A stretch of DNA of 64,000 bases from Nitrosopumilus sp. (GTDB lineage: Archaea > Thermoproteota > Nitrososphaeria > Nitrososphaerales > Nitrosopumilaceae), in contig OZ243974.1 in NCBI GenBank assembly GCA_965214775.1, forward strand, positions 1,344,001 to 1,408,000, given 5' to 3'. The notes beneath the pieces were generated by a model. That model did not search any database. It was not told the origin of the DNA and worked only from the letters and a program-made list of their open reading frames with translations. Both the position numbers and the translations under genes were made by a program. Every line of letters starts with the position of its first letter. Positions within the stretch are counted from its first letter, which is position 1. This document shows positions 1 through 64,000 of the stretch, one piece after another.

Positions 1-77
1 CGCCCAGCCTGGCCAACGGCGTAAGGTTCAGATCCTTATCTCTTAGGAGTTCGTGGGTTCGAATCCCACCTCCCGCA
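1..77 (+). tRNA. tRNA-Leu(CAG), 5' end truncated by window edge
   Basis: Anticodon arm TAAGG-TTCAGAT-CCTTA, long variable arm (CTC-TTAG-GAG), T-arm GTGGG-TTCGAAT-CCCAC. Confidence 0.9.
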
Positions 78-80
78 TAA

Positions 81-1982
81 TTACAATTTTTTTTGAATGT
101 TTTTCATTAAAAGCCTGTTTACAGTCTCACCAGACGCCTTTCCTCTTAGTTCCTTCATGAGTATTCCCATTAGTGGGCCTATGGCCCTTTCCTTTTGGTT
201 CTTTATCAACTGCTTGTTCTTGTCAACTATTTCCTGAACGATTTTTTCTATGTCTGATTCATCTACTGCTTTTATAGATGATGCCTTCATTGCATCTTCA
301 ACAGTGCCTCTTGATCTTCCAGACATTATGTTCTCAAATATGATTTCAATTGATTCTTTTGCAATTTTTCCTTTCTCTAAAAATTCAAACGCCTTTACAA
401 TCTGCCGGCTTTTTAATAATTCTGTGTCCAGACCGTTTCTTTCCAAGTTTGTGATTGTTGAACAAAATATCGATGCTACAAATGTCGGATTTACCTTTGA
501 TTTTTCCAGAATTTTTTCAAATAAATTGATATACTTTGAGTCAAAGATCTGCTCTGCCAACTGCAAGTTCAGACCGTGTTTTGTCTGCAATTCCTCTAAC
601 GATTCATCCCATGATTTTGGAATGTTCCTTATCGACTCTTCCAGTTCATCTTTAGAAACAATGATTGGAGGGATATCCGTTTCAGGATACATTCTTGCTG
701 CACCCGGTCTTGGGCGAAGAAACTTTGTCTGGCCTTCTTGCGTAGCTAGTCTGGTATCGGTGGGAATTCCATGATTTTTGATATGCTCTATTCTTAGAAC
801 TATTTGATCGGTAACAACCTTCGTTTTTTCCTCTGGACACGCCAAGATGAGAAACCCGTCTGTTTCCTTAATTTTCATGAACTCCCTGATACTGTCAATG
901 TCTGTCTGCTTGAGGCCGTAGTTTGGAAGCTCATCGGAGTGAAAGATTCCTCCGATTCCAAAAAATCTAACCAGTTCTGCCACCTCCTTGCCCAACCGGA
1001 TTCCCTCATATGGCGAAAAGCCAAATAATCCTGCCAGATTTTTGAATGAAATTCCGGCTATCTTCTGTCTTTTCTTTATTGCGTTCTGAATGATCTTTGA
1101 GTCACATTTAGAAAATAACTCGGTAATGTCTCTTCTATCCTCATTTGCATTATGCATCCATTCCCTTCTCCGAAGTTCTTTAGAAATTTTCAAGAGTCCG
1201 TGCTGCCTCATTGCTTCGTATTCTACAACTTTTTGCAATTGATCTAACTGCTGGACTCCTTTGACTTCAATTACGATTCCCCCGTCTCGAATTGAAACAT
1301 TGACATCCTGTCTGATTGACCCTAATCCCCGTCTGACTTTTTTTGTGCTTCTGAGAATTCTTCCTAGCGCCAATGCGACTTTTTTAACGTTTTTTGGATC
1401 TGCTTCAAAAGGCTCTGTGGCAATTTCGACTAGTGGAATTCCCAGCCTTTCTAATCCGAACTTCCTAACAGAACCCTTGGTCCCCAAATTTTTTGCAGCA
1501 TCTTCCTCAAGACATATTGATTGGATGCCGATTCTATCTTCTCCGGTCTCAAAACTTCCGCCTTGCGAAATGAGCATGGTTCTTTGAAAACCAGCTGTAT
1601 TTGAACCGTCTACAACCGTCTTTCTCATCGGATAAATCTCGCCAAATACATTGGAATTCAGTGCAGATGCTATTACTAGCGCAATTTTTTTGGCATCTGC
1701 ATCCAATTCGTGTGGCGGCTCTTCATCTTGTTCGACAAGACAACTGCTTTCAGGATTTCCAAAGTAAACAATGGACTTTGATTTAGATTTTTCAAACAGT
1801 GCAGCCGGATCATACTCTCCCAGCTCACTTTTTGCGGCTCTTAATTTCCTTTGAAATCTAATCGAATACTCCTCAGTCTCTATTGGTTCACAATCACAAA
1901 ATAATTTTTTATTGGTGGCCAACTGCTGGTGTATTTCCAATCCTACCCTGACTCCTAAATCATTTATTTTAACTTCGGTCAA
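81..1982 (-). CDS. gatE: Glu-tRNA(Gln) amidotransferase subunit E
   Basis: GLEIHQQL..KLFC, MRKTVVDGSNTAGFQRT, RPRPGAARMYPETD motifs; adjacent to gatD. Confidence 0.97.
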   Translation of the reverse strand: MTEVKINDLGVRVGLEIHQQLATNKKLFCDCEPIETEEYSIRFQRKLRAAKSELGEYDPAALFEKSKSKSIVYFGNPESSCLVEQDEEPPHELDADAKKIALVIASALNSNVFGEIYPMRKTVVDGSNTAGFQRTMLISQGGSFETGEDRIGIQSICLEEDAAKNLGTKGSVRKFGLERLGIPLVEIATEPFEADPKNVKKVALALGRILRSTKKVRRGLGSIRQDVNVSIRDGGIVIEVKGVQQLDQLQKVVEYEAMRQHGLLKISKELRRREWMHNANEDRRDITELFSKCDSKIIQNAIKKRQKIAGISFKNLAGLFGFSPYEGIRLGKEVAELVRFFGIGGIFHSDELPNYGLKQTDIDSIREFMKIKETDGFLILACPEEKTKVVTDQIVLRIEHIKNHGIPTDTRLATQEGQTKFLRPRPGAARMYPETDIPPIIVSKDELEESIRNIPKSWDESLEELQTKHGLNLQLAEQIFDSKYINLFEKILEKSKVNPTFVASIFCSTITNLERNGLDTELLKSRQIVKAFEFLEKGKIAKESIEIIFENIMSGRSRGTVEDAMKASSIKAVDESDIEKIVQEIVDKNKQLIKNQKERAIGPLMGILMKELRGKASGETVNRLLMKNIQKKL

Positions 1983-1996
1983 TTACTGCCTCCTCC

Positions 1997-3289
1997 TTAC
2001 TTTGATATTTCTGAAGCAATGTTCTGCAACATAATTCTCTTTATTTCATCAGAACTATCATAGTTTCCAGCTGCCCACATTGCCTTGACTAGAGCAACTT
2101 CCGGAATCATATTTTCAAGGGGAATTATGCCCAGATTCAGCAAATCTCTTCCACTTTCATATACTGTCATTCTGACTCTGCCATCAATGCATTGTGACGT
2201 CATGCCCAAGAAAATCCCTTTTTGATCTGCTTTTTTGATTGATTCATACATTACTTTTCCAACGTGACCCAACCCGGTCCCTTCGAAAATAATTCCCCTG
2301 ACTCCTGAATCAATTATTTGTTCCAGACCTTGCGGATCGTATCCTGGATGATATTTCACTAGCGCAACCTTTGTACTCAATTTAATTTTCGGCCGAAATT
2401 CTTTTGTTGAGAAAAATTCTTTTGTCAAGTTCGTTTGAATTTGTTCTTCTGTAATAACAAAAGCTGGATCACCCCCTATGGTTTGAAACGCGCCTCTTTT
2501 ACTAGTGTGATTTTTTCTCACCCTGGTTCCAATATGACAGGCTATCGTATTGTCATTTTCATCTTGGTGCATAACAACGTACACTCCTCTGGCCTTGGTT
2601 TCTGTAATGAATTTTGTTGCGCCGATTAAATTTAATGCGGCATCAGACGATGCTCTGTCTGAAGATCTTTGTGAACCGACAAGTACTATTGGAATGGGAA
2701 ATCCTGCTAATGCAAATGACAAAAATGATGATGTATAATGCATTGTATCTGTTCCATGCGCAACGATTATTCCTGAATAATCTGATTTTTCAAATTCTTT
2801 AATCTTTTTTGCAATTTCCAACCAATTTTCTGGCATGATGTTTTCAGAGTATTCTGATAAGAGAACTTTGGAATCCATGTTTGCAATTTCAGAGAGTTCT
2901 GGAACAGACGAGTTTAATTCTTGGGCAGTCAACACCGGAGTTACCGCGCCTGTTCTATAATCTACTCTGCTTGCTATCGTCCCGCCTGTAGAAAGTAGCA
3001 AGACCTTTGGCAATCCTCCCTTTTTTAAAATCTGTTCAGGTGTTGGAATAATTTTTTTCGATTTTTGATATTTTTCCACTCTTTCAATTTTTGCAATTTC
3101 CAAACCTACGTTGTACCCGCTTTTGAGCTTGATCACAACGTGTTGATCACCACCACCCTCATATCTTGGCATTATGATTCCTGAATACGTAAGATCATCT
3201 GAAAGAATTTTTACAGAGTCTCCCACTGAAATTTGATTGGATTCTAAAAATTCTAATGATTTTCCCTTATATCCTGCATATGCTGACAT
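1997..3289 (-). CDS. gatD: Glu-tRNA(Gln) amidotransferase subunit D
   Basis: Asparaginase-like STGGTIASRVDY and HGTDTM motifs, N-terminal KLKSGYNVG domain. Confidence 0.97.
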   Translation of the reverse strand: MSAYAGYKGKSLEFLESNQISVGDSVKILSDDLTYSGIIMPRYEGGGDQHVVIKLKSGYNVGLEIAKIERVEKYQKSKKIIPTPEQILKKGGLPKVLLLSTGGTIASRVDYRTGAVTPVLTAQELNSSVPELSEIANMDSKVLLSEYSENIMPENWLEIAKKIKEFEKSDYSGIIVAHGTDTMHYTSSFLSFALAGFPIPIVLVGSQRSSDRASSDAALNLIGATKFITETKARGVYVVMHQDENDNTIACHIGTRVRKNHTSKRGAFQTIGGDPAFVITEEQIQTNLTKEFFSTKEFRPKIKLSTKVALVKYHPGYDPQGLEQIIDSGVRGIIFEGTGLGHVGKVMYESIKKADQKGIFLGMTSQCIDGRVRMTVYESGRDLLNLGIIPLENMIPEVALVKAMWAAGNYDSSDEIKRIMLQNIASEISK

Positions 3290-3380
3290 TATTGAGAAGT
3301 TATCTGTTATTTTATTAAAAGTACCTTATTCCCAGCAACTCCGATTGTGACCCCTGCCTGCCCTAGCCCGGATCAGGGGG

Positions 3381-3693
3381 ATAAAAACAAGAAAAAGTTC
3401 CACATCGCCTTTGTCACCAACATGACCCGCTGCACGCCGGAGGATTTGTTTGAGCTTCCCGAGGAGTACCGCAAGAGGTGGGGAATAGAGACCGGATACC
3501 GGGACGTCAAGAGGGCCATGCCGCGCACCTGCAGTCGGAACGATGCCATAAGGCTCATACTGTTCTACCTGTCGCTTGGAATGTCTAACATCTGGATGAT
3601 CGCAAGATCATGGTGCAAAAAAAGGAGGAGATCAAGCTCAAGGTGCTGCTTGCCCGCATTATAAGATGGTGTATGAGACCATGGAACAAAAAG
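3381..3693 (+). pseudogene. ISH3-like transposase, C-terminal part (inverted)
   Basis: AFVTN...EEYRKRWGIETGYRDVK (YREK-like motif) on the opposite strand to the N-terminal part. Confidence 0.8.
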
Positions 3694-4489
3694 CCCCCCT
3701 TTCCAGTATTATCAGGTTGCATCTTATCTTGCTGCTGCCAGAGGATATGGTATACTTGCTGACTGCATCCCTGTGCCCGTCTATGTGCTCCTGTATGGCC
3801 CTCTCAACTCCCTTGGTGCATACTGCAGGAGTCATGAACCGCAACCCGGCATCATTTATCGTGTTGAGTACGTCAACTGAGTAAAACTCCCTGTCCATCA
3901 GGATCATCTGCGGCCTGATGTGCACTCTCTTGATGGTTTTCAATAATTTACGCACGAATTCGGGGTTGAATGCGTCCCTGGTCACCGGAAGGCACGCAAG
4001 GTACGTCTGGTGCTTTTGTCCTACTGTTCTTGCGGTGATGTATGCCTCAGCCGTGCGGGTGCCCGGTCCCCTGTACTTTATCTTGTGGGTCATGTCCGGA
4101 TTGTGGTCGTACCGCGGGATCTTGGTCTTGTCGATGGCCATGATCGGGGATTTTCCAATCAGGCCGCCCTTGATGGAGTCTGTGACGGTCCTGTGCAGGA
4201 TCTTGTCGGCCCTCTTGTGCATCGTTTCATAGTCCACCTGGCCCAGCTTGCCAAGCAGCCAGTCGGCGCCGGGGCTGCGGCCTGCAGAGTCCCGGAGTAT
4301 CTCTGCGGCCTGCTCTGCGCACATGCGCTCCTTGGACATCGTTGCCAGAAGCGCAGCTGCATCCGTTTCATCGTATATTGCGTTGGGTCTGTCAGAGAAT
4401 TTCATGCCTACTGCCGAGACGGAGTTCTGGAACATCTTGCGCTCCCTGTGTCCGTACGGCTTTTGAGCGGCCCTGCCACTTTTTGTCAT
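3659..4489 (-). pseudogene. ISH3-like transposase, N-terminal part
   Basis: Carries AIDKT and LMDREFYS catalytic Asp motifs; frame runs into the inverted segment near 3694. Confidence 0.8.
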
Positions 4490-4874
4490 GCAGGAATTGC
4501 TAAAAGTCCCCCCCTATAGATCCAAGTGATCATAAAAATCTGTCAATTTGCTTTATTTTCAGGCCACAATCGGAACTACTGAACACCCTTGTACATGGTA
4601 AGTTCCGATCGACTCTCAGGCCCAACGGTAATTGTATATCACAGGATACAGATAAGATTTCATATAGCGTCTACTGAGATCGCCGGTCAAGACCCTCAAT
4701 TACCTGTGACCATTGCTATATCAGTGCGCGAAGCACAGGAACACAGCAGCTCGGATATCCCCATTCAACAAATAGTGCGCGAAGCACATGCATAACGAGG
4801 AGTTGATCCATCACCCTGACTACGGCGGAGTTTTTTTATCATGTGTTCAACAAACTAGATCGGAGCACGCGTTT

Positions 4875-5132
4875 TTATTTTCTGTAACTTTTCTTCCGAA
4901 TGTTGATCTCCACGACAAAAATCACCATGACGTTTTGCCGTAACTCCAAAATGATCCTATAGTCTCCTACACGCAGCCTATACAACGAGGAGCCAACCAG
5001 CCTAGTCGTTGCCTTGAATGGATCCTCGTATGCACATTCCAGAATAGAGTCATAAATCCATTGGCTGTACTTCTTGTCTATTTTTTCCAGCTGCCTCACT
5101 GATCTGTCTGACCATTGAACCTGCCAGACCAT
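4875..5132 (-). CDS. relE: RelE/ParE-family type II toxin
   Basis: 85 aa; LYRLRVGDYRIIL and C-terminal RKKSYR typical of RelE. Confidence 0.88.
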   Translation of the reverse strand: MVWQVQWSDRSVRQLEKIDKKYSQWIYDSILECAYEDPFKATTRLVGSSLYRLRVGDYRIILELRQNVMVIFVVEINIRKKSYRK

Positions 5133-5133
5133 C

Positions 5134-5367
5134 TCATTCGAATCCTAGCCTTTCCTTGACCTGTTCGGACGTGTATACGCGCCCCGCCTCTATGTCCGCA
5201 ATGCCTTTTGCAATTCCTTGGATTGTGGCCGGACTGAGCTCACCGTCCTCTTGGGTCATCTTTAAAAGCCTAGCGATCGTCACTTCGTAGGTCTCTTCAG
5301 GATGACTCCTTCGCTTCTTGAGGTCGTCTTTGAGCCTTTGGGAGATTCTTATTACATCCTGACCCAT
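5134..5367 (-). CDS. Putative cognate antitoxin (ribbon-helix-helix-like N-terminus)
   Basis: 77 aa directly upstream of relE; IRIS..LKDDLK..ETYE and acidic ADIEAGRVYTSEQVKERLG tail. Confidence 0.78.
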   Translation of the reverse strand: MGQDVIRISQRLKDDLKKRRSHPEETYEVTIARLLKMTQEDGELSPATIQGIAKGIADIEAGRVYTSEQVKERLGFE

Positions 5368-5530
5368 TGTTCAATATGGCATATTGCGGTATAAAACAAT
5401 ATATGACAGGTACAACATCAGATCCTATTTAAACCGCCTAGGAATCTAGGAAGTATTTGCTTGCCAGCATAAATAGGACCTGAAGTTGTACCCTGGTGCT
5501 GCGCAAGGCCATCAGGCAGTTTGGGACGTC

Positions 5531-6595
5531 TCTATTGTACGAAAATTAGGTCGCACTAATTTGAGGAGGATTGCAAAGGATTACTTTAGGCTTTACCGAT
5601 CAAGAAAACCGATGGTTGTAAGGCTCGAGGCAAAGCAGATCAGATACGCAGTGACGCAATGTGCAGGGGGACGAAAGCCCTCGGAGGTGGCCCCGGAGAT
5701 AGGCGTCACGACAAGGCACGTCCAGCGGATGTATGCCCGGTTCAGGAAGACAGGCGACACGCACCACGTGCCGCTCAAGCCGGGAAGGAAAAAGAGCGCC
5801 CCGGTTCCCGACGGGGACGTGCGCGCAGTCCTGGAGGAGTACAAACACAGTGCAGCAGGGGTGGTTCATACGGCCAAGAGGCTGCGAAGGCAACTCGATA
5901 TAAGCTACTACGAGGTATACAGGATAATGAAAGAAAACGGGCTGGTGACGCCATCGGCTGCAAAATCAATGCCCAGAAAATACGTCCGCTTTGAGCGCAA
6001 ATACTCCAATGCCATGTGGCACGTGGACTGGCATACCATGAAGGATCCGCGCTTTGCAGGGCTCAATTTGGTCACGTTCCTAGACGACTCGTCCAGGTGC
6101 GTGACTGGTGCGGGCCTGTTCAGGGAGGCCACCTCAGAAAACGTCGTGGCGGTCCTGCGGCAGGCCGTGGCCCAGTTCGGCGCGCCTGCCACCATACTCT
6201 CAGACAACGGCAAGTGCTTTGTCGGGGCGCGCTCGGATCCGAAGAAGAAGAAGAGTCCGCCCAAGGGCGGATGGAGGCCCACTGCCTTTGAGGAGGAGCT
6301 GCTCAACTGCGAAATCGGGCTGATAAACTCCAGGCCGTATCACCCGCAGACCAATGGCAAACTGGAGAGATTCCACAGGAGCATCGAGGAGGAGATATGG
6401 AACCACAAGAGTCTGTCTGCATACATCGACTACTATAACGAGGACAGGCTGCACTGGTCGCTTGACATCGACAACTACGAGACGCCGCTGCGGGCATTCT
6501 CCGACAGGGAGGCCACAGAAGCGATCAGGAAAAACAACCCAAGATGGATGGAGGAGGACATTGGTGATGGTGCGACATAATTTTCATATAATACA
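5531..6595 (+). mobile_element. IS481-family insertion sequence, apparently intact
   Basis: Imperfect ~25 bp TIRs (TCTATTGTACGAAAATTAGGTCGCAC / GTGCGACATAATTTTCATATAATACA) flanked by 15-bp TSD GCAGTTTGGGACGTC at 5516-5530 and 6596-6610. Confidence 0.9.
5612..6580 (+). CDS. IS481-family DDE transposase (rve domain); start placed at ATG 5612 inside the TIR-bounded element
   Basis: N-terminal HTH, WHVDW, FLDDSSR, ILSDNG, HPQTNGKLERFHR motifs. Confidence 0.9.
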   Translation: MVVRLEAKQIRYAVTQCAGGRKPSEVAPEIGVTTRHVQRMYARFRKTGDTHHVPLKPGRKKSAPVPDGDVRAVLEEYKHSAAGVVHTAKRLRRQLDISYYEVYRIMKENGLVTPSAAKSMPRKYVRFERKYSNAMWHVDWHTMKDPRFAGLNLVTFLDDSSRCVTGAGLFREATSENVVAVLRQAVAQFGAPATILSDNGKCFVGARSDPKKKKSPPKGGWRPTAFEEELLNCEIGLINSRPYHPQTNGKLERFHRSIEEEIWNHKSLSAYIDYYNEDRLHWSLDIDNYETPLRAFSDREATEAIRKNNPRWMEEDIGDGAT

Positions 6596-6885
6596 GCAGT
6601 TTGGGACGTCTGCCCAGATACTCTCAGACAACGGCAGCTGCTTTACGTCTGCCAGACGCGGTACCCTCCCTCCCCTCGAGGCAACTGGATGCCCACGCTG
6701 TTTGAGAATGAGCTACTAGAGCGTAACATCGTCCTGCTCAACTCGCGTCCGCATCCCCCCAGACCAACGGCAAGTTGGAAAGGTGATTTGAGATGCTTGA
6801 GAACGAGCTGACGCACTTTGAAAGTAGACGAGTTCATCGAGTTCTACAACGAGCGCAGGACGCACTGGTCGCTTGACATCAAACA

Positions 6886-7015
6886 GGGGTTGTCGTCTAA
6901 TTCATCAGAATTCCTGAAAACCATTGAGATGCCATGTGGATCAGGCGTGCACAAGGGCAGAAATTCAGAAAAACGTGCAGATTGAGTCAAATAGATGGAA
7001 TTAGGCGACAACTCC
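6886..7015. mobile_element. MITE family A (~130 bp)
   Basis: TIR GGGGTTGTCG(T/C)CTAATT..AATTAGGCGACAACTCC; 9-bp TSD CATCAAACA (6877-6885, 7016-7024). Confidence 0.85.
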
Positions 7016-7043
7016 CATCAAACATGCAGAGACTCCCAGAATG

Positions 7044-7138
7044 GGTACGAGGTCACCTACCACTGCCAATCAGGCACGAATTGGCATCTGTGACTATGAT
7101 TTTCACGCCTAGCCAACAGGGGGACGTGACCACATACC
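7044..7138. mobile_element. MITE family B, degenerate copy
   Basis: Imperfect TIR GGTACGAGGTCAC/GTGACCACATACC; 6-bp TSD AGAATG; interior resembles 28181-28300 and ~40040-40130. Confidence 0.6.
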
Positions 7139-7563
7139 AGAATGGCGTTCCGGAGCCGGGAGGCCACAGAAGCGATCAGGAAAAGCGACCCCAAATGGAT
7201 GGAGAAGGATACTAATGAGATGCGGAACTAATTTTCATATGAAACACGTAATCGGCACAGATCAAAAAAGTCAGGCAGTTTTTACGGCATTTTTGGTAAA
7301 TACGCACAAGGTCTAATGGACTAACTACGCTAAAGGGCCCGGACGTTTTAACATAGATGGTTACCATTTTATCTGGCGGTGGTAATTTGAGAAAATTTCC
7401 AGCATGCCTGTGCAATTTTTTAATATATCCAAAAAACTTTTCCTCTTTGTCCTTTTTTCTAAATCTTCTTTTCCTTTTCTAATTTTATCAAAATTTCCCA
7501 CCATGACGGCTGAGAAAAATATGATTCAAAACATTACGAGATGCATAGTCAATGTTATGATGA

Positions 7564-9732
7564 CTATCTATAATATGATGCTACTAGTTTTTCGCCAATC
7601 TTGAGGTCTTTTTGTTCCCTTACCTTCTTTACTGCTTCCTCAAAGTGCTTCATGGTTACCTTGGCCTTGATGCTGCTTTTCTCCACATCTTTGACGTCTG
7701 GATGCTTGTCCAGGAATTCATGAATGACTAGTGAAACTGCGGTATTTGCAATTGATGAAGTGTCTGCCCCGCTCATTCCGTCTGTAATCTCTGCAATCTT
7801 TTCCATGTCTACGTCATCACCAACTGGAATCTTTTCTGCATTGATTTCCAATATCCGCCTTCTGCTTTCCTTGTCTGGATTCGGAACCTGGATGATCTTG
7901 TCAAATCTTCCCGGTCTTAGCAGCGCAGGATCGATCATGTCTGCCCTGTTTGTTGCAGCCAAGACAACTACTCCGTGCATGTTTTCCATTCCGTCTAGTT
8001 CTGTCAATAATTGGCTTACGACTCTCTCAGTCACTGCGGTTTCTCCCCCTGCCCCTCTAATCGGTGCAATGGAATCTATTTCGTCAAAGAAAACCACACA
8101 TGGTGCAGACTGCCTTGCTCTCTTGAAAATCTCCCTGATTCCTCTTTCTGATTCACCGACCCATTTGGAAAGTAGCTCAGGACCTCTGACGGAAACAAAA
8201 TTTGCTTCACTTTGTGTTGCAACTGCTTTGGCAAGCAATGTCTTGCCGGTACCGCTTGGACCGTGAAGTAAAATTCCTCTTGGCATACTGTGACCCAGTT
8301 TATCGTAAAGACTGGGGTATTTCATTGGCCATTCGACTGCTTCTTGCAATTCCCGCTTTACTTCTTCCAGACCTCCGACTTCCTCCCATTTGACATCAGG
8401 ATTTTCAATGAACACCTCTCTCATTCCGGATGGCGTTACCTCGATGAGTGCTTTTGTAAAGTCCTCGTGATTTACTATCAATTTGTCAAGTGTCTCTGGC
8501 GGGATCTTTTCTTCTTCTAAGTTAAGAATAGGCAGTAACCTTCTCAAACATTTCATTGCTGCCTCCTTGCACAAGTATTCCAAGTCCGCGCCAACATATC
8601 CGTGGCTGATTCCTGAAATTTTATCGATATTTACGTCATCAGATAACGGCATGTTTCTGCTGTGAATTGCAAGGATGTCTTTCCGACCTTTTTTATCCGG
8701 AACCTTGATCTCGATTTCCCTGTCAAATCTGCCAGGCCTTCTAAGTGCGGGATCTATTGCATTTGGCCTGTTTGTGGCAGAAATTACAATTACCTTGCCT
8801 CTTGCCTCCAATCCGTCCATTAATGACAACATTTGAGAAACAACCCTTCGCTCCACTTCGCCGGTAACCTCCTCTCTTTTTGGTGCAATAGAGTCAATTT
8901 CATCTACGAATATTATTGACGGGGCCTTTTCCCTTGCCTCTTTGAAAATTTCTCTCAGCCTTGCTTCACTCTCGCCATAGAACTTGCTCATAATTTCTGG
9001 ACCTGAAATGCTGATAAAGTGCGCATTACTTTCATTTGCAACTGCTTTGGCAAGTAACGTCTTGCCTGTTCCGGGAGGGCCATAAAGCAAAACTCCCTTT
9101 GGGGCTTCAATTCCCAGCTTTTCAAAAATCTCAGGATGCCTTAACGGCAATTCAATCATCTCTCTAACTTTCTTGATCTCATCTGTCAATCCGCCAATGT
9201 CTTCATAAGTTACTTGAGGTACGCCGCGCAGAGTCTCCCCTTTTTCAGCAATGTGGAATACTGTCTTTTGAGTAACCAGAACAGCATCAGCTGCCGGGGT
9301 TACTCCAATTACCTGAAACGTTAGCCGTCCGCCAAAGTATGGAACCATCACGTTGTCTCCTTTTATGAGCGGCACGCTTTCTAATGCATCGGCAAGATAT
9401 CTCTCATCAATTGGCGGGATTGCCTCAAGTGGCGCGACTACGATTTTTTCGGCTGCAACTGCCTTGATTTTTCTGACAGAAATCGTATCCCCGATTGCAA
9501 TCCCTGAATTGTTTCTGCCCAGTCCGTCGATTCTTATGATTCCTTTGCCCTCGTCTGAAGGGTAAAGCGGCAGACATTTTGCAACCGTTCTCCTTTTACC
9601 CTTGATCTCAATCACATCGCCTGTTGAGGCATTAAGCGTATCCATCGAGTCATAATCAATTCTAGCAACGCCCCTTCCTACATCCCTGGTATATGCTTCT
9701 AGAACCTTGAGAGAAAGAGCGTTTTGACTCAT
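7564..9732 (-). CDS. cdc48: CDC48/VCP family AAA+ ATPase
   Basis: N-domain plus two AAA modules ([22 protein letters not shown]); C-terminal YYR; likely start MSQNALS. Confidence 0.96.
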
Positions 9733-9859
9733 ACAGAAAAGCCCCGTGTCCATTTTTTATATCTTTGTGGCAATCATCCTCCTCCCCAAATTATGGCAAA
9801 GCCAAACCTGAAAATCTAATCACAAGCTTAAAATTCTCTGAGCGTCAGAAACCATCAAC

Positions 9860-10594
9860 TTGGGCAAGAGACCGCTGGTGAGGAGAAGGGGCCGTGGAGG
9901 CAACCAGTTTAGATCTACATCTACTGGCAAAGTAGGCACCAAGGCAAACTATCCCCGTTTTCTATTGTCTGAACAACATGAAGGCAAAATCATAGATCTG
10001 GTTCATGAACGTGGAAGAGAAGCCCCTCTGGCAAAAGTCCGTTTTGAAGACGGCTCAATCTCGTTTGTTCCGGCAGTACTGGGTGCCAAAGTCGGCGAAA
10101 CATTGCATTTTGGATTAAAATCAAAGATTGAGCAGGGAAATGTCATCAGTATCCAGAATATTCCTGACGGAACCGTTGTCTGTAACATTGAAAAACACTT
10201 TGGCGACGGTGGAGCAATCGTTAAATCCGCAGGAACCAACGCGACAATCTTCTCCCATGGGGAAGAAGGTGTCACTGTGAAACTGCCCTCCGGGAGATTT
10301 ACTACGCTTAATCCGAAAAATCGAGCAATGATAGGAACTCTTGCCGGCGGCGGTGTCAGTGAAAGGCCGTTTATGAGTGCCGGCGGAAAGTGGAGAAATT
10401 TCAAGGCTAAAGGCAAGAAATATCCGATTGTCAGGGGCGTTGCCCAGGCAGCTTATGCCCACCCTCATGGTGGTGGCCGTCACCAGCACGTTGGCCAAAG
10501 TTCCACTGTCTCAAGGGATGCCCCGCCGGGAGCAAAAGTTGGAAGCATTGCAGCTAGAAAGACTGGCAGGGCAAGAATTAAAGAAAGAAAGTAA
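9860..10594 (+). CDS. rpl2: 50S ribosomal protein L2
   Basis: MGKRPLVRRRGRG, VRGVAQ..HPHGGG, PPGAKVG. Confidence 0.97.
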   Translation: MGKRPLVRRRGRGGNQFRSTSTGKVGTKANYPRFLLSEQHEGKIIDLVHERGREAPLAKVRFEDGSISFVPAVLGAKVGETLHFGLKSKIEQGNVISIQNIPDGTVVCNIEKHFGDGGAIVKSAGTNATIFSHGEEGVTVKLPSGRFTTLNPKNRAMIGTLAGGGVSERPFMSAGGKWRNFKAKGKKYPIVRGVAQAAYAHPHGGGRHQHVGQSSTVSRDAPPGAKVGSIAARKTGRARIKERK

Positions 10595-10643
10595 CTTTTT
10601 TTCCAAGCCAAAATTGATTAATAGCTCGTAAAAAGACACCCTG

Positions 10644-10922
10644 TTGGCAAACCAGCGAATCCGCATTTTTGTAACCGGAAAGGTACAAGGTGTGTTTTTT
10701 CGTCAAGCCCTTAAGGTCATGGCCAAAAAAAATGACGTGCTTGGTTGGGTTAAAAATTTGAAAGATGGCCGGGTCGAAGCAGTCTTGGAAGGAGACAGGG
10801 AGAAAGTCGGCAGGCTGATTGAATGGGCACATGGGGGCCCGGCCAATGCCAGAGTGGAGGACGTTGAAATCAGAAATGAAGAGTTTGCCGGAGAGTTCTC
10901 AAAATTTGACGTTCTGTATTAG
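10644..10922 (+). CDS. acyP: Acylphosphatase
   Basis: GKVQGVFFR, GWVKNLKDGRVE, HGGPANARV. Confidence 0.93.
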   Translation: MANQRIRIFVTGKVQGVFFRQALKVMAKKNDVLGWVKNLKDGRVEAVLEGDREKVGRLIEWAHGGPANARVEDVEIRNEEFAGEFSKFDVLY

Positions 10923-11257
10923 TGAATTTCCTCGTAAGCTTCTCTGATAATGCTTCCAAACTCTGAAATCGGCCGCTCTTTTTTTACTTGAACTGTTTGA
11001 ATCGGAGCCTTTCTGTTTTTTTGGATTTTAATAACGACTCCGTCGCTTTCAGGCTGGACGTCGGCAAACCATCTAAAAGTCATTGATTTGCAGAAGACGA
11101 CTCTGTGCATTCTTACGTCTTCAACAACATTCCCTCCCAATGAAAAACAAAACTCCCTGATTTCGTCAAAGAACGGCAGTATCTGAACGGGAATCTGTCT
11201 TTTAAAGTCTTCATAGCTTCGTTTGCTCCCACTCCCAAAGGAGACCATTCCTTCCAT
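10919..11257 (-). CDS. Conserved hypothetical protein
   Basis: 112 aa ORF with natural composition, converging on acyP. Confidence 0.7.
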   Translation of the reverse strand: MEGMVSFGSGSKRSYEDFKRQIPVQILPFFDEIREFCFSLGGNVVEDVRMHRVVFCKSMTFRWFADVQPESDGVVIKIQKNRKAPIQTVQVKKERPISEFGSIIREAYEEIH

Positions 11258-11289
11258 GTCTTTGCAAACAATGTTTAGAGTATAATAAT

Positions 11290-11605
11290 GGTAGCAGATC
11301 TGCCGGTTCCACTCTAGACGGACAGCCCCATTTCAAGGCATACAAGATCCGCCACGTTGACGAGGAAGCGCGGATGCCCCACCTTAGGATTGCTCCCTCC
11401 CGGACCTCATCCCTTTCAGCGGTTCGGTCTTAGAAGTCATCCCTTCGGATAATTCCAGTCCTGCAACCGCCCGCCTCGGCGTGATTTCATTTCCGCACAC
11501 CAAGCGGGAATTGCCCATCTAGGGATTTATCCGGCAGTTGCTGATCTCTGCATATAGCCGGTTTCAGAATGGGGCACGGCTGGCACCCCGATCCTACCTG
11601 CTACC
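11290..11605 (-). ncRNA. ffs: Archaeal signal recognition particle (7S) RNA
   Basis: Paired termini GGTAGCAG..CTGCTACC, 5' Alu-like domain, helix-8 motif GGATGAGGTCCGGGAGGGAGCAATCC, ~316 nt. Confidence 0.88.
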
Positions 11606-11637
11606 ACACTTTCTAAACCATGCATGTTATATTTGCA

Positions 11638-12552
11638 TTAGCTTTGGTTCTCTCTTAATTTCAAGACCATATTACAGACTGAACATACATTTCCAGTGCA
11701 TCCATTCCCACATTTCTCACAAACTGCCTTTTGTTTGTAGTTTGATTCTTTTACGATTTCAGACAGTCTGATAACGGACTGACCCAGGCTATTTTTGATG
11801 CCGCTATGATCCCTTTCCAGCGAATTTAGGAATTCCCTGATCTCTGTCCTTATTCCCTCGTTCATATGAGGACATGGCTCTGATTGAAATGGAATGTTGT
11901 TTGTAAACGCATAAAACACAACCTCTTCCTCATAAATCTCGCAAAACGGCTTTATTTTTCTAAAGGTATTGTTTGACGTATCCGGGTTCATCCACCCGAT
12001 CCGGTTTGTATCCCCTGAAAGCATGTTGATTACAAATGTCTGAAGCGTATCATCCAGGTTGTGACCTGTTGCGACAACATCCGCACCTATGTCTTTTGCC
12101 GCATGATCAATTGCGCGCCTTCTTAACGTTCCACATATTGTACATGACGATGTCTTTTCGCTTTCCCTCAAATCAAGTGCCTGATCTAATGTCATATCAA
12201 AGAGATCCTTGTAAGAGTATACTTTGTGCCCGACACTTAATTTATTGCAAAACTTTTCAACAATTTCCAGTGCCTCGTTTCTGTACCCCGGAATGCCTTC
12301 GTCAATAGTTATTGCCTTGATCCTGAAATTGTGGCTGTTTGACATCTCCTGCATTATCTTTAACAGTGCCAAGGAATCTTTTCCACCAGAAACGGCAACT
12401 GCTACTGACTCGTCATTTTTTATCATGTTGAATTTTGAAATGGTTTTCGCGGTTTTTCTGACAATTGAATCTGAAAAGCACGTTGAGCATAGCTGTACCC
12501 CGGAATATTTCCTTGTGTAGGCTGCCTGATCCTGGCATCTGTCACACTGCAT
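11638..12552 (-). CDS. ncsA: TIGR00269-type PP-loop tRNA 2-thiolation protein (NcsA/TtuA)
   Basis: SGGKDS PP-loop, CxxC motifs, ATGHNLDD, terminal Zn fingers. Confidence 0.88.
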   Translation of the reverse strand: MQCDRCQDQAAYTRKYSGVQLCSTCFSDSIVRKTAKTISKFNMIKNDESVAVAVSGGKDSLALLKIMQEMSNSHNFRIKAITIDEGIPGYRNEALEIVEKFCNKLSVGHKVYSYKDLFDMTLDQALDLRESEKTSSCTICGTLRRRAIDHAAKDIGADVVATGHNLDDTLQTFVINMLSGDTNRIGWMNPDTSNNTFRKIKPFCEIYEEEVVFYAFTNNIPFQSEPCPHMNEGIRTEIREFLNSLERDHSGIKNSLGQSVIRLSEIVKESNYKQKAVCEKCGNGCTGNVCSVCNMVLKLRENQS

Positions 12553-12609
12553 AAGCTAGAATGTTTTTTTTCATTAATGATTCTTTAGGTGGTGCCGGTA
12601 CCATGCCAT

Positions 12610-13806
12610 CTAAATTGTAAACCAGCCTGATTTCATATAGGACAGGGCAATATTCAGTCCAAACAATACGAGTGTAAACGCATAGATTCCCCACATTACC
12701 CCGTTTACTGCGCCGTCTGAAATTTGCTTGTCGATAATGGTGTGAATGAATTTGCCCCCGTCTAAAATTGGCAGTGGAAGCATATTGATAATCCCGATAA
12801 AAAAGGAGATCATCCACAACCACAACAAGAACATTGAGACGTTGGGATCATTCCATTCAATAAAGTCCATTACGGGCTTGTATGCAAACGTATTGTCCCT
12901 CATAATGCCAATCAAGCCCCTTTGGGGATCATCTTGTGCCGGTGTAATCTCCACATCAAAGTTTAACGGCTGTCCGTCTCTGAGAACTGAGACGTTTGCA
13001 ATCTCCCCGGGACTCAAACGCGGAAAGTCTGCCGGACTTAATATCTGAATGTCATTAATTGACGTGATGATGTCATTTGCCATCAGTCCGGCTTTTTCAG
13101 CGCCGGAATTTTCTATGACTGATAATACCAAAACCCCTTCAGGCAAATCATAAAAGGTACTCAATAGCGGTTCTGGCAGTACCATTGCAAAAAACGGGTT
13201 TGTAAGCAAAATTGCCCCCAGAGCAAACGCAAAAATAACATTTGAAGTCGCTCCTGCCCCTATGACCCGAAGTTTTGAAATCTTTTTTGCCCTTCCAAAC
13301 TCCTCGTCATCAGGCTCTACAAATCCTGCAAACATTGCGATAAATATTGCAAATCCCCCTGTCTTGATCCTTATTTTTTCTAATGCCGCCACGATTCCAT
13401 GGGCGCCTTCATGAATGACTAGCACAATCGGGATGGACAAAAGAAAATACGTAATTGATGCCGATGATGTCAGTGTGACTCCCGGAATCAGCACTGTTAA
13501 TTCTGAAAACTCGTTTTGTGCAACAAAAAAGTTTGTAACGTTATTTATCAAAAACCAAAATGCAAATCCCATCATTGCAAACCCTGCAACAACGCTTACA
13601 TCGGCAAATACCCGTATGCCTCTTCTTGTTCTGCCAAGCATTTTTAGTAGTGCAGAGTTGACGCTCTTGTTTTTGTAAGTTAGGCTGTATGCCTTGATCT
13701 CAAATCCATATCTTTCAAGTTTTAGCCCCTTTGCAATCACGACAATCACGACCCAGGCAATCAAGACATAGATGATCGAATTTTGTGTAATAAAATCATG
13801 TTCCAA
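12610..13806 (-). CDS. Site-2 (M50) intramembrane metalloprotease with PDZ domain
   Basis: HEGAH, NMLPLPILDGG, PDZ-like GAEKAGL segment; probable TTG start 13806. Confidence 0.92.
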   Translation of the reverse strand: MEHDFITQNSIIYVLIAWVVIVVIAKGLKLERYGFEIKAYSLTYKNKSVNSALLKMLGRTRRGIRVFADVSVVAGFAMMGFAFWFLINNVTNFFVAQNEFSELTVLIPGVTLTSSASITYFLLSIPIVLVIHEGAHGIVAALEKIRIKTGGFAIFIAMFAGFVEPDDEEFGRAKKISKLRVIGAGATSNVIFAFALGAILLTNPFFAMVLPEPLLSTFYDLPEGVLVLSVIENSGAEKAGLMANDIITSINDIQILSPADFPRLSPGEIANVSVLRDGQPLNFDVEITPAQDDPQRGLIGIMRDNTFAYKPVMDFIEWNDPNVSMFLLWLWMISFFIGIINMLPLPILDGGKFIHTIIDKQISDGAVNGVMWGIYAFTLVLFGLNIALSYMKSGWFTI

Positions 13807-13853
13807 ACTAATTGCTAATTTTTTTATTAAAGTACGCACATTTATCGGTTACT

Positions 13854-14165
13854 ATGAAGCCGGTCATAATCATCTCAACGTATCCCGACAAAAAATCTGT
13901 GACAAAAATTGCAAGAATGCTTGTCAAAAGCAAGACAAGCGCATGCGTAAACATATCAAAAATTTCGTCAATCTATTCCTGGAATGATAAAATAGAAGAC
14001 TCTTCAGAGTATCTGGCAATTTTTAAAACCACGTCAAAAAACAAAGAGTTGCTCAGGCAGAAAATAGCAGAAACCCACCCTTATGACGTCCCTGAAATCG
14101 CAGAAGTTGACGTATCCTCAGTCAACAAGCCGTATTTGGATTGGCTGACAGACTCGACAACCTAG
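13854..14165 (+). CDS. cutA: Divalent-cation tolerance protein CutA
   Basis: ACVNI..SIYSW, HPYDVPEI. Confidence 0.92.
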   Translation: MKPVIIISTYPDKKSVTKIARMLVKSKTSACVNISKISSIYSWNDKIEDSSEYLAIFKTTSKNKELLRQKIAETHPYDVPEIAEVDVSSVNKPYLDWLTDSTT

Positions 14166-15214
14166 GACTCGATGGGATATCTTAGCAGTGAAACGATTCC
14201 GCCCAATCCTGTCACTCTGAGACCGATATCTGTAGTTGCATCAACGCTGTAGATCTTTGCCCCTTTGGCCTCGGCGTCATTTAGAAAGTCTATCATTTGC
14301 TGCTCATTGTTTTCTTGAATTGCCTTGTCTGAAAATACCATGGAATCCACTGCACCCATCTGGTTTGCCGTAAAAGTTTCCTCAAACCCCATTGAAAATT
14401 TTCGACTTTTTTTGTTTGCAAGGGCCATCACCTTATCAATGATTGAAGACACCCTTGCTAGTTTACTGTCTGACATTATTTCTTTCATGACCTGTGATTT
14501 TGTAAATGTGAAAATGCCGTCTTCCCCCCCCGAGTCTATTCCTTCTGCAATCCGTATTCCCGATTTTTGAAACTCTTGTGATTTTTGAAGAAAGTTTGAA
14601 AATCGTTTTTTAGTTTCCCCTGGGCCGAAAATAATTATTGAATCGTTGCCTTTTTTTGCCGTTGAAACAGATTTGTGCACTCTTTCAAAGAATTTCTCTA
14701 TGTTAAAACTGGTCTTGTATCTTTTTCCCCCAGAGCCCGAATAGATATTTGGAAAAAATTCCAGGTGAGTACCTTTCAACCTTCCTATGCCACAGTCTGC
14801 AGTGTCAATTGCTACTAGTACAAATCCTGCTTGATTGTCGTTTGATGCAAGCAATTTTCTCCCTATTGGGCTCCACTTTTTCTTGAAAATCGTGATTCCA
14901 TCGCCGATTCTGAGTGTAAGTGAATGGTGTGATCCGTGCGGGACTGCCTCGTTGTCTGACTCTGAAATGGTTCCGCCTATACGCAGCCTGTCTAAAACAT
15001 CATCAAGAGATATTTTTTCAACGATTAGGGCAATTCTGACTCTGATCCGCTGGCCTTTGTCGGGCCTGGAATAGTCTTTTTCTTGTTTTAATACACGCGT
15101 TGTATCGCCTGTCACTCTGTCGGTCTCTTTGATGATCCTTCTCAAATTCAAAAGATCGTCTGAATCTTCGGCAATTACAGAAATTGAATTCTCGTCAATC
15201 TTTTTTGTTATCAT
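14162..15214 (-). CDS. pelA: Pelota, ribosome rescue factor
   Basis: DSDDLLNL, LRIGG, GSHHSL, GPGETK, GLGGIVSLLRY. Confidence 0.93.
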   Translation of the reverse strand: MITKKIDENSISVIAEDSDDLLNLRRIIKETDRVTGDTTRVLKQEKDYSRPDKGQRIRVRIALIVEKISLDDVLDRLRIGGTISESDNEAVPHGSHHSLTLRIGDGITIFKKKWSPIGRKLLASNDNQAGFVLVAIDTADCGIGRLKGTHLEFFPNIYSGSGGKRYKTSFNIEKFFERVHKSVSTAKKGNDSIIIFGPGETKKRFSNFLQKSQEFQKSGIRIAEGIDSGGEDGIFTFTKSQVMKEIMSDSKLARVSSIIDKVMALANKKSRKFSMGFEETFTANQMGAVDSMVFSDKAIQENNEQQMIDFLNDAEAKGAKIYSVDATTDIGLRVTGLGGIVSLLRYPIES

Positions 15215-15246
15215 GGTATGGATTAAGAGTACACCAAAAAAAGAGT

Positions 15247-15735
15247 TTATCTAGTTTCCTCGGCAAGTTTTGACTCTTCAGATTTCCTCTTAAGGTAGCT
15301 TTCTACCCAATCCAAGGTAAGAACCCCTGTCTCAGCCAAATTTGTCAGGGAATTGGCAGAAGCCTCTCCTACAACTTTGCCGTGATTCCTTTTTAATTGG
15401 CGCCACTTGAGTGAGGTATTTCCGCTTTTAGAATTGTAAATTATTCCTAATATGTCTCTTGCATTAACAAACGTGATGTCCCTTATTTTTTTCAGAGTCA
15501 CTTTGTCTGCTGCCTCGACATAAATTGAGCCCAAGCTGTCTTCTCTTTCTGCAAACACTTCAAAGTCGTCAAGATAACTTCTTGGCGCATAGGACTTGCA
15601 TGTGCTGGAAATTATGAACCTTCTAAAACTTTCCAGTGAGGCGGGGGTGTCAATTACAACCATTTTGAATGACTGATCCATTGGCCATTTATCAAGCTTC
15701 GTGAAAGACTCAAAAGGAATATCTGCCTCAAACAT
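15247..15735 (-). CDS. Conserved hypothetical protein
   Basis: 162 aa ORF, co-oriented with pelota. Confidence 0.7.
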   Translation of the reverse strand: MFEADIPFESFTKLDKWPMDQSFKMVVIDTPASLESFRRFIISSTCKSYAPRSYLDDFEVFAEREDSLGSIYVEAADKVTLKKIRDITFVNARDILGIIYNSKSGNTSLKWRQLKRNHGKVVGEASANSLTNLAETGVLTLDWVESYLKRKSEESKLAEETR

Positions 15736-15841
15736 GGCTGGCAGGCAGTGATGACCATATCCCTTTGAAATGATAATGATGAGGATCTTGAGTTCTGAGC
15801 CTGCCTTAGGTTTTTAATTGACGCAGATCATTGAAAAACCT

Positions 15842-16261
15842 ATGAAATCATTGACTCAATACATGACATTTAACGTAAAATCCAGACGAGGCTTTCTTAA
15901 CATCACCCCTGATGTCAGGAAACTTGTTACAAAAAGCAAAGTTCGGGAGGGACTCTGCCTGGTTAATGCAATGCATATCACTGCCAGTATCTTCATAAAT
16001 GACAATGAAAGCGGGTTGCATCATGACTATGAAAAATGGCTGGAAGGTTTGGCGCCTCATGAGCCCATAGGGCAATACAAACACAACGATACCGGCGAGG
16101 ATAACGCAGATGCCCATCTAAAACGTCAAGTTATGGGAAGAGAAGTCGTTGTTGCAGTTACAAACGGCAAGTTGGATTTTGGTCCGTGGGAACAAATCTT
16201 CTATGGGGAATTTGACGGCAGACGACCAAAAAGAGTCTTGGTAAAAATTATTGGCCAATAA
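15842..16261 (+). CDS. yjbQ: YjbQ family (secondary thiamine-phosphate synthase-like) protein
   Basis: [30 protein letters not shown]. Confidence 0.92.
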
Positions 16262-16266
16262 GCAAC

Positions 16267-16431
16267 TCATCCAAAGTCTGCATCACGTTTTTGACTTTGT
16301 GATTCATTCTTTCTTGCAGCTGCCCTGAATTCTTCATCATGGTTCTGGGGGCCATGCCCGCATCTCACGCATGCCATCTTGAACCCGTATCCGTCTTTTT
16401 CATATGTTTCACAGCCGCAAAAACATGCCAT
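16267..16431 (-). CDS. 54-aa Cys/His zinc-binding microprotein (absent from the ORF track)
   Basis: Manual translation MACFCGCETYEKDGYGFKMACVRCGHGPQNHDEEFRAAARKNESQSQKRDADFG*; fills the gap downstream of the DtxR gene. Confidence 0.7.
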   Translation of the reverse strand: MACFCGCETYEKDGYGFKMACVRCGHGPQNHDEEFRAAARKNESQSQKRDADFG

Positions 16432-16475
16432 AATTCAACTAGAAACCGTGATGATATATCCCTTGGGATGGGAAT

Positions 16476-16946
16476 TTAACTTCCTTGGCAACATTCGCCC
16501 ATTGGAATGTCATGATCATGCGGGCATTTTCTTGGGTGTTTTAGCATTGTACATAGCGCATCTGTAAACTGCTTGTTCATATGGTGCTCAATTCCGCAAA
16601 CCATCTCTTCATCTATTGCAACTTTGAGCGCACTGTCCATCAAAACCTCAAGCAATCTGCTGTTTCTCATCATGCTGGCCCCTATCTTCTCGCCATCTTC
16701 GGTCAGTCTTACCCCTGCCTTGTTGTATGTGACTAGATTTTGTCCATTCAATTTTTTGAGCATTTGAACAACACTGGGCTGCCTTACGTTCAACATTTTT
16801 GCAATGGTGCTAATCTTGACTTCCCCTCCCCTCTCTTTGATGTGCCAGATTGCTTTGAGATACATCTCCACATGTTCGGCTTCGGCAGTTCCTACAAACA
16901 GAATTTCATCATTATCGTCATTATTATCATCATTTAACACGTCCAT
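16476..16946 (-). CDS. DtxR/MntR-family metal-dependent repressor
   Basis: EMYLKAIW, IAKMLNVRQPSV, CGIEHHM, CPHDHDIP. Confidence 0.92.
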   Translation of the reverse strand: MDVLNDDNNDDNDEILFVGTAEAEHVEMYLKAIWHIKERGGEVKISTIAKMLNVRQPSVVQMLKKLNGQNLVTYNKAGVRLTEDGEKIGASMMRNSRLLEVLMDSALKVAIDEEMVCGIEHHMNKQFTDALCTMLKHPRKCPHDHDIPMGECCQGS

Positions 16947-16948
16947 AA

Positions 16949-17716
16949 CTATACCTTCTTTGAATCTTTTAATAAATATTCGAAATATTGTCTTGCAAAA
17001 CCTGCCAATCCTGCATGATCTGCCCAGATTGCCACTACGTCTGATGAGTTTGCACTGCTAATTTCGGGGCCTAGCAGAATCACTACGTATCTTTTGTCCG
17101 AAATGATCCCCCCTCCAAACAACCCTTTTTTGATTTTAACAGTTGACACTCTTTTGATTGCCTTGATTGATTCTTTATCCATGTTATCTGACGTTAAAAT
17201 TGTAATTTCGACCCCTTTGTCGTGCAGTGATCGTAATTTTGGCAGTGCCTGTTTTACCAATTCCTCTCCTGCATCGGGCAACGCAATCATTACCTCGTTT
17301 CTGCAAGTCTCAACCATTTCCAAAATTTTTGCCGCAATGTTTATTGCGCCTGACAATACCCAAATATCCGGCTTTTCACTTGTACCACTTTTCTCGTACA
17401 GCGGCACCAGTTCGTTCAGAATGACGCTTTGATTTTGTAAAAAGTCACTTTCCATCTTCTGTTTTGTAGTCTCAATCCCAGTTGATGGAGACTTTGCAAA
17501 ATATTTTGTTGGCCTTGAATCATCCGAACCGATCCATCCCTTGTCCTCCAGGGTCCCTGACACCTCGTAAATTTTTGAATATGGGACTCCTGATTTCTGA
17601 CTGAGCTCTGAGGCCGTCAACTCTCCTGACTTTAGCAGGGCAGCAAACGTCCTGATCTCATAGCTGGTAAGGCCGATCTTTTCTAATGCCTTTCTGGTCT
17701 TGTCTGATATGCTCAT
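16949..17716 (-). CDS. TrmB-family transcriptional regulator
   Basis: GLTSYE..TASELS..SGVPYSKIYEV, RPTKY. Confidence 0.92.
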   Translation of the reverse strand: MSISDKTRKALEKIGLTSYEIRTFAALLKSGELTASELSQKSGVPYSKIYEVSGTLEDKGWIGSDDSRPTKYFAKSPSTGIETTKQKMESDFLQNQSVILNELVPLYEKSGTSEKPDIWVLSGAINIAAKILEMVETCRNEVMIALPDAGEELVKQALPKLRSLHDKGVEITILTSDNMDKESIKAIKRVSTVKIKKGLFGGGIISDKRYVVILLGPEISSANSSDVVAIWADHAGLAGFARQYFEYLLKDSKKV

Positions 17717-17835
17717 GCAATCTAGTCGATCGGTTTTGATATTTAAATCAGATATGTGCAGAAGATCCTAAATTCCACACGGGGGCAAGTATGAAATGCA
17801 TTATATAGTATTTCAGAAAGATACCAGATATAGGC

Positions 17836-19500
17836 ATGGCTCTGATTCAAATATCAAACCAATCAACTAAAAATTTAGGAAAAAAATCCACCATTAGATT
17901 CACCCAAAGTATCTGTCCGGACTGTAATATGATTCTGGATGCAGAAGTCTTTGAAAGAGATAACAAGGTCTTCATGTCCAAGGTATGCCCGACACACGGC
18001 CAGTGTGAAGAGCTGTACTTTGGCTCTTATGAGATGTATAAAAAATTCAGTACATACTGGATGGATGGCAAGGGCGCACACGCTCCAAACGTGATGATCG
18101 ACAAGTGCTCCTGTCCGAACAACTGCGGATTGTGTTCAAACCACCTGTCACACAGCGGACTTGCAAACATGATCGTAACTAACAGATGTGACTTGACATG
18201 CTGGTATTGTTTCTTCTATGTTAAGAAAGGACTTGAGGGCGCCTACATGTATGAGCCAGATCATACCCAGGTCAGGGCAATGATGAAGACACTAAGGGCA
18301 GAAAGACCAATTCCGGGAAACTCTATGCAGATTACCGGCGGTGAACCAATGCTCCGGGAAGATATTGCCGATGTAATCAAAATCATGAAGGAGGAGGGCG
18401 TTGATCATATCCAGATGAACACCAATGGAATCAGGCATGCAATGGATCCGGAGGCTGCCAGGGAAGTAAGGCTTGCCGGATGTAACAACTTGTATCTGTC
18501 GTTTGACGGCGTAACTGCAAGAACAAACCCAAAGAATCACTGGGAAATTCCGTATGCCCTTGACAGCTGCAGAAAGACCGGAACGACTGTCGTGTTTGTT
18601 CCAACCGTAATCAAGTCAATCAATGACCACGAACTAGGCGGAATTATCAGATATGCGCAAAAGAACATGGATGTTGTTCATGCCGTAAACTTCCAGCCGG
18701 TGTCTCTTACCGGAAGAATGGGCAAGTCTGAACGCGAAAAATACAGAATCACAATTCCTGATTGCATTCAAAGAATCGAAGAGCAGACAAACGGCGAAGT
18801 GACAGTTGATGACTGGTTCCCGGTTCCAAGCTGCATGCCTCTGACAAATGTAATTGAAGCGTTCTCAAGCAAGCCAAAATACGAGTTATCAATCCACTTT
18901 GCCTGTGGTGCAGGCACGTACATCTTTGAAGATGAGGAAACAAAAAGGTTTGTCCCGCTAACAAAATTCTGCGACATTCAAGGAATGCTGGAACTCTTTG
19001 AAGACAAGGCAGAAGAGATCCGTTCTGGCAAAAACAAGTACTTTACAATGCTTGAAGTTGTAAGAAAGCTAAAGGGATTTGTCGATTCCAAGAAACAGCC
19101 GGCAGGACTAGACCTTGCAAAGATGTTTGGAAACATCCTGATGAAGAGATCATTTGATTCGGTCGGTTCCTGGCATGTCAAGGGACTGTTCCTTGGCATG
19201 ATGCACTTTCAAGACAAATACAACGAGGACCTTGAGAGACTGCAAAGATGTGACATCCACTACCTGACCCCCGATCTCAGGATCGTTCCATTCTGTGCAT
19301 TCAACGTGATTCCAGAATGGTACAGAGACAGAATCCAAAAAAAGTATTCCATCACAGTTGAGGAATGGGAAGAAAGAGAGGGAGTAAAGCTCGAAGATGG
19401 CCTGTACCGGGGTCTTATGAGGCGCGGGGCAGGCGACGATCTTGCAGCAGGGTGTGCAAAGAGCGAAATGTTCCACCAGGTAGCCCAAGCCACCACGTAG
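17836..19500 (+). CDS. tes: Radical SAM tetraether lipid (GDGT) synthase Tes
   Basis: N-terminal SICPDC..CPTHG..CPNNCGLCSNH, CDLTCWYC radical SAM motif, C-terminal RCDIHY..PFCAFN. Confidence 0.88.
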   Translation: MALIQISNQSTKNLGKKSTIRFTQSICPDCNMILDAEVFERDNKVFMSKVCPTHGQCEELYFGSYEMYKKFSTYWMDGKGAHAPNVMIDKCSCPNNCGLCSNHLSHSGLANMIVTNRCDLTCWYCFFYVKKGLEGAYMYEPDHTQVRAMMKTLRAERPIPGNSMQITGGEPMLREDIADVIKIMKEEGVDHIQMNTNGIRHAMDPEAAREVRLAGCNNLYLSFDGVTARTNPKNHWEIPYALDSCRKTGTTVVFVPTVIKSINDHELGGIIRYAQKNMDVVHAVNFQPVSLTGRMGKSEREKYRITIPDCIQRIEEQTNGEVTVDDWFPVPSCMPLTNVIEAFSSKPKYELSIHFACGAGTYIFEDEETKRFVPLTKFCDIQGMLELFEDKAEEIRSGKNKYFTMLEVVRKLKGFVDSKKQPAGLDLAKMFGNILMKRSFDSVGSWHVKGLFLGMMHFQDKYNEDLERLQRCDIHYLTPDLRIVPFCAFNVIPEWYRDRIQKKYSITVEEWEEREGVKLEDGLYRGLMRRGAGDDLAAGCAKSEMFHQVAQATT

Positions 19501-19551
19501 ACCCACCGTATTGTCCAAGACCTTTTAAGGTTCAAACCAAACTTTTCGATA

Positions 19552-20625
19552 TTGAATATTGGAATCGTTCATGGGTTTGTAGGCGGGGGCGGCGGCACTG
19601 AAAAAACACTGTTACAAATCATTCAAAGTTTAAAGGAAAATCATCACGTGACATTATACACTTTTTCAAAACCCACGATAACCATTGACGGCATAACCGT
19701 CAAAAGCAAACTGCCATTTAAAATGCCAACACTGGGCCTGTATCAGCGATCATCCGAATCAAAGTTGCTTGATTCTGCCAAACACAATGACATCATAATT
19801 CAGGCATCGGGAGGAATAACCATACCTGAGAACACCTCTCAAAAAATCGTTGTATACTGTCACGGCGATCTCCAGGATGAATCGTCCAAAACCAGTTCCA
19901 AATACAAAGGAATCTGGAAGTTCTATCATACACCGTATGAAAAGTCCGCCAAAAAATCACTTGAAAACATCGCCTGCAGAAACGTAAACCTGATCTCAAA
20001 TTCACATTTTGTCCGGTCCTCGATTCTCAACAACCTCAAAAAGGATTCTGTCGTCATCTACCCGCCTGTTGACATTGCTAGCTTTGGCCCAGACTCGAAA
20101 AAATCCAATGACATCATTACTGTATCCCGCTACTCTCCGGAAAAAAACCTTGATTTTGCCTTGGACACCATCGCGCCTACCGGCCACAGTTACACTGTGA
20201 TTGGCAACACCAAAACTAAATCCAACGTTCTGTATTTCAGGCATTTGAATTCCAAATCCAGGAAAAACAACAATATAATTTTGGAAAAGAATATTCTGCG
20301 CAGGACACTTGTTGAAAAACTAAACGGATCAAGAGTTTATTTTCATGCTTGCGAAGAAACGTTTGGAATTGCCGTCGTTGAGGGTATTGCTGCAGGCTGT
20401 GTTCCGGTCGTACCTGATAACGGCGCACACAAAGAAACCGTTCCGGTTGATGACTTGAGATACGTTCCCGACGACTCCCGGGATGCCGCAGCAAAAATCC
20501 AAAGGGCCCTGTCCGGAGAATTTGATCATCACATGCCAAGATTACAAGAAAACATCCTGAAGTACAGCGAGGCTAATTTTCGCAGATCATTTCGAAATTT
20601 TGTCGAAAACCTGGCTAGTACGTAG
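19552..20625 (+). CDS. Glycosyltransferase family 4 (ALG11-like)
   Basis: GGGGGTEK, VIYPPVD, SRYSPEKN, EETFGIAVVEG. Confidence 0.88.
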   Translation: MNIGIVHGFVGGGGGTEKTLLQIIQSLKENHHVTLYTFSKPTITIDGITVKSKLPFKMPTLGLYQRSSESKLLDSAKHNDIIIQASGGITIPENTSQKIVVYCHGDLQDESSKTSSKYKGIWKFYHTPYEKSAKKSLENIACRNVNLISNSHFVRSSILNNLKKDSVVIYPPVDIASFGPDSKKSNDIITVSRYSPEKNLDFALDTIAPTGHSYTVIGNTKTKSNVLYFRHLNSKSRKNNNIILEKNILRRTLVEKLNGSRVYFHACEETFGIAVVEGIAAGCVPVVPDNGAHKETVPVDDLRYVPDDSRDAAAKIQRALSGEFDHHMPRLQENILKYSEANFRRSFRNFVENLAST

Positions 20626-21340
20626 AAATCCTGTATTTCTTCCACCGTTTTGTGCCCAGGCTCATATCCATGGTGAGCTTTGGCCCCGAGTAATCCTTGA
20701 TGGTCATCGGTTCAACGTCCGGAGTCGTGATTCTTGCTAGTTCAAACATTGACATTTTTTTGTCTCCTACTATGTGTACGGTTCCTTGAATGTTTTCCTT
20801 TTGCACGTCTTCTATTCCTCCTGCAACCCCGTCTGCAAACAGGTATGTGCCATATCTGTCAGTGAATGCTTTGGGATACTCCCATTTTCTTTTTGCAGCA
20901 AAATTGGTTCTGATGATCAGGTGTCTTGGCAGCCTTTTGACCTCGTGTTCTCCTACGAGTTTTGTCAGTGCGTAAAAATTTTCAGGATACGGAATAGAGT
21001 CCTCGTTATACATACCCGTGTGTCCGTCAAACACACATGCTGTACTGACATAGCAAAACTGAATCTCATTATCTGATTCCAATGCCGCGTCAACCAGGTT
21101 TCTTGTGCCTTCTACATTGGTTCTCCACGTTAATGGTTGGTTTTTTTCACATTGACGTATTCCAACTAATGCTCCTCCGTGAATAACTACGCTGATATCT
21201 GAATGCTGTCTAAAATAATCTAATACTGCCTCTCTGCATCCTATGTCTAATTCGTTATGTGTGGGTAGCAATGCAGCCGGATATCTTTTTCGTAACTGTG
21301 TACCTAACGCACCTGATCCTCCTGTAATTAATACCGTCAT
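20615..21340 (-). CDS. RmlD-like NDP-4-keto-sugar reductase
   Basis: ITGGSGALG, STACVFDG, YALTK. Confidence 0.85.
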   Translation of the reverse strand: MTVLITGGSGALGTQLRKRYPAALLPTHNELDIGCREAVLDYFRQHSDISVVIHGGALVGIRQCEKNQPLTWRTNVEGTRNLVDAALESDNEIQFCYVSTACVFDGHTGMYNEDSIPYPENFYALTKLVGEHEVKRLPRHLIIRTNFAAKRKWEYPKAFTDRYGTYLFADGVAGGIEDVQKENIQGTVHIVGDKKMSMFELARITTPDVEPMTIKDYSGPKLTMDMSLGTKRWKKYRISTY

Positions 21341-21341
21341 G

Positions 21342-22334
21342 CTATTTTTTAAAAATTGGACCCTGCGTGTAAACCTTTCTTTGAATTGATTTTGAATTGA
21401 AAAATGACTTGTAATTGCTGTACTTGTTTTGCCTGTAATTTTTTACGTCATCTAAAATTTTTGTCTTGAATTCTCTTGCTGCAAATTTGATGTCTTTTTT
21501 TGCATGAAATCCGAATTTCTTTATTTTGGCACCTGATACCCTGTAGTCCCGTTTGTCTACGATATCCCTTGACAAGTCAATTTTTGCCGGCACGGCTTTT
21601 GTCACCTCTTTTGCCGTTTGATTTATTGTCAGATTTTTCCAAACTATGTTGTAAACTCCTTCCATGTTCCTGTCTACAACGAAACTGAATGCTTCTGCCG
21701 CGTCTTCCACGTGCAAAAACGGCCTCCATTGGTTGCCTCCAAACACCGTCAGCTTCTCTTTGTTGATTGCCTGTGCCAAGAACAGGTTTATGGCCAAATC
21801 AAACCTCATTCGGTTTGAAGCTCCAAACAACGTTCCTAAACGCAGTATGGTTGGATAATCATATGCCTGTAAGATGGCCCTCTCTGATTGAAATTTTGAC
21901 TGTCCATACGAATCCAGCGGATTAACCTCAAAATTCTCAGAAATCAGCTTGCTAGGCTGCGCACCATACACAGAACACGTACTTGCAAAAACAAGTTGCT
22001 TTACTTTGTATAACTTGCATAGATCTGCCAAATTTCTTGTTGCCAGATAGTTAATCTCCATTGAAGCTTTTGGGTCCAGTTCTGATGACTGCGTTCCTAC
22101 AATTGATGCCAAATGAATTACGGTGTCTGTTCCCTTGAGGGATTTGCTGACTGTTCCCAAATCCCTGATGTCTCCCTCAACCAATTCCAGCCTTTTGTTT
22201 TTTGAAATTTCTGATATTGATTCTCTTCCGAACAGAAAGTTGTCCAAGACTCTTACATCGTATCCCTTTTGCAGTAATTTTGATGTTAGTAGGGATCCTA
22301 GATATCCTGATCCTCCCGTTAACAATACCTTCAT
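21342..22334 (-). CDS. NAD-dependent sugar epimerase/dehydratase
   Basis: TGGSGYLGS, HLASIVG, YGQSK, RMRFDLAIN. Confidence 0.9.
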   Translation of the reverse strand: MKVLLTGGSGYLGSLLTSKLLQKGYDVRVLDNFLFGRESISEISKNKRLELVEGDIRDLGTVSKSLKGTDTVIHLASIVGTQSSELDPKASMEINYLATRNLADLCKLYKVKQLVFASTCSVYGAQPSKLISENFEVNPLDSYGQSKFQSERAILQAYDYPTILRLGTLFGASNRMRFDLAINLFLAQAINKEKLTVFGGNQWRPFLHVEDAAEAFSFVVDRNMEGVYNIVWKNLTINQTAKEVTKAVPAKIDLSRDIVDKRDYRVSGAKIKKFGFHAKKDIKFAAREFKTKILDDVKNYRQNKYSNYKSFFNSKSIQRKVYTQGPIFKK

Positions 22335-22777
22335 CTGTCTTTTACCTTCCAGACATCACCATAAGCATACGGATCTAGCCTTTCGTCATCCGGATTGTTT
22401 TGATCAAACGGCTCACTTGAAATTCCCAACACCACCGTATCCTCGTTTAATGACATCCATCCCGTATAGACTCCTGTTGGAATTATCAGTACAGACGGAC
22501 TCAGATCTGAAAGCACAAATGTGTTGATTTCCTTGAATGTAGAACTGTCTTTTCTGTCATCCACTGCAACAAACTTTGCCGCCCCGCTAGGGACAAAAAA
22601 TGCCTTTCTCTCGCGGGAATGCTTGTGAAATCCCCTGATCACCCCTTTTGAGAAATTTCCGGTCGTGTAGATCCTCCTTATTTCAAAGGCTTTTTGGCCT
22701 TCGGGCAATATCTGTGAAAGAAACCCCCTGTCATCTATGAAAGACCGTACCTTATTTTGAGTTACCCCCTCAATCAA
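22331..22777 (-). CDS. RmlC-like cupin (NDP-4-keto-6-deoxy-sugar 3,5-epimerase)
   Basis: FIDDRG, VIRGFHKH, LIIPTGV. Confidence 0.85.
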   Translation of the reverse strand: MIEGVTQNKVRSFIDDRGFLSQILPEGQKAFEIRRIYTTGNFSKGVIRGFHKHSRERKAFFVPSGAAKFVAVDDRKDSSTFKEINTFVLSDLSPSVLIIPTGVYTGWMSLNEDTVVLGISSEPFDQNNPDDERLDPYAYGDVWKVKDR

Positions 22778-22816
22778 ATTGTTCTTATTTCTGATGTTTG
22801 ACTAATAACTCTAACC

Positions 22817-24013
22817 CTAAAAAACTTCGTCGGGAATGGTTTTGTTTTTCCATCTGCTTTGATACGGGCTTGTTGAATGATTTGATTCTGTTTTGGGGTG
22901 GTTCCACCATACTTTTTCTGAACATACCTCCTTGTCTAGTTTCTGCAAGACCTTGATCATTTGTTTTGAAAAATCAGGCTTGCCGTATGGATTCTTCCAG
23001 TTGGTTTCTCTGTTGATCATTTTATCTACTGCGTCTATGATGTGTTTTTTGTTTAGCCCTGCCACTATGTTGGATCCAGTTTCCACGGTTTCAGGCCGTT
23101 CGGTACTTATTCTCATCGTTACACATGGGATATGAAAAATACAGGAATCTTCCTGTACTGTGCCTGAATCCGTAATGCAGCAAAATGCATTTTTTTCCAA
23201 CTTGGAAAATTCCAGAAATCCCACCGGATCTAGCAGCCTTATTCCCTTTGAAACTGACAGGTTGTGCCTTTTTACTGATGTGCGTGTTCTGGGATGAATG
23301 GGAAAGATTATCGGCTTGCCATATTTTTTATAAACCGCTTCCAGTGCTTTGAAAATGTTTGAGAGCGGTTTTTTAATCTCTACATTCTCTGGCCTGTGTG
23401 CCGTAACTAAGACGTATCCTCTTTTCTCAACATCCAATTCATCTAATATTTTGTTATCGTCAATTTCTTTTTTGAAATTATTCAGGACCTCAAATACCGG
23501 CTTGCCTGTATGAAATATCCTGTGTTCTGGGATTCCTTCACTTAGAAGGTTTGTCTTCGTGCCTTTGGTTGGCGTAAAAAGGTAATCCGAAACACTGTCT
23601 ATTAGTCTGCGATTTTTCTCTTCAGGCATTCTCCAGTCGAAACTTCTCATTCCAGCCTCTAAATGAGCAACCCTTATCCCCATTTTTGATGCCACGATGC
23701 CGGCTAGTGCCGGATTTGCGTCTGAAAATGAAAAAACCAAGTCCGGCTTCTCTTTTAAAAGCACCTTTTCAAATTTCTGAACCAGTTTTCCTAGCTGCTG
23801 TGACTGTGTTCCTGATCCGATTTTTAAATGATAATCGGGCCTTCTTGGAAATTTTAACTGTTCAAAAAATAATTCGTCAAAGAAATATGAATAATGCTGG
23901 CCTGTGTGTACTATTTTAAAATCAATCTTTTTTTGAATCAGTTGCCTTACCAGCGGCTGATAGTTGATAATGTCTGGCCTAATGCCCAATACGATTAGAT
24001 ATTTTGCCTTCAA
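22817..24013 (-). CDS. wecB: UDP-N-acetylglucosamine 2-epimerase (non-hydrolysing), divergent copy
   Basis: HTGQHY, HLEAGMRSFD..PEEKNR, TAHRPEN, TDSGTVQE, TERPE. Confidence 0.9.
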   Translation of the reverse strand: MKAKYLIVLGIRPDIINYQPLVRQLIQKKIDFKIVHTGQHYSYFFDELFFEQLKFPRRPDYHLKIGSGTQSQQLGKLVQKFEKVLLKEKPDLVFSFSDANPALAGIVASKMGIRVAHLEAGMRSFDWRMPEEKNRRLIDSVSDYLFTPTKGTKTNLLSEGIPEHRIFHTGKPVFEVLNNFKKEIDDNKILDELDVEKRGYVLVTAHRPENVEIKKPLSNIFKALEAVYKKYGKPIIFPIHPRTRTSVKRHNLSVSKGIRLLDPVGFLEFSKLEKNAFCCITDSGTVQEDSCIFHIPCVTMRISTERPETVETGSNIVAGLNKKHIIDAVDKMINRETNWKNPYGKPDFSKQMIKVLQKLDKEVCSEKVWWNHPKTESNHSTSPYQSRWKNKTIPDEVF

Positions 24014-24076
24014 TCTGTGGTGTTTCCAATGATGTTTCCATATATCTTTTGATTAGGAAGATAAATTTACCTTCAA

Positions 24077-25579
24077 ATGTTGTCAAAATCATTGGGATTA
24101 AAAAAGCTTGCAAAAAAAGGACTGAGCATCTACAAGGATTTGCGTTCCGTTGACATCTCTGATGTTTCTGCAGCTGATGACCAAAAGCCTGTAAAATTAG
24201 TCGGCTTTGTCAAATGTTTCAACGAGGGAAGCAACGGAAACTTGGAACGCTGTCTGAGACATTTGTCATGCTTTTGTGATGACATTGCTTTTTGTGACGA
24301 CAGCTCCAGCGACAACAGCTTGGATATTGCCAAGTCATTCACTGAGAACATCATTCAGTTACCAGATGAATTTACAAAGGAACTTGAGCATAAACAAAAG
24401 CTACTTGATCTGACTCTGGCACTAGATCCTGACTGGATAGTGTTTTTGGATCCTGATGAGATTTTTGATAGAAATGGGGAGCTGGGAGGCATCAGAAAGC
24501 TGTGCAGCTATGGCGACAGGCACGGCTTCGATTCCTTCTCGTTTAGGTATCATAATTTGTGGAAAAATCAGGGACAGTACCGGGTAGACGAACTTTGGTT
24601 CAAAAACTGGCAGCCAAAACTATGGAAAAATACCGGCAACTTGCGGTTTGATGTGCGTGACGGGCTGCACTTGCGGCTATACCCGTTGGGACTAGACAAC
24701 GACAGGCGTACTGATATCAAACTCATTCATTACGGTTTTTCAGATGAGGCCAGAGTCAGTAAAAAATATGATAATTACAGAAAGCACGGGCAAACCGGGT
24801 ATGCGCTATCTAGAATTAAGGACGAGACAACGTTATTCCTGAAAGATTTTACACGAGACTGGCTTCCTCCGTCCACATTTAAGATATCTGTGATCTGTCT
24901 GATTTACAAATCCATCGACTATGCAAACTTTGTTTTTAACTCGTTTTCAAAATATACCGATAATCCGAACAACAATGTTGACTTTCACTTCATTGCAAAC
25001 GATCCCACCGACAAGCTGGAAGATTACCTGAAAACCTCTAAGATGAATTATAAATTATTTTGTAATGATGACCCTGACGAATACTACTTGAAGCGTGTTT
25101 ATCGAGCTTGGAATTACGGCGGAATGAATGCCGAGGGCGACGTTATCGTTTTTGTAAATTCTGACATGGCCTTTTCTCCGCACTGGCTGGAGAATCTCAT
25201 TAAGAACTTGAACAAAACCACTATTGTCACCTCCAGACTTGTCGAATCGGGAAAGCTACGTTCCGGCAGGCATGGCATCGAAAAAAACTTTGGAACGTCT
25301 CATGATGATTTTGATGACAAAGGATTTCAAAAATTTGCTAAAACAATCTCAAGGGATGAGTGCAAAGACGGTGGGCTTTTCATGCCCTGTGCCATGTACA
25401 GGGATGTTTTTACAAAAAGTGGGGGCTATCCTATTGGCAATCGTACTGAAAAAAACGGCAACATCACGCCCGGAGACAAGATTTTCTTTTATGAGAATCT
25501 CAAATCGATGAACATCCGACACGTTACGGCCTTTGACAGCATTGTATATCATGTTCAGGAGGGCGAAATGGACTCTTGA
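24077..25579 (+). CDS. Two-domain GT-A (family 2) glycosyltransferase
   Basis: First domain DDSSSD..LDPDE..IHYG; second domain RAWNYG..FVNSDMAF. Confidence 0.8.
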   Translation: MLSKSLGLKKLAKKGLSIYKDLRSVDISDVSAADDQKPVKLVGFVKCFNEGSNGNLERCLRHLSCFCDDIAFCDDSSSDNSLDIAKSFTENIIQLPDEFTKELEHKQKLLDLTLALDPDWIVFLDPDEIFDRNGELGGIRKLCSYGDRHGFDSFSFRYHNLWKNQGQYRVDELWFKNWQPKLWKNTGNLRFDVRDGLHLRLYPLGLDNDRRTDIKLIHYGFSDEARVSKKYDNYRKHGQTGYALSRIKDETTLFLKDFTRDWLPPSTFKISVICLIYKSIDYANFVFNSFSKYTDNPNNNVDFHFIANDPTDKLEDYLKTSKMNYKLFCNDDPDEYYLKRVYRAWNYGGMNAEGDVIVFVNSDMAFSPHWLENLIKNLNKTTIVTSRLVESGKLRSGRHGIEKNFGTSHDDFDDKGFQKFAKTISRDECKDGGLFMPCAMYRDVFTKSGGYPIGNRTEKNGNITPGDKIFFYENLKSMNIRHVTAFDSIVYHVQEGEMDS

Positions 25580-25648
25580 ACGCATATGCCGTAAAACGAA
25601 TGCTCTATAATCCTGTGTCCTTTGCAGCTTTTCTGAAAACTCGAAATA

Positions 25649-25733
25649 TGTCTTATGCGGAAATTAGGTTTATCCTGATATTTTGAGAAAAACCAAGGAA
25701 CGCTTTGCACTTTACCGATCAAGAAAAACGATG
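25649..25733 (+). mobile_element. IS481 left-end remnant
   Basis: TGT..GAAATTAGGT..CTTTACCGATCAAGAAAAACGATG resembles 5531-5614. Confidence 0.55.
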
Positions 25734-25806
25734 AAAAACCTGAAAACGACATGTTTGCCCAGATTCCAGCATTCCTCTACGACATTGAGGTACGGCGATC
25801 CCCTAG

Positions 25807-26652
25807 CTACTGCCAGTCGAATCTCTGGCCGACCAGATCGAACAGCCTCTCGTTGTGCGGCCTGAAGAACCGCTCGAGTTCTGCGCGGATGTGGTTTGGG
25901 AGCTTCTGAGGATAGGCCAAATGGTTACGTGGCGCAAGGTCGTATTTGCCACGTTGCGATATGCCAAGAAAGTTACAGGTCCTTTTCAGGGTCTTTTCTG
26001 GGGACGCCGACAGCTCGTTAAAGTCCAGTATCAGGATGTTTTTTCTCTCAAATTCCTCAAAGTACGGTGCGAGCAGATCCGCGTATATGCTCTGTTTTTT
26101 GTACTGTAGATGGGGCGGCGGCGAATGTACTCGATCCTCCTCCCTTAAGGCCTGTTCTAGGCTGCGGTTCTCAGTCTTAAGGTGGTTTGCCATGCCGTTA
26201 TAGTGTGCAAATGTCCTGTCCACAGGATTGCGCAGGATCGCAATTATCTTTACGCCTGGGACGTCCCGCCTGATGTCGGAGGCCAGGGCCGCGTATCTCA
26301 TGTAGGATACGGAGGCCTCACCCGTTATCTTGCCGCGACATTCAGATTCAAGCGGAAAGTTGCCCCTGTACCAAGTCAGGCCAAATCTGTAATAGTTGCT
26401 CCAGAAATTGACCTCTTTTCTCAGCGCGGGCAATATGTGCTCATGCTGGATAAGATACTCATACAGCGAGGTGGTGCCGGATCTGTGGGCACCTATGATG
26501 ATAAAGTCTGGCAGCTTCCGTTTTTTTGCAGTCAGCCCACGTCGGATGTAGGCTAGCGTAGGCCTAATATTCTCGCCGTTCCTGTGGTATGCCCAGTAAC
26601 GTGGGAATGCCCTTGCCACAATTTTTTTAGGCAGTAAGATGCGAACTTTCAC
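25807..26652 (-). CDS. PAPS-dependent sulfotransferase (Sulfotransfer_1, glycan O-sulfotransferase-like)
   Basis: LPDFIIIGAHRSGTTSL (5'-PSB), KEVNFW, ITGEASVSY, LRNPVDR (3'-PB). Confidence 0.9.
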   Translation of the reverse strand: MKVRILLPKKIVARAFPRYWAYHRNGENIRPTLAYIRRGLTAKKRKLPDFIIIGAHRSGTTSLYEYLIQHEHILPALRKEVNFWSNYYRFGLTWYRGNFPLESECRGKITGEASVSYMRYAALASDIRRDVPGVKIIAILRNPVDRTFAHYNGMANHLKTENRSLEQALREEDRVHSPPPHLQYKKQSIYADLLAPYFEEFERKNILILDFNELSASPEKTLKRTCNFLGISQRGKYDLAPRNHLAYPQKLPNHIRAELERFFRPHNERLFDLVGQRFDWQ

Positions 26653-26763
26653 AGTGTGGTGCGATACTGCCCGTTATTTTTTTCTATCTCTCCGTGTCCA
26701 CGTGTTATGGGGGTTGTCGCCTAATTCATCAGAATTTCTGAAAATCATACGATGTTATCCGGA

Positions 26764-26877
26764 CTATACTGATGACCATTGAAAATTTCGCCTCCCTTAC
26801 ACGCTGCGCCCAAGATACTTGTAGATGTCAACCTTATGAAACACGTCCTGAAATAATGCTCTGAGAGTCAGTACAGT
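26764..26877. mobile_element. Internally deleted IS630 derivative (mini-element)
   Basis: Matches the IS630 end at 30562-30650; ends CTATACTGA..TCAGTACAG; preceded by a MITE-A half at ~26710. Confidence 0.6.
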
Positions 26878-26963
26878 CGAAATAATTTCGGCACAATACA
26901 TATAATCACTGATCATGATGAATTTAAGCCACTTGTTCTCAATATGGTTGGACGCCACAAATA

Positions 26964-27854
26964 ATGATAGTTATAATTTCAGGCCACATTAGAGGAATTG
27001 TATCGGATGAAGAAACCATGTGGTCAAGATTGGAAAAAAACATAGCCAACAGCAAGTCCATAGGAATAGCCGGTTTGGAAAGGCCGTTGGAACAAGAATT
27101 AGATGAAATAAAACCGGAATTAGTAATTCAAAATTCGACTCTGGGCAAGCTATCCGATTACAAAACAATAAGCTTTCTCCAGGATCCGTTTATTGCAATG
27201 AAAAAACATTTTGATACGCCACTAATCAGACTAAAAGCGAAGGTTAGAAAAAGAAAGTCGATAAGTGATAAACTAAAAGATCAGATTGCGTCATTCCAAA
27301 ATTCAATCAAAGTAACAAACTCTGCATACATGGCAGATCTGTATTCGGAATATGGGGAGTTTAAGATAATCCCGATGGGCGTGGACCATGATCTGTTCAA
27401 GCCCATGAATAAGTCAGAACTAAGGAAAAAATACGGTATCCCAAAAGATAAAACCGTAAAAATCTTTGTCGGATCCCGGCACCCGGTAAAGGGTTTTAAC
27501 GCAATTAAAGAAATTATTCAGGCAGAACGCAACGCTGCTTTTTGGATTTTGGTTCTAAAAGACGCTCCCATGTCAGACGGCCATAATTACAGGGCATTCC
27601 ATAGAATTTCCCAGAATGTACTTGCAGAATTGTACAATTGCTCGGATCTTATGGTCTCAAGAAGCATCACAGAAAGTTTTGGCCTTGCAATGGTAGAGGC
27701 CATGTTCTGCGACGTACCTGTAGATTCCACAAAGACAGGCGTGTTTTGGGATTGGGAGCCTGACTTTGAGCATCCCAGAAAGGCGGCATTAGAGCACAAA
27801 TTGGATAAAGACAGCTGGATGAGTAGATGGAATCAATTCATAAGACAATGTTAG
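26964..27854 (+). CDS. Glycosyltransferase family 4
   Basis: IIPMGVD, VGSRHPVKG, ESFGLAMVEAM. Confidence 0.88.
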   Translation: MIVIISGHIRGIVSDEETMWSRLEKNIANSKSIGIAGLERPLEQELDEIKPELVIQNSTLGKLSDYKTISFLQDPFIAMKKHFDTPLIRLKAKVRKRKSISDKLKDQIASFQNSIKVTNSAYMADLYSEYGEFKIIPMGVDHDLFKPMNKSELRKKYGIPKDKTVKIFVGSRHPVKGFNAIKEIIQAERNAAFWILVLKDAPMSDGHNYRAFHRISQNVLAELYNCSDLMVSRSITESFGLAMVEAMFCDVPVDSTKTGVFWDWEPDFEHPRKAALEHKLDKDSWMSRWNQFIRQC

Positions 27855-28069
27855 TCATTTTTAAAAAAAACATCCAACATGAGACGCGAACTGATCCGAA
27901 AACTAACAAACCAGTCATTCTTTGTAGCATCTGACCGGGGTTGCCGCCTAATTAGATAATTTGCCTACTCTCTTAATCCACGCACATATTGATCGGTCAG
28001 ATGTGGGTTCTCAATGGGGGTTGCCGCCTAATTCCGTACAAGACAGCTAATTCCGTCTACTTGACTCGA

Positions 28070-28177
28070 CCTGCACGTTTTTCTGAATTTCTTCCCTTTT
28101 GCATGAACTGGGAGATGCACACAGTTACAGTGGGACTGCTTCCTGCACGTTTTTCTGAATTTCTTCCCTTTTGCATG
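28070..28177. repeat. Repeat-spacer-repeat unit (36/36/36 bp)
   Basis: CCTGCACGTTTTTCTGAATTTCTTCCCTTTTGCATG at 28070-28105 and 28142-28177 around a unique 36 bp. Confidence 0.93.
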
Positions 28178-28180
28178 CCT

Positions 28181-28300
28181 GGCAGCAGGTTAGCCCCTGC
28201 CTAGAGTTGGAGTTGCATCCCTTGCCGGCCAGGCATGAAAATCACAACTGCAAACAGATTCGTGTCTGATTGCTGCCTAGGCAGGGGCTAACCTGTTACC
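28181..28300. mobile_element. MITE family B (120 bp) nested in MITE-A
   Basis: TIR GGCAGCAGGTTAGCCCCTGCCTAG / CTAGGCAGGGGCTAACCTGTTACC; 6-bp TSD ATGCCT. Confidence 0.85.
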
Positions 28301-28668
28301 ATGCCTGATCCGCGTGGCATCCCAGCGGTTTTCAGGAATTCTGATGAATTAGGCGACAACTCTCATGTGTAAACAAACAAACATCATTAAATCGGTTAAA
28401 ATGCTTGCAAATGACCAGCTAAGCGAAATGTAAATGATCTTTGTTGTTTTGCCTTGCTATTGAGGCGGTGCCTCTTGTCCAATTTTTGTTTTTACTCGAT
28501 TTCTTGACACATTTCACCTAGCTGATGACAAGATGTCTGTACATAAAATTACTTGGCAAGTGGGCAGAAAATCAAGGGATTAATCTACGGTTTCTAATTT
28601 AGGGCAGTCGTCTTCCAACCCGGACTTTGCGGCGCTTTTGAGCCTGCTGAAAAAGGCAGGCCGGGGAT

Positions 28669-29652
28669 TCAAAGCAGCTCCCTCATCAGATCCACAAGGG
28701 ATTCGGCCGCCCTGTCGTTTGTGAGGTTCTCCAGCGTGTGCCTTTTGCCGCGCGCCGCTATCTGTTCCCACTTTGGATCATCCGGAGATGCCAGGTACTC
28801 CTCGAACCTTTTTTTGTAGTTTTTAGAGTTGATGAACACGGCGCTCTCCCCGTCCCGGAATCCCAGATATCCGCAGTCGCTTTCCTCTGAGACCTGCATG
28901 AATGTCAGGCATCCGGCAGCCGTGGACTCCCAGTATTTGACGGTGGGAAAGTACCTTGCTGCAGCTATGGCTGCCCTGTACCGTGACAGGTGTGCAATAA
29001 AGTCCGGATGTCCGCCGTACACGAGTGGCCCCACATAGTCAACATATGGCAGGCCTTTGCATTTTCTCCTCAGCTTGTACTGATGCCAGCCATAGATCAC
29101 CGTGGGTCTTAAAACATTATATAGCAAATATCTGATCTTCTTCTCCTCTAGCCTGCCGGTGAGCAGGATTTGATTCTTCGTCCTGTCCTTGAATGCAGGC
29201 GTCCTGGGCAAATCGGGCTCAACGCCGTATGTTATTGTCTTGTACTTGAAACTGCTTGGAAAGTACTTGTAAAAATAGCTCCGTGGCATAAAGTTGAAAC
29301 AGCAGTCGATATTCCATTTTTCGTGAAATCCAATCAGATCCCACTGTTTTATGCGGTGGGGATCATGCGTATGGGCGATCACCGGAATGTCAAGCTCTTT
29401 GACGTTTTCCAAGTGGGGCGTGCTCAGGTCGCTGTTGGTGCACAGTATGACGTCATATCTTCCCCTGAGCTTTGCCGCATCAAAGCTACGTTCTGCGGGA
29501 AAATAACCCATCTGCAGATGCCTGTTTCTTCTCAGGGCGTGAAAGAAAAAATAGTACCTGTTGTTGATGGAGTTGCTTTTGTTATAGTATCTCCACGACG
29601 GCTTGTAGATAAAGGCTGCCCTGATCTGCTGCTTTTCTTTGGATTCGCTCAT
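28669..29652 (-). CDS. Putative GT-B glycosyltransferase (Glyco_trans_1_2/CgeB-like)
   Basis: HDPH, TVKYWESTAAGCLTF, GFRDGESAVFI, QIAARG; start chosen at MSESK. Confidence 0.7.
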   Translation of the reverse strand: MSESKEKQQIRAAFIYKPSWRYYNKSNSINNRYYFFFHALRRNRHLQMGYFPAERSFDAAKLRGRYDVILCTNSDLSTPHLENVKELDIPVIAHTHDPHRIKQWDLIGFHEKWNIDCCFNFMPRSYFYKYFPSSFKYKTITYGVEPDLPRTPAFKDRTKNQILLTGRLEEKKIRYLLYNVLRPTVIYGWHQYKLRRKCKGLPYVDYVGPLVYGGHPDFIAHLSRYRAAIAAARYFPTVKYWESTAAGCLTFMQVSEESDCGYLGFRDGESAVFINSKNYKKRFEEYLASPDDPKWEQIAARGKRHTLENLTNDRAAESLVDLMRELL

Positions 29653-29956
29653 TTTGACCTGATGCTTTTGGGGATGCCTACATGCTTTTCTGCTGCTAGC
29701 CTGCCATCCAGCTGTTCTGTGTGAATTTTCACCCATACTTGCCCATCTTCCCATGCGCCTTTTCTGGATTGTTTATCTACAGCGATATCTCTTGTATGCA
29801 TCCCTTGTAACCTTTCTCCTTGGCTAGGAATCCCGCCTTTTTATCCTTTATAGTCTCATCATGGTAAGATTTTACCCCATCTCGAGGAATACGGCGTGGT
29901 AGGCACGATCATGAATGTCCCGGCCAGCCTTGTCGCCTGAGGGGCAAACTCGTACA

Positions 29957-30038
29957 CTAGACTTTATGCGTAATCGACCTGAATGATATGAATTTGTTCG
30001 TAACAATCCTAGTTTTGAACCGATTACGCAAAGTCTAG
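29957..30038. mobile_element. MITE family C (~80 bp)
   Basis: TIR CTAGACTTT(A)TGCGTAATCG / CGATTACGCAAAGTCTAG; other copies at 42600-42678 and, interrupted, ~43540-43705. Confidence 0.75.
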
Positions 30039-30300
30039 CGGTGTTGCCAAGCAGCAGGGAGCGGATCGCCAGAATTCTGGTATGAACCCCGGCATCCTTT
30101 TCCACACGCATGACGTCCGTGAGGATTTTCGCCTTGTCCGTGTTTGGATGGCCATGGCAGAAGATCTACAAACACTCACAAGGCGTGTAATCCGGTGAAA
30201 TTTTCAATGATCATCAGTGCAAGATCACGATTATGGACAGCCCCCGAGCATCAGCATAAATTAATAATGAGTTCTGGGTTCCGTACGGTACCTGAATTCT

Positions 30301-30561
30301 ATGAAGACTGCCGTTGTAATGGGAACGAGGCCGGAGATAATCAAACTCACTCCAGTCATAAACCAACTACGCAACAAAGACTGCACAATGATATTCTCCG
30401 GACAGCACTATGACCGCTTAATGGGCATGGATTTCATTGATCAACTCGGCCTACGTAGGCCCGACTATTCTTTGCAAATTTCAGCCCATCCAGCGGTTCA
30501 GATGGGTGAAATCATGATCAGGCTTTCTAAAATACTTGACGAGATAAAGCCTGACACCGTT
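30301..30561 (+). pseudogene. wecB: Truncated wecB paralog cut by IS630
   Basis: MKTAVVMGTRPEIIKL..SGQHYD nearly identical to the N-terminus of 35619-36692; ends at the IS630 terminus. Confidence 0.85.
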
Positions 30562-31165
30562 CTATACTGATACTCATTGAAAATTTCGCCTGACTACACG
30601 CTGCGCTCAAGATACCTGTAGATGTCAACCCTTATGGAACACGTCCTAAAGTATTCCGAGACGGCCCTTTTGAGGTGATCCACCGTCTCGTAAAAGGCCG
30701 ATGTTACCAGCCTGTACTTGGCATCCTTCCATACTGCCTCTATGGCGCTCAGCTCCGGCCTAGCTACCGGCAGGTACAGCAGGACAACGTCGGGATTCTT
30801 CTTCAGGTACCTGCGAACCTTCTTGGTCCTGTGCTGTGATGCGTTGTCCATCACCATCAGTACCTTTCCCCACTTTCTGTGCGCCTGTTTGAGATAGTCT
30901 ACAAAGTTTGCGCTGTTGAACTTGTCATATGTGCGCATCAGCCTGGTTCTGTCATCTGCAATCGTTCCGTATACCACGACGCGCTCCCTCCTGCCGGATC
31001 GCCCCACCACCTCGATCCTGTCTCCCACGGGAGACCAGAACTTTTTGCCGTCCCTTCCCGTACTGATGAATATCGACTCGTCCTTTACCGTCATCCCAAA
31101 TCCGCGCCTTTTTGCAAGCGCAATCTCGGCCTGTCAGAGTTTTCCATCTAGAACCATCCACCGAT
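30562..31165 (-). mobile_element. IS630-family element, 5'-truncated (DDE ORF 30594-31094)
   Basis: DESIF, VMDNASQH, LPVARPELSAIEAVW motifs. Confidence 0.85.
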
Positions 31166-31169
31166 AACT

Positions 31170-32057
31170 TTAGTTCCCTAGCTGATTCTTCTTCTTATTG
31201 TTCAGGTATGTCTTTAGGATTTTATCAGATGTCGACTTGGGCAGGAATCTGAACATTGAGTTTCTTAACATTCTACGAATTCGAGTAGATGCCGGCTTGG
31301 TTTTTTCATATTTTTTTAACGCATTTACATACTTGATTCTCTGATCATCTGGCAACCTGTCAAGTACTAGTGATTTAATGTGTGAAATTTGTTCTAGCGC
31401 ATCGTTATATCGCCGCTGGGTTAGCTGGGAGAAATGCATCCTATATTTTGCAATATTTTCATTAACAAGACGCATCCTGCAACCATGCAATAGGCAGCAT
31501 CTGAGCCAAAACTCATAATCTTCCTTGTACCCAACGGTTTCATCAAATAACCCACATTTTGCAAATACTGATTTGTGAATCATACTCGTTGTTCCATTGC
31601 CGTAAAAACGATCTAGCAAGAGCACGTTTCTCTCAAAATTTGACAAGTTATCATTATTGTCTTCAATATGATCGTCTATTTTATTTCCGTCTTCATCAAT
31701 TATCTCATAGTTTGCATAGAAAATACAGTTCGCAGCCTCGCTTGTTTGATTGACCGAGTCAGCCAGAGTTTGGATCGCATTGGACTTTAACAAGTCATCT
31801 GCACTGAGCCATTTGAACCAATCGCCAGTCATTTGTCTAAACCCGTAATTTAATGCAGAAGAAGTTCCGCCATTAGGCTTTTTAAAAACAGATATTTTAT
31901 CTGAAAAGCCTTGTAAAATTTCCTGCGAGTCATCTGTGGAACCATCATCTACGGCAATAACCTCGATATTCGAGTAAGACTGCTCGAGGGCAGACGTCAC
32001 ACATTGTTCGACATATTTTTCAGCATTATAAACAGGAATTACTACGGAGATCTTCAT
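31170..32057 (-). CDS. Glycosyltransferase family 2
   Basis: ISVVIPVYN, VDDGSTD, NGGTSSALN, WLSADD, EDYEFWLR. Confidence 0.93.
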   Translation of the reverse strand: MKISVVIPVYNAEKYVEQCVTSALEQSYSNIEVIAVDDGSTDDSQEILQGFSDKISVFKKPNGGTSSALNYGFRQMTGDWFKWLSADDLLKSNAIQTLADSVNQTSEAANCIFYANYEIIDEDGNKIDDHIEDNNDNLSNFERNVLLLDRFYGNGTTSMIHKSVFAKCGLFDETVGYKEDYEFWLRCCLLHGCRMRLVNENIAKYRMHFSQLTQRRYNDALEQISHIKSLVLDRLPDDQRIKYVNALKKYEKTKPASTRIRRMLRNSMFRFLPKSTSDKILKTYLNNKKKNQLGN

Positions 32058-32536
32058 AAACCGTCGAATCTTTTGGGTATGTCTAGGCTCTTTCCTTCCG
32101 ACAAAAGAGCTAATTTGGACTCCAGATCTTCAAGACTGTCCAATTCTTCCTTGTCCAATTCTTCATCAGACAAGGACTTTCTGCCTAATTTTAGTAATTC
32201 CAAATACAGTGGAGCTAAGCATTCAGTATGTATCCCCGGCTTTAATTTGTAATTGTAGGGATGAGATTCATGAGAGATACCAGCCTCGGATTTGTAGGCA
32301 CTAGAACGCTTCATGTGAACAAATCCAAGAATGACAAGTAATGGAATTCCAACCATCGAACTAGTTATGACATAGGCAGAAAAGCTCGGAAAGAGATCCA
32401 CAAAAGAGTCTGTATTTGCAATAAACAGATAGTATGTAATTGTAAACATGTTTGCTAGCGCTACGGCAAATCCGAAATATTGACTATACCCGGCACGAAA
32501 ATAAAACCATGCACGGAAAGGCAATTCATTGTTCAT
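32054..32536 (-). CDS. Two-TM membrane protein, paralog of 32533-33018
   Basis: FRAWFYFRAGYSQY...HPYNYKLKPG. Confidence 0.8.
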   Translation of the reverse strand: MNNELPFRAWFYFRAGYSQYFGFAVALANMFTITYYLFIANTDSFVDLFPSFSAYVITSSMVGIPLLVILGFVHMKRSSAYKSEAGISHESHPYNYKLKPGIHTECLAPLYLELLKLGRKSLSDEELDKEELDSLEDLESKLALLSEGKSLDIPKRFDGL

Positions 32537-33018
32537 GAGAACGCACCTTTGGGAGGGTTTCCTGCATGCCCGCCATTAATCAAATCCTCTAACTGTTTTT
32601 CAATACTTTTGATCTTGTTAGTCTCATCATCTGAGAGCTTTTCTCCTAGGATCTTTTTCCGATTCAATCTGAGAATCTCGACATAGGCAGGGCCAAATAC
32701 TTCTTTGTTATACCCTGGAAGTAACTTGTAGTTGTACGGAAATGCCTGCTCGTGAATTGCAGCTTCTGTAGAAAAAGTACCAATCCGCTTAAAATGAAGC
32801 CAGCCAACCACAGTAACAATGGGAATGCCAACGGCAATTACAAAGATGATGTAAGATTGGAATGTGGGGAAGATTTCTAAAACAAACGGTACTTTTTGGA
32901 TTGCTAGGAAATAACTGGTTGTCAATATGTTTATCACGCCTATGATCATGGCTAGATAGGTCGCATACCCAATGCGAAAATAAAAAAATCCTTTAAACGT
33001 ACTGCGTTTCTTGGTCAT
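32533..33018 (-). CDS. Two-TM membrane protein, paralog of 32054-32536
   Basis: FKGFFYFRIGYATY...FPYNYKLLPG; 4-bp gene overlaps suggest an operon with the GT2 gene. Confidence 0.8.
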   Translation of the reverse strand: MTKKRSTFKGFFYFRIGYATYLAMIIGVINILTTSYFLAIQKVPFVLEIFPTFQSYIIFVIAVGIPIVTVVGWLHFKRIGTFSTEAAIHEQAFPYNYKLLPGYNKEVFGPAYVEILRLNRKKILGEKLSDDETNKIKSIEKQLEDLINGGHAGNPPKGAFS

Positions 33019-33700
33019 ACTTTATCATTAATAGTTACAGTTTTTAGGTGTTGGCTGGGTAAAAATTCTTACTGTTGCATGAAAGATGTACAGTCGCTCT
33101 GGTGAAAACATAATTGGACTGTGCAATCGATCCGTATCTAGGATCATTACGAACAAGCTCATCTAAATCAGGCAAATTACGCATAGCCTGCTGCCATTAA
33201 AGACGGGAAAAAATAACGGGGGAGGGAGAGAGAGAGGCCGTCCAAATTTGTTCCTAGGTCGGTGGTCCATCCTGCCACAAATGTTGAAGAGACTGCAAAA
33301 ATCATTTCAAGCGGAATTCATACCATTTTTCCAATCCGGCTGACCCAGATGGATATGAACTGCATGTCGTGAACAGCCCTTCCAAAAGTTCCCCGTAAAA
33401 CGGCTCCCCATCTGACACGGCTCAAATTGTGGTGATGATTGAATGTCTTTGATCATCAAAAAGCTGATTCATACGTGATCCATGCACATACGCGCCCGAC
33501 TTTGTCGCCACGTGTACTTTTTGCAGATCCGCATGCCGCCGTCTGCACTGCCGTGAGGCGGACACTTGGAAAGACTGGTGCAATCGCTGTTACTGCTAAA
33601 CCAGTTCATCATCAAAAACGCAAAAAGAATTCCAAAACCCTGTTCGAGCAGCCTGGATTGGAATATGATCTCTCAAAAAATCAAAACAAACTGTCCGTGG

Positions 33701-35023
33701 CTATTTTCCCAACCCAATCGCTTTAAAGTCAATGCCTGAAAATTTTCCCGGATCAAAAATTCTTCGCGCATCTATGACCCTGGGTTTTTTCATGATCTTC
33801 CTTAGTTTGTCCTCGCTTAATCTTCTGTACGTGTCCCATTCCGTCAAAATTAGACAGCAGTCTGAATTCTTTAAACATGACGCAACAGATTTTGAATATT
33901 CGATCTTTCCACGAAAAATTTTTTCAAAATTTGCCATTGCCATGGGATCGTGAACTTTGATTTTTACTCCCCGTCTTAACAACAACTTGGCAATTTTTAC
34001 TGAAATGGCCTCTCTGATGTCATCTGTGTTTTTTTTAAACGCAAGCCCCAAGATTGAGACGGTTCTTCCCTTTTTGTAAACCCCCATCTCTTTCATTAAT
34101 TGAACAATCTTTTTTGGCCGGAGATCATTTACGTTTTTTACTGCTTCAAAAAACCTGTCTGATTCAGACTGCTTTTTTGAATAGTGAATCAATCCCTTCA
34201 AATCTTTGGGCAAACAACTACCGCCAAATCCCGGACCTGCTTTTAAAAATAACGGTCCTGCGCGTGGATCTTTACCAATCGCATACGCTATGGCATTCAC
34301 ATCCGAATTTGGAATATTTTGGCACATATTTGCAATTGAGTTGATAAAGCTGATTTTTGTTGCAAGAAATGCATTATTTGCATATTTGATTAGTTCGGCA
34401 CTTGAATAATCCGTATGAATGGTCTCGGGCATTTTTGAATAAAATTTTCTGTAATATTTTTCAAGCATCATGCCTTGGGATCTCTTATCTTCTCCTATTA
34501 TGATTAGATGGGGCTTTAACAAATCTTTTATGGCAAATCCTTCCTTCAAAAATTCTGGATTTACCACTAGAACTAGCTTGTTTTTCTCAATTAGTGTTTT
34601 GACTATCGGCCAAATGACTTTTTTTGTGGTTAATGGCGCCAGTGTACTTTTAACAACTAACATGTGTCTTTTTTTTTTGTCTTTTAAGGCTGAATTTATC
34701 TGAGAAACTGCCTTTTTTATAAACGAGAGATCTACTTCTCCAGACATTTTTGACGGGGTTCCGACTGTAAGAAATGTGATATCTGTCTCTCTTATTGATG
34801 AGATATCTGTTGTAAATTTTATTTTTTCATTTTTTATGGATTTTTTTAGAATATCTTTTAATTCTGGCTCATAAAAGTCTGGAATCCCTTTTTTCAACCT
34901 ATCTATCTTTTCATCGTTACTGTCTATTCCCACCGTGTAAAATCCTTTTTTAGAGTTAGCCGCCGCCAAGGATAGGCCGACAAACCCTAAACCTACTACG
35001 GAGATTTTATCCATACCTGCCAT
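33701..35023 (-). CDS. ugd: UDP-glucose/GDP-mannose 6-dehydrogenase
   Basis: GLGFVG, VGTP, NPEFLKEG, GPGFGGSCLPKD, GLAFKKNTDDIRE. Confidence 0.93.
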   Translation of the reverse strand: MAGMDKISVVGLGFVGLSLAAANSKKGFYTVGIDSNDEKIDRLKKGIPDFYEPELKDILKKSIKNEKIKFTTDISSIRETDITFLTVGTPSKMSGEVDLSFIKKAVSQINSALKDKKKRHMLVVKSTLAPLTTKKVIWPIVKTLIEKNKLVLVVNPEFLKEGFAIKDLLKPHLIIIGEDKRSQGMMLEKYYRKFYSKMPETIHTDYSSAELIKYANNAFLATKISFINSIANMCQNIPNSDVNAIAYAIGKDPRAGPLFLKAGPGFGGSCLPKDLKGLIHYSKKQSESDRFFEAVKNVNDLRPKKIVQLMKEMGVYKKGRTVSILGLAFKKNTDDIREAISVKIAKLLLRRGVKIKVHDPMAMANFEKIFRGKIEYSKSVASCLKNSDCCLILTEWDTYRRLSEDKLRKIMKKPRVIDARRIFDPGKFSGIDFKAIGLGK

Positions 35024-35199
35024 ATTGTATTTTGAACCATAACCTTGTACAATAAATAAATATCACCTGCGAAAAATTTACCCGTTTTTTGATCTTGTTG
35101 ATTTTTCAGGCATTTGCACAATTTTTACGATATCTGTTGCTTTCTGACCATCCATTACTGGGACTGTTTTTTCATAACGCATCTAAAAAATCGTGTACC

Positions 35200-35385
35200 G
35201 GGTCGGGTTCTGTAGTGCGCACAGTTGAAATCTGGACGTTTTTTATCAAAATAGGCACGATATGTCAAAATTACGGTCCGTTTTTTTGATGTGCGTACTG
35301 GAAGTTCAGGCACGGGTTTTGCCACTCTGGAGGACTCACAAGCAGATTCGTTCCTGAAATCAGGAGCAGCTTCTAGGATCCGAAC
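35200..35385. mobile_element. MITE-B-related element with nested MITE family E (~35215-35296)
   Basis: CACAGTTGAAATCTGGAC..ATCAAAATAGGCACGATATG repeated at ~38265 and ~39755; flanks GGGTTCTG..CTGGAAGTTCAGGC as at 60013-60123. Confidence 0.6.
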
Positions 35386-35618
35386 TGCTATGCCTGATGT
35401 GTACCGTCTGCGCCCAAATCCGGCAGGATTGCAGACAGATCAGCGAGGATCCGACTCTGTCTTCTGCTGGATCCAAACCCGCCTAACATTGGGTTTGTCG
35501 CACATTTTACTTGGCTGCTGAAAAGAAATGGAATGTGTGGGAGCAATCCTCTTCCGTCTTGGACAAAGCTTACATCCTCTCAATTGCCCAGATGATGGGC
35601 CCGCCTTGGTGATCTGGC

Positions 35619-36692
35619 TCAGAACCTGTCTTTCAGGATGCTGATGATTTTTTCAGATGCGCCACCGCGCCCGTATGGGGGGGTTCTCCGTGTCCTAAGA
35701 GACGGCAGATTCGCGACATTCGTTATGGATTTTTGTATTTGTGGAGGCGATGTTCCCGCCATCAACGCATAACCGGATGCGATCGACTCTGGACGATCGG
35801 TGGTTTTTCGGATCACGACTGCCTTTTTTCTGATCGACGGTGCGGTTACTTCCTCCTGAATCCCGCCCGAGTCGGTAACAACAAACGAGGATCTCTTCAT
35901 AAGTTCCAGCATGTCAAAGTATCCGGCAGGATCCAGCAAAGTGAAGTTTTTTGCTCTCTCCATCTTTTCTAGGAGGCCAAGCTGAACCAGCCGCTTTTTT
36001 GTTCGGGGGTGAACGGGAAAGACAAAACACTGCTTGCAGCCAAGCAGTGCGCCGATTATCGATGAGAGGGAGACGTCGTCATCTACGTTTTCTGATCGGT
36101 GCAGAGTCAGCAAGGCATAGTTGTCGATGCCAATGTCAAGAGTGGACTTTGCCCGGGAGATCCTTGCATACCTTTCAACAGAGTCGATTACCGTGTTTCC
36201 TGTCACGTGGATCCTTCCGTGGACGCATTCAGCAAGTAGGTTGTTTCGGGAGGTTTTTGTCGGTGCAAATAAAAGATCCGAGACGTGATCGACGCAGATC
36301 CTGTTGTGCTCTTCTGGCATTCTCCAATCGAAGCTCCTCAGCCCGGATTCGACATGGCTGACCGGAACCTTGGATTTTAGCGATGTGACGGCGGAGGCCA
36401 TAACCGTGTTTGTATCCCCCTGCACTATAACGGTGTCAGGCTTTGTCTCGTCAAGTATTTTAGAAAGCCGGATCATGATTTCACCCATCTGAACAGCCGG
36501 GACGGACTTTGAAATCAGCAGGGAATAGTCGGGTCTGCGCAGTTTGAGCTGCTCAATCAAATCCATGCCCATCAAGTGATCATAGTGCTGTCCGGAGAAT
36601 ATCAGTGTGGAGTCTTTCTTGCGCAACTGGTTTATGACCGGAGCGAGCTTGATTATCTCCGGCCTGGTTCCCATTACAACGGCAGTCTTCAT
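35619..36692 (-). CDS. wecB: UDP-N-acetylglucosamine 2-epimerase
   Basis: GTRPEIIK, QGDTNT, HVESGLRSFD, TDSGGIQEE; start at MKTAVV. Confidence 0.93.
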   Translation of the reverse strand: MKTAVVMGTRPEIIKLAPVINQLRKKDSTLIFSGQHYDHLMGMDLIEQLKLRRPDYSLLISKSVPAVQMGEIMIRLSKILDETKPDTVIVQGDTNTVMASAVTSLKSKVPVSHVESGLRSFDWRMPEEHNRICVDHVSDLLFAPTKTSRNNLLAECVHGRIHVTGNTVIDSVERYARISRAKSTLDIGIDNYALLTLHRSENVDDDVSLSSIIGALLGCKQCFVFPVHPRTKKRLVQLGLLEKMERAKNFTLLDPAGYFDMLELMKRSSFVVTDSGGIQEEVTAPSIRKKAVVIRKTTDRPESIASGYALMAGTSPPQIQKSITNVANLPSLRTRRTPPYGRGGASEKIISILKDRF

Positions 36693-36993
36693 GGAATTCA
36701 AGTACACAAACCCAGAACTTGTTATTAATTTATGCCAGTTCAGGCCGTTGTCCAGAACTGTGATTTTCAGGCGTGATTCTGAGATGATCCGTAACACGCC
36801 ATGCAGGTTGATCCAAAAAAGTGGAACTAGGCGACAATCCCGGTTGAATGACCGGCCATTTCTGGTGACAAAACCCGTGCCTGAACTTCCCAGAGCCCAA
36901 CCTGTTGCCAAACCATGCAGTCCTGATTTCTCTTTTTTTTGTAGTATGATATTGTGGGATCATTTGGAAAAGCATACGTGGTGTGATTTTAAC

Positions 36994-37842
36994 TCAGACA
37001 TATTTTAACAGTTTTTTGTAATCATGCAAAACTTTCACATATGATTCTGGAGTACCGACATCTAGTCTTTTTTCATCTTTTTGAATTTTTACGCCGATTG
37101 CCGGATGTTTTTCTAGACTCATGGTTATGGCTCTTGCAAGTTGAAGTTCTGGGTTTCCGCCTTTGGACTTTTTTAAATAATTAAAAATCGACGGTTTAAA
37201 CATATAGATTGCAATTACTGCAGAGTTGGATTTTGGTTTTTTTGGCTTTTCTGCAATACTGTCGATTTTTATCACATTCTTTTCTAATAACTTCCCCTCG
37301 ACGACCCCGTATTTCCTTGGATCTTCTATATCCTCAATCAGACATGCAATTTCAGCGTCGTATTTCAAAAAATTTCTCTTCAGGCTATGCAAGTGTGAAT
37401 TATTTCTTGATAATATTATATCGTCTCCTGCATGCAGCAAAAATGGCTCATCCCCTACAAAATTTCTACTGCGAAAAATTGCATCCCCGAACCCTATGGG
37501 TTTTGGCTGGTAGACAAAACTTATGTTGGATTTTTCGAGATTTCTAAAAAATTTGTTTAATTCTCCGGCGATCTCATTTTTCCTTGTTTTTCTGAGATCA
37601 CTTACTAGATCAAAGTTGGGCGTAAAATGATCCTGTACTGCCCTCTTTGAACTTCCTACTATGAAGCAATAGTCGGTAATTCCAAAATTGCACAGTCTTT
37701 CATAAACCATCTGTAAAAACGGTTTTAAAACTATCTTTTTGCTTGACGAAAAATCATAGATTGGCAGCATCTCTTTGGGGAGTTCTTTGGTAACTGGCAG
37801 CAGTCTGGTTCCGAGTCCGGCCACAGTAAAAACACACTTCAT
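36994..37842 (-). CDS. galU: Sugar-1-phosphate nucleotidyltransferase (GalU-like)
   Basis: AGLGTRLLPVTKELPKEMLP, QPKPIGFGDA, YGVV, EKP, DVGTP. Confidence 0.88.
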   Translation of the reverse strand: MKCVFTVAGLGTRLLPVTKELPKEMLPIYDFSSSKKIVLKPFLQMVYERLCNFGITDYCFIVGSSKRAVQDHFTPNFDLVSDLRKTRKNEIAGELNKFFRNLEKSNISFVYQPKPIGFGDAIFRSRNFVGDEPFLLHAGDDIILSRNNSHLHSLKRNFLKYDAEIACLIEDIEDPRKYGVVEGKLLEKNVIKIDSIAEKPKKPKSNSAVIAIYMFKPSIFNYLKKSKGGNPELQLARAITMSLEKHPAIGVKIQKDEKRLDVGTPESYVKVLHDYKKLLKYV

Positions 37843-37889
37843 CTGTATCTAACTGAGTTGGGATCTCGGTTTTAAACAGTTTCATTCCC

Positions 37890-38029
37890 TAGTTTGTTGC
37901 ATAACTTCCTTTTTCGTCAAAAAACTCCTGATTTCGATCACAAATAGAGCCGAAATCAACTGTGATTTTTATCTGGATTTATCATTTAGGACGAATTCAA
38001 GTAAAAAAATCGAGTTATGCAACAAACTA
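37890..38029. mobile_element. MITE family D (140 bp)
   Basis: Perfect 17-bp TIR TAGTTTGTTGCATAACT; 7-bp TSD CATTCCC; second copy at ~55152-55288. Confidence 0.85.
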
Positions 38030-38732
38030 CATTCCCAACCCCTTTTCATTTTTCGAAGATGATCAATCCCAGTCAAGCCTTTGGCCTATCAAGTCAGGCG
38101 GCATTTCATTATGCAGGCTGAAGAATGATCTTCGAGAGCTGGTTTGAAATTGGCAAATTCGGATCATCTGGCAGGCCGGGCTCTGGAAGCGGTTTACGAT
38201 TTTGGGCACAAATTCTGTTTGATCGGCATTCATTGGTGGCAAAATTTACGCCTGAACTTCCTGTACACACAGTTGAAATCTGGACATTTTTTATCAAAAT
38301 AGACACGATATGATGGTCTCAAAATTACGGTCCATTCTTTTGATGTGTGCGATACAAGCTACTTGATAAATGTACAGAAAAATCCGGGCATTTGCTGTTT
38401 CTGATTTCGGATCATCCATGTTTCTCAAGCCCTGCTGCATCAATACCTGCAAATGCTCTGTCTTGACATGCGTGCTGGACAAACCTGCCAATTGCGGCGC
38501 GCAGCCACATGCCGCCTGGCCCCTGCCGTCTTTTGTAGCATGATAAAATACGCAATGCCTCTGGGTTTTGGCAGGACTGCAATCTCGGTTGCAACTTCAA
38601 GCCGTTCAACCCTGATGATCTGGCGTGATCTCCAACACGGCCAAGCCCTGATGATTCCTGGCCGGCCGATACCACTGGCTGTTTTCATACGTTAATCGCT
38701 TAGAATAATTACCAGACAAGTCAAATTTCGAC

Positions 38733-39656
38733 ATGCAAATTCTGATTACAGGCGGCTGTGGATTTGTTGGATCTCATCTGTCCAAATACCTGCTTGAGAA
38801 AGGACACAAGGTTGTTGCTTATGACAATTTTTCAAACTCTAAAAAAAATGAAAATTCCTTGCAACCACGTGTCATTAAGGGAGACATACTTGATTTGTCA
38901 CATATCTCAAAGTGCTTGGAAAAAATTGACTTGGTAATACATTTGGCCGCACAAATCAGCGTAATTGACTCGAACTCACATCCAGAAAAAACCCTGAAAA
39001 TCAACGTTCAGGGCACAGAAAACGTCTTAAACGCATGTGTTAAACAACAGGTAAAAAACTTCATTGGTATCTCTAGTGCGGCTGTGTTTGGAAATCAGAA
39101 TAACATTCTTTCAGAAAACTCCCCGACCCTTCCGATCTCCGTCTATGGCAAAAGCAAGCTTTTGATGGAAAAAATGATCGTTGATTTTTCAAAAAATCAC
39201 AATATCAACTCTGTAATTCTGAGATTTTTTAACCTATATGGTAAAAACCAATCGCCGCAATATGCCGGAGTGATAGCAAAATTTTTAGACAAAATTAAAA
39301 ATTGCCAGCCCGTTGTAATATGTGGGGACGGAAGCCAGACAAGGGACTTTGTTCACGTTGATGATGCAATAAGCTGTATTGACCTTGCAATACAAAAAAT
39401 GGACGGCAAGTCCGGAGAAATTTACAATGTTGGAAGCGGCCAAAGTACCAAAATTCTAGATCTGGCAAAACTACTCATCTGCCTTTCTAAAAAAAACATT
39501 CCGATAAGCTTTCTTGACCCAATAGAAAATGATATTATTCACAGCCGGACTTCGATAGAACTGGCATCCGATGATCTGGGATATGTCCCAAAGAGAACCC
39601 TGCAGGATGGACTGTCCGAACTTTTAGAACCTTCTGCTAAAAACTCACATATCTGA
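38733..39656 (+). CDS. UDP-glucose 4-epimerase-like SDR
   Basis: TGGCGFVGSH, HLAAQISV, YGKSK, LRFFNLYG, GDGSQTRDFVHV. Confidence 0.92.
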   Translation: MQILITGGCGFVGSHLSKYLLEKGHKVVAYDNFSNSKKNENSLQPRVIKGDILDLSHISKCLEKIDLVIHLAAQISVIDSNSHPEKTLKINVQGTENVLNACVKQQVKNFIGISSAAVFGNQNNILSENSPTLPISVYGKSKLLMEKMIVDFSKNHNINSVILRFFNLYGKNQSPQYAGVIAKFLDKIKNCQPVVICGDGSQTRDFVHVDDAISCIDLAIQKMDGKSGEIYNVGSGQSTKILDLAKLLICLSKKNIPISFLDPIENDIIHSRTSIELASDDLGYVPKRTLQDGLSELLEPSAKNSHI

Positions 39657-40871
39657 CCTGATGACAGAACTGACAGATTTGACATGCAACGGATCAATTT
39701 TTCTATCAGACTTTATGGATTGAAGCGTTGATCAGTCTGCAAAAGTGCCATAATGCGCACAGTTGAAATCTGAAAGTTTTTTTATCGAAATAGGCACGGC
39801 ATGTCAAAATCATGGTTCATTTTTTTGATGTGCACTGCATAAAGCAGTCAAGTTTGAAGCAATTCTGATTGGGCCGCCTGCCGCAGATCCACATCATGCC
39901 GCCGCCTGCATTGCAATGAACGTGTACTGTGGTGACGATTGAAAGTCTTTGATCATCAAAAAGCGCATTTCTGCGTAATTCACATCCATATATGCTCAAG
40001 AATTTTTGATCGTCGCTATACATCTGCAGAATGGGAGTCCATGCCTAGGCAGCAATCAGGAACGAACATGCATGCACTTGTGATTTCCATGCCTGTCCGG
40101 CAAGGGACGTGGATCCGACTCTAGGCAGCGGTCATCTATTACAAAAGATACTGCTGCCATCTGCTTGACATATGACGTACGGCGGTACGGGCCGCGCCCT
40201 CTTTCTGACTCGTCGGCGGGGCACATTGCCGTGCTGCATGGCCGCACACGTCTTTTTGACATGAACCGGTTTTTGCGTGCATTATGACAGGATCCACAGC
40301 GGTATCTTGATCTGATCAATGCGTTTACGTCTGGAAAATCCTGCGGAATTTTTGATCACGGCCGATTACACATAAAGTCTAATGGAGAGATAGTTGATCA
40401 TAACTCTGCTAGACGGTTATATGCCGTACCATGTCTGTCAAATAACAACCTTATCATTTTCCGTTTTTCGTCCCAGTAAGTTTGGATGGATCTATCCTGC
40501 CCATCGTGTCTTCCATTTTATTGGGTTGGTCCATGATTGCATTATGAAGACGCACGTATTCCTCCTTAAAAGAAAGGCCCACTTTACAAGTGTCTATCTC
40601 ACTCCCATGTTCTCTGACGGATGAATCCTGCTCTAATTGTACATCTGATGCCATACTAGTATGATAAACAGAATTCTGCTAATAGCGGTTACTGGTGATG
40701 TCAGCAGTCTTCCCAAAAATACGTGATTCATGACTGTGCAGATGACGGCGGGCGAATCTGCAGGCATTATGACTTGATTTGTTTCAAATCCGGGGCCGTT
40801 TTACGGGGAACTTTTGGGAAATGCCACCTTCAAGGATTCTTTTTAATATCCCTTTGACAACCCGTTTTTTG

Positions 40872-41915
40872 TTGACGGATTCCTCGCTCCGAACAGTCGA
40901 ATGGAGAAACAACAAGGTGGTAATGATTGATCAAACTAGACTGCCAAACGAACTTGTTTTTGTAGAATTTACTGACTATCTTCAAGTTGCAGACGCAATC
41001 AAAACCCTGGTTGTAAGAGGGGCCCCCGCAATTGGCGTTTCTGGGGCGTTTGGCATGGGCCTTGCAGCCTTACAGAGCCAGGCAGCTACAAAAGAAGAGC
41101 TTGTTTCTGACTTGGAAAAAGCAAAAAACATCCTATTTTCAACCAGGCCGACTGCAGTAAACCTTGGTTGGGGTCTAGACAAAGTCATGAATGCCGCAAA
41201 AACCGGAAGCAGCGTTGATGAAATAAGGAGTCTGGTTGTCTCCACTGCAAGAAACATGGCAGATGAGGACATTGAAATTAACAAGACAATGGGAAAAAAC
41301 GGTTCTGTATTGTTTGATGATAACGACACTGTAATGACTCATTGCAATGCCGGCGCCCTTGCAACTGTTGCGTACGGCACAGCCCTTGGAGTAATCCGGG
41401 CTGCCAAGGAGAGTGGAAAAAATGTAAAAGTGATTGCCACTGAAACCAGGCCTGTTCAGCAGGGTTCTAGACTAACGGCCTTTGAATTACAGCATGACGG
41501 GTTTGATGTCAGCCTGATTCCAGATACCGCAGTAGGGTACTCTATGGCAAATGGACTGGTTGACAAGGTCGTAGTTGGCGCAGACAGAATTGTAAAAACC
41601 GGACACGTATTTAACAAAATTGGAACATACCAAGTTGCAACCATGGCAAGACGACACGGGATTCCATTCTACGTTGCGGCCCCCCTGTCGACAATAGATC
41701 TGCAAAGCAGGGCAGAAGACGTTGTCATTGAAATGAGAAAGGGCACCGAAGTCACTGGAACAGGCGAGAAAAAAACAGCCCCAGACGACATCAGTGTCAT
41801 TAATCCCGCATTTGACATGACTCCTCCCGAACTGATTGCCGGAATTATTACCGAAAAAGGAGTTGTCCGGCCCCCATATAAGGAATCTATAGCAAAATTA
41901 TTTGAAGCTAATTAA
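40872..41915 (+). CDS. mtnA: S-methyl-5-thioribose-1-phosphate isomerase
   Basis: DQTRLP, VRGAPAIG, RPTAVNL, THCNAGALAT, ETRP..QGSRLT, NKIGTY. Confidence 0.93.
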   Translation: MTDSSLRTVEWRNNKVVMIDQTRLPNELVFVEFTDYLQVADAIKTLVVRGAPAIGVSGAFGMGLAALQSQAATKEELVSDLEKAKNILFSTRPTAVNLGWGLDKVMNAAKTGSSVDEIRSLVVSTARNMADEDIEINKTMGKNGSVLFDDNDTVMTHCNAGALATVAYGTALGVIRAAKESGKNVKVIATETRPVQQGSRLTAFELQHDGFDVSLIPDTAVGYSMANGLVDKVVVGADRIVKTGHVFNKIGTYQVATMARRHGIPFYVAAPLSTIDLQSRAEDVVIEMRKGTEVTGTGEKKTAPDDISVINPAFDMTPPELIAGIITEKGVVRPPYKESIAKLFEAN

Positions 41916-41954
41916 TAGAAAGTTTTTATTGTTTTTCAAATTGCTTCAAACAAT

Positions 41955-42593
41955 ATGAGCACAGTCACCTCTCAGGCAGTCGAAGACTCCCTAAAACAGT
42001 GCATGGATCCCGAGGTTCCGCTAAACATCGTTGAGATGGGACTTGTCTATGGAATCGATGTGGCAGATAATAACGACGTTAACATCAAAATGACCATGAC
42101 CACCCAGGGATGCCCCTTGCATGAAACTCTGGTCTCTGATGCCACACGATTTGTCAAGAAAGTTCCCGGGGTAAACAATGTCAACGTTGAAATCGTTTGG
42201 GATCCCCCCTGGTCAATGGACAAAATGTCCGAAGAGGCCAAGACAAAAATCAAGAACATGGGCGCCGGCATGGATATTCCTGCTCCGATCAATTATGAGA
42301 CTGCCTTGCCTCAGGGCGCCGGCAAGCTAGTCCGGCAGGAGGACGGCTCACTGGTCTTGGCAAACGAGCACGAACAAGGATTTATGGTAAACCAGGCAAT
42401 CGTTGATTTCTGGAAGTCATGTAACGGGCAGAGAAAGGTAACAGATCTTGTGGAAATCTTTGCGCAGCAAACCGGACTCCAACGAAAGCAAGTTGAAAAG
42501 GAAGTGATGCAGCTATTGCAGCAGCTTAGAGACGGCGGATTAATTGTCATTGCCAGCAAGCCGGGTGCCCCGAATGTTGAATTTAAAAAATAA
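41955..42593 (+). CDS. DUF59/MIP18 Fe-S assembly domain fused to a PqqD-like domain
   Basis: DPEVPLNIVEMGLVY, TTQGCP, VWDPPW; C-terminal VNQAIVDFWKSCNGQRKVTDL. Confidence 0.85.
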   Translation: MSTVTSQAVEDSLKQCMDPEVPLNIVEMGLVYGIDVADNNDVNIKMTMTTQGCPLHETLVSDATRFVKKVPGVNNVNVEIVWDPPWSMDKMSEEAKTKIKNMGAGMDIPAPINYETALPQGAGKLVRQEDGSLVLANEHEQGFMVNQAIVDFWKSCNGQRKVTDLVEIFAQQTGLQRKQVEKEVMQLLQQLRDGGLIVIASKPGAPNVEFKK

Positions 42594-42897
42594 AAACAAT
42601 AGACATTATGCGTAATCGACCTGAACGAGATGAATTTGTTTGCAACAATCCTGGCTTTGAACCGATTACGCAGTCTAGTGCCCGTAGATGTAACTGATCC
42701 TCAAATGCTTCAAGAACTTTTGCCAGTCAGCACGGTTCATTGCGCGGGTCGGTATGGCCTTATCGGAACCGCAGGCGGAGGCAGGTCATATCTGCAGTTT
42801 TGATTTTATCTTGGTTATGTCGTTTTCTATCCTCTCAAACCGAGAGTCAAGCATCTCGTGGATGTTGGATGAAAGACTTTGGATCTCCGTTATGGTC

Positions 42898-42971
42898 TGA
42901 TCCTGCTTGTCCAGCATCTGATCCTGCTTGTCCAGCATCTGATCCTGCTTGTCCAGCATCTGATCCTGCTT
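42898..42971. repeat. 21-bp tandem repeat x3.5 encoding a KQDQMLD heptad
   Basis: TGATCCTGCTTGTCCAGCATC repeated without spacers. Confidence 0.92.
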
Positions 42972-43013
42972 CGAATCTATGGATTTCAGATACATGGAGC
43001 CGGTGCTGAATCC

Positions 43014-43126
43014 CTTGGTGGTCTCGTCGACAAGGATGCGCATCATTTTGAGGCGTTATGCCAGGCAAGGAAGAGCTTACACCTAAACTTGGTGGTCTCG
43101 TCGACAAGGATGCGCATCGTTTTGAG
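43014..43126. repeat. Repeat-spacer-repeat unit (39/35/39 bp)
   Basis: CTTGGTGGTCTCGTCGACAAGGATGCGCATC(A/G)TTTTGAG at 43014-43052 and 43088-43126. Confidence 0.92.
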
Positions 43127-44329
43127 AAGCATCAGGTTCTCTGGCGACATGTTCTTTGGAGCCTCCTCGTCCAGTCCGTTATGTTCTATGCGAAAAGTCG
43201 GGTACAGGCCTGTGCCCTCTGAATACTCGGATCGGATGTTTTTGATCAGGACTGGCCTTGGAAGGTTTCTTATCGATTCAAGCATTGCGTCGATGTCCTC
43301 CCGCCTTCTCTCGCATACGATCTCGACTGTGCCGTCCTCTAGGTTCTTGACGTATCCGTGAATCTCGCGCCGTATCGCCTCTGCCTGTACGAGGCAGCGG
43401 AGCCCGACTTCCTAGACTGTCCTTTCAAGCAGGAACGATGCCCTCTGCATACGGACAGTTGCCCTCGTGTGTATATTACAATTATGGCGTACTCATTCTT
43501 GATTATAGTGACGGGTTATTCCATGCCGGGTGGCGTGTGGACTTTGTGCGTAATCTACATAGATGAGATGAATTGTACAATTCATTCCTACGTAAAATCA
43601 GATGTGAACAGGAAGTTTGGATGAATGTTTTACGCCTGGAAAGTTGGGGGCCTGACGTGTATGACGAATTTGTTTGCAACAATCCTGGTTTTGAACTGAT
43701 TACAGTACCTGTCTGCTTATAGTGACGATTAAAAGTCTTTGATCATCAAAAAGCGCCTTCCTGGGTAGTTTATGCCCACACGTGCTCAAACTTTTAATCG
43801 CTACTATGACCACCTATCTTTTCGTTCCTTCCTAACTGACTTTGTTTTCTCTTTGAAATCCATTCCTTTTTCAAAAAATTCCGATATCAAAATTTTCATA
43901 GCAGATCGTGCTGTTTGTAAAGTGACTTGCGATCTTGTACGCAAACTCTGTTTGAACGGCCATTGCTGATGGCAGGATTCATGCCTGAACTTCCAGATCC
44001 CAAGACGCTGCGAATTTTTCCCTGATTTTGAGATCCTTTGTTATGGACTTGGCTGATGTTCCTGGCAGCCGGCATTTCCCACAAACTTTTCCCTGACTTT
44101 GATGATGTCTTTTTGCTCAAGTGCATCGGCAATCAGCTCTGCCTAGGGTTGGCCCGACACAAAATTTTACTCCAGAAAGAGAGAACTCTCTTATGCTTTG
44201 GTTCATGCTGCCCTTTGATCCCCTCAACCCCTTCAAGTTCGTTATCGGAGAGTCCTGCTCTTGGAGCATCATTCCCGTCTGTCACCATGCCGTCGAGTTT
44301 TATTGATTAATGGCCTGCCGGGACTATTC

Positions 44330-44977
44330 CTAAAACACATAATCTGAAGATGCGCCGTCAATGTTTATCGTAACTCCGGAAAGATACTTTATCTGATTCT
44401 CTACGATGGATTTGACAAAATTTCCTATCTCCTCTGGCTCTCCCAATCTTTTCATTGGCAATGTCTTCTTGAATTCCTCTACGTCGTCTATCAACTCCCT
44501 TGTCCTGTCCGTGTTGATTGGGCCCGGTGCTATGTTGATGCAACTGACTTGATTCTGGGCATACTCCTTGCTTAGCACCTTGAAAACCTCTGAAAACGCC
44601 GCTCTGTACGCTGATGAGATTATCAGCTTTGGATTTGGCTCCTTGATGACGCTTGAGCTTATCAGGAAGACATATCCCCCGTCATTGATCTTGATGTTCT
44701 GCAATATTGTGCAAAATCCCAAGAACAACTGATTGTGATATTTCATCCAGTCTTTCTCGGAAATTTCTGAAAATTGTTTTGGAACCGGGCCTCCGGTATT
44801 TAACACAAGAATGTCCGTCTGACAGTGCTCTCTTACAAAGTTTCTGACACTCTCCAAGTCCGAAGTATCGATCTCGTTTTTTGATGTTGCAACCACATCC
44901 ACCTGAATTGAGCCGAGTGCTTTGGATATGGCCTTTCCAATTCCCCTTGAACCCCCCAAAACAATGGCCTTTGGCAT
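44330..44977 (-). CDS. Short-chain dehydrogenase/reductase
   Basis: GGSRGIG, LNTGGP, NIAPGPINTDR, PMKRLGEPEE. Confidence 0.92.
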   Translation of the reverse strand: MPKAIVLGGSRGIGKAISKALGSIQVDVVATSKNEIDTSDLESVRNFVREHCQTDILVLNTGGPVPKQFSEISEKDWMKYHNQLFLGFCTILQNIKINDGGYVFLISSSVIKEPNPKLIISSAYRAAFSEVFKVLSKEYAQNQVSCINIAPGPINTDRTRELIDDVEEFKKTLPMKRLGEPEEIGNFVKSIVENQIKYLSGVTINIDGASSDYVF

Positions 44978-45001
44978 ACAACATCAATAATTTCTGGATG
45001 A

Positions 45002-45274
45002 TTAAATTTCTTTAATCTCGGTAATCGTTCCCTGGACGGAATCCATCTTTACAATTGCCCTTTTTTCTTCCTCTTCCTCTCTATCTTCCTTCTCCTCCTC
45101 CTCCCATCCCAATGCCACATACCAGTCTCCTGCATCATCGTCGTATTTCGTCTCCAAAACCTTTGCTTCTTGGGGCCTGATGCTGTATTTTTTGGCTATT
45201 GCTGATACGGCTAGTGCTATTGCGTCCTCTTCCTTCTCTAGCCTTCTCTTCATCAACCCAATTCCGGGACTCAT
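45002..45274 (-). CDS. Small hypothetical protein with an acidic low-complexity stretch
   Basis: MSPGIGLMKRRLEKEEDAIALAV..WYVALGW..MDSVQGTITEIKEI; start placed at MSPG. Confidence 0.7.
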   Translation of the reverse strand: MSPGIGLMKRRLEKEEDAIALAVSAIAKKYSIRPQEAKVLETKYDDDAGDWYVALGWEEEEKEDREEEEEKRAIVKMDSVQGTITEIKEI

Positions 45275-45328
45275 GGTTTTCTCCTGCCCATCATGCAACA
45301 TATTAACTAATAAGATTGGCCTTGGGGC

Positions 45329-45436
45329 AAGTGGAATCATCATCATCGATCCATTTTTCCAGAATAGGGCGTTGACGGCGATGGTCTTCCCACTGCCGTG
45401 TAAGTGGAATCATCATCATCGATCCATTTTTCCAGA
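45329..45436. repeat. Repeat-spacer-repeat unit (35/38/35 bp)
   Basis: AAGTGGAATCATCATCATCGATCCATTTTTCCAGA at 45329-45363 and 45402-45436. Confidence 0.93.
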
Positions 45437-45490
45437 CTGGCATCACCTTTGGCAACATTTCAAATATCCCTTTTCCAGAGTGCAATCAAA

Positions 45491-46084
45491 GTGAAACTGA
45501 CCAGAATAATTCCAAAATCGTCTTTTAGAGCACCTAGCACGCTTCTGCCATTTGTATCCGTATTGGCAGTTGCCGGCCCAGTCATTGTAGTTTTTGCAGG
45601 CTTTTGGGATGCCGTTTCCCATCTTCAAAAAGAACCCGAGTTCTTTTGGAGCGCCCCCCACATGGCCGTCTATGCGGGAGTTACAATGTCTTTGTCTGGC
45701 GCGGTCTTGGGAGGCATCCTGCTTTACAAAAAATCCGTCCACAAATCCCTGAAAACCGGAATTCAGCTTGTGGTTGCCGGCTCTGTCATGCAGGCCATCT
45801 CCGGATTTGGCGACTCTCTGTCTCATGACCTTTTTGGAATTGACGGGCTGATCTCCTGGTCCCATCAACCCCTTGAACTGGGACTTGTCTTGGCGTCTCT
45901 TGGCGCCGTCTTTATAATCAAAAACAGGGAACACACAAGACTCCGGCTTTTTCTTCCATTCTCAATTGTGACATTCCTGTTTTTTGCAACCTGGCTGGCA
46001 TTCAATCTGGTTTTGATCGTCGGCCATACCGTCCAATGCATTCCTGTCTATGAAATATTCTCATCTGGCTGCGCCATACTGTAG
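45491..46084 (+). CDS. Multi-TM membrane protein with conserved W/H motifs
   Basis: WDAVSH..FFWSAPH..DSLSHDLFGIDGLISWSH; start uncertain (GTG 45491 assumed). Confidence 0.75.
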   Translation: MKLTRIIPKSSFRAPSTLLPFVSVLAVAGPVIVVFAGFWDAVSHLQKEPEFFWSAPHMAVYAGVTMSLSGAVLGGILLYKKSVHKSLKTGIQLVVAGSVMQAISGFGDSLSHDLFGIDGLISWSHQPLELGLVLASLGAVFIIKNREHTRLRLFLPFSIVTFLFFATWLAFNLVLIVGHTVQCIPVYEIFSSGCAIL

Positions 46085-46539
46085 TTTTTCAGCTTGAGGT
46101 ATGATATTATCATCAGTGTAACGGAGCCGGCAAGAATCAGACTGCCTGCGGGAACCATCTCCCTTGAGTTCGTATCCCCAAGTTCCACCTGGATGTAAAC
46201 TGGATTTTTTGAAATATTTGTAATTCTTATTGCATGCATCCCATCTGTCTCATAATCAAAATATCCCACGGACAGCCTTGTCTGGATCTTCTCTTCCTCA
46301 AGAACATTCTCATTGGGATCTAGTATCTGGACAAAGACCGCCTGCCCCCCAAATTCAGGCATGAACACTCTGTAAAACCCGATATCGCTGCCTGCAAAAC
46401 CCGACTCTACTTCAAACGAGGTACTTTGTTTTAGAACAGCCTCGTCCTGGGCCCTCTCATTACCTTCAAAAATTATTGCAACCCAGACACTTCCTGAAAC
46501 TGCCAAAATCAGCCCTATCTTGAACAATGAAAGCCTCAC
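46048..46539 (-). CDS. Membrane-anchored hypothetical protein
   Basis: N- and C-terminal hydrophobic helices flanking a beta-rich domain. Confidence 0.72.
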   Translation of the reverse strand: MRLSLFKIGLILAVSGSVWVAIIFEGNERAQDEAVLKQSTSFEVESGFAGSDIGFYRVFMPEFGGQAVFVQILDPNENVLEEEKIQTRLSVGYFDYETDGMHAIRITNISKNPVYIQVELGDTNSREMVPAGSLILAGSVTLMIISYLKLKNYSMAQPDENIS

Positions 46540-46581
46540 TTCATCAGGACTGAGAGATGCCTGATTAATAAGACAATCTAA

Positions 46582-46656
46582 AGGGCTCGGAGGGCTTCGA
46601 TCCCTCGACCTGGCGGTCCGAAGCCGCCCGCACTATCCAGACTGTGCTACGAGTCC
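46582..46656 (-). tRNA. tRNA-Arg(TCG)
   Basis: Reverse complement GGACTCG..GGCGG-CTTCGGA-CCGCC..GAGGG-ATCGAAG-CCCTC-CGAGCCC. Confidence 0.9.
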
Positions 46657-46700
46657 AAAAAAGTAAGACTTTAACGGGCCTAAATATCTGTCTAGATACT

Positions 46701-47876
46701 TTGAAAGTGTCAAAAAAAGTCGCAGGCGTAGAGTATGCCATCAGGGACATCGTTCTGACTGCACGTAAAGTCCAAGAAAAGGGAATGCGTGTGGACTATC
46801 TTAACATAGGCGATCCCGTACAGTTTGGCTTTCAGCCGCCAAACAACGTCAGGCAGGCATTAATTGATGCAATCAACAGGGGAGAGAACTACTACTCTTC
46901 CTCTGAAGGTCTGCCCGAACTACGTCATGAGATCGCCAAAAAGGAGAGCTCCAAGGGACTGTCAGTATCAGCTGATGAAATCCTGGTCACAAACGGCGTG
47001 TCTGAGGGATTAGACATGGTCATCTCTTCGATTGTTGAGGAGGGCGACGAGGTCCTGCTGCCCGGTCCGTACTATCCACCGTACGCCTCATATGTAAGGC
47101 TGCATGGGGGGATTCCAGTCGAATTTGCAGTTGATCTGAACAACTCAACACCTGACATTGAGGATATCAGATCCAAAATTACGCCAAAGACTGTTGCCAT
47201 CTGCCTAATCAGTCCCAACAACCCCACAGGCGTCGTCTTTAATGAAAAGTCTCTAAAAGAGCTGGTAGACACTGCAAATCAGCACAACCTCTACATCATC
47301 TGCGATGAAATATATGATCAAATCGTCTTTGATGAAAAATTTGTCGGAATTGGCAGGCTTGCAGGCGATTCGCCGGTCATAATTCTAAATGGCTTTTCCA
47401 AGTCACACCTGATGTCTGGCTGGAGAATCGGATATATTGCATTTAACCAGTCGCCAAAATTGCAGCCAATCCAAGAGAACCTTCCCAAACTGGCCAGGGT
47501 CAGAATTGCCACCAGCCTCCCGATCCAACATGCCGCATTGGAATCCCTTCGGGGCCCGCAAGACTATGTCAGGGATTTTGTCTCTGAGATCAAAAAGAGG
47601 AGGAACCTTGTAGTCAAACGGCTTGATAAGATGCCGGGAATCTCGTGCCCAAACCCAAAGGGAGCATTTTACGCATTTCCAAAAATTGAAGACAACAGAC
47701 ATGGCAGTGACAAAGAGTTTGTCACAAAGCTCCTGGAATCAAAGGGCGTTCTGACCGTTCACGGTTCCGGGTTTGGCAGACAATACGGAAGCGGGCATTT
47801 CAGGCTGGTCTATCTTCCCAGCTTGGAAGTTCTAGATTCTGCAATGAACAAGATTGAAGATTTTGTCAGTCAATAG
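46701..47876 (+). CDS. Class I/II PLP-dependent aminotransferase
   Basis: LNIGDP, SPNNPTG, DEIYD, NGFSKSHLMSGWRIG, GAFY. Confidence 0.93.
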   Translation: MKVSKKVAGVEYAIRDIVLTARKVQEKGMRVDYLNIGDPVQFGFQPPNNVRQALIDAINRGENYYSSSEGLPELRHEIAKKESSKGLSVSADEILVTNGVSEGLDMVISSIVEEGDEVLLPGPYYPPYASYVRLHGGIPVEFAVDLNNSTPDIEDIRSKITPKTVAICLISPNNPTGVVFNEKSLKELVDTANQHNLYIICDEIYDQIVFDEKFVGIGRLAGDSPVIILNGFSKSHLMSGWRIGYIAFNQSPKLQPIQENLPKLARVRIATSLPIQHAALESLRGPQDYVRDFVSEIKKRRNLVVKRLDKMPGISCPNPKGAFYAFPKIEDNRHGSDKEFVTKLLESKGVLTVHGSGFGRQYGSGHFRLVYLPSLEVLDSAMNKIEDFVSQ

Positions 47877-48274
47877 CTCCACACTGTCAGCTTTTCGGGA
47901 ACAATCTCAATAATACAATTAGTATCCTCCAGCAGTTCTCTTGCAGATTTTTTGTCTAACGCAGAAAAATACCTCAAAAGAATTTTTTTTGCAATTCCTT
48001 TTACCCTGGACTTCTCTAAAATCAGATTGGCCGTGCCCTTGCCCATTACGCCGTATATTTTCGGCGCATTGACTCCCACATCCACACAAAACGAGATTTT
48101 TTTGTTTCTTTTGATGTTCTTTGCCTTTTGCGTTCTGGTGTTCGTTCCGACATAGAATTTTCTTGCATTGTACAGATACCAGACGGGAACAACGTGCGGG
48201 GCCCTGTCTCCTCTTCCCAGCGTGGCCAAACGCAGGATTTTCTGTGATCTTAAGAATTCATCCTTTTTGCCCAT
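47870..48274 (-). CDS. Pyridoxamine 5'-phosphate oxidase-like (putative F420-binding) protein
   Basis: RLATL..PHVVPVWY..KAKNIKRN. Confidence 0.85.
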   Translation of the reverse strand: MGKKDEFLRSQKILRLATLGRGDRAPHVVPVWYLYNARKFYVGTNTRTQKAKNIKRNKKISFCVDVGVNAPKIYGVMGKGTANLILEKSRVKGIAKKILLRYFSALDKKSARELLEDTNCIIEIVPEKLTVWSY

Positions 48275-48494
48275 GTTCTCTGAACCCTAGTGCCACCATA
48301 AAAACCCCAAACGCTATCATTGCAGCCGAAACCTTCTCGTTTGTGATTTCCCCATTTGTCAAAAAGTCTACAACAAAATCCGTGCCCCAGATCAACAGCT
48401 GTTGGATGAGAACGATTCCCCCCATCACGCAAAACATTATGCCTATGGCTGTAAACCAGTTCTTGCCTCGTCTGTAATAATATTCGTGGCCCAT
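48258..48494 (-). CDS. Small two-TM hypothetical protein
   Basis: 78 aa, two hydrophobic segments, in an operon-like run. Confidence 0.7.
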   Translation of the reverse strand: MGHEYYYRRGKNWFTAIGIMFCVMGGIVLIQQLLIWGTDFVVDFLTNGEITNEKVSAAMIAFGVFMVALGFREHGQKG

Positions 48495-48513
48495 GACAGT
48501 CAGAATTTCCGAC

Positions 48514-49185
48514 TCAGATGATCTTTATTCCTGGATTCTTGATCCTGTTTTGAATCATCGCATTTAGAAGCAATGGCGTGGCCATCTCTGCAAGATATGA
48601 AAGCTCAATTGGACCAAGATAGATTGAACGGAGCCCCTTGATCTCGTCAATTAGCGTATTGACTGAGCTTACTGCCTCCTTGTCGTCCCCACACACAAAA
48701 ATATCATAGTCTAACTCGAGCGTTGGATCTGCAAGCTTTTTCTCCGAAATTACATGAAATGCCGAGACCAACCTTGATTTGTCCCTCATGTGGTTTGAGA
48801 CAAGCTTGTATGAAAACGGCTTGTTGTCCTTGATTGGCACACACTCAAAACCAACACCTGTTTTTGTCATTGGAACGATTGGCGATACAACTACACACCT
48901 CTCCTTTGTCTCTGAAAGAACTCCAGAACACACTGCGTCAATGTTCTCATACGGGATTGACAAAATCAAGACGTCGCTCTGTCTTGCAACTGAGACATTG
49001 TCGTCTCCAGAAATCGTACCCTTGATCTGCCCAAACGCTTCTTTTGCGATATTTGCATATTGGGCCGCAGATTCAGCTGCCCTTGCAGCATCCCTGGAGC
49101 CAACCATCACCTCGTGATTCTGCGACCATCTCAGGGCAAAGCCCTTGCCCATGCCGCCTGTTCCGCCAATAATCCCAATCTTCAT
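48514..49185 (-). CDS. npdG: NADPH-dependent F420 reductase
   Basis: IGIIGGTGGMGKG, GSRD, VSAFH, VCGDD. Confidence 0.9.
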   Translation of the reverse strand: MKIGIIGGTGGMGKGFALRWSQNHEVMVGSRDAARAAESAAQYANIAKEAFGQIKGTISGDDNVSVARQSDVLILSIPYENIDAVCSGVLSETKERCVVVSPIVPMTKTGVGFECVPIKDNKPFSYKLVSNHMRDKSRLVSAFHVISEKKLADPTLELDYDIFVCGDDKEAVSSVNTLIDEIKGLRSIYLGPIELSYLAEMATPLLLNAMIQNRIKNPGIKII

Positions 49186-49238
49186 GATGACATACCTCTG
49201 ACAATGTTATTATTATCTCTATTTGAAATCTGGGCAAG

Positions 49239-49865
49239 ATGGGACAGATTATCTTCCTCAGACATGGTCAGGCAAGAAACAACACCGAAAGGATTCTTGC
49301 GGGAAGAACCGACGGCGTCCCGTTGACAGATACGGGAGTAAGGCAATCAGAACATACTGCTGAACTACTTGAACACATGGGCATCTCTGCAATCTACTCG
49401 AGTCCCATTCAGAGAGCAAGACACACCGCAGAAATTGTCGGAGAGCACAATTCCGTTGATGTTGCCGTTGATGACAGGCTGATCGAACTTGACATGGGAA
49501 AGTTCACCGGAATGGCATATGATGAAATCCTTAACAGCCATGGAAACGTCTTTATGAAATTCTATAACGGGGAGTTGGAAATTGCCCATAATGGTGTGGA
49601 GACCTTTTCCCAAGTAAGATCCCGCGTTCTGGAAATCGTTGATCACGTCCTTGAAAGTCATCCCGATGAAAACGTGCTCTTGGTGACTCATATGGATCCC
49701 ATCAAGGCCATGCTGTCTACGGTTGTGGATCTCTCCCCGACAAATCTCTTTGAACTAGTCATTGCAAACGCATCCCTGAATATCTTTAGGGAAAAAGATC
49801 GCAAATTTTCCATTTCCGGACTCAATGTAATGCATCCCTCGAGATTCGATCAGGGCTGTTGGTAG
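49239..49865 (+). CDS. Histidine phosphatase family protein
   Basis: LRHGQA, SSPIQRA, ELDMG, LVTH. Confidence 0.92.
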   Translation: MGQIIFLRHGQARNNTERILAGRTDGVPLTDTGVRQSEHTAELLEHMGISAIYSSPIQRARHTAEIVGEHNSVDVAVDDRLIELDMGKFTGMAYDEILNSHGNVFMKFYNGELEIAHNGVETFSQVRSRVLEIVDHVLESHPDENVLLVTHMDPIKAMLSTVVDLSPTNLFELVIANASLNIFREKDRKFSISGLNVMHPSRFDQGCW

Positions 49866-49923
49866 ATCAGAAAAATCTTGAAAACCCTTAAATAGAAATC
49901 AAAGGCCACGACAGTCAATCGCT

Positions 49924-50184
49924 ATGAAGTGGATTGTCGGATTGTTCTTTGTAATGTCGGTTTTAGTGATAATTCCTGCCTTGGAATCGGCCTTTGCTGC
50001 AGGAGATGAGCCAGGGGAATACCTTGACCGCAGGGTGGTCATTTGGAACCTGTTTTTTAGAATGATGACTGTTGCATTTACGGTGGGCGCAGTGGTGTCT
50101 GGAACGATTATCTGGCTGGTTTGGAGATTTAGGGAGTCCCATCCAAAGGCAAAGCCAACCCCGTATGAGGGTACGGACTGGTAG
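49924..50184 (+). CDS. Small membrane protein heading the cox operon (resembles the subunit II TM region)
   Basis: Signal-like N-terminus, IWNLF..WRFRE; directly upstream of coxB. Confidence 0.75.
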   Translation: MKWIVGLFFVMSVLVIIPALESAFAAGDEPGEYLDRRVVIWNLFFRMMTVAFTVGAVVSGTIIWLVWRFRESHPKAKPTPYEGTDW

Positions 50185-50197
50185 GCAGGTAGTAGAG

Positions 50198-50629
50198 ATG
50201 GGCGGACATTCAAACTGGCCTGAGTGGATTTACGTAGGCATCGTAATTGCATTAATGACCTGGGTGGGTGCAGAGGCATGGGAGGCAGAAAGACTGGTTG
50301 AGCATGTTCCTGAGGATGCCAAAGTAATCAAGGTCTATGGACAACAATGGTTCTGGACCTTTGAACATGAGGACGGCACAAAAGAGATTGGCGAACTGCA
50401 TGTTGAAAAAGGAAAGGCCTACAAATTTGAAGTGATGGCCAAGGATGTCAATCACTCTTTTAACATTCATGATTACGTGGTCCTGATAGACGCCATTCCT
50501 GGCAGGGTCAACACGGTCTGGTTTGCACCAGACAAAGTGGGAGAGCATGACATTCAGTGCAGGGAATACTGTGGATTGATCCATTACAACATGAGGGGAA
50601 AACTGATTGTGGAGGAACCGTCATCTTGA
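50198..50629 (+). CDS. coxB: Heme-copper oxidase subunit II (CuA)
   Basis: QQWFWTF, DVNHSF, CREYCGLIHYNM. Confidence 0.93.
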   Translation: MGGHSNWPEWIYVGIVIALMTWVGAEAWEAERLVEHVPEDAKVIKVYGQQWFWTFEHEDGTKEIGELHVEKGKAYKFEVMAKDVNHSFNIHDYVVLIDAIPGRVNTVWFAPDKVGEHDIQCREYCGLIHYNMRGKLIVEEPSS

Positions 50630-50678
50630 AAACGCTTTTATCACAAATTCCATGTGCAGTAGGTGGAGAGATCAGCTG

Positions 50679-52205
50679 ATGGTTCTGGAACTGCAAAAAC
50701 CGCGCCCAATTTGGCAGATAATGTTCTCGACACACCATACTGATGTCGGGCTGCTTTATCTCATCACATCGCTGGGCTTTTTGTTTTTGGGCGGCACCTT
50801 GGCACTTGCAATCAGGGCCGAGCTCTTCTTGCCTGGAGCTCAAATCATTGCAGATGCAATGACGTTCAATAGGATCTTTACCGTTCACGGGACGACGCTG
50901 ATCTTCTTGTTTATCATACCATTTGCATCTGCAGTCGGCAACTACTATGTCCCGATCATGGTCAGATACAAGGACATGGCCTATCCAAAACTCAATGCAA
51001 TTGCATTCTGGATGATTCCCCCGTCCGGCGCGCTTATCTGGCTGGGCTTTGCCGACTTTACCTGGTATGCGACCCCGCCGTACTCTATTATCAGCGCGCC
51101 TGGTCCGGCAGCCGACATGTGGATATTCGGACTAAAGATTCTGGGCATCTCGTCGGTTCTTGGCGCAATTAACTTTGTAGTCACGATTCTAAAATGCAAG
51201 CATCCGGACATGTCCATTGGCCAGGTCCCGTTGCTTGCATGGTCGTTCCTGTCCTCGTCGCTGATTATTCTTGTCGCAATTCCGACGTTTGCAGCAGCCC
51301 TTCTGATGCTGCTTACTGACAGGCTTGGCGTCAGCGGATTCTTCAATCCCGCAATGGGCGGGGATCCGATCGCGTATGCGCACCTGTTCTGGTTTACCTT
51401 CCATCCCGAAGTCTATGTGCTGGTAATCCCCGCAATCGGCATGATGTATGAAATCATCCCAAGATTCTCCAGAAAGCCGATCTTCAGCTATAATTCTGGC
51501 GTCTTTGCATTTGTTTTGCTGTCCATAGTCGGTTTCTCATCATGGGCCCACCACATGTATGCAACCGGAATGTCGTTTACAGAAAAGACCGTCTTCATGG
51601 TAGGCACGCTTGCCGCCGTCCCGGCATCTGCAATGCACGTGTTTAACTTTATTGCAACGATGTGGAACGGCAGAATCAGATTCTCAACTCCGATGATGTG
51701 GGCTGTTGGAGGAATCGCACTGTTCTTCTCTGCAGGCGCAGGAGGCGTGGTAAACAGCGCAATGCCGTTGGACTTTACGACACACGACACCTACTGGGTA
51801 GTCGGGCACTTTCACCTGTTTGTGATGGGAACGATTGCCTTTGGCTCGATCGGCTACTTTTACTACATGTTCCCATACGTGACTGGCAGAATGTACAACG
51901 AGGCAATGGGAAAGATTCACTTTATCCTGTCGTTTGTCGGAACCATACTTGTGTTCTTTACGCAGCACGTGCTTGGCCTGTACGGAATGCCGAGAAGAAT
52001 CTTTGACTATCCCCCGATCCCAGAATGGATTGCAATGAACCAAATTGCGTCAGTAGGCGCAATGATTATCGGCGTCAGCATGGCCATCTTCCTGTATAAC
52101 ATGATTTACAGTTCCGGCAGGGGAAAACCTGCAGACACGGACGATCCGTTTGCACTTGGAGGCAAGTACTATTATCCGTTTGAGGCAAAGAACCCGTCAC
52201 ACTAG
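50679..52205 (+). CDS. coxA: Heme-copper oxidase subunit I
   Basis: TVHG, FHPEVY, WAHHM, VGHFH, GMPRR. Confidence 0.96.
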   Translation: MVLELQKPRPIWQIMFSTHHTDVGLLYLITSLGFLFLGGTLALAIRAELFLPGAQIIADAMTFNRIFTVHGTTLIFLFIIPFASAVGNYYVPIMVRYKDMAYPKLNAIAFWMIPPSGALIWLGFADFTWYATPPYSIISAPGPAADMWIFGLKILGISSVLGAINFVVTILKCKHPDMSIGQVPLLAWSFLSSSLIILVAIPTFAAALLMLLTDRLGVSGFFNPAMGGDPIAYAHLFWFTFHPEVYVLVIPAIGMMYEIIPRFSRKPIFSYNSGVFAFVLLSIVGFSSWAHHMYATGMSFTEKTVFMVGTLAAVPASAMHVFNFIATMWNGRIRFSTPMMWAVGGIALFFSAGAGGVVNSAMPLDFTTHDTYWVVGHFHLFVMGTIAFGSIGYFYYMFPYVTGRMYNEAMGKIHFILSFVGTILVFFTQHVLGLYGMPRRIFDYPPIPEWIAMNQIASVGAMIIGVSMAIFLYNMIYSSGRGKPADTDDPFALGGKYYYPFEAKNPSH

Positions 52206-52222
52206 GAGAAGATGATGAAAAG

Positions 52223-53215
52223 ATGAGTCACAGCCACAATCAAGAATTTTACAGGACCACCACGGCAAGAACCGGAAAGATGATGGCAATCATGCTGGGC
52301 ATCTGCATTGTTGGAGGAGCAATCTTCTTTGGATTGTGGGACTATTGGATTTCAGAACCGGCCCCGGTCGTTGCAATGATGGCCGGCGATACTGTCGGAA
52401 CAACCGAGGCTGCAGTTCACACCGGCGCAACAATAACATCTGATCTCTCGTTTGTCGAATCTTCGGACTTTATCACTCTGGCATTCAACGCGTTGCCAGG
52501 CGAGCCTAGCAGCAACCCGACGATCAACATGGAGGTTGGCGACAAGGTAGTCTTTAACGTAGTAAATGACGGAGTGTCGTTTCATGCATTTGGCGTAACC
52601 GGGGACACCGAGGGCTTTGGCGGAATCATCCCGGGCTCTGAGATCGCATCGCCGACAAAGCCGCTAAAAGCCGGCGAGAGCGGAACTTCGGAGTTTGTCG
52701 CAGGCGAGGAAGGAGTCTTTTATTACATATGTACGGTTCCCGGCCACAGGGAACAGGGAATGGTGGGCAAGATCATCGTAGGCGACGCAGCTATGCAAGA
52801 AGAAGAAGAAGCAGCAGCAATGAAGGAAGCAGCAGCAGCCGAGCCTGAACCAATGACGGAAAAAGCCGTAGAGCCAATGCAAGAAAAAGAGCCGGCACCT
52901 GCCCAACCGGTTGCATATGAGGGCCCAATATCGATCCCAGAGGGCTCCGGGGTTCCCGGATGCCAGGAAACTGACGAGTGCTATATCCCGTTTCATGTGG
53001 CTGCCCCTGCAGGAACCGAGATAGTCTGGTCAAATGACGACACTGCAGCCCACACGGTTACAAGCGGAAGTCCGCAAGACGGTCCTGATGGAATGTTTGA
53101 CAGCGGTCTGCTTGCAGGCGGGCTTGAATTCTCAACAGTCTTAGAGGAGCCAGGAGAGTACCCCTATTATTGTATAGTTCATCCATGGATGCTTGGCAAC
53201 ATCACAGTAGAATAG
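52223..53215 (+). CDS. Membrane-anchored two-domain blue copper (plastocyanin/azurin-like) protein
   Basis: YICTVPGHREQGM and YYCIVHPWM type-1 Cu sites with an acidic/Pro linker. Confidence 0.92.
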   Translation: MSHSHNQEFYRTTTARTGKMMAIMLGICIVGGAIFFGLWDYWISEPAPVVAMMAGDTVGTTEAAVHTGATITSDLSFVESSDFITLAFNALPGEPSSNPTINMEVGDKVVFNVVNDGVSFHAFGVTGDTEGFGGIIPGSEIASPTKPLKAGESGTSEFVAGEEGVFYYICTVPGHREQGMVGKIIVGDAAMQEEEEAAAMKEAAAAEPEPMTEKAVEPMQEKEPAPAQPVAYEGPISIPEGSGVPGCQETDECYIPFHVAAPAGTEIVWSNDDTAAHTVTSGSPQDGPDGMFDSGLLAGGLEFSTVLEEPGEYPYYCIVHPWMLGNITVE

Positions 53216-53222
53216 AAGAGTC

Positions 53223-53666
53223 TTGGCCATTCAATATCTTGCCCTAGCAACCATGATAGTCCTGTATTCGCTAATGTTCTTGGGCGGATACATCTCGGCG
53301 GCCGGACTTGGCCTGACATGCCCCGAGTGGCCTCTGTGCCCAAACGGGATCATGCCTTCTGAAGAGTACCTCATCGAGTGGATTCATAGGCTGGCAGCAG
53401 CCACCACCGGTGCCTTGGTTGTTGCCACGATGGTGGCAGCCCTGATCAACAAAAACTCCGAGACAAAAATCAAGGTTACAAGCTCTCTTGCAACCGTCTT
53501 TGTAATTACGCAAATTACGCTTGGCGCGTTGGTGATCGACACCAAACTTCACGCGGTTCTGGTTGCAATCCACCTGGGAATCGGAATTCTGCTGTTCTCC
53601 ATGGTGTTGCTGACAACGCTGTTTGCATTCAGACTGGCAAAAAGCTCGCTTGCCGCTAGGGTCTAG
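53223..53666 (+). CDS. COX15/CtaA-family heme A synthase-like protein (short form)
   Basis: GLTCPEWPLC, IEWIHR, AIHL. Confidence 0.85.
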   Translation: MAIQYLALATMIVLYSLMFLGGYISAAGLGLTCPEWPLCPNGIMPSEEYLIEWIHRLAAATTGALVVATMVAALINKNSETKIKVTSSLATVFVITQITLGALVIDTKLHAVLVAIHLGIGILLFSMVLLTTLFAFRLAKSSLAARV

Positions 53667-54174
53667 ATTTTTTTAGCATCTTTGGGACGTAGATGTATCC
53701 CATCACTCCTGCAAAAACCAGCGCTCCGACAGTGATTGCACTTATGAAGATGTATCCAAACGGACTCTGAGTTCCCATGTTAAACTTGTATGAAATTACA
53801 TCTCCGGGACGGTCCATGTCATACAGGTAAATCTCCACAATGTGGTTCCCCTGCGTTCTCCAGACATAGTCAAAGTCCCAGTGGCCACCCTTGATGGGGG
53901 TTGGGGGGACTGCATCTACCTGTTTTCCGTTAAAGAAAAATTTTATTGCCATCGTGAATCTGTCTACCTCTTCAAAGTTGGCATCAGTGACCTTGACTAA
54001 AAACTGTGAGGGTTCGTCTATTTGAGGAAATTCCGGCGCAGTGGCTACCTGGACCCTGTATCCTGAGTGGAACTTTTCAGCGGAATTAAACATAGAGTGG
54101 GCATAAGAGTCATCGAGGATCGGCAAAATTACCAGCAAGGCAAAGATCAGAAAGACAGATCGACACTTGGACAT
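53656..54174 (-). CDS. Secreted/membrane-anchored hypothetical protein
   Basis: Signal peptide ending SYA-H, C-terminal TM helix. Confidence 0.75.
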   Translation of the reverse strand: MSKCRSVFLIFALLVILPILDDSYAHSMFNSAEKFHSGYRVQVATAPEFPQIDEPSQFLVKVTDANFEEVDRFTMAIKFFFNGKQVDAVPPTPIKGGHWDFDYVWRTQGNHIVEIYLYDMDRPGDVISYKFNMGTQSPFGYIFISAITVGALVFAGVMGYIYVPKMLKKSRP

Positions 54175-54248
54175 TATGATTATCGTGGATATACGAAGAA
54201 TATATTGTAAGCCAATTCCTCAGAAATCTTTTGTCTCATACTAAAATC

Positions 54249-54455
54249 GGGGCTGTTTCCTAATTTCATTTATAGCAACGAGCAGAAATAATTGAGGTTT
54301 TTTACGTGTAGTTATAACCTGCTTTGACTCAACGACTTCTGTCCGTTGCTATACCTGACTCTGCACGTTTTTCTGAATTTCCGCCCCTTTGCACGCCTGA
54401 TCCATGTGGCATCCCAGCGGTTTTCAGGAATTCTGATGAATTAGGAAACAACCAC
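54249..54455. mobile_element. MITE family A with a nested small element (54271-54352)
   Basis: Ends GGGGCTGTTTCCTAATT / AATTAGGAAACAACC; nested inverted repeat TATAGCAACG..CGTTGCTATA. Confidence 0.72.
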
Positions 54456-54473
54456 GTGCATATGACATCATTT

Positions 54474-55103
54474 CTATTCAATCACCGGCAGGTCTTTTAT
54501 GGATTTTTTATATGTTTTAGCCAGTGCGGAGTTTCTGTCATAAATTGACTGTAGCGTTGAGATGAGATGAGCCAGACTATGCTGAGAAAATTCAGACGAT
54601 ATTGTTTTTGTATCATCATCATCAAGACCAAACGTGATTCTAGTAACAGGAATATAACAGATGGTTCTGTAGGAATGATCTTCTACCTCTAGTAGCGTGC
54701 TGTTGTCGCTTATAATATCCAATGCTTGGAATTCAAACAGGTTTCCACAAACATGATACTGAACTTCCAAGCCACGCAGTCCTTTGTCATTTAATTTGGA
54801 AAAAAAATACCTGATAGATTTCTTGGCTTTTGATGTGAGGTTTGACTTTGTTAGGAGGGCATGAGCAATGTCTTTGCTTTGAAAATATTCGTGAGAAACA
54901 CAACAAAGGGGAAATACATGCACCTCAGCAAGGCCACAATCGCTTTCATATCCAAGCATCTCGGCAAGTTTTTTGAGCGGTGTGTTATAGCCGGTTTTAT
55001 TGTAGGTGCTGATCAATGCGTTTAGTTGTTTTTGATTGACTCCAAAAACCTTCTCCAACTCAGATCTAAAATAATTAAACGGGTTATTCAGATCTTTTGT
55101 CAT
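54474..55103 (-). CDS. Hypothetical protein between MITEs
   Basis: 209 aa, AT-rich, no recognisable motif. Confidence 0.6.
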   Translation of the reverse strand: MTKDLNNPFNYFRSELEKVFGVNQKQLNALISTYNKTGYNTPLKKLAEMLGYESDCGLAEVHVFPLCCVSHEYFQSKDIAHALLTKSNLTSKAKKSIRYFFSKLNDKGLRGLEVQYHVCGNLFEFQALDIISDNSTLLEVEDHSYRTICYIPVTRITFGLDDDDTKTISSEFSQHSLAHLISTLQSIYDRNSALAKTYKKSIKDLPVIE

Positions 55104-55298
55104 TGTCCCATATACAAGAGGTCATTTATGAATATAAGGGGTGCATGTGGTGTAGTCTTGCAAAACTTCCTTTTTCGTCAAAAACTTCCTGATTTCGATC
55201 ATAAATAGATCCAAAATCAACTGTGATTTTTATCCGGATTTGTCATTTAGGACGAATTCAAGTAAAAAATCGAGTTATGCAACAAATAGTCTTTCCAG

Positions 55299-55661
55299 AT
55301 GTACACGACTCGTGTAAGTGGAGACGGCGACATGCGGATCTGCAGGAAGCTTAATTTGGGCTGTTTCAAGATTGGAGCCGTTTTCCGGGTTACTTTTGGG
55401 AAGACTGACGGGGAGATCCAGCGCAAGCTGCACGAGTTCGAGGAGATCATGATGAGAAAGAGCGACTCGATAGACCTGTTCATGCAGTGGTACAATCACG
55501 ACAGGCCCCACAGGTCGCTGGACTGGGACAATCAGGAGACGCCCGCCCAGGCATTTCTCAGAAAGATGCCCAAGGAGGAGGAAACCGTTATTGACGGGCA
55601 GACAGGAGAGGAGTATGATGTCAGATAAAAGGGGGGGGCGAACTACTTTCTGGATCCCACA
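55299..55661 (+). pseudogene. IS481-type transposase C-terminal remnant with right end
   Basis: WYNHDRPHRSLD..ETPAQAF. Confidence 0.75.
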
Positions 55662-55715
55662 ACCAGCTCCAATTCTTCAAAACCTTTAAATCCTTATTGG
55701 CAAGAAACCCAATCG

Positions 55716-56321
55716 TTGACCCTCGTTACAAAATCAATTGACATCAAAACACCCGTAGAGAGTGTCTTTACCTACTTTGCAAGGCCAGAACACGTTTCTG
55801 ACCAGATCAAGTCTGATGCTGTAGTAGGCATGACAGTCGTTCCTATGGACATCAAGGAAGGCATGGGTGTGGGTACGACCTTTAGAATTATCGGCGACTT
55901 TGGCGGCAAGCGTCTAGAGTGGGATTGTGAGACAACCGAGTTTGTCAGAAATGAGAGAATCTCTGCCAAACAAATCAAAGGCCCATTCAAGAAATGGCAA
56001 ATTACCAACGAGTTCAAAGCCCTAGGTAACGCCGTCACAAGAGTAACCATGTCCGTAGACTATGAAATGCCGTTTGGCCCGTTAGGGGCAATTATTAACA
56101 AGGCAAAATTTGCCAAGTCTGCCGAAAGAGGAATGGAAACCGCGCTTTACAACGTTAGAGGCTTACTTGAAGGAAACGGCTCAATTCCGGTATACATCAC
56201 CTTGGATGCATACCAAAAACTTTTGGCCGAAAAGAAAAAGATGAATGATGTTCCGGTTTCAACTGCACTTACGGCAATCCTGGAAAAATACAACGAAATT
56301 GAAGCAAAAACCCAAAACTAA
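55716..56321 (+). CDS. SRPBCC (polyketide cyclase-like) family protein
   Basis: KSIDIKTPVESVF, GPFKKW, DYEMPFGPLG. Confidence 0.85.
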   Translation: MTLVTKSIDIKTPVESVFTYFARPEHVSDQIKSDAVVGMTVVPMDIKEGMGVGTTFRIIGDFGGKRLEWDCETTEFVRNERISAKQIKGPFKKWQITNEFKALGNAVTRVTMSVDYEMPFGPLGAIINKAKFAKSAERGMETALYNVRGLLEGNGSIPVYITLDAYQKLLAEKKKMNDVPVSTALTAILEKYNEIEAKTQN

Positions 56322-56379
56322 ACTTTCATTTGTTTCCAAATCTCAAGATTAATAACAACTTGTACATGACTATTTTGGT

Positions 56380-56453
56380 GGGTCTGTGGCGCAGCCAGGT
56401 AGCGCACAGGACTCTTAATCCTGCTGTCGTGGGTTCGAATCCCATCAGACCCG
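56380..56453 (+). tRNA. tRNA-Lys(CTT), probable integration site
   Basis: GGGTCTG..CAGGA-CTCTTAA-TCCTG..GTGGG-TTCGAAT-CCCAT-CAGACCC. Confidence 0.93.
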
Positions 56454-56497
56454 CCTACCTTCCACTGATTAAAATAGACCCAAAACCATATTGATAT

Positions 56498-57703
56498 ATG
56501 AAGGTAGATCTGGAGTCCATCACGGATGGAGGCGATCCCTATGAGATGTTCGTCAGCAGCATACGCGATGCCGAAACGAGGAGAAAGTACAAGTCGTATC
56601 TGAGGCAGTTTCTTGCAGAGGTACCGGACAATGTGTACGGGACGGTCTCTGGCACTGCTGACAAGTCCGTGGAAGGGCAGGCAAGGCTGTTCGTCCGGAT
56701 TGCCGAGAGGAATCCCAAGCTTGCATCGGGGGTGATTGTCGAGTACATCAAGCTGCACAAGGGCAGGGTTGAGAGTGGCGACATGAACCCGAACACGCTC
56801 CCAAACCTGATCAAACCGATTCGGGCACTGCTTGACTCCAACGGAGTCGCGCTTCACTGGAAGAGTATACGCAAGATGTATCCGAGACCGACCAGAACGG
56901 AGGACAGGGGATACACAAAAAACGAGATACAGAGAATGATGGAGAACGGCCACGACCTGACAGACAAGGTTATCCTTACCGTGTTCTCATCGGCAGGGTT
57001 CCGCGTGGAGGCATGGGAATACCTGTGCTGGAAGGATGTCAAGTTCTTCAAAAACGACGACGGCACGTTCAGGGGCGCAGCACTGCTGATATACCGCGGG
57101 GATCCGGAGAGATACTACACGTTCATCACGCCGGAGGCATGCCAGTATCTTGACATGTACCGGGAAAGATGGAAAAACGACATAGGCAGGTATCCTGCAC
57201 CAGACGATCCGCTGTTGCGGGTCACGACCCAGATAACCGTAAAACAGCTGAACTCAAAGGGAGTCAAATCCAGGATCACGAACCTTGCGCGGGAGGCCGG
57301 ACTGCGGCCAAAGCTTCCAGACGGTAAAAGAAGACATACGGTGCCGCTTGACCACGGCTTTAGAAAGTACTTTAACACGATGATGAGACGCGCAAAGGTA
57401 AATTACCTAGACAAAGAGGATATGATGGGTCACACCACGGGACTGGAAAAGCACTACGAGCGGTACAACGAGGAGGACTTTGAAAGATTCCCAGAGTACC
57501 AAAAGGCCATCCCATTTCTCACCATATCCGACGAGGAGAGAATCAGGGCCGAAAATCAGAGGCTTGAGATGGAAAAGTCATCTGCAGATCACAGGACAAG
57601 CCTGGAAAATCAGGCACTCTTGAAGGAAATCCGGGAGATGAAGGAGGATCTGGCCAAGGTAAAGAAAAGACAGGAGGTAGCAGAAAGGTATGAAAAAAAG
57701 TAA
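56498..57703 (+). CDS. Tyrosine recombinase/integrase
   Basis: SAGFRVEA (R), DHGFRKYF (HxxR), MMGH, HY; coiled-coil tail. Confidence 0.92.
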   Translation: MKVDLESITDGGDPYEMFVSSIRDAETRRKYKSYLRQFLAEVPDNVYGTVSGTADKSVEGQARLFVRIAERNPKLASGVIVEYIKLHKGRVESGDMNPNTLPNLIKPIRALLDSNGVALHWKSIRKMYPRPTRTEDRGYTKNEIQRMMENGHDLTDKVILTVFSSAGFRVEAWEYLCWKDVKFFKNDDGTFRGAALLIYRGDPERYYTFITPEACQYLDMYRERWKNDIGRYPAPDDPLLRVTTQITVKQLNSKGVKSRITNLAREAGLRPKLPDGKRRHTVPLDHGFRKYFNTMMRRAKVNYLDKEDMMGHTTGLEKHYERYNEEDFERFPEYQKAIPFLTISDEERIRAENQRLEMEKSSADHRTSLENQALLKEIREMKEDLAKVKKRQEVAERYEKK

Positions 57704-57710
57704 TGCAGGC

Positions 57711-58337
57711 CTATATCACATGAGGCAAGCCTGATGCGTAGTAAATGTCTGCAAGAAAGCCATGCCCGCAAAGATAGTCAATCATGTTTACTATTAGAAA
57801 AAGGGACATGCCAACCCTATTGTAGTAAACTATCTCAAGATCCAATTTATAATTTGCATCCCTACGCCCGTAAGCACCGCCAACCTCACGGACAAATATC
57901 TGTTCAGGATGTGTTAATATCATGCTTGTATAGCGATTATCCCAGATCCACCTGAAGATCTTCTTTCTTATGGAGTAATAACCGAGCAATCCCAACATTC
58001 CTTTATGCTGACACAAGAGCAGGCGAATCATGTACGGATCCCTCATGTTTGGCAGATACACGGTTGCATGCACCTCTCTGCTGTGAGAATAGTCGTTCTT
58101 GTCATCAAACGTTTGGATTATTGAATCCGTGACAGAAAACACCCTTCCCTCGTGGACAAGCTTGTCTAGGATGGGCCTCACGTTGTTTTTGTATATGCGA
58201 GTTCTTCTCCATACTTCCCTCATTCCGGATAGCTCAAAACCCATCAGCAACACCATCAATACATTGTCTTCACTCTGTCTTCTCTTCTTCCTTTGATATC
58301 TAGCCAAACCGTCTGAAATCTTTCTATCCAATACCAT
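57711..58337 (-). CDS. Hypothetical protein, possible winged-helix N-terminus
   Basis: MREVWRRTRIYKNNVRPILDKLVHEGRV is wHTH-like. Confidence 0.55.
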   Translation of the reverse strand: MVLDRKISDGLARYQRKKRRQSEDNVLMVLLMGFELSGMREVWRRTRIYKNNVRPILDKLVHEGRVFSVTDSIIQTFDDKNDYSHSREVHATVYLPNMRDPYMIRLLLCQHKGMLGLLGYYSIRKKIFRWIWDNRYTSMILTHPEQIFVREVGGAYGRRDANYKLDLEIVYYNRVGMSLFLIVNMIDYLCGHGFLADIYYASGLPHVI

Positions 58338-58529
58338 ACCACATTATGACAATAGTTCTGTTATGCTAATATGTGTTGAAATAAACATGGCATTCCTCGT
58401 ACAATTTTCCGCCCGGCAAATGCCGGAAATCCGACATTTGGGATACTATTTTGCCATATGGACTCTATTCAAACTATTTCACATGTGTTATCAGAGATCA
58501 AAGTCTGTACTTCTGGAGGCGTCGCTACA

Positions 58530-58769
58530 ATGAGCAACGGATCTGTTCCTACCTTTGCATGCGGATGCAAGCAGCCAAAAGAACAACGCCGTTTGAGGCT
58601 TGACGGGGGTTCTGCAGGTTTATACGATCTTGAGCTGTGCATGGAATGCTACAGGAAAGAAGACAGGCAGTTTGTCGTATCTGATGTGCCGATGTCCTCC
58701 ACTGCAGGAGGGTTCCGTCCCAAGACAAAGCAGGTACATGAAACCGACGGCGGGGAGAAAAAAGGTTGA
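58530..58769 (+). CDS. Small Zn-finger protein
   Basis: FACGC..LELCMEC. Confidence 0.5.
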   Translation: MSNGSVPTFACGCKQPKEQRRLRLDGGSAGLYDLELCMECYRKEDRQFVVSDVPMSSTAGGFRPKTKQVHETDGGEKKG

Positions 58770-58824
58770 GTCGGAAAAATACGGTATCATCTGCACAACA
58801 GGCAACAGGGGCTGAGACAGAAAA

Positions 58825-59571
58825 ATGACCGGCAGGCATCATCACCAACATCACCATCCTCCAATCAACAGGCCAAAATCAAAAAAGGTATGGGATCTCT
58901 TCAAGATGCGTGACAAAAACCAGAATGGTGTCATCATATGCACACTGTGCGGCCAGCCAGAGGAATACAATGATGATGACGGTAACAACGACTACAAACT
59001 GACGATAGGACACATAAACTATCCAAGCCCGGAATACGAGCATCTATACAACTCAAATGACGAGGTAAACCTAACGCCTCAGCACTCTAGGTGCAACAGG
59101 CTGCTGCAGGGAAGAGACTTCTACGCCGACAAGAAGGCAAATCTCCTTGAAACCCTCAAAAAGAACATTGAGTTCTCAAAGTCCAAAAAAATGTACAACC
59201 TGGAATTTGCGCGCCAAAACTCTGTGACTGACGATCCCTCATCGGTACAGAACAGAAAGTCAAAGAAATACGATTCTGTCTGCGGCCAGTACCTCACAGA
59301 ATACCTCGATGCAGACACTGACAAAATTCCCTGGGATACTGCTGTACATGACATAGAAGGAATCTGCATGTCAAACTTTGGATTTGGAAACTCTGTAAGC
59401 GTAGCCCGCCACCTCAAAAAGATCTGCAATCGATTCTATATGCGGTACGTAACAGAGGAGGACGAGAATGGCACAGACTATATACGCAAAATGAGGCCTG
59501 ACGAAAGGCAAAAGATGGGGAAAAACCTGGATAAGTTCAGGACCGACAAAAACCTTCATCCTGACACCTGA
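58825..59571 (+). CDS. HNH-like endonuclease domain protein
   Basis: RDKN..CTLCG..LTIGHIN..NL..HSRCN; His-rich N-terminus. Confidence 0.75.
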   Translation: MTGRHHHQHHHPPINRPKSKKVWDLFKMRDKNQNGVIICTLCGQPEEYNDDDGNNDYKLTIGHINYPSPEYEHLYNSNDEVNLTPQHSRCNRLLQGRDFYADKKANLLETLKKNIEFSKSKKMYNLEFARQNSVTDDPSSVQNRKSKKYDSVCGQYLTEYLDADTDKIPWDTAVHDIEGICMSNFGFGNSVSVARHLKKICNRFYMRYVTEEDENGTDYIRKMRPDERQKMGKNLDKFRTDKNLHPDT

Positions 59572-59993
59572 TAGCCTGATTTTTTCACACACACAGAATT
59601 TTTTTTGTTTTTTGGTTCTGTCACACTTCTGTGCATTACTTTGTTATGGATTTTGCAGCATTTTGACCGTTTTCTTGAAATTTCTTAGACGTGTATGCAT
59701 GAGTGTGTGTGAGTGTGTGTGAAAAGGCTGTTTGGGTGATGGCACCAGCATCAACAACCACGGCATGTCTTCCCAAAACCTGCAGTCCACACCTGTACAT
59801 CATCATACAGTAACTGTAGAGGCGTAAAGAAGACAGACAGCAACAGGATGGCCAGGTGGGCGAGGTAGTCAAGTCGCAACATGCTTGCAGACGGGATCTC
59901 GCCGCTTGCCCTGCTTGGCACCGCTGCCGGTGAGGATCACCAGAGCGTGCCAGGCAAGATCCGGGCAAAAATACCCGAATTATGGCCGAAACT

Positions 59994-60238
59994 GGGGTTG
60001 TCGCCTAATTCCAGTAACTGATCGGGTTCTGGAAGCCGTTTCTGATTTCAGGCACAAGTTCTCTGATCGACATCCATTAGTGACAAAATTCATGCCTGAA
60101 CTTCCAGAGCCCGACCTGTTACTAATTCCACTTGTTTGGCTCAATCTGCACATTTTTCTGAATTTCCGCCTTTTGTACGCCTGATCCACTGACATCTCAG
60201 CGGTTTTCAGGAATTCTGATGAATTAGGCGACAACCCC
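59994..60238. mobile_element. MITE family A with nested MITE-B (60013-60123)
   Basis: Perfect TIR GGGGTTGTCGCCTAATTC, 9-bp TSD GCCGAAACT; nested element has 6-bp TSD AATTCC. Confidence 0.88.
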
Positions 60239-60869
60239 GCCGAAACTATATAAAAAATAGTCAAGAAGGGGGGGGGGGTTCTAATTAGCTACTTGAATGC
60301 TGCCTAATTAGCTACTTGGCTGATTCTGCGTCCGTAGGAGTGTTCTAATTAGCTACTTGAATGCTGTCTAATTGATTAGATACTTCAATTATGATTAAAT
60401 TTCCACTCTCATTTGACTGAAACATGGGCGAATACGTGCGTAAAATACCCGTTAACCCCTCCCCCTTCAACTACCTGCAAAAACAAATCGTGGATATCAG
60501 CGATATGAACTAACAAAGTATCCAGATTACAGTAACAACTCGGGCTCTGGAAGCTGTTCCTGATTTCAGGCACGAATCTTTCTGGGAGGGCCACCTAATG
60601 TGGCAAAACTCACGCTGAACTTCCAGAGACTGAACTGTTACCAAGAAGGGAGGATGTTCTAATTAGCTACTTGAATGCTACCCAACTGATTAGCTACTTC
60701 AATTATTCTGCAAAGTCTCAAAAAATAGGAGAATCACACCCCGAATCCCCTCGTAAAAAAGGACTGCAGACCCCCCCTCTCACGCCTAATCCAAGGCCGC
60801 CCAGAATAAAGGCAGGTACGCGAAAGGAACTGGTTGCAAGATACGTGGCACACAGGATCTTATTTCACT

Positions 60870-61115
60870 CCACCGTTTGCGCAGACTGGCAAGATCGTCG
60901 CCGCATCTGTTTGCGTTCCTAGAGCATGATAACGTGTATCCCACAAACAACGGCGCAGAGTGTGCCCTCCATTACACCGTCGTCTTCCGCAAGATAAGCT
61001 GACAGATCAAGGAAGTGGAACTCTGGATGAGAAGCTAGTCGTGGTTTATGACGTGCATACTAACGTGGAGTACAAGGGGCAAATCCATGGCAGACGATGT
61101 CATGAAGCTAGTTTA
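60870..61115 (+). pseudogene. IS66-type transposase C-terminal remnant
   Basis: LFAFLEHDNVYPTNNGAECALHYTVVFRKIS* matches the PTNNxAERxLR motif. Confidence 0.7.
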
Positions 61116-61183
61116 GGGATGTGATCCCATATGACTAACGGAAACTGAAAATATTTTAGGCAGGAGTAAAAATCAATAGTATC

Positions 61184-61609
61184 ATGGCTCCTCCAACTCT
61201 CAATCTTCTTCCTGCATCGCCTCCAGCCGTCAATCCCAATGACAAAGGATACTGGTGCTGTACATGTCTGCGATGCGGCTATGTGTGGCTGTCGCGCCTC
61301 CAGCCGCGCCTCCAGCCACGCCCTCGATCATGTGCCTTGTGCAAAAGTCGTTACTGGTTCGTATCGCGAGGACAGCTCCACCGCGGACACCCTCTGGAAC
61401 CAGAGACACTCCGCAGAATTGAGGAAGAGAGGGCATTGGAGCGCGCCACAACCACAGATGAGGACCTCCGCCACCTGATGGATCTTGAGGATCAGGCCAA
61501 AGAGAGACTGGAGGCAAAAGAATCATCACAATTTCCCGCAACATGGCACCGACGTCTCTCTTCACGATTCCGCCGCCACCAAAAACCACAATCTAAAAAC
61601 ACTCCCTGA
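61184..61609 (+). CDS. Zn-ribbon protein
   Basis: CLRCGYVW..PRSCALCKSRYW. Confidence 0.7.
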   Translation: MAPPTLNLLPASPPAVNPNDKGYWCCTCLRCGYVWLSRLQPRLQPRPRSCALCKSRYWFVSRGQLHRGHPLEPETLRRIEEERALERATTTDEDLRHLMDLEDQAKERLEAKESSQFPATWHRRLSSRFRRHQKPQSKNTP

Positions 61610-61883
61610 TTGGAACGTCTCACGAAGGACAACCTGCCAAATGTGGGTGGGGTCTAATTAGCTACTTGGCTGACTGCTAGAATGATTCCAATAAAGAATG
61701 AAATCTTTAGGATGTGATGGGGGTCTAATTAGCTACTTGGCTGACTGCCAGCCTGAAAAAAATTAGGCAAAAACGGAAACTAGGCAAGAAACACGATGCC
61801 TCGAACATATCCAATCGCAAAACATCTATACTAAAAACAAAAATGATCCTTCTGATTCACATTTTGCTTGGCTGTTTTTTCAA

Positions 61884-62414
61884 ATGAACTTTTTAACTTT
61901 GGCCGACTTGCCATATGCAATGGATAATCAAAATAGCGACCCCCCACCGCCGTATGACCCACGTAGCAATCATTACGCCAAGCAAAGAGCTGCAGAAGAC
62001 AAGCTAAAGTATCCCAAGAATCACCGCCTGCCGCTGGTATGCACGGCAGAGGAGGTAGACAGGAATTACGCCGAGGCAATGAATGATCTGGCGTTATGGA
62101 GGAAGACGAAACCCTCGTTCCCTGCAAATGACAATCATTATGATTATTGCAGCTATCTGCAGGCCATATGGAGAATATGGCTGCTGCACGAGATACAGCA
62201 CTCGCCAAAAAAAGAGGTATCTCTGGATCATGTAATAGATGCCGGCTCTGAGCTGTGCGATGTGAATCGTGGATCCGTGAATATCTGGACAAGAAAGGTT
62301 ATCAGCTCCGTGGGCTTTCTTGACTGGAATCCTGACACGAACATGCTTACATTGAGGACTCCTTACTGTATAGGGCCTCCAAGAACCGATCCCAATGATG
62401 TTGGTTCTCCATAA
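61884..62414 (+). CDS. Hypothetical protein (start may be 61920)
   Basis: 176 aa ORF; partial degraded copy at ~62670-62727. Confidence 0.6.
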   Translation: MNFLTLADLPYAMDNQNSDPPPPYDPRSNHYAKQRAAEDKLKYPKNHRLPLVCTAEEVDRNYAEAMNDLALWRKTKPSFPANDNHYDYCSYLQAIWRIWLLHEIQHSPKKEVSLDHVIDAGSELCDVNRGSVNIWTRKVISSVGFLDWNPDTNMLTLRTPYCIGPPRTDPNDVGSP

Positions 62415-62809
62415 TGCCGGCGATCTGCAGAAAACGGCAGCAACGACTCCGGACCATCTTTCCTTACGTCTGTTGCCGGTACAGGCAACAGCAGCAAAAG
62501 AGGAAAAGCCTGAAGTTGGGCAAGGGCAAATCCGAATGAGGCCTTGCCGGTTCAGTCCGAAGAAGACCCGCGTTCTCACCACTCAGAAAATTCTACATAA
62601 TCCAAAATAGCAGAATCTGATTTGGAGAAGATCCTGCTTTCATTCCGTTATCCACGATTTTACAGAGCCCTGCAGGCCATATGGAGAATGTGACTGATGC
62701 ATTAGATGCTGCGCTCGCCAAAAAAGTGCATTCAACACTACGTATGTGTTTACAAGTCAGAAGAGAGAAAATTTAATTATATTCTGTTCCAACTTAAAGT
62801 GACAAAAAA

Positions 62810-63403
62810 ATGGCCATACTGCCTGTTAAATCACCCTCTACAACTGTGTCATCAAATCCCAAACCCCGCATAAAGCGCAACGTGCGCAAGGAACTGGTGG
62901 CCCGTTATATCGGTTTGACCGGCTTGTCAGACACCCAGAAAATTGTCAAGTTCATCAAAGATAAAACCGGCAAGTCCGTCGAGCCCCGCACCATAAAACA
63001 GGACGTGGAAAATATCCTGCTGGATGCCAAGTTGTTCCAGAGGGATCTGGCCCTCTCAACCTGGATGGCAAAGGTCCTGCAGATGTACCAAGAGATAAAC
63101 CAGGAAATAGACGAAATCCAATCCCTCAAGCAAAAGATACTGGATGCCGATCCCAATATCCCTGACGCACTAGTCAAACTGATGGAGCAGATAGAGGATC
63201 CCAAGGAGCGGCAGGCCTTAATGAAATCACTGCACCGTGCATATGGATCTGCCGAGACCCAGAAAGTCTTGGGCAAAGTAAATTATGCCTCCAAGATCCT
63301 TGACGAAAAGAGATCCTTCCTGATCAACTTGGTGACATCCGTGCCACTCTATAACCAGGCCGCATCCCTTGCAAAATACTACGAACAGCACCACAAGGAA
63401 TAA
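62810..63403 (+). CDS. Hypothetical HTH/coiled-coil protein
   Basis: RKELVARY..VEPRTIKQDVENI, helical C-terminus. Confidence 0.7.
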   Translation: MAILPVKSPSTTVSSNPKPRIKRNVRKELVARYIGLTGLSDTQKIVKFIKDKTGKSVEPRTIKQDVENILLDAKLFQRDLALSTWMAKVLQMYQEINQEIDEIQSLKQKILDADPNIPDALVKLMEQIEDPKERQALMKSLHRAYGSAETQKVLGKVNYASKILDEKRSFLINLVTSVPLYNQAASLAKYYEQHHKE

Positions 63404-63498
63404 CCGTGACCAACACTGCAACTGCACCTGCAACAATCCAGACCATACTCTTCTGCGCGTTAAATTAATTAATCCCTCAAAGGACACAACCACCAGAT

Positions 63499-63837
63499 AT
63501 GTCTGAAGATATTCCAGAAGATATTCCAGATTTAGTGAAGAAATATGACAATGTTGAGGAAATCAACGAAGTTGTAGGAATCTGGGAAGTTTCGATAAAG
63601 GACTGCCCTGTAAGGCTTAAGATCAAAGTAATTAAAATACCGACTGTTCCTAATGCTCCATTTGTGGGCATGGCTAACTATGAAATTCAAAATCCTGATC
63701 AGTTTGATTCGTATTTGAGCCTACGCAATTGCAGCAGTGTTAAAGAGGCATTTGAGGATGCATTAAAGGGATTTCTGGCGTATTACAAGCCCGAATTGAG
63801 AGAGAAAACCAAGTTTGTTCCGGTCGAATATTGGTAG
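63499..63837 (+). CDS. Hypothetical protein
   Basis: 112 aa AT-rich ORF with natural composition. Confidence 0.65.
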   Translation: MSEDIPEDIPDLVKKYDNVEEINEVVGIWEVSIKDCPVRLKIKVIKIPTVPNAPFVGMANYEIQNPDQFDSYLSLRNCSSVKEAFEDALKGFLAYYKPELREKTKFVPVEYW

Positions 63838-64000
63838 ATTCCTCGAAGGACAATATGTCAAAAGTGGGAGCGAATCTGCCAACTTGCAGACAAATAATGT
63901 TTGTTCTCCTGCATTCACATAAGATTTCTGTCTGATCCTGTTCATTCATAGGAGTACAGATTCTGTAAAAAGTGTAATAACGATCATGAACTATTGATGT

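What the first reader, a model, noticed from the sequence alone, without database searches (positions are those of the whole stretch)
28070..45436. Recurrent CRISPR-spacer-like insertions at non-CRISPR sites: 35-39 bp duplication around a 35-38 bp unique insert
Seen: three unrelated loci (28070-28177, 43014-43126, 45329-45436) share one geometry, a direct repeat of 36, 39 and 35 bp enclosing a unique 36, 35 and 38 bp insert (periods 72, 74, 73). The three repeats have no evident sequence in common, and at two sites the context shows the repeat is duplicated local host sequence. Established: Cas1-Cas2 integrates a spacer-sized duplex and duplicates a repeat-length target by ruler-like staggered attack, and off-target 'neo-array' integration has been shown experimentally in E. 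coli. The IS and MITE TSDs in this window are only 6-15 bp. Inference: this genome records natural, fixed, promiscuous spacer-type integration (at least 3 events in 64 kb) by a Cas1-like integrase with relaxed leader/repeat specificity. It would act as an insertional mutagen and a dispersed record of captured DNA. No cas gene is in the window, so the enzyme is unidentified.
Basis: partly seen in the sequence, partly recalled or inferred. Interest (0 to 1): 0.92.

Follow-up and report, generated by a model that had tools for sequence, protein, structure and literature searches.

The report
Scattered CRISPR-style insertions outside arrays
An ammonia-oxidising archaeon carries about fifty small insertions, each a spacer-sized piece of DNA flanked by a repeat-sized copy of the local sequence, which look like its CRISPR memory-writing enzyme pasting DNA into ordinary genes instead of its arrays.

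Summary
The three window loci are exactly as described. They belong to a genome-wide class. Among single-copy isolated direct repeats, 47 have periods of 70-76 nt, against 40 spread over the other 264 periods scanned.

In 19 of 52 candidates, paralogous copies show the empty site, so the repeat is duplicated target. 22 of 52 inserts are copied from elsewhere in the same genome, against 0 of 78 true array spacers.

The genome has one type I-B cas operon, with cas1-cas2-cas4, and two arrays: 37-nt and 36-nt repeats, spacers 33-39. A related species has about 15 such units in 1.2 Mb, one of them inside its only cas1.

Best reading: natural off-target Cas1-Cas2 spacer integration (0.68).

Caveats:
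- Duplication plus insert is held at about 73 nt while each part varies widely.
- No PAM or strong target motif was found.
- A Cas1-less relative still has two units.

The scan noted the same pattern before on other DNA. One check there found no link to cas1.

The parts
28070..28105 (.). Site 1, first copy of the 36-nt duplicated target (intergenic; a MITE copy starts 9 nt after the unit).
   Evidence: 36/36 identical to 28142-28177, spacing 72.
28106..28141 (.). Site 1 insert, 36 nt. It is copied from the genome's own DNA.
   Evidence: 36/36 identical to G000:C1:2405741-2405776 (minus strand). That position lies inside a 604-codon open frame with periplasmic-binding-protein domains, about 14 kb from CRISPR array B.
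28142..28177 (.). Site 1, second copy of the duplicated target.
43014..43052 (.). Site 2, first copy of the 39-nt duplicated target. It lies inside a minus-strand gene of a coiled-coil paralog family.
   Evidence: 38/39 identical to 43088-43126; with one copy plus the insert removed in silico, a 183-codon frame aligns over aa 2-183 with paralogs at C1:834145, 152880, 2519124 and 380587. In the real locus the match splits into aa 1-108 and 96-183, so 13 residues are duplicated.
43053..43087 (.). Site 2 insert, 35 nt, source unknown. The 74-nt addition shifts the frame of the host gene.
   Evidence: no match elsewhere in the genome; no exact match in viral or metagenome contigs.
43088..43126 (.). 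Site 2, second copy of the duplicated target.
   Evidence: In one search, a contig of run X5 starts at 43089, one base after the shared 31-mer begins. This is what a k=31 graph gives if the sequence really occurs twice.
45329..45363 (.). Site 3, first copy of the 35-nt duplicated target.
   Evidence: 35/35, spacing 73. In one search, contigs of runs X1 and X5 (two studies) both end at 45358. That is the last 31-mer still anchored in unique left flank.
45364..45401 (.). Site 3 insert, 38 nt, source unknown.
   Evidence: no match in the genome; no exact match in viral or metagenome contigs.
45402..45436 (.). Site 3, second copy of the duplicated target. It overlaps the start of a 226-codon plus-strand ORF (45404-46084) with no family match.
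   Evidence: the site falls at codon 13 of the 234-codon frame obtained after in-silico removal.
49039..49076 (-). Source sequence (protospacer) for a unit elsewhere in the genome.
   Evidence: 38/38 identical to the insert of the unit at C1:345230-345339. It lies in an F420-dependent NADP oxidoreductase-like gene, window 48517-49206 minus strand.

Best explanation
The three loci are single repeat-insert-repeat units left by CRISPR-type spacer integration at ordinary chromosomal sites.

Proposed mechanism (inferred): a Cas1-Cas2 integrase loaded with a spacer-sized DNA fragment attacks the two strands of a non-CRISPR target about 36 nt apart. Gap filling then duplicates the 36 nt on both sides of the fragment.

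The likely agent is the resident type I-B Cas1-Cas2-Cas4 module. A second adaptation module, now lost, whose orphan 36-nt-repeat array remains, is also possible.

The fragments come partly from the cell's own chromosome and repeat elements. They persist at these sites because the units are not real arrays and so provoke no self-targeting. The process acts as an insertional mutagen. It occasionally re-uses a site, giving a three-repeat neo-array, and in a sister species it has hit the integrase gene itself.

Shown here: the geometry, the target duplication, the self origin of many inserts, the presence of an intact-looking cas1, and recurrence in relatives. Inferred: that Cas1-Cas2 is the agent.
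For: 1. Genome-wide peak. 47 single-copy isolated repeats (L>=26) have periods 70-76, against 40 over the other 264 periods. The shuffled genome gives 0 runs.

2. Sizes match the genome's own arrays. The perfect units have duplication modes of 36 nt (12) and 37 nt (8), and insert modes of 36-38 nt. Array A has 12 repeats of 36 nt with spacers 36-39. Array B has 68 repeats of 37 nt with spacers mostly 33-37.

3. True target duplication. For 19 of 52 candidates, the sequence with one repeat plus the insert removed aligns across the site to other copies in the genome. Many alignments are gap-free at 95-99% identity. Window site 2 shows the same at protein level.

4. Inserts are unrelated to one another and to the array spacers. 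22 of 52 match elsewhere in the same genome, 14 of them near full length. Sources include housekeeping genes such as a purF-like gene. By contrast, 0 of 78 real spacers match the genome beyond 17 nt. This is the contrast expected if only real arrays are purged of self-spacers.

5. The genome has a single cas1 and a single cas2. They sit in a cas8-like/cas7/cas5/cas3/cas6b/cas1/cas2/cas4 operon beside array B. Acidic and histidine positions E173, H238, D250 and E253 are invariant in 3 orthologs. Their catalytic role is recalled, not tested.

6. One locus has 3 repeats and 2 inserts, with periods 72 and 73.

7. Relatives. G066 has 20 isolated loci at periods 69-75 in 1.2 Mb, about 15 of them independent. 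One is a 38+34 unit inside its only cas1. Removing it in silico gives a continuous 326-residue match to the G000 Cas1. G014 has a 39+34 unit about 310 nt upstream of cas1 and a 36+36 unit in 0.4 Mb.

8. The duplicated segment starts with G or ends with C in 35 of 49 units, where 41% is expected (p=3e-5). Array B's repeat has G at both 5' ends.

9. 6 of 13 uniquely traced sources lie within 200 kb of cas1 (binomial p=0.0056, window chosen after seeing the data).

10. Contigs of runs from two studies break exactly at the repeat edges of sites 2 and 3.
Against: 1. The Cas1-less relative G002 still has 2 perfect units (36+37 and 35+38, both period 73) in 1.2 Mb. It has no PF01867 match and no cas gene by tblastn in the 1.2 Mb sampled. 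G014, which has several Cas1 genes, has only 1 clean unit in 0.4 Mb. Across the 4 genomes sampled, the link to Cas1 is therefore weak.

2. The sum rule. The period has SD 1.45, while the duplication ranges 26-46 nt and the insert 26-49 nt (SD about 4 each, r=-0.93). Most short duplications do not continue as mismatched repeats. Three long ones with traced sources resolve to inserts of 32-35 nt and duplications of 40-44 nt, with 3-5 nt of junction identity. Independent repeat and spacer rulers do not predict this.

3. The 14 traced sources have no consistent flanking motif, although Cas4 is present.

4. An orientation-fitting search over 36 core sites found no target motif (all positions below 0.4 bit).

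5. Insert lengths (36-38) fit orphan array A better than array B, which sits next to cas1 and has a spacer mode of 35.

6. An earlier scan note on another phylum reports that such units were as frequent in genomes without cas1 as with it. I did not check that note.
Confidence: 0.68

Rival explanations
1. A Cas-independent, undescribed process adds a fixed length of about 73 nt at a break or nick. The addition consists of an ectopic copy of variable length plus a compensating re-copy of local sequence. The match with the CRISPR period would then be coincidence.
For: - The total is far better conserved than either part, also in G066, which has 29+43 and 28+44 units.
- Some long-duplication units have 3-5 nt of junction identity with the source.
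- Two perfect units occur in a relative without Cas1 or cas genes in the sample.
- No PAM was found.
- Earlier scan notes describe the same 'compensating duplication' in another phylum, and one check there found no link to cas1 (unchecked by me).
Against: - No known repair or replication process gives a fixed 73-nt patch.
- Of the 14 traced units, I read 0-1 nt of junction identity at most and 3-5 nt at three. Template switching would need more than 0-1 nt.
- The modal partition, 36-37 plus 36-38, equals the genome's own repeat and spacer sizes.
- G014 has a second array type with period 65-67 and an isolated 33+34 unit with period 67. This hints that the period follows the arrays.
- Unit density is about 10 times higher in the two genomes carrying this cas1 clade (G000 and G066) than in Cas1-less G002.
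Confidence: 0.2
2. The agent was not the resident I-B module but a second adaptation module, now lost from this genome, that served the orphan 36-nt-repeat array A. This is a sub-variant of the best explanation.
For: - Array A has no cas genes beside it.
- Its spacers are 36-39 nt, which fits the inserts (mode 36-38) better than array B does (mode 35).
- In G014, a homologous 36-nt repeat ending in the same 14 nt stands beside a 577-codon Cas1-containing frame and a cas2.
Against: - 42 of 48 units have perfectly identical repeats, so the events are recent. Yet no trace of a second cas1 was found.
- G066, which has only the I-B-type adaptation genes in the 1.2 Mb sampled, has many units.
Confidence: 0.2
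3. The units are assembly or sequencing artefacts.
For: I had no raw reads, only k=31 contigs. The best-holding runs may come from the sample or culture that gave the assembly.
Against: - The same geometry occurs in the assemblies of four species and in one further related record, L182.
- In G066 one unit was later copied along with its host element, into 3 tandem copies and into inverted pairs.
- Contigs from two studies break exactly where a true duplication would force a k=31 graph to branch.
Confidence: 0.02
4. The units are functional one-spacer mini-arrays or regulatory cr-like RNAs rather than accidents.
For: Mini-arrays with one or two spacers exist in viruses and in cas loci (search listing only).
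Against: - Every unit has a different repeat, made of local coding or IS sequence.
- No other copy of either array's repeat exists in the genome at up to 7 mismatches.
- Several units frameshift genes.
Confidence: 0.03

Closest known systems
Non-canonical (off-target) Cas1-Cas2 spacer integration creating 'neo-CRISPR' loci in E. coli (Nivala, Shipman and Church 2018, Nat Microbiol 3:310)
   Same: A spacer-sized insert is flanked by a repeat-length duplication of non-CRISPR target, and a site can be re-used to grow a small array.
   Different: That work used E. coli over-producing type I-E Cas1-Cas2. Wild cases were described by a citing preprint as 'circumstantial evidence' in two other species (10.1101/148544, passages read).

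Here about 50 fixed units sit in a wild archaeal genome with a type I-B system, and relatives carry more. Many inserts are self-derived, I found no target motif, and the sum of the two parts is fixed.

I could not read the 2018 paper, which is not held. I know it only through citing passages.
In vitro off-target integration by Pyrococcus furiosus Cas1-Cas2 (PMC6698737, passages read)
   Same: An archaeal Cas1-Cas2 alone makes full-site integrations, and also does so at non-CRISPR sites.
   Different: Those off-target sites share sequence features with the repeat, and the work is in vitro on plasmids. In this genome only a G preference at one end of the duplicated segment was detectable.
Ectopic spacer acquisition in Streptococcus arrays (PMC7999890, title and abstract in search listing only)
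   Same: A spacer is integrated away from the leader-proximal repeat.
   Different: Those events still occur inside the CRISPR array, at a cognate repeat. The units here lie in unrelated chromosomal sequence.
Casposons (Cas1-family casposase transposons)
   Same: A Cas1-family integrase makes a staggered cut and a target duplication.
   Different: Casposons are kilobase-sized elements with terminal inverted repeats and duplications of about 14-15 bp (recalled, not from a call). The inserts here are 26-49 nt, all different, and the only cas1 in the genome sits in a cas operon.
Self-spacer uptake during naive adaptation in Pyrococcus furiosus (PMC5737086, abstract in search listing only)
   Same: The adaptation machinery samples the host chromosome as well as foreign DNA.
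   Different: That uptake was observed in arrays under laboratory conditions. Here the self-derived pieces survive because they lie outside the arrays.

Membership tests
Off-target Cas1-Cas2 spacer integration (neo-CRISPR units) | The direct repeat is a duplication of the local target, so an empty site with one copy exists. | tested here: met
   19 of 52 candidates have paralogous copies that align across a single copy of the repeat with both flanks. Window site 2 shows the same at protein level. Empty alleles of the same locus in other strains could not be seen.
Off-target Cas1-Cas2 spacer integration (neo-CRISPR units) | The duplication length equals the CRISPR repeat length of the same genome. 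| tested here: met
   Among the 42 perfect units the modes are 36 nt (12) and 37 nt (8), against array repeats of 36 and 37 nt. However, 11 of the 42 perfect units lie outside 34-39 nt.
Off-target Cas1-Cas2 spacer integration (neo-CRISPR units) | The insert length equals the spacer length of the same genome, and inserts are unrelated in sequence. | tested here: met
   Insert modes are 36 (10), 38 (7) and 37 (6), against spacers of 36-39 in array A and 33-37 in array B. No insert matches another insert.
Off-target Cas1-Cas2 spacer integration (neo-CRISPR units) | A Cas1-Cas2 integrase is encoded by the genome. | tested here: met
   The genome has one cas1 (232 bits, no stops) and one cas2, next to cas4 and array B.
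Off-target Cas1-Cas2 spacer integration (neo-CRISPR units) | The units depend on Cas1-Cas2 and are absent where the integrase is absent. | tested here: inconclusive
   Counts: G000 about 50 units in 2.83 Mb. G066 about 15 in 1.2 Mb. G014 1 in 0.4 Mb plus 1 beside cas1. Cas1-less G002 2 in 1.2 Mb. Only four genomes were sampled. A second Cas1-less control could not be fetched.
Off-target Cas1-Cas2 spacer integration (neo-CRISPR units) | Sources of inserts carry the system's PAM. | tested here: inconclusive
   The 14 traced sources show no single flanking motif. Four have TT just upstream. The system's PAM is itself unknown, because no real spacer could be traced.
Off-target Cas1-Cas2 spacer integration (neo-CRISPR units) | The enzyme catalyses full-site integration into CRISPR-free DNA. 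| not testable with these tools
   This needs a biochemical or in vivo assay.
Genuine CRISPR array or mini-array | Units share a conserved repeat recognised by the Cas6 and Cas1 machinery. | tested here: not met
   Every unit has a different repeat. The two array repeats occur nowhere else in the genome at up to 7 mismatches.
Transposon or MITE with target-site duplication | A conserved element sequence with defined ends recurs at each insertion. | tested here: not met
   Inserts share no similarity with each other. Those with genomic matches are copies of internal parts of genes or of different repeat elements.
Tandem duplication by slippage | The inserted material is a copy of the adjacent sequence. 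| tested here: not met
   Apart from the insert's own position, BLAST found no copy of any insert within 200 nt of its unit. Traced sources lie tens of kilobases to more than 2 Mb away.

The most novel reading that the evidence does not exclude
The units are made by an undescribed process that always adds about 73 nt. It takes a variable-length copy of DNA from elsewhere and adds a compensating re-copy of the target.

Two versions remain open. In one, the process is independent of Cas1. In the other, it reveals an unrecognised 'closed-loop' ruler of Cas1-Cas2, in which spacer plus target segment must add up to a fixed contour.

In both versions it mutates genomes in distant phyla, can destroy the cas genes themselves, and can seed new arrays.
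Probability: 0.25. Interest if true: 0.92.

Novelty: new variant of a known kind. Interest (0 to 1): 0.8.

Why it matters
Off-target spacer integration has been shown in E. coli over-making Cas1-Cas2 and in vitro. For wild genomes, the passages I could read mention only circumstantial cases. My four literature searches found no report of a wild genome with dozens of fixed events.

If the reading holds, four things follow.
- CRISPR adaptation has a measurable mutational cost in nature, through frameshifted genes and 24-codon in-frame insertions.
- The units give an unselected record of what the adaptation machinery samples. Here that is largely the cell's own chromosome, with an excess near the cas locus.
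- It offers a route for CRISPR-Cas to disable itself, as with the cas1 hit in a sister species.
- It shows nascent arrays at an early stage.

The fixed sum of duplication and insert is a quantitative rule. It can be tested directly with purified proteins and prespacers of different lengths.

Tried and rejected
**Target motif.** An orientation-fitting PWM search on 36 core sites gave less than 0.4 bit at every position. Only a G preference at one end emerged later.

**PAM.** The 14 traced sources have no consistent flank.

**Real spacers as a PAM reference.** None of the 78 spacers matches the genome, so the system's PAM remains unknown.

**Origin of window inserts 2 and 3.** Neither has an exact match in viral contigs or metagenome contigs.

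**Empty sites in relatives at DNA level.** The site 1 region has no match in 30 relatives. The relatives are too diverged for this test.

**Empty alleles from reads.** Only k=31 contigs were available. They cannot bridge a repeat of 35-39 nt or tell an empty allele from a filled one.

**RNA.** No RNA holder was listed.

**Leaders of arrays A and B.** They show no meaningful similarity.

**Association with repeated DNA.** 11 of 50 events lie in repeats, against a repeated fraction of 25% of the genome. This is not significant.

**Association with the 114-nt MITE.** 2 of 49 units lie within 300 nt of a copy, where 0.28 is expected (P=0.036). I treat this as weak.

**Which gene the G014 unit hits.** The G000 Cas6b gives no tblastn match there, and the flanking ORFs have no Pfam hit.

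**G066 inserts.** No self source was found in the 1.2 Mb sampled. The only matches are copies of the same events and multi-copy elements.

**Cas1-adjacent loci of 21 related records (337 kb).** Only 2 clean isolated units were found, one of which is the G014 unit. There is therefore no strong hotspot next to cas loci in general.

**Candidates dropped:**
- 6 copies of one IS-borne 34+41 repeat.
- A tRNA-like 20+54 locus, a multi-copy-element 30+43 locus, and the window's 61649-61748 repeat element.

**Literature.** The Nivala 2018 paper is not held. Supplements were not consulted.

Full report
**Observation.** The repeat finder on the whole window lists five direct-repeat families within 300 nt. 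Three of them are 28070-28105/28142-28177 (36 nt, identical, spacing 72), 43014-43052/43088-43126 (39 nt, one mismatch, spacing 74) and 45329-45363/45402-45436 (35 nt, identical, spacing 73). The window is G000:C1:1344001-1408000 of a single-contig genome of 2,833,656 bp with 47.1% G+C.

**Genome-wide scan.** I scanned the genome for same-offset matches at every period from 30 to 300, using a seed of 14, ungapped X-drop extension and a minimum length of 20.
- 1423 hits resulted, of which 134 are isolated. Isolated means no other hit within 100 nt and an insert of at least 10 nt.
- Periods 71-75 hold 51 of the isolated hits (5, 12, 15, 12, 7). Almost every other period holds 0-3. The exceptions, periods 82 and 156, are largely copies of multi-copy elements, as are 6 of the 7 hits at period 75.
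- After collapsing repeat families, 113 single-copy isolated repeats remain. Of the 87 with L>=26, 47 lie in periods 70-76 and 40 in the other 264 periods.
- A shuffled genome gives no run of 18 nt or more at all.

**Working list.** The list has 52 candidates. It starts from 57 hits at periods 68-78, drops 6 copies of one IS-borne repeat, and adds window site 2, which the isolation filter had dropped because of a neighbouring tandem repeat. Three more candidates were later set aside as different things: a tRNA-like locus, a multi-copy element, and the window's 61649-61748 element. Among the 48 single-copy units at periods 69-77, 42 have perfectly identical repeats.

**The repeat is duplicated target.** For 19 of 52 candidates, removing one repeat and the insert in silico gives a sequence that aligns through the site to other copies in the genome. 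These hosts are IS elements and gene families. Many alignments have no gap and 95-99% identity, for example to 10, 39, 8 and 20 other copies.
- Window site 2 lies in a member of a coiled-coil gene family. After removal, a 183-codon frame aligns over residues 2-183 with four paralogs. In the real locus the match is split into residues 1-108 and 96-183, so 13 residues are present twice and the 74-nt addition shifts the frame.
- Site 1 is intergenic.
- Site 3 sits at codon 13 of an unassigned ORF.
- Genome-wide, some units lie in frame inside long open frames and others split them.

**The inserts.** They share no similarity with each other or with array spacers. 22 of 52 match elsewhere in the same genome at E<=1e-4, and 14 of these match over nearly their whole length.
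- The site 1 insert is 36/36 identical to C1:2405741-2405776.
- Conversely, window 49039-49076 is the 38/38 source of a unit at C1:345230.
- Sources include ordinary genes: a purF-like amidotransferase, binding proteins, a plastocyanin-like protein and an F420-dependent oxidoreductase. Others are multi-copy elements.
- None of the 78 spacers of the two true arrays matches the genome beyond 17 nt.
- Six of 13 uniquely traced sources lie within 200 kb of cas1 (p=0.0056, window chosen after seeing the data), and three more lie within 33 kb of each other.
- The units themselves cluster, with 10 in 150 kb from C1:1266241 where 2.6 are expected (Poisson 4e-4, uncorrected). This cluster includes the window's sites 1-3.

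**The candidate enzyme.** The organism is an ammonia-oxidising archaeon. It has archaeal ribosomal proteins and AmoA, and no McrA. Record titles of related loci name Nitrosopumilus and related genera.
- The genome has one cas1 and one cas2. They sit in a minus-strand operon of a 591-codon cas8-like frame, cas7, cas5, cas3, cas6b, cas1, cas2 and cas4, which makes it type I-B.
- Beside the operon lies array B, with 68 repeats of 37 nt. Spacer lengths are 35 (25), 34 (16), 36 (12), 37 (5), 33 (3) and six others.
- Array A has 12 repeats of 36 nt and spacers of 36-39 nt, with no cas gene beside it.
- In relative G014, a homologous 36-nt repeat stands next to a 577-codon Cas1-containing frame and a cas2. 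Array A is therefore probably the orphan of a lost second system.
- The modal unit, 36-37 plus 36-38, matches these arrays.
- One locus, C1:1266838-1267014, has three repeats and two inserts.

**Relatives.**
- G066 (37.8% G+C) has a single cas1 that carries a perfect 38+34 unit. The unit is in frame but brings two stop codons. Removing it in silico restores a continuous 326-residue match to the G000 Cas1. In the 1.2 Mb of G066 that I sampled, I found cas4, cas2, cas1 and a partial cas6b only.
- That sample holds 20 isolated loci at periods 69-75, about 15 of them independent, against 0-1 at other periods apart from period 150, which has 4.
- G014 has a 39+34 unit about 310 nt upstream of cas1. 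In 0.4 Mb it also has one 36+36 unit, plus 33+34, 33+29 and 38+45 units. It has a second array type with period 65-67.
- G002 has no Cas1 and no cas genes in the sample. It has 2 perfect units, both with period 73, in 1.2 Mb.
- In 21 Cas1-adjacent loci of related records (337 kb), all arrays of this clade have repeats of 36-37 nt and periods of 70-76. Two clean isolated units occur there.

**Reads.** Seven runs hold at least half of the sampled words of window 42000-46000. Laid as k=31 contigs, runs from two studies give pieces with no differences that stop at 45358 (X1 and X5) and start at 43089 (X5). These are the positions where a real duplication forces the graph to branch. The runs may come from the same source as the assembly, and contigs cannot show empty alleles.

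**Interpretation.** The most economical mechanism is Cas1-Cas2 full-site integration at non-CRISPR targets. The staggered attack and gap filling are established for this enzyme family. That it acted here is inference.

Evidence in favour:
- The sizes match the genome's own arrays.
- The target duplication is real.
- The inserts are diverse and partly self-derived.
- Real spacers, by contrast, show no self matches.
- One locus is a growing neo-array.
- The pattern recurs in relatives that carry this cas1 clade.
- The duplicated segment starts with G or ends with C in 35 of 49 units, where 41% is expected (p=3e-5).

Evidence against, or unexplained:
- No PAM was found and no wider target motif.
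- A Cas1-less relative has two units.
- There is a sum rule. The period has SD 1.45, while the duplication ranges 26-46 nt and the insert 26-49 nt, with r=-0.93.

Boundary ambiguity explains only part of the sum rule. Most short duplications do not continue as mismatched repeats. Three long ones with known sources resolve to inserts of 32-35 nt and duplications of 40-44 nt. A loop of fixed contour, formed by spacer plus target around the integrase, would explain this. That idea is speculation.

**Earlier scan notes.** Other first readers flagged the same units across this genome. Follow-ups on other phyla described the same geometry and the same 'compensating duplication'. One check there found no link between unit counts and cas1. 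I did not verify those notes, but they are the reason I keep a Cas-independent process as a serious rival.

**Literature.** Off-target integration is in print for E. coli over-producing Cas1-Cas2, with circumstantial wild cases, and for P. furiosus in vitro (passages read). The 2018 paper itself is not held. Four searches found no report of a wild genome with dozens of such events. Subscription journals and supplements were not searched.

**Verdict.** The kind of event is known from the laboratory. What appears new is its natural scale, its recurrence across a lineage, the hit on cas1 itself, and the fixed-sum rule.

Noticed in passing
window 28186-28300: A MITE-like element of about 114 nt sits 9 nt after site 1. 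It has 27 copies of at least 90 nt in the genome. 2 of 49 units lie within 300 nt of a copy, where 0.28 is expected (P=0.036).
   Followed up: partly
window 42896-42971: Three and a half copies of a 21-nt tandem repeat (minus strand, a KQDQMLD-like heptad) lie in the coiled-coil gene hit by site 2. Paralogs with the same repeat occur at C1:152403, 2366365 and 2519484.
   Followed up: partly
window 60268-61756: A dispersed 45-nt repeat family containing TCTAATTAGCTACTTG has 5 copies in 1.5 kb. The 29+42 pair at 61649-61748 mimics the unit geometry but belongs to this family.
   Followed up: partly
G000:C1:1977219-1978062: Orphan CRISPR array A has 12 repeats of 36 nt, with a degenerate last repeat and no cas genes nearby. 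The upstream genes include a prepilin-peptidase-like protein. In G014 its repeat family stands next to a 577-codon Cas1-containing frame.
   Followed up: partly
L017 1974-2083 (G066:C1:1888134-1888243): The only cas1 of a sister species carries a 38+34 unit with two stop codons. Its neighbouring array is short and degenerate, and no interference genes were found in the 1.2 Mb sampled.
   Followed up: yes
G000 whole genome: 25% of the genome is repeated DNA (at least 150 nt at 80% identity or more). At 2.83 Mb it is the largest genome among the 72 genus members listed, which are 0.7-2.4 Mb. This suggests IS/MITE expansion under relaxed selection.
   Followed up: partly
G066:C1:1406775-1414080 and 1419699/1424895, 1765720/1848731: Identical units occur in three tandem copies 3.6 kb apart and in two inverted pairs. 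The insertions therefore preceded later duplication of their host elements.
   Followed up: no
L193 10001-10612: In one related complete chromosome the Cas1 match stops at residue 213 of 336. No unit was found there, and the cause of the truncation was not examined.
   Followed up: no

Follow-up and report, generated by a model that had tools for sequence, protein, structure and literature searches.

The 113 nt at positions 43014..43126 of the window raise the question of how an acylphosphatase-like gene came to hold two nearly identical copies of a 39-nt piece of its own sequence on either side of 35 nt that are unrelated to it. The window is the whole stretch of DNA that was analysed, 64,000 nt in length, and corresponds to G000:C1:1344001-1408000 of a closed 2,833,656-bp contig, where G000 is the studied Nitrosopumilus genome. 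The 113-nt unit is very probably the footprint of one off-target spacer integration by the archaeon's own type I-B Cas1-Cas2, a reading that draws on the anatomy of the locus, on a genome-wide set of similar units and on the CRISPR arrays of the same chromosome. The coordinates of the main features are given in Table 1.

Table 1. Features of the 43014..43126 locus, the other units of the window, the CRISPR arrays and a multicopy element. Positions are those of the window unless the contig is named.
Feature	Position	Strand	Description
Host pseudogene	42786..43456	-	Acylphosphatase domain, then coiled coil with KQDQMLD heptads; interrupted by the 74-nt unit
In-frame TAG	43412..43414	-	Second independent lesion; replaces Q of VQGVG(F/L)R; all six paralogs have Q
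Duplicated-target copy with G at 43119	43088..43126	-	Leader-side copy in the best-fitting orientation; encodes LKTMRILVDETTK
Spacer-like insert	43053..43087		35 nt apparent length; unique in window and genome
Second target copy with A at 43045	43014..43052	-	Encodes LKMMRILVDETTK, runs on into the C-terminal half of the host gene
Second window unit	28070..28177		Exact 36-nt duplication 28070-28105/28142-28177; 36-nt insert; period 72
Third window unit	45329..45436		Exact 35-nt duplication 45329-45363/45402-45436; 38-nt insert; period 73
CRISPR array A2, cas-linked	G000:C1:2,420,114-2,425,007		68 repeats of 37 nt; 63/67 spacers 33-39 nt
CRISPR array A1	G000:C1:1,977,219-1,977,988		11 repeats of 36 nt; spacers 36-39 nt
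Multicopy-element copies with period-75 repeat	G000:C1:113943, 228016, 794568, 1521943, 1531675, 1590841		

The two copies of the direct repeat are 38/39 identical and begin 74 nt apart, with an A in one copy facing a G in the other as their sole mismatch. The first-pass annotation had described a 39-bp duplication with one mismatch around a 35-mer, and both its coordinates and the identity of the copies were verified. The insert between them is single-copy in the 64-kb window with up to 3 mismatches allowed, and 0/100 shuffles matched. A BLAST search at E 1e-3 or better found no self match for it elsewhere in the 2.83-Mb genome, and exact-match scans of viral, genome and metagenome contig collections, which a diverged source would escape, returned 0 exact matches. 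The idea that the 35-mer is a piece of another gene is thus neither supported nor contradicted, with no source in the genome or in the three collections. The apparent duplication of 39 nt compares with CRISPR repeats of 36 and 37 nt in the same genome, and is 2-3 nt above the genome-wide mode of the units described below. Chance identity at the edges can add 1-3 nt to an apparent duplication length; should it account for the outer 2-4 nt of the 39-nt repeat, the insert could measure as much as 37-39 nt.

The host gene is encoded on the minus strand. Its region 43088-43411(-) matches Pfam PF00708 (Acylphosphatase) with an E-value of 9.8e-12 and a score of 45.4 bits, against a cut-off of 22.5, and a coiled coil with tandem 21-nt repeats (KQDQMLD) makes up the C-terminal part. 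These tandem repeats lie at window 42896-42971, and their copy number ranges from approximately 1 to 8 among the paralogs. The open reading frames 43043-43285(-) and 42786-43046(-) exist as described in the first-pass annotation. A scripted, coordinate-based deletion of the 74 nt fuses the two in frame (..LVDETTK/GFSTGSMYLK..), and the restored reading frame runs from the acylphosphatase domain through to the stop at 42786. Six other members of the family are present in the genome, making seven in total, and the six are 39-53% identical to the host gene over the N-terminal part. No close ortholog of the host gene was found among 40 relatives, where the best match has 36% identity.

Comparison with these paralogs indicates what the locus looked like before the unit arose. 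The restored protein aligns unbroken across the junction with the five full-length paralogs; the sixth is truncated and ends short of the junction, so it falls outside this comparison. The duplicated peptide LK[T/M]MRILVDETTK is present once in each of the five, which is empty-site evidence at the protein level only. The earlier proposal that the duplicated DNA is ordinary coding sequence is borne out by this single occurrence. The host gene is a pseudogene of the acylphosphatase family because it has at least two lesions, the TAG at the Q of VQGVG and the 74-nt insertion. The unit at 43014..43126 is best explained as an off-target spacer integration into a paralog that either was dead by then or died afterwards.

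The genome has two CRISPR arrays, whose periods are mostly 71-75. No cas genes were found beside A1. The one Cas1 match in the genome adjoins A2, where the operon comprises a 591-aa frame without a Pfam match, followed by open frames for Cas7, Cas5, Cas3, Cas6b, Cas1, Cas2 and Cas4. The Cas1, Cas2 and Cas4 frames each exceed their Pfam cut-off. The operon has the layout of a type I-B system with what appears, from its sequence, to be an intact adaptation module. Three features together place the A2 leader at the high-coordinate end: the side on which the cas genes lie, the ATTGAAAC terminus of the repeat and where the one variant repeat is found. The leader-repeat junction reads ...CAGGCT/GTCGTAATGAC (the slash marks the junction), and can also be written GGCT/GTCGTAATG. 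Four of the seven leader-proximal (newest) A2 spacers are aberrant, with lengths of 57, 29, 30 and 50 nt, and the other 60 spacers measure 33-39 nt. The aberrant spacers lie at G000:C1:2424440-2425007, and the 57-nt one contains a truncated repeat.

[quoted passage not shown] The 35-nt insert falls within the 33-39 nt size range that holds 73/77 canonical spacers, and it is on size and context that the 35-mer may be called a spacer. A canonical CRISPR array was considered and rejected for this locus, which has two copies only, consists of host coding sequence and is unlike either repeat family. Repeat and spacer dimensions in E. coli are 28/33 nt, unlike the dimensions of 36/37 nt in the studied genome.

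Units of the same build recur across the chromosome. We scanned the genome by seed-and-extend for direct repeats 30-160 nt apart, and isolated two-copy repeats outside both arrays pile up at periods 72 (15), 73 (16) and 74 (12). A seed-free comparison of 36-nt windows (at least 30/36 identical) found 17 clusters for period 73 and 12 for period 74, compared with 0-6 clusters at each of the other periods from 61 to 89 that are not multiples of 3; at multiples of 3, protein tandem repeats form a background. From 64 candidates at periods 68-78 we removed 6 that are the internal repeat of a single multicopy element, along with 5 low-complexity or protein repeats, and set aside 10 more with apparent copies below 33 nt or a period outside 70-76, one of which is the diverged first copy of a three-copy unit. 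The curated set comprises 43 units, and one tandem-amplified unit was added for the site tests (n=44). Duplications measure 34-39 nt in 38 of the units (mode 36) and 43-46 nt in the remaining 5, and periods range from 70 to 76 nt (73 +/- 1.3). The mean ectopic period of 72.9 compares with 72.1 for A2 (p 3e-4) and 73.4 for A1 (p 0.31), so that ectopic periods are indistinguishable from those of A1 and slightly longer than those of A2, and this better fit to A1 than to the cas-linked array is a point against the off-target reading.

Almost all of the units in this genome may be young: the two copies are identical in 37/43, differ once in 5/43 and differ twice in 1/43. The first-pass annotation had noticed two other events in the window, both of which are real (Table 1), and had taken the mismatch at 43014..43126 to mean that this event is older than they are. 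Such an ordering is reasonable given the prevalence of identical copies, with the 43014..43126 unit among the few that carry a single mismatch. The insert of the second window unit is an exact copy of G000:C1:2405741-2405776, approximately 14 kb from the cas-linked array, and that unit lies outside long open frames. BLAST found no source in the genome for the insert of the third, a unit that lies either at or ahead of the starts of two divergent open frames, 45002-45346 (minus) and 45404-46084 (plus).

Nucleotide-level empty sites are available elsewhere in the set. When the unit is removed, 14/43 restored sites align across both junctions to paralogous copies without a unit, with up to 99.4% identity over 157 nt. 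By a crude open-frame measure, 19/43 restored sites fall in open frames of at least 150 codons, compared with 78% of 2,000 random sites, which suggests that insertions in needed genes were lost. The period is not divisible by 3 in 14/19 of the units within long open frames, and these units therefore cause frameshifts.

Two loci show array-like growth. At G000:C1:1266834-1267014 the same 36-nt target occurs three times and is separated by two different inserts, one of which is from a multicopy element; the first target copy has an indel. At G000:C1:895395-895650 a 35-nt duplication with a 38-nt insert is repeated approximately 3.3 times as a 73-nt tandem array, as if slippage or recombination had amplified an ectopic unit. 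The three-copy unit has three further units within 1.7 kb of it, and one of these keeps the frame of the 567-codon open frame that contains it. The multicopy element whose copies were excluded from the counts has an internal 34-nt repeat (2 mismatches) with a period of 75 in all copies found; the repeat could represent a protein repeat, or else an old unit carried along as the element spread.

The sites of duplication are not random. On one strand, 33/44 duplications start with G (expected 41.5%, p 7e-6) and 16/44 with GT (expected 10%, p 4e-6). The G-start rule orients 31 units, and among these G stands at -3 in 18 units, T at +2 in 15, G at +4 in 15 and A at +6 in 14. The resulting consensus, GCT/GTCGnA, is that of the A2 leader-repeat junction. 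At the ten positions not used for orienting, 114/310 cells match the A2 junction, compared with 82 +/- 7.7 for equally oriented random sites (p 3e-5), and only 72/310 cells match the opposite end of the repeat. An orientation-free test gave a mean best score of 5.86 against 4.41 +/- 0.22, a value reached by 0/100,000 resamples. Ectopic targets thus resemble the leader-repeat junction of the cas-linked array. The preference agrees with that of Pyrococcus furiosus Cas1-Cas2 in vitro, whose attacks at non-CRISPR sites are spaced by one repeat length, with G preferred and with G1 and T2 of the repeat and C-3 of the leader favoured (PMC6698737).

The duplication at 43014..43126 itself has no G at its start on either strand. 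Its minus-strand junction scores 8/14 (gatgctt/CTCAAAATGATG) with the letter of the other copy, and 7/14, by our own reading, with the letter of the leader-side copy. Among control sites, 2% score at least 8 and 7.5% at least 7 on the same 14-point scale.

The inserts point to the host chromosome as a major source. Over at least 80% of their length, 16/43 match elsewhere in the genome (BLAST, E 1e-3 or better), and 6 of these 16 are exact over the full length; some of the self-matching inserts hit multicopy elements. None of the 77 canonical spacers has such a self match (Fisher p 8.5e-9 against 16/43), and ectopic inserts and canonical spacers share only chance words of 9-10 nt. The G+C content is 51.5% for ectopic inserts, 42.8% for canonical spacers and 46.9% for random genomic 37-mers. 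These data fit an integrase that mostly captures host DNA, and self-matching spacers would have been purged from the arrays that make guides and tolerated beside the random-sequence 'repeats' of the units. Among the unique insert sources, 5/10 are no more than 200 kb away from the cas locus (p 0.009), a hint of a protospacer hot spot there, for an interval that was chosen after seeing the data. The mean folding energy of the inserts is -2.8 kcal/mol compared with -2.1 for random 37-mers (p 0.048), and with their higher G+C content alongside we did not count a hairpin as a feature of the inserts.

No PAM-like motif was found in the flanks of 15 aligned protospacers in either orientation, despite the presence of a Cas4 gene. 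Inactivation of Cas4 is reported to alter spacer length in systems with unfused Cas4 (PMC6547450). Capture independent of Cas4 could therefore account for the lack of a PAM and also for insert lengths that exceed those of A2 spacers by 1-2 nt.

Taken as an off-target integration, the unit at 43014..43126 would have formed as follows. The two 3' ends of a spacer-length fragment would each have been joined to a different strand of the acylphosphatase-like gene, approximately 36 nt apart, at a site probably chosen for its minus-strand likeness to the leader-repeat junction of the cas-linked array. Gap filling would then duplicate the stretch between the two points of attack, as happens with the repeat at a real CRISPR array, and the product would be a target copy, the insert and a second target copy, with 74 nt added and the frame shifted. 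We infer the agency of Cas1-Cas2, the order of the strand attacks and the unprocessed state of the units from patterns in the DNA. Ectopic units are not expected to yield working crRNAs, since their 'repeats' are random host sequence, and because no working crRNAs are expected the units would tolerate copies of host DNA without autoimmunity.

We compared this genome with relatives that have or lack a Cas1 match. A Cas1 match is present in 31/81 genomes of the family with at least 90% completeness, a tally that includes G108 and G120, which are flagged as unpublished and enter into none of the other results. G052, which carries the same genus label and is a single contig of 1,699,898 bp, has a Cas1 of similar score and a 67-repeat array with a mean period of 71.3. 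It holds six isolated units with duplications of 35-37 nt, inserts of 34-36 nt and periods of 69, 69, 71, 71, 71 and 73, and 2/6 of its inserts copy its own genome. Unit periods are shorter in G052 than in the studied genome (mean 70.7 vs 72.9, p 0.002), and the canonical periods are likewise shorter. G074, which has the same genus label and no Cas1 match, gave 0 units in the first 1.10 of its 1.61 Mb. This comparison is supportive, with one genome of each kind. G052 also contains a two-repeat mini-array far from its main array, at G052:C1:43914-44022, whose 37-nt repeat is 31/37 identical to the A2 repeat.

Sixteen listed public sequencing runs from 10 studies hold part of the window, none of them recorded as RNA, and four were examined as contigs that had been built from 31-letter words. 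The precise points at which duplicated words branch coincide with contig ends or starts, at 28099 (X8), 43089 (X5) and 45358 (X1, X5). Such breaks are expected if the duplications are present in those read sets, which may derive from the same strain. Among the contigs listed for the four runs, none bridges a unit or skips the 74 nt.

The five units with long duplications bear on an alternative mechanism. They combine duplications of 43-46 nt with short inserts of 26-32 nt and have normal periods of 70-76, whereas chance identity of at least 7 nt is expected in approximately 0.007 of 43 units. Plain ruler-based integration does not predict duplications of this length. A source is known for three of the five; in each case it runs on for 3-5 nt into the duplication, beyond which the similarity is imperfect, for example 7/9. 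In one unit the paralogous empty sites show all 44 nt as contiguous target. These features would suit a Cas-independent repair or replication process that adds approximately 73 nt through a short templated copy from elsewhere and a compensating local duplication: the sum of duplication and insert (70-76) is tighter than its parts (34-46 and 26-39), the shared 3-5 exact nt and imperfect homology at the duplication end suggest annealing, and no PAM is seen. We nonetheless judge such a process improbable. The sum is equal to the genome's own CRISPR period and shifts with that period in G052, the sites resemble the cas-linked leader-repeat junction, and no units were found in the covered portion of G074, the relative without a Cas1 match. 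A constant sum also follows from integration if microhomology at the spacer end moves the visible boundary. Under off-target integration, the long units would have the usual true sizes, with the end of the spacer overlapping homologous target at a junction set by the ruler, and the second strand attack would apparently be guided by microhomology between spacer end and target.

A small mobile element, or an undescribed transposase, that produces a target-site duplication of approximately 36 bp would likewise leave copies of the target on both sides of an insert, and empty sites are indeed present. It is very unlikely here: the 43 inserts have no common sequence or terminal repeats, 16 of them copy unrelated places in the genome, and we know of no transposase family that makes a 36-bp duplication. 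For the 43014..43126 unit in particular we rejected a transposon or MITE, given that the 35-mer is single-copy and the 43 inserts share at most 9-10 nt by chance. Casposons, whose target duplications are approximately 14-15 bp, resemble the units in having a Cas1-family integrase and a staggered target duplication, and differ in that they carry several genes, are bounded by terminal inverted repeats and duplicate a much shorter target. We rejected a casposon because there is no second Cas1 in the genome, the only Cas1 match being the CRISPR one. A native protein tandem repeat, a slippage duplication or an assembly artefact has very little probability, for although the gene family carries 21-nt tandem repeats nearby, the duplicated peptide occurs once in the five full-length paralogs, the intervening 35 nt are unrelated to the gene and break its frame, and the contig breaks in the public runs, possibly from the same strain, coincide with the branching of duplicated words.

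Off-target integration of spacers has precedents in laboratory systems. In E. coli type I-E, off-target spacer integration is reported to give rise to neo-CRISPR loci (Nivala, Shipman and Church 2018; via bioRxiv 10.1101/148544, PMC7054753). As in that work, the units described here have a spacer-sized insert and a repeat-sized duplication of ordinary genomic DNA outside the arrays, and further spacers can be added to a unit, as the three-copy unit illustrates. Unlike the E. coli setting, the studied genome is that of a natural archaeon with a type I-B system, with no over-expressed Cas1-Cas2 or feeding of oligonucleotides, and it contains 43 fixed units, many of whose inserts come from the host chromosome. 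The P. furiosus study (PMC6698737) shares with our data the paired attacks one repeat apart, the preference for guanine and the leader-repeat-like sites (G1, T2, C-3); it concerns plasmids in vitro and a 30-bp repeat, unlike the chromosomal, fixed products with 36-37-bp spacing and the motif GCT/GTCG found here. In Streptococcus thermophilus, ectopic spacer acquisition is reported inside CRISPR arrays (PMC7999890, PMC5338259). Integration away from the leader-proximal repeat is common to both settings, with true repeats inside an array serving as targets there, unlike the piece of a protein-coding gene that acts as the 'repeat' here. The casposase that integrates casposons is a Cas1 homologue, according to a survey of thaumarchaeal mobile elements (PMC6563490), and a term search of that source gave no passage with 'off-target', 'ectopic' or 'self-targeting'. 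Our search of the searchable literature, which leaves subscription papers, including the genome papers on this group, outside its scope, yielded the E. coli work, in vitro studies of P. furiosus and S. thermophilus, and ectopic acquisition inside arrays; dozens of such units in one natural genome were not among the reported cases. As an off-target integration, the unit at 43014..43126 is a new natural instance of a known mechanism, and what is notable is the scale, the readable site motif and the cost of adaptation.

The more than 40 fixed units, together with the aberrant newest spacers of A2, may point to a recent loss of integration fidelity. We suggest tentatively, with slightly less than even confidence, that the CRISPR integrase is a major endogenous mutagen and a source of new arrays in this archaeon. 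Off-target units within frames (19/43 sites, with 14 frameshifts) would be a direct mutational price of the adaptation module. Since the units escape interference, they would constitute a natural record of Cas1-Cas2 capture free of interference selection, and the content of this record is mostly host DNA, with no clear PAM and a target like GCT/GTCG. Units with a second insert or with amplification show how new arrays could start. For genome annotation, frameshifts of approximately 72-74 nt that come with a 36-nt duplication become recognisable and explicable.

Two other repeat families touch the window. A multicopy element of approximately 75 nt, with 83 BLAST matches in the genome, is present on both sides of the pseudogene (window 42598-42672 and 43540-43720), and some ectopic inserts derive from copies of it. 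A 45-nt repeat family containing TCTAATTAGCTACTTG lies at window 60268-61756, beside a run of G.

Follow-up and report, generated by a model that had tools for sequence, protein, structure and literature searches.

A repeat-insert-repeat unit between two divergent genes of Nitrosopumilus as a probable product of off-target CRISPR spacer integration

Between two divergently transcribed genes of a Nitrosopumilus genome, 35 nt of intergenic DNA occur twice, on either side of a unique 38-nt insert. The unit is very probably the product of an off-target spacer integration by the type I-B Cas1-Cas2 of the host, probably acting together with Cas4. Four observations lead to this reading: the duplicated DNA is native, the geometry is that of a repeat-spacer unit in the host arrays, the adaptation module is intact, and the genome carries 41 more units of this class. 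In the proposed mechanism, a 38-nt prespacer would have been joined to the DNA between the two divergent promoters by two staggered strand transfers, about 35-36 nt apart. Gap filling would then have duplicated the 35 nt between the nicks, leaving a native repeat, a foreign insert and a second native repeat. The kind of event is already known; the present case is a natural, archaeal, type I-B instance within an unusually large set. The genome consists of one contig (C1) of 2,833,656 bases, and the window, i.e., the whole stretch of 64,000 nucleotides that was analyzed, corresponds to C1:1344001-1408000. Positions given without a contig name refer to the window. The unit has three parts:

45329-45363, no strand assigned: neo-repeat copy 1 (35-nt duplicated target), a perfect match to copy 2
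45364-45401, no strand assigned: spacer-like 38-nt insert, GC 23/38, minus strand reading HGSGKTIAVNAL
45402-45436, no strand assigned: neo-repeat copy 2 (35-nt duplicated target), a perfect match to copy 1

The two copies of the direct repeat (AAGTGG...CCAGA) differ by 0 mismatches. With up to three mismatches allowed, the window holds two matches to the repeat and a single match to the insert; two or more repeat matches were seen in 0/100 shuffles, and 0/100 shuffles gave as many matches to the insert. Genome-wide, both are without further copies; the best other match to the repeat covers 16 nt, and blastn-short gave one of 13 nt at best for the insert. These exact copies and the shuffle control bear out the description, given in an earlier note made from the letters of the window, of a perfect 35-bp duplication around a unique 38-nt insert. 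A direct count also reproduced the G+C content reported there for the insert, 23/38 vs 47.1% for the genome, and the P-loop-like GSGKT reading of the reverse complement is present in frame 2 (HGSGKTIAVNAL). The TGGAA/TTCCA dyad described in the same note does occur in the repeat, but neither strand of the 35-nt repeat folds better than its shuffles (z -0.74 and +0.45). Across the repeat and the whole unit, folding was likewise no better than in shuffles, with z between -0.87 and +0.45. In an Rfam scan of the unit, the top match had E = 0.41 and 14.9 bits vs a gathering score of 50, and no CRISPR-DR family was matched.

The unusual shape of the unit, together with a repeat length near common k-mer sizes, would fit an assembly artefact, or else a tiny transposon that left a 35-bp target-site duplication as its footprint. 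This reading is hardly credible. The repeat-insert junctions are present in independently built contigs of four public runs from four studies, the run that holds them best being possibly the sample of origin. In run X1, a 98-nt contig (45334-45431) has a depth of 186.8, equal to that of its flanks (177.3 and 184.7), and the 35-mer reaches 376, about twice that value. In runs X6 and X7, contigs span 45260-45410 and 45335-45585, respectively. In run X5, the contig of the insert has a depth of 5.8 vs 10.9 and 13.8 for the flanks. Such a difference might point to a mixed population, with and without the insertion, but it was set aside because contig depth is no share of cells. As for a transposon, none of the 42 inserts resembles another, hence there is neither a family nor terminal inverted repeats. 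A MITE was ruled out for the same reason, this insert being moreover unique in the genome. Casposases are Cas1 homologues, common in the genus, which make staggered cuts and a target-site duplication as proposed here. Casposon target-site duplications measure about 14-15 bp. Casposons are, however, kilobase-sized elements with terminal inverted repeats, whereas the one Cas1-family gene of this genome sits in its I-B locus. A casposon footprint was ruled out on account of this single gene and the lack of inverted repeats.

The position of the unit between divergently transcribed genes, also stated in the earlier note, was confirmed, with gene starts at about 45274 on the minus strand and 45491 on the plus strand. 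The surroundings comprise the following features:

45002-45274, minus strand: gene A, a small acidic, genus-conserved protein without a Pfam family; the ATG at 45274 is the likely start
45289-45314, no strand assigned: promoter-like box beside gene A, aligned to TCATCTAATATAGTTAATTCA in 10 relatives
45452-45466, no strand assigned: promoter-like box beside gene B, GCAACATTTCAAATA; relatives have CAATATTTCAAATA (10 aligned)
45491-46084, plus strand: gene B, a 197-aa hydrophobic membrane protein without a Pfam family, with a GTG start (ATG in relatives)

The likely start of gene A is residue 25 of a 114-aa ORF; homology in most relatives begins at residues 21-25, and the start-codon context CCNGGACTCAT is conserved in relatives. 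The box beside gene A would be a TATA/BRE region and the box beside gene B a TATA region. The unit is located between the two conserved boxes and outside them, and both boxes point away from it. Eleven loci of the same genus were fetched, and the ten in which both genes are adjacent formed the comparison set. From start context to start context, the interval measures 238 nt here vs 133-140 nt in the ten relatives, in which the duplication is absent. In the alignment, the 3' half of the repeat (ATCCATTTTTCCAGA) falls on TTGAATTTTTCTAAT, an intergenic motif that is conserved and occurs once per relative (10/10). Because the relatives have a shorter interval and a single motif, the structure is derived. 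The possibility that it was ancestral, which the earlier note had proposed to check in the orthologous intergenic region, is thereby answered in the negative. From this alignment, one repeat copy is native DNA, and the 73 nt made up of the insert and the second copy were added by an insertion that duplicated 35 nt of its target.

The host encodes a complete adaptation module. Its type I-B locus (C1:2420114-2433412) has the order Cas8b?-Cas7-Cas5b-Cas3-Cas6b-Cas1-Cas2-Cas4 and lies beside array 1. Cas7 is of the Cas7/Csh2 type, and the Cas8b candidate is a 591-aa protein without family match, named by position only. Cas1, Cas2, Cas4 and Cas6b are found at 2.425-2.428 Mb of the genome, and the Cas1 gene inside this locus is the single Cas1-family gene of the genome (TIGR00287, 1.1e-64). 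Array 1 contains 68 repeats of 37 nt with spacers of mostly 34-36 nt (range 33-39 excluding four outliers, one spacer of 38 nt) and periods of mostly 70-76. Array 2 (C1:1977219-1978060), an orphan at 450 kb from array 1, contains 11 perfect 36-nt repeats and a degenerate one; its spacers measure 36-39 nt, three of them 38 nt. Its neighbours are an IS66 transposase, a TraD/HerA-like ATPase, a prepilin-peptidase-like gene and an actin-like gene; no cas genes were found beside it among 10 upstream ORFs (NCBIfam/Pfam). Array 2 looks like a stand-alone array borne by an integrative-conjugative element (ICE). Passages of a study on Thaumarchaeota describe such elements with stand-alone CRISPR arrays (Krupovic et al. 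2019, PMC6563490). That work concerns the phylum and the type I-B context of the present genome, and array 2, beside TraD/HerA-like and IS66 genes and without cas genes, resembles the arrays described there. The arrays of that study have several spacers and canonical repeats, in contrast to the unit described here, and its passages seen make no mention of off-target units (PMC6563490).

With 35 + 38 = 73 nt, the unit matches a single repeat-spacer unit of the host CRISPR arrays in size. The duplication of 35 nt compares with canonical repeats of 36 and 37 nt, and the insert of 38 nt falls inside the spacer ranges of both arrays. By sequence, neo-repeats are no more similar to the two canonical repeats than random 36-mers (z -1.2 and +0.8), the repeat of this unit being at the 32nd-40th percentile of random 36-mers for this similarity. 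The fit with the cas-adjacent array is not perfect. The most frequent duplication length in the class is 36 nt (35 nt here), 1-2 nt below the 37-nt repeat of array 1, and the inserts (36-38 nt) are 1-2 nt above its modal spacers (34-36 nt); the period is equal. Unit geometry is closer to that of array 2, which has no adjoining cas genes. In E. coli type I-E systems, the terminal nucleotide of the repeat comes from the prespacer. By analogy, the terminal nucleotide of the annotated array 1 repeat could possibly be prespacer-derived.

The unit belongs to a class that is spread over the whole genome. A genome-wide scan in which exact direct repeats were sought at set distances returned 61 unique, non-tandem singleton repeat pairs of at least 28 nt with periods of 40-200. 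More than half of them (36/61) have a period of 70-76, with counts of 8, 13 and 9 at periods of 72, 73 and 74, respectively. Entry into the catalogue was limited to exact duplications of 31-46 nt with periods of 70-76, and removal of eight low-complexity or tandem cases from 50 candidates left 42 units, about 15 per Mb. Their repeats are all different, and their mean period is 72.9 (sd 1.3). Among these 42, duplications measure 36 nt in 13, 37 nt in 8, 35 nt in 5 and 38 nt in 4 units, and inserts measure 36 nt in 10, 37 nt in 7 and 38 nt in 9. Duplication and insert lengths are anticorrelated (r = -0.92), partly from the way the boundaries are read. Excluded from the catalogue were multi-copy elements with internal 25-nt repeats and a period of 75 (e.g., C1:113943, 228016, 794568 and 1521943) and a family of 33-39-nt repeats with periods of 79-82. 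These multi-copy families look like IS or other repeated elements.

The window holds three units, at 28070, 43014 and 45329. The first two are:

28070-28177, no strand assigned: second unit of the window, a 36-nt duplication with a 36-nt insert that is an exact copy of C1:2405741-2405776
43014-43118, no strand assigned: third unit of the window, a 31-nt exact duplication (39/42 with mismatches) at period 74, splitting a minus-strand ORF

For the insert at 28070, the distance of the source to array 1 is about 15 kb, and that to the adjoining cas genes is 20 kb. The pieces split by the unit at 43014-43118 are the ORFs 43043-43285 and 42786-43046, and MRILVDETTK is encoded in both. The downstream piece also carries a tandem QDQMLDK repeat.

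Several units can be compared with their empty sites in the same genome. Six units have paralogues with identical flanks, one repeat copy and no insert. In a seventh, 72 nt were inserted in frame into the gene of a PMT/LamG-domain protein, two paralogues of which (66-85% identical over the aligned segments) are without exactly the insert and the second repeat copy. Moreover, 8 of the 36 examined units lie deep inside ORFs; five of these eight are in frame (72 nt) vs 3/28 of the others (Fisher p = 0.006). This in-frame bias is the pattern expected of real insertions filtered by selection, and it is a further argument against an assembly artefact. Five units occur within 16 kb at C1:1266242-1281970, a region with paralogous PMT/LamG surface-protein genes. 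One 562-aa ORF harbours two of them (1266906 and 1267835), at its end and in its interior, and the unit at 1266242 is about 0.6 kb away. The cluster is either an integration hotspot or a region of relaxed selection.

The ends of the duplications show a sequence preference. A 5' G was found on 32/76 strands vs a background of 23.5% (p = 3.5e-4) and GT on 12/76 vs 5.3% (p = 6e-4). The array 1 repeat begins with GT on both strands. The duplication of the present unit has A at its start and end, not G. The flanks of the G-oriented units contain no motif besides the 5' G.

The sources of many inserts could be traced. Host DNA elsewhere matches 17/42 inserts over at least 75% of the insert length, several at 100%, vs 0/77 canonical spacers (Fisher p = 1.6e-9), including 0/67 spacers of array 1. 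The presence of self-derived inserts in the units but not in the arrays is to be expected if such inserts are lethal in a working array and harmless where no crRNA is made. Of the single-copy sources, 8/12 map no further than 200 kb from the cas locus (binomial p = 4.6e-5). At the 12 mapped sources, no consistent PAM was found, with a 5' TTT in 4/12. The mean G+C content is 51.6% for the inserts and 42.7% for the canonical spacers. One source lies within the window:

49039-49076, minus strand: protospacer of the 38-nt insert of the unit at C1:345230, 100% over 38 nt, inside the 223-aa ORF 48514-49185

The insert of the unit at C1:2776475 shares with its source (C1:2615427-2615464) the 11-mer GTCATTACGAC, which also forms the 3' end of the array 1 repeat. 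The bases upstream of this source also resemble that repeat, and a solitary, decayed copy of it may lie there, at 2.615 Mb.

An origin without Cas proteins, by template switching, microhomology-mediated break repair, or a staggered break filled with captured DNA, has to be weighed against these data. It would agree with inserts that are often copies of host DNA. Five units with 43-46-nt duplications and short inserts are not accounted for by a simple ruler model, and among these long-duplication units, three with mapped sources have a source flank that resembles the target beside the junction. One similar unit was also found in a relative (G002) in which Cas1 was not detected, which does not sit well with an origin from Cas1-Cas2. 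Nevertheless, such repair processes give variable lengths, but the 42 units have a period of 72.9 with an sd of 1.3, and the 36/61 singleton repeats in the 70-76 range have the CRISPR unit length of this genome. Furthermore, the sources cluster around the cas locus, and the duplication ends favour 5' G/GT as in the canonical repeat. A Cas-free origin is therefore considered improbable, and we infer that Cas1-Cas2 was the enzyme behind the unit.

The earlier note had read the unit as a CRISPR-like repeat-spacer-repeat with an insert captured from a helicase or ATPase gene, possibly of a mobile element. The first part held up and is sharpened by the native repeat-length duplication, the spacer-length insert, the intact Cas1-Cas2-Cas4 and the class of 42 units; for the second part, no source was found. 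The sequence check that it had proposed gave no source for the 38-mer in any collection searched. In the own genome, a six-frame peptide search returned just 4-mismatch matches in unrelated P-loop genes. Viral contigs gave 0 matches to the exact or the codon-degenerate pattern, metagenome contigs gave 0 to two degenerate patterns, and genome contigs gave 0 to a 12-residue pattern. A 9-residue pattern (HGSGKTIAV) had 13 matches in genome contigs, which were all rejected as chance: nucleotide identity was 19-26 of 38, and non-P-loop ORFs such as DprA-like and histidine-phosphatase-like ones are among them. The 38-mer had no blastn match below E = 0.1 in phage and plasmid collections and 0 matches at up to three mismatches in 300 genomes of the family. 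Hence, neither a protospacer nor a PAM for this insert was found in own, family, species, viral, metagenome, phage or plasmid sequences. By chance, G..GK[ST] is encoded in 302/200,000 random genomic 38-mers and GSGKT in 25/200,000. A striking peptide in some insert is expected, given 42 inserts. Going by its translated reading, a P-loop gene is a plausible source of the 38-mer.

The rarity of such a reading (302/200,000) could be taken in favor of a functional orphan mini-CRISPR array, whose transcript would be cut into one crRNA directed against a viral or plasmid-borne gene for a P-loop ATPase. The repeat and the insert have CRISPR-like sizes, the insert has no match in the host, as would be the case for a foreign-derived spacer, and a true mini-array of one spacer, built on a canonical repeat, exists in the relative G053. 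The repeat of this unit, however, is native intergenic DNA, no closer to the canonical repeats than random DNA, so Cas6b has no evident substrate here. There is no Rfam match above noise and no structure beyond that of shuffles. The single spacer is upstream of both promoter-like boxes, which point away from it, and 17/42 units of the same class carry self inserts, which would be autoimmune if functional. A working mini-array is thus very improbable. As a product of off-target integration, the unit is now probably an inert, neutral scar, since it has no canonical repeat for Cas6b, no leader and one spacer, and lies upstream of both promoters. It is possible that it is the seed of a new array.

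Off-target integration has been shown mainly in E. coli under artificial overexpression of Cas1-Cas2 and in vitro. In E. coli, overexpression of Cas1-Cas2 leads to off-target integration that spawns new arrays, termed neo-CRISPR (Nivala, Shipman and Church 2018, Nat Microbiol; as described in 10.1101/148544, PMC6698737, PMC7054753, PMC9456107 and PMC11788318). As far as these citing texts describe them, the E. coli events share with the present unit a spacer-length insert in a repeat-length chromosomal duplication outside the arrays, with a "repeat" that is different from site to site, and they depend on the adaptation module, which is intact here too. They are rare and follow from artificial overexpression (Nivala et al. 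2018, via citing papers). In contrast, the units described here are natural, archaeal, of type I-B context, with duplications of about 36 nt and 42 fixed events in one genome. Integration near IHF-like motifs was reported in the accounts of E. coli, whereas no such guide is visible here. A passage citing Nivala et al. (2018) mentions circumstantial evidence only for a natural occurrence, in two other species.

In P. furiosus, Cas1-Cas2 alone can integrate off-target at non-CRISPR sites in vitro (PMC6698737, passages). The first repeat nucleotide (G1) matters there according to the same passages, which parallels the 5' G preference of the present units. That work is a plasmid assay (PMC6698737), whereas the units described here are chromosomal fossils whose neo-repeats have no overall similarity to the canonical repeats. 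For isolated or orphan arrays, off-target acquisition is one proposed origin (Shmakov et al. 2020, CRISPR J, as cited in PMC13142298). Following that citation, isolated arrays were found by CRISPR finders, in contrast to the single spacers and unique, non-CRISPR-like repeats described here; standard array finders would probably miss these units. The literature searched, exclusive of supplements and of the lists of natural cases in Nivala 2018 and Shmakov 2020, contained no report of natural off-target integration at this scale or in Thaumarchaeota.

Dozens of natural events can be studied in this one genome, where exact junctions, empty sites and traceable sources are at hand. The ruler of the integrase (about 36 nt) and its 5' G/GT target preference can be read from the units, as can the unselected prespacer pool (self DNA near the cas locus) and the selective filter (in-frame survivors). 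On balance, it seems rather likely that the type I-B integrase acts as a genome-wide insertional mutagen, which would have left at least 42 fixed stray spacers as an unselected record of naive adaptation, with self prespacers mostly from near the cas locus. It would thereby make 24-residue in-frame insertions, split genes and seed proto-arrays. CRISPR adaptation would have a route into genome change through 24 residues added to proteins, split genes, and one-spacer proto-arrays. In genome annotation, such units should not be labelled as CRISPR arrays or regulatory repeats.

Relatives were scanned for singleton units with a period of 70-76 in five 400-kb blocks from four genomes (2.0 Mb), and two blocks of the present genome were counted alongside:

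This genome, Cas1 present: 7 and 8 units (two 400-kb blocks)
G053, orthologous Cas1 and near-identical repeat family: 2 off-target-type units and 1 mini-array in block 1, 0 in block 2
G320, Cas1 present: 0 units per 400-kb block
G002, no Cas1 found: 1 unit (30-nt duplication) per 400-kb block
G078, no Cas1 found: 0 units per 400-kb block

With 42 units in 2.83 Mb here vs 3 off-target-type units (two in G053, one in G002) in the 2.0 Mb scanned, the class is not unique to this genome but is far denser in it. This higher density and the clustering of the sources at the cas locus are indirect evidence for a dependence on Cas1-Cas2. Because G053, with its orthologous Cas1, shows the same kind of units, such integration may be typical of this thaumarchaeal I-B lineage. 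The one-spacer mini-array of G053 (L062-L081, G053:C1:43914-44022) has a 37-nt repeat, GTCAAATTGAC...GGATTGAAAC, almost identical to the array 1 repeat of the present genome. Cas1-family genes were found in 46/80 sampled genomes of the genus, in surrounding ORFs of about 330-360, 405-450 and 555-580 aa. The two larger size groups (405-450 and 555-580 aa) would presumably fit casposases and Cas4-Cas1 fusions.
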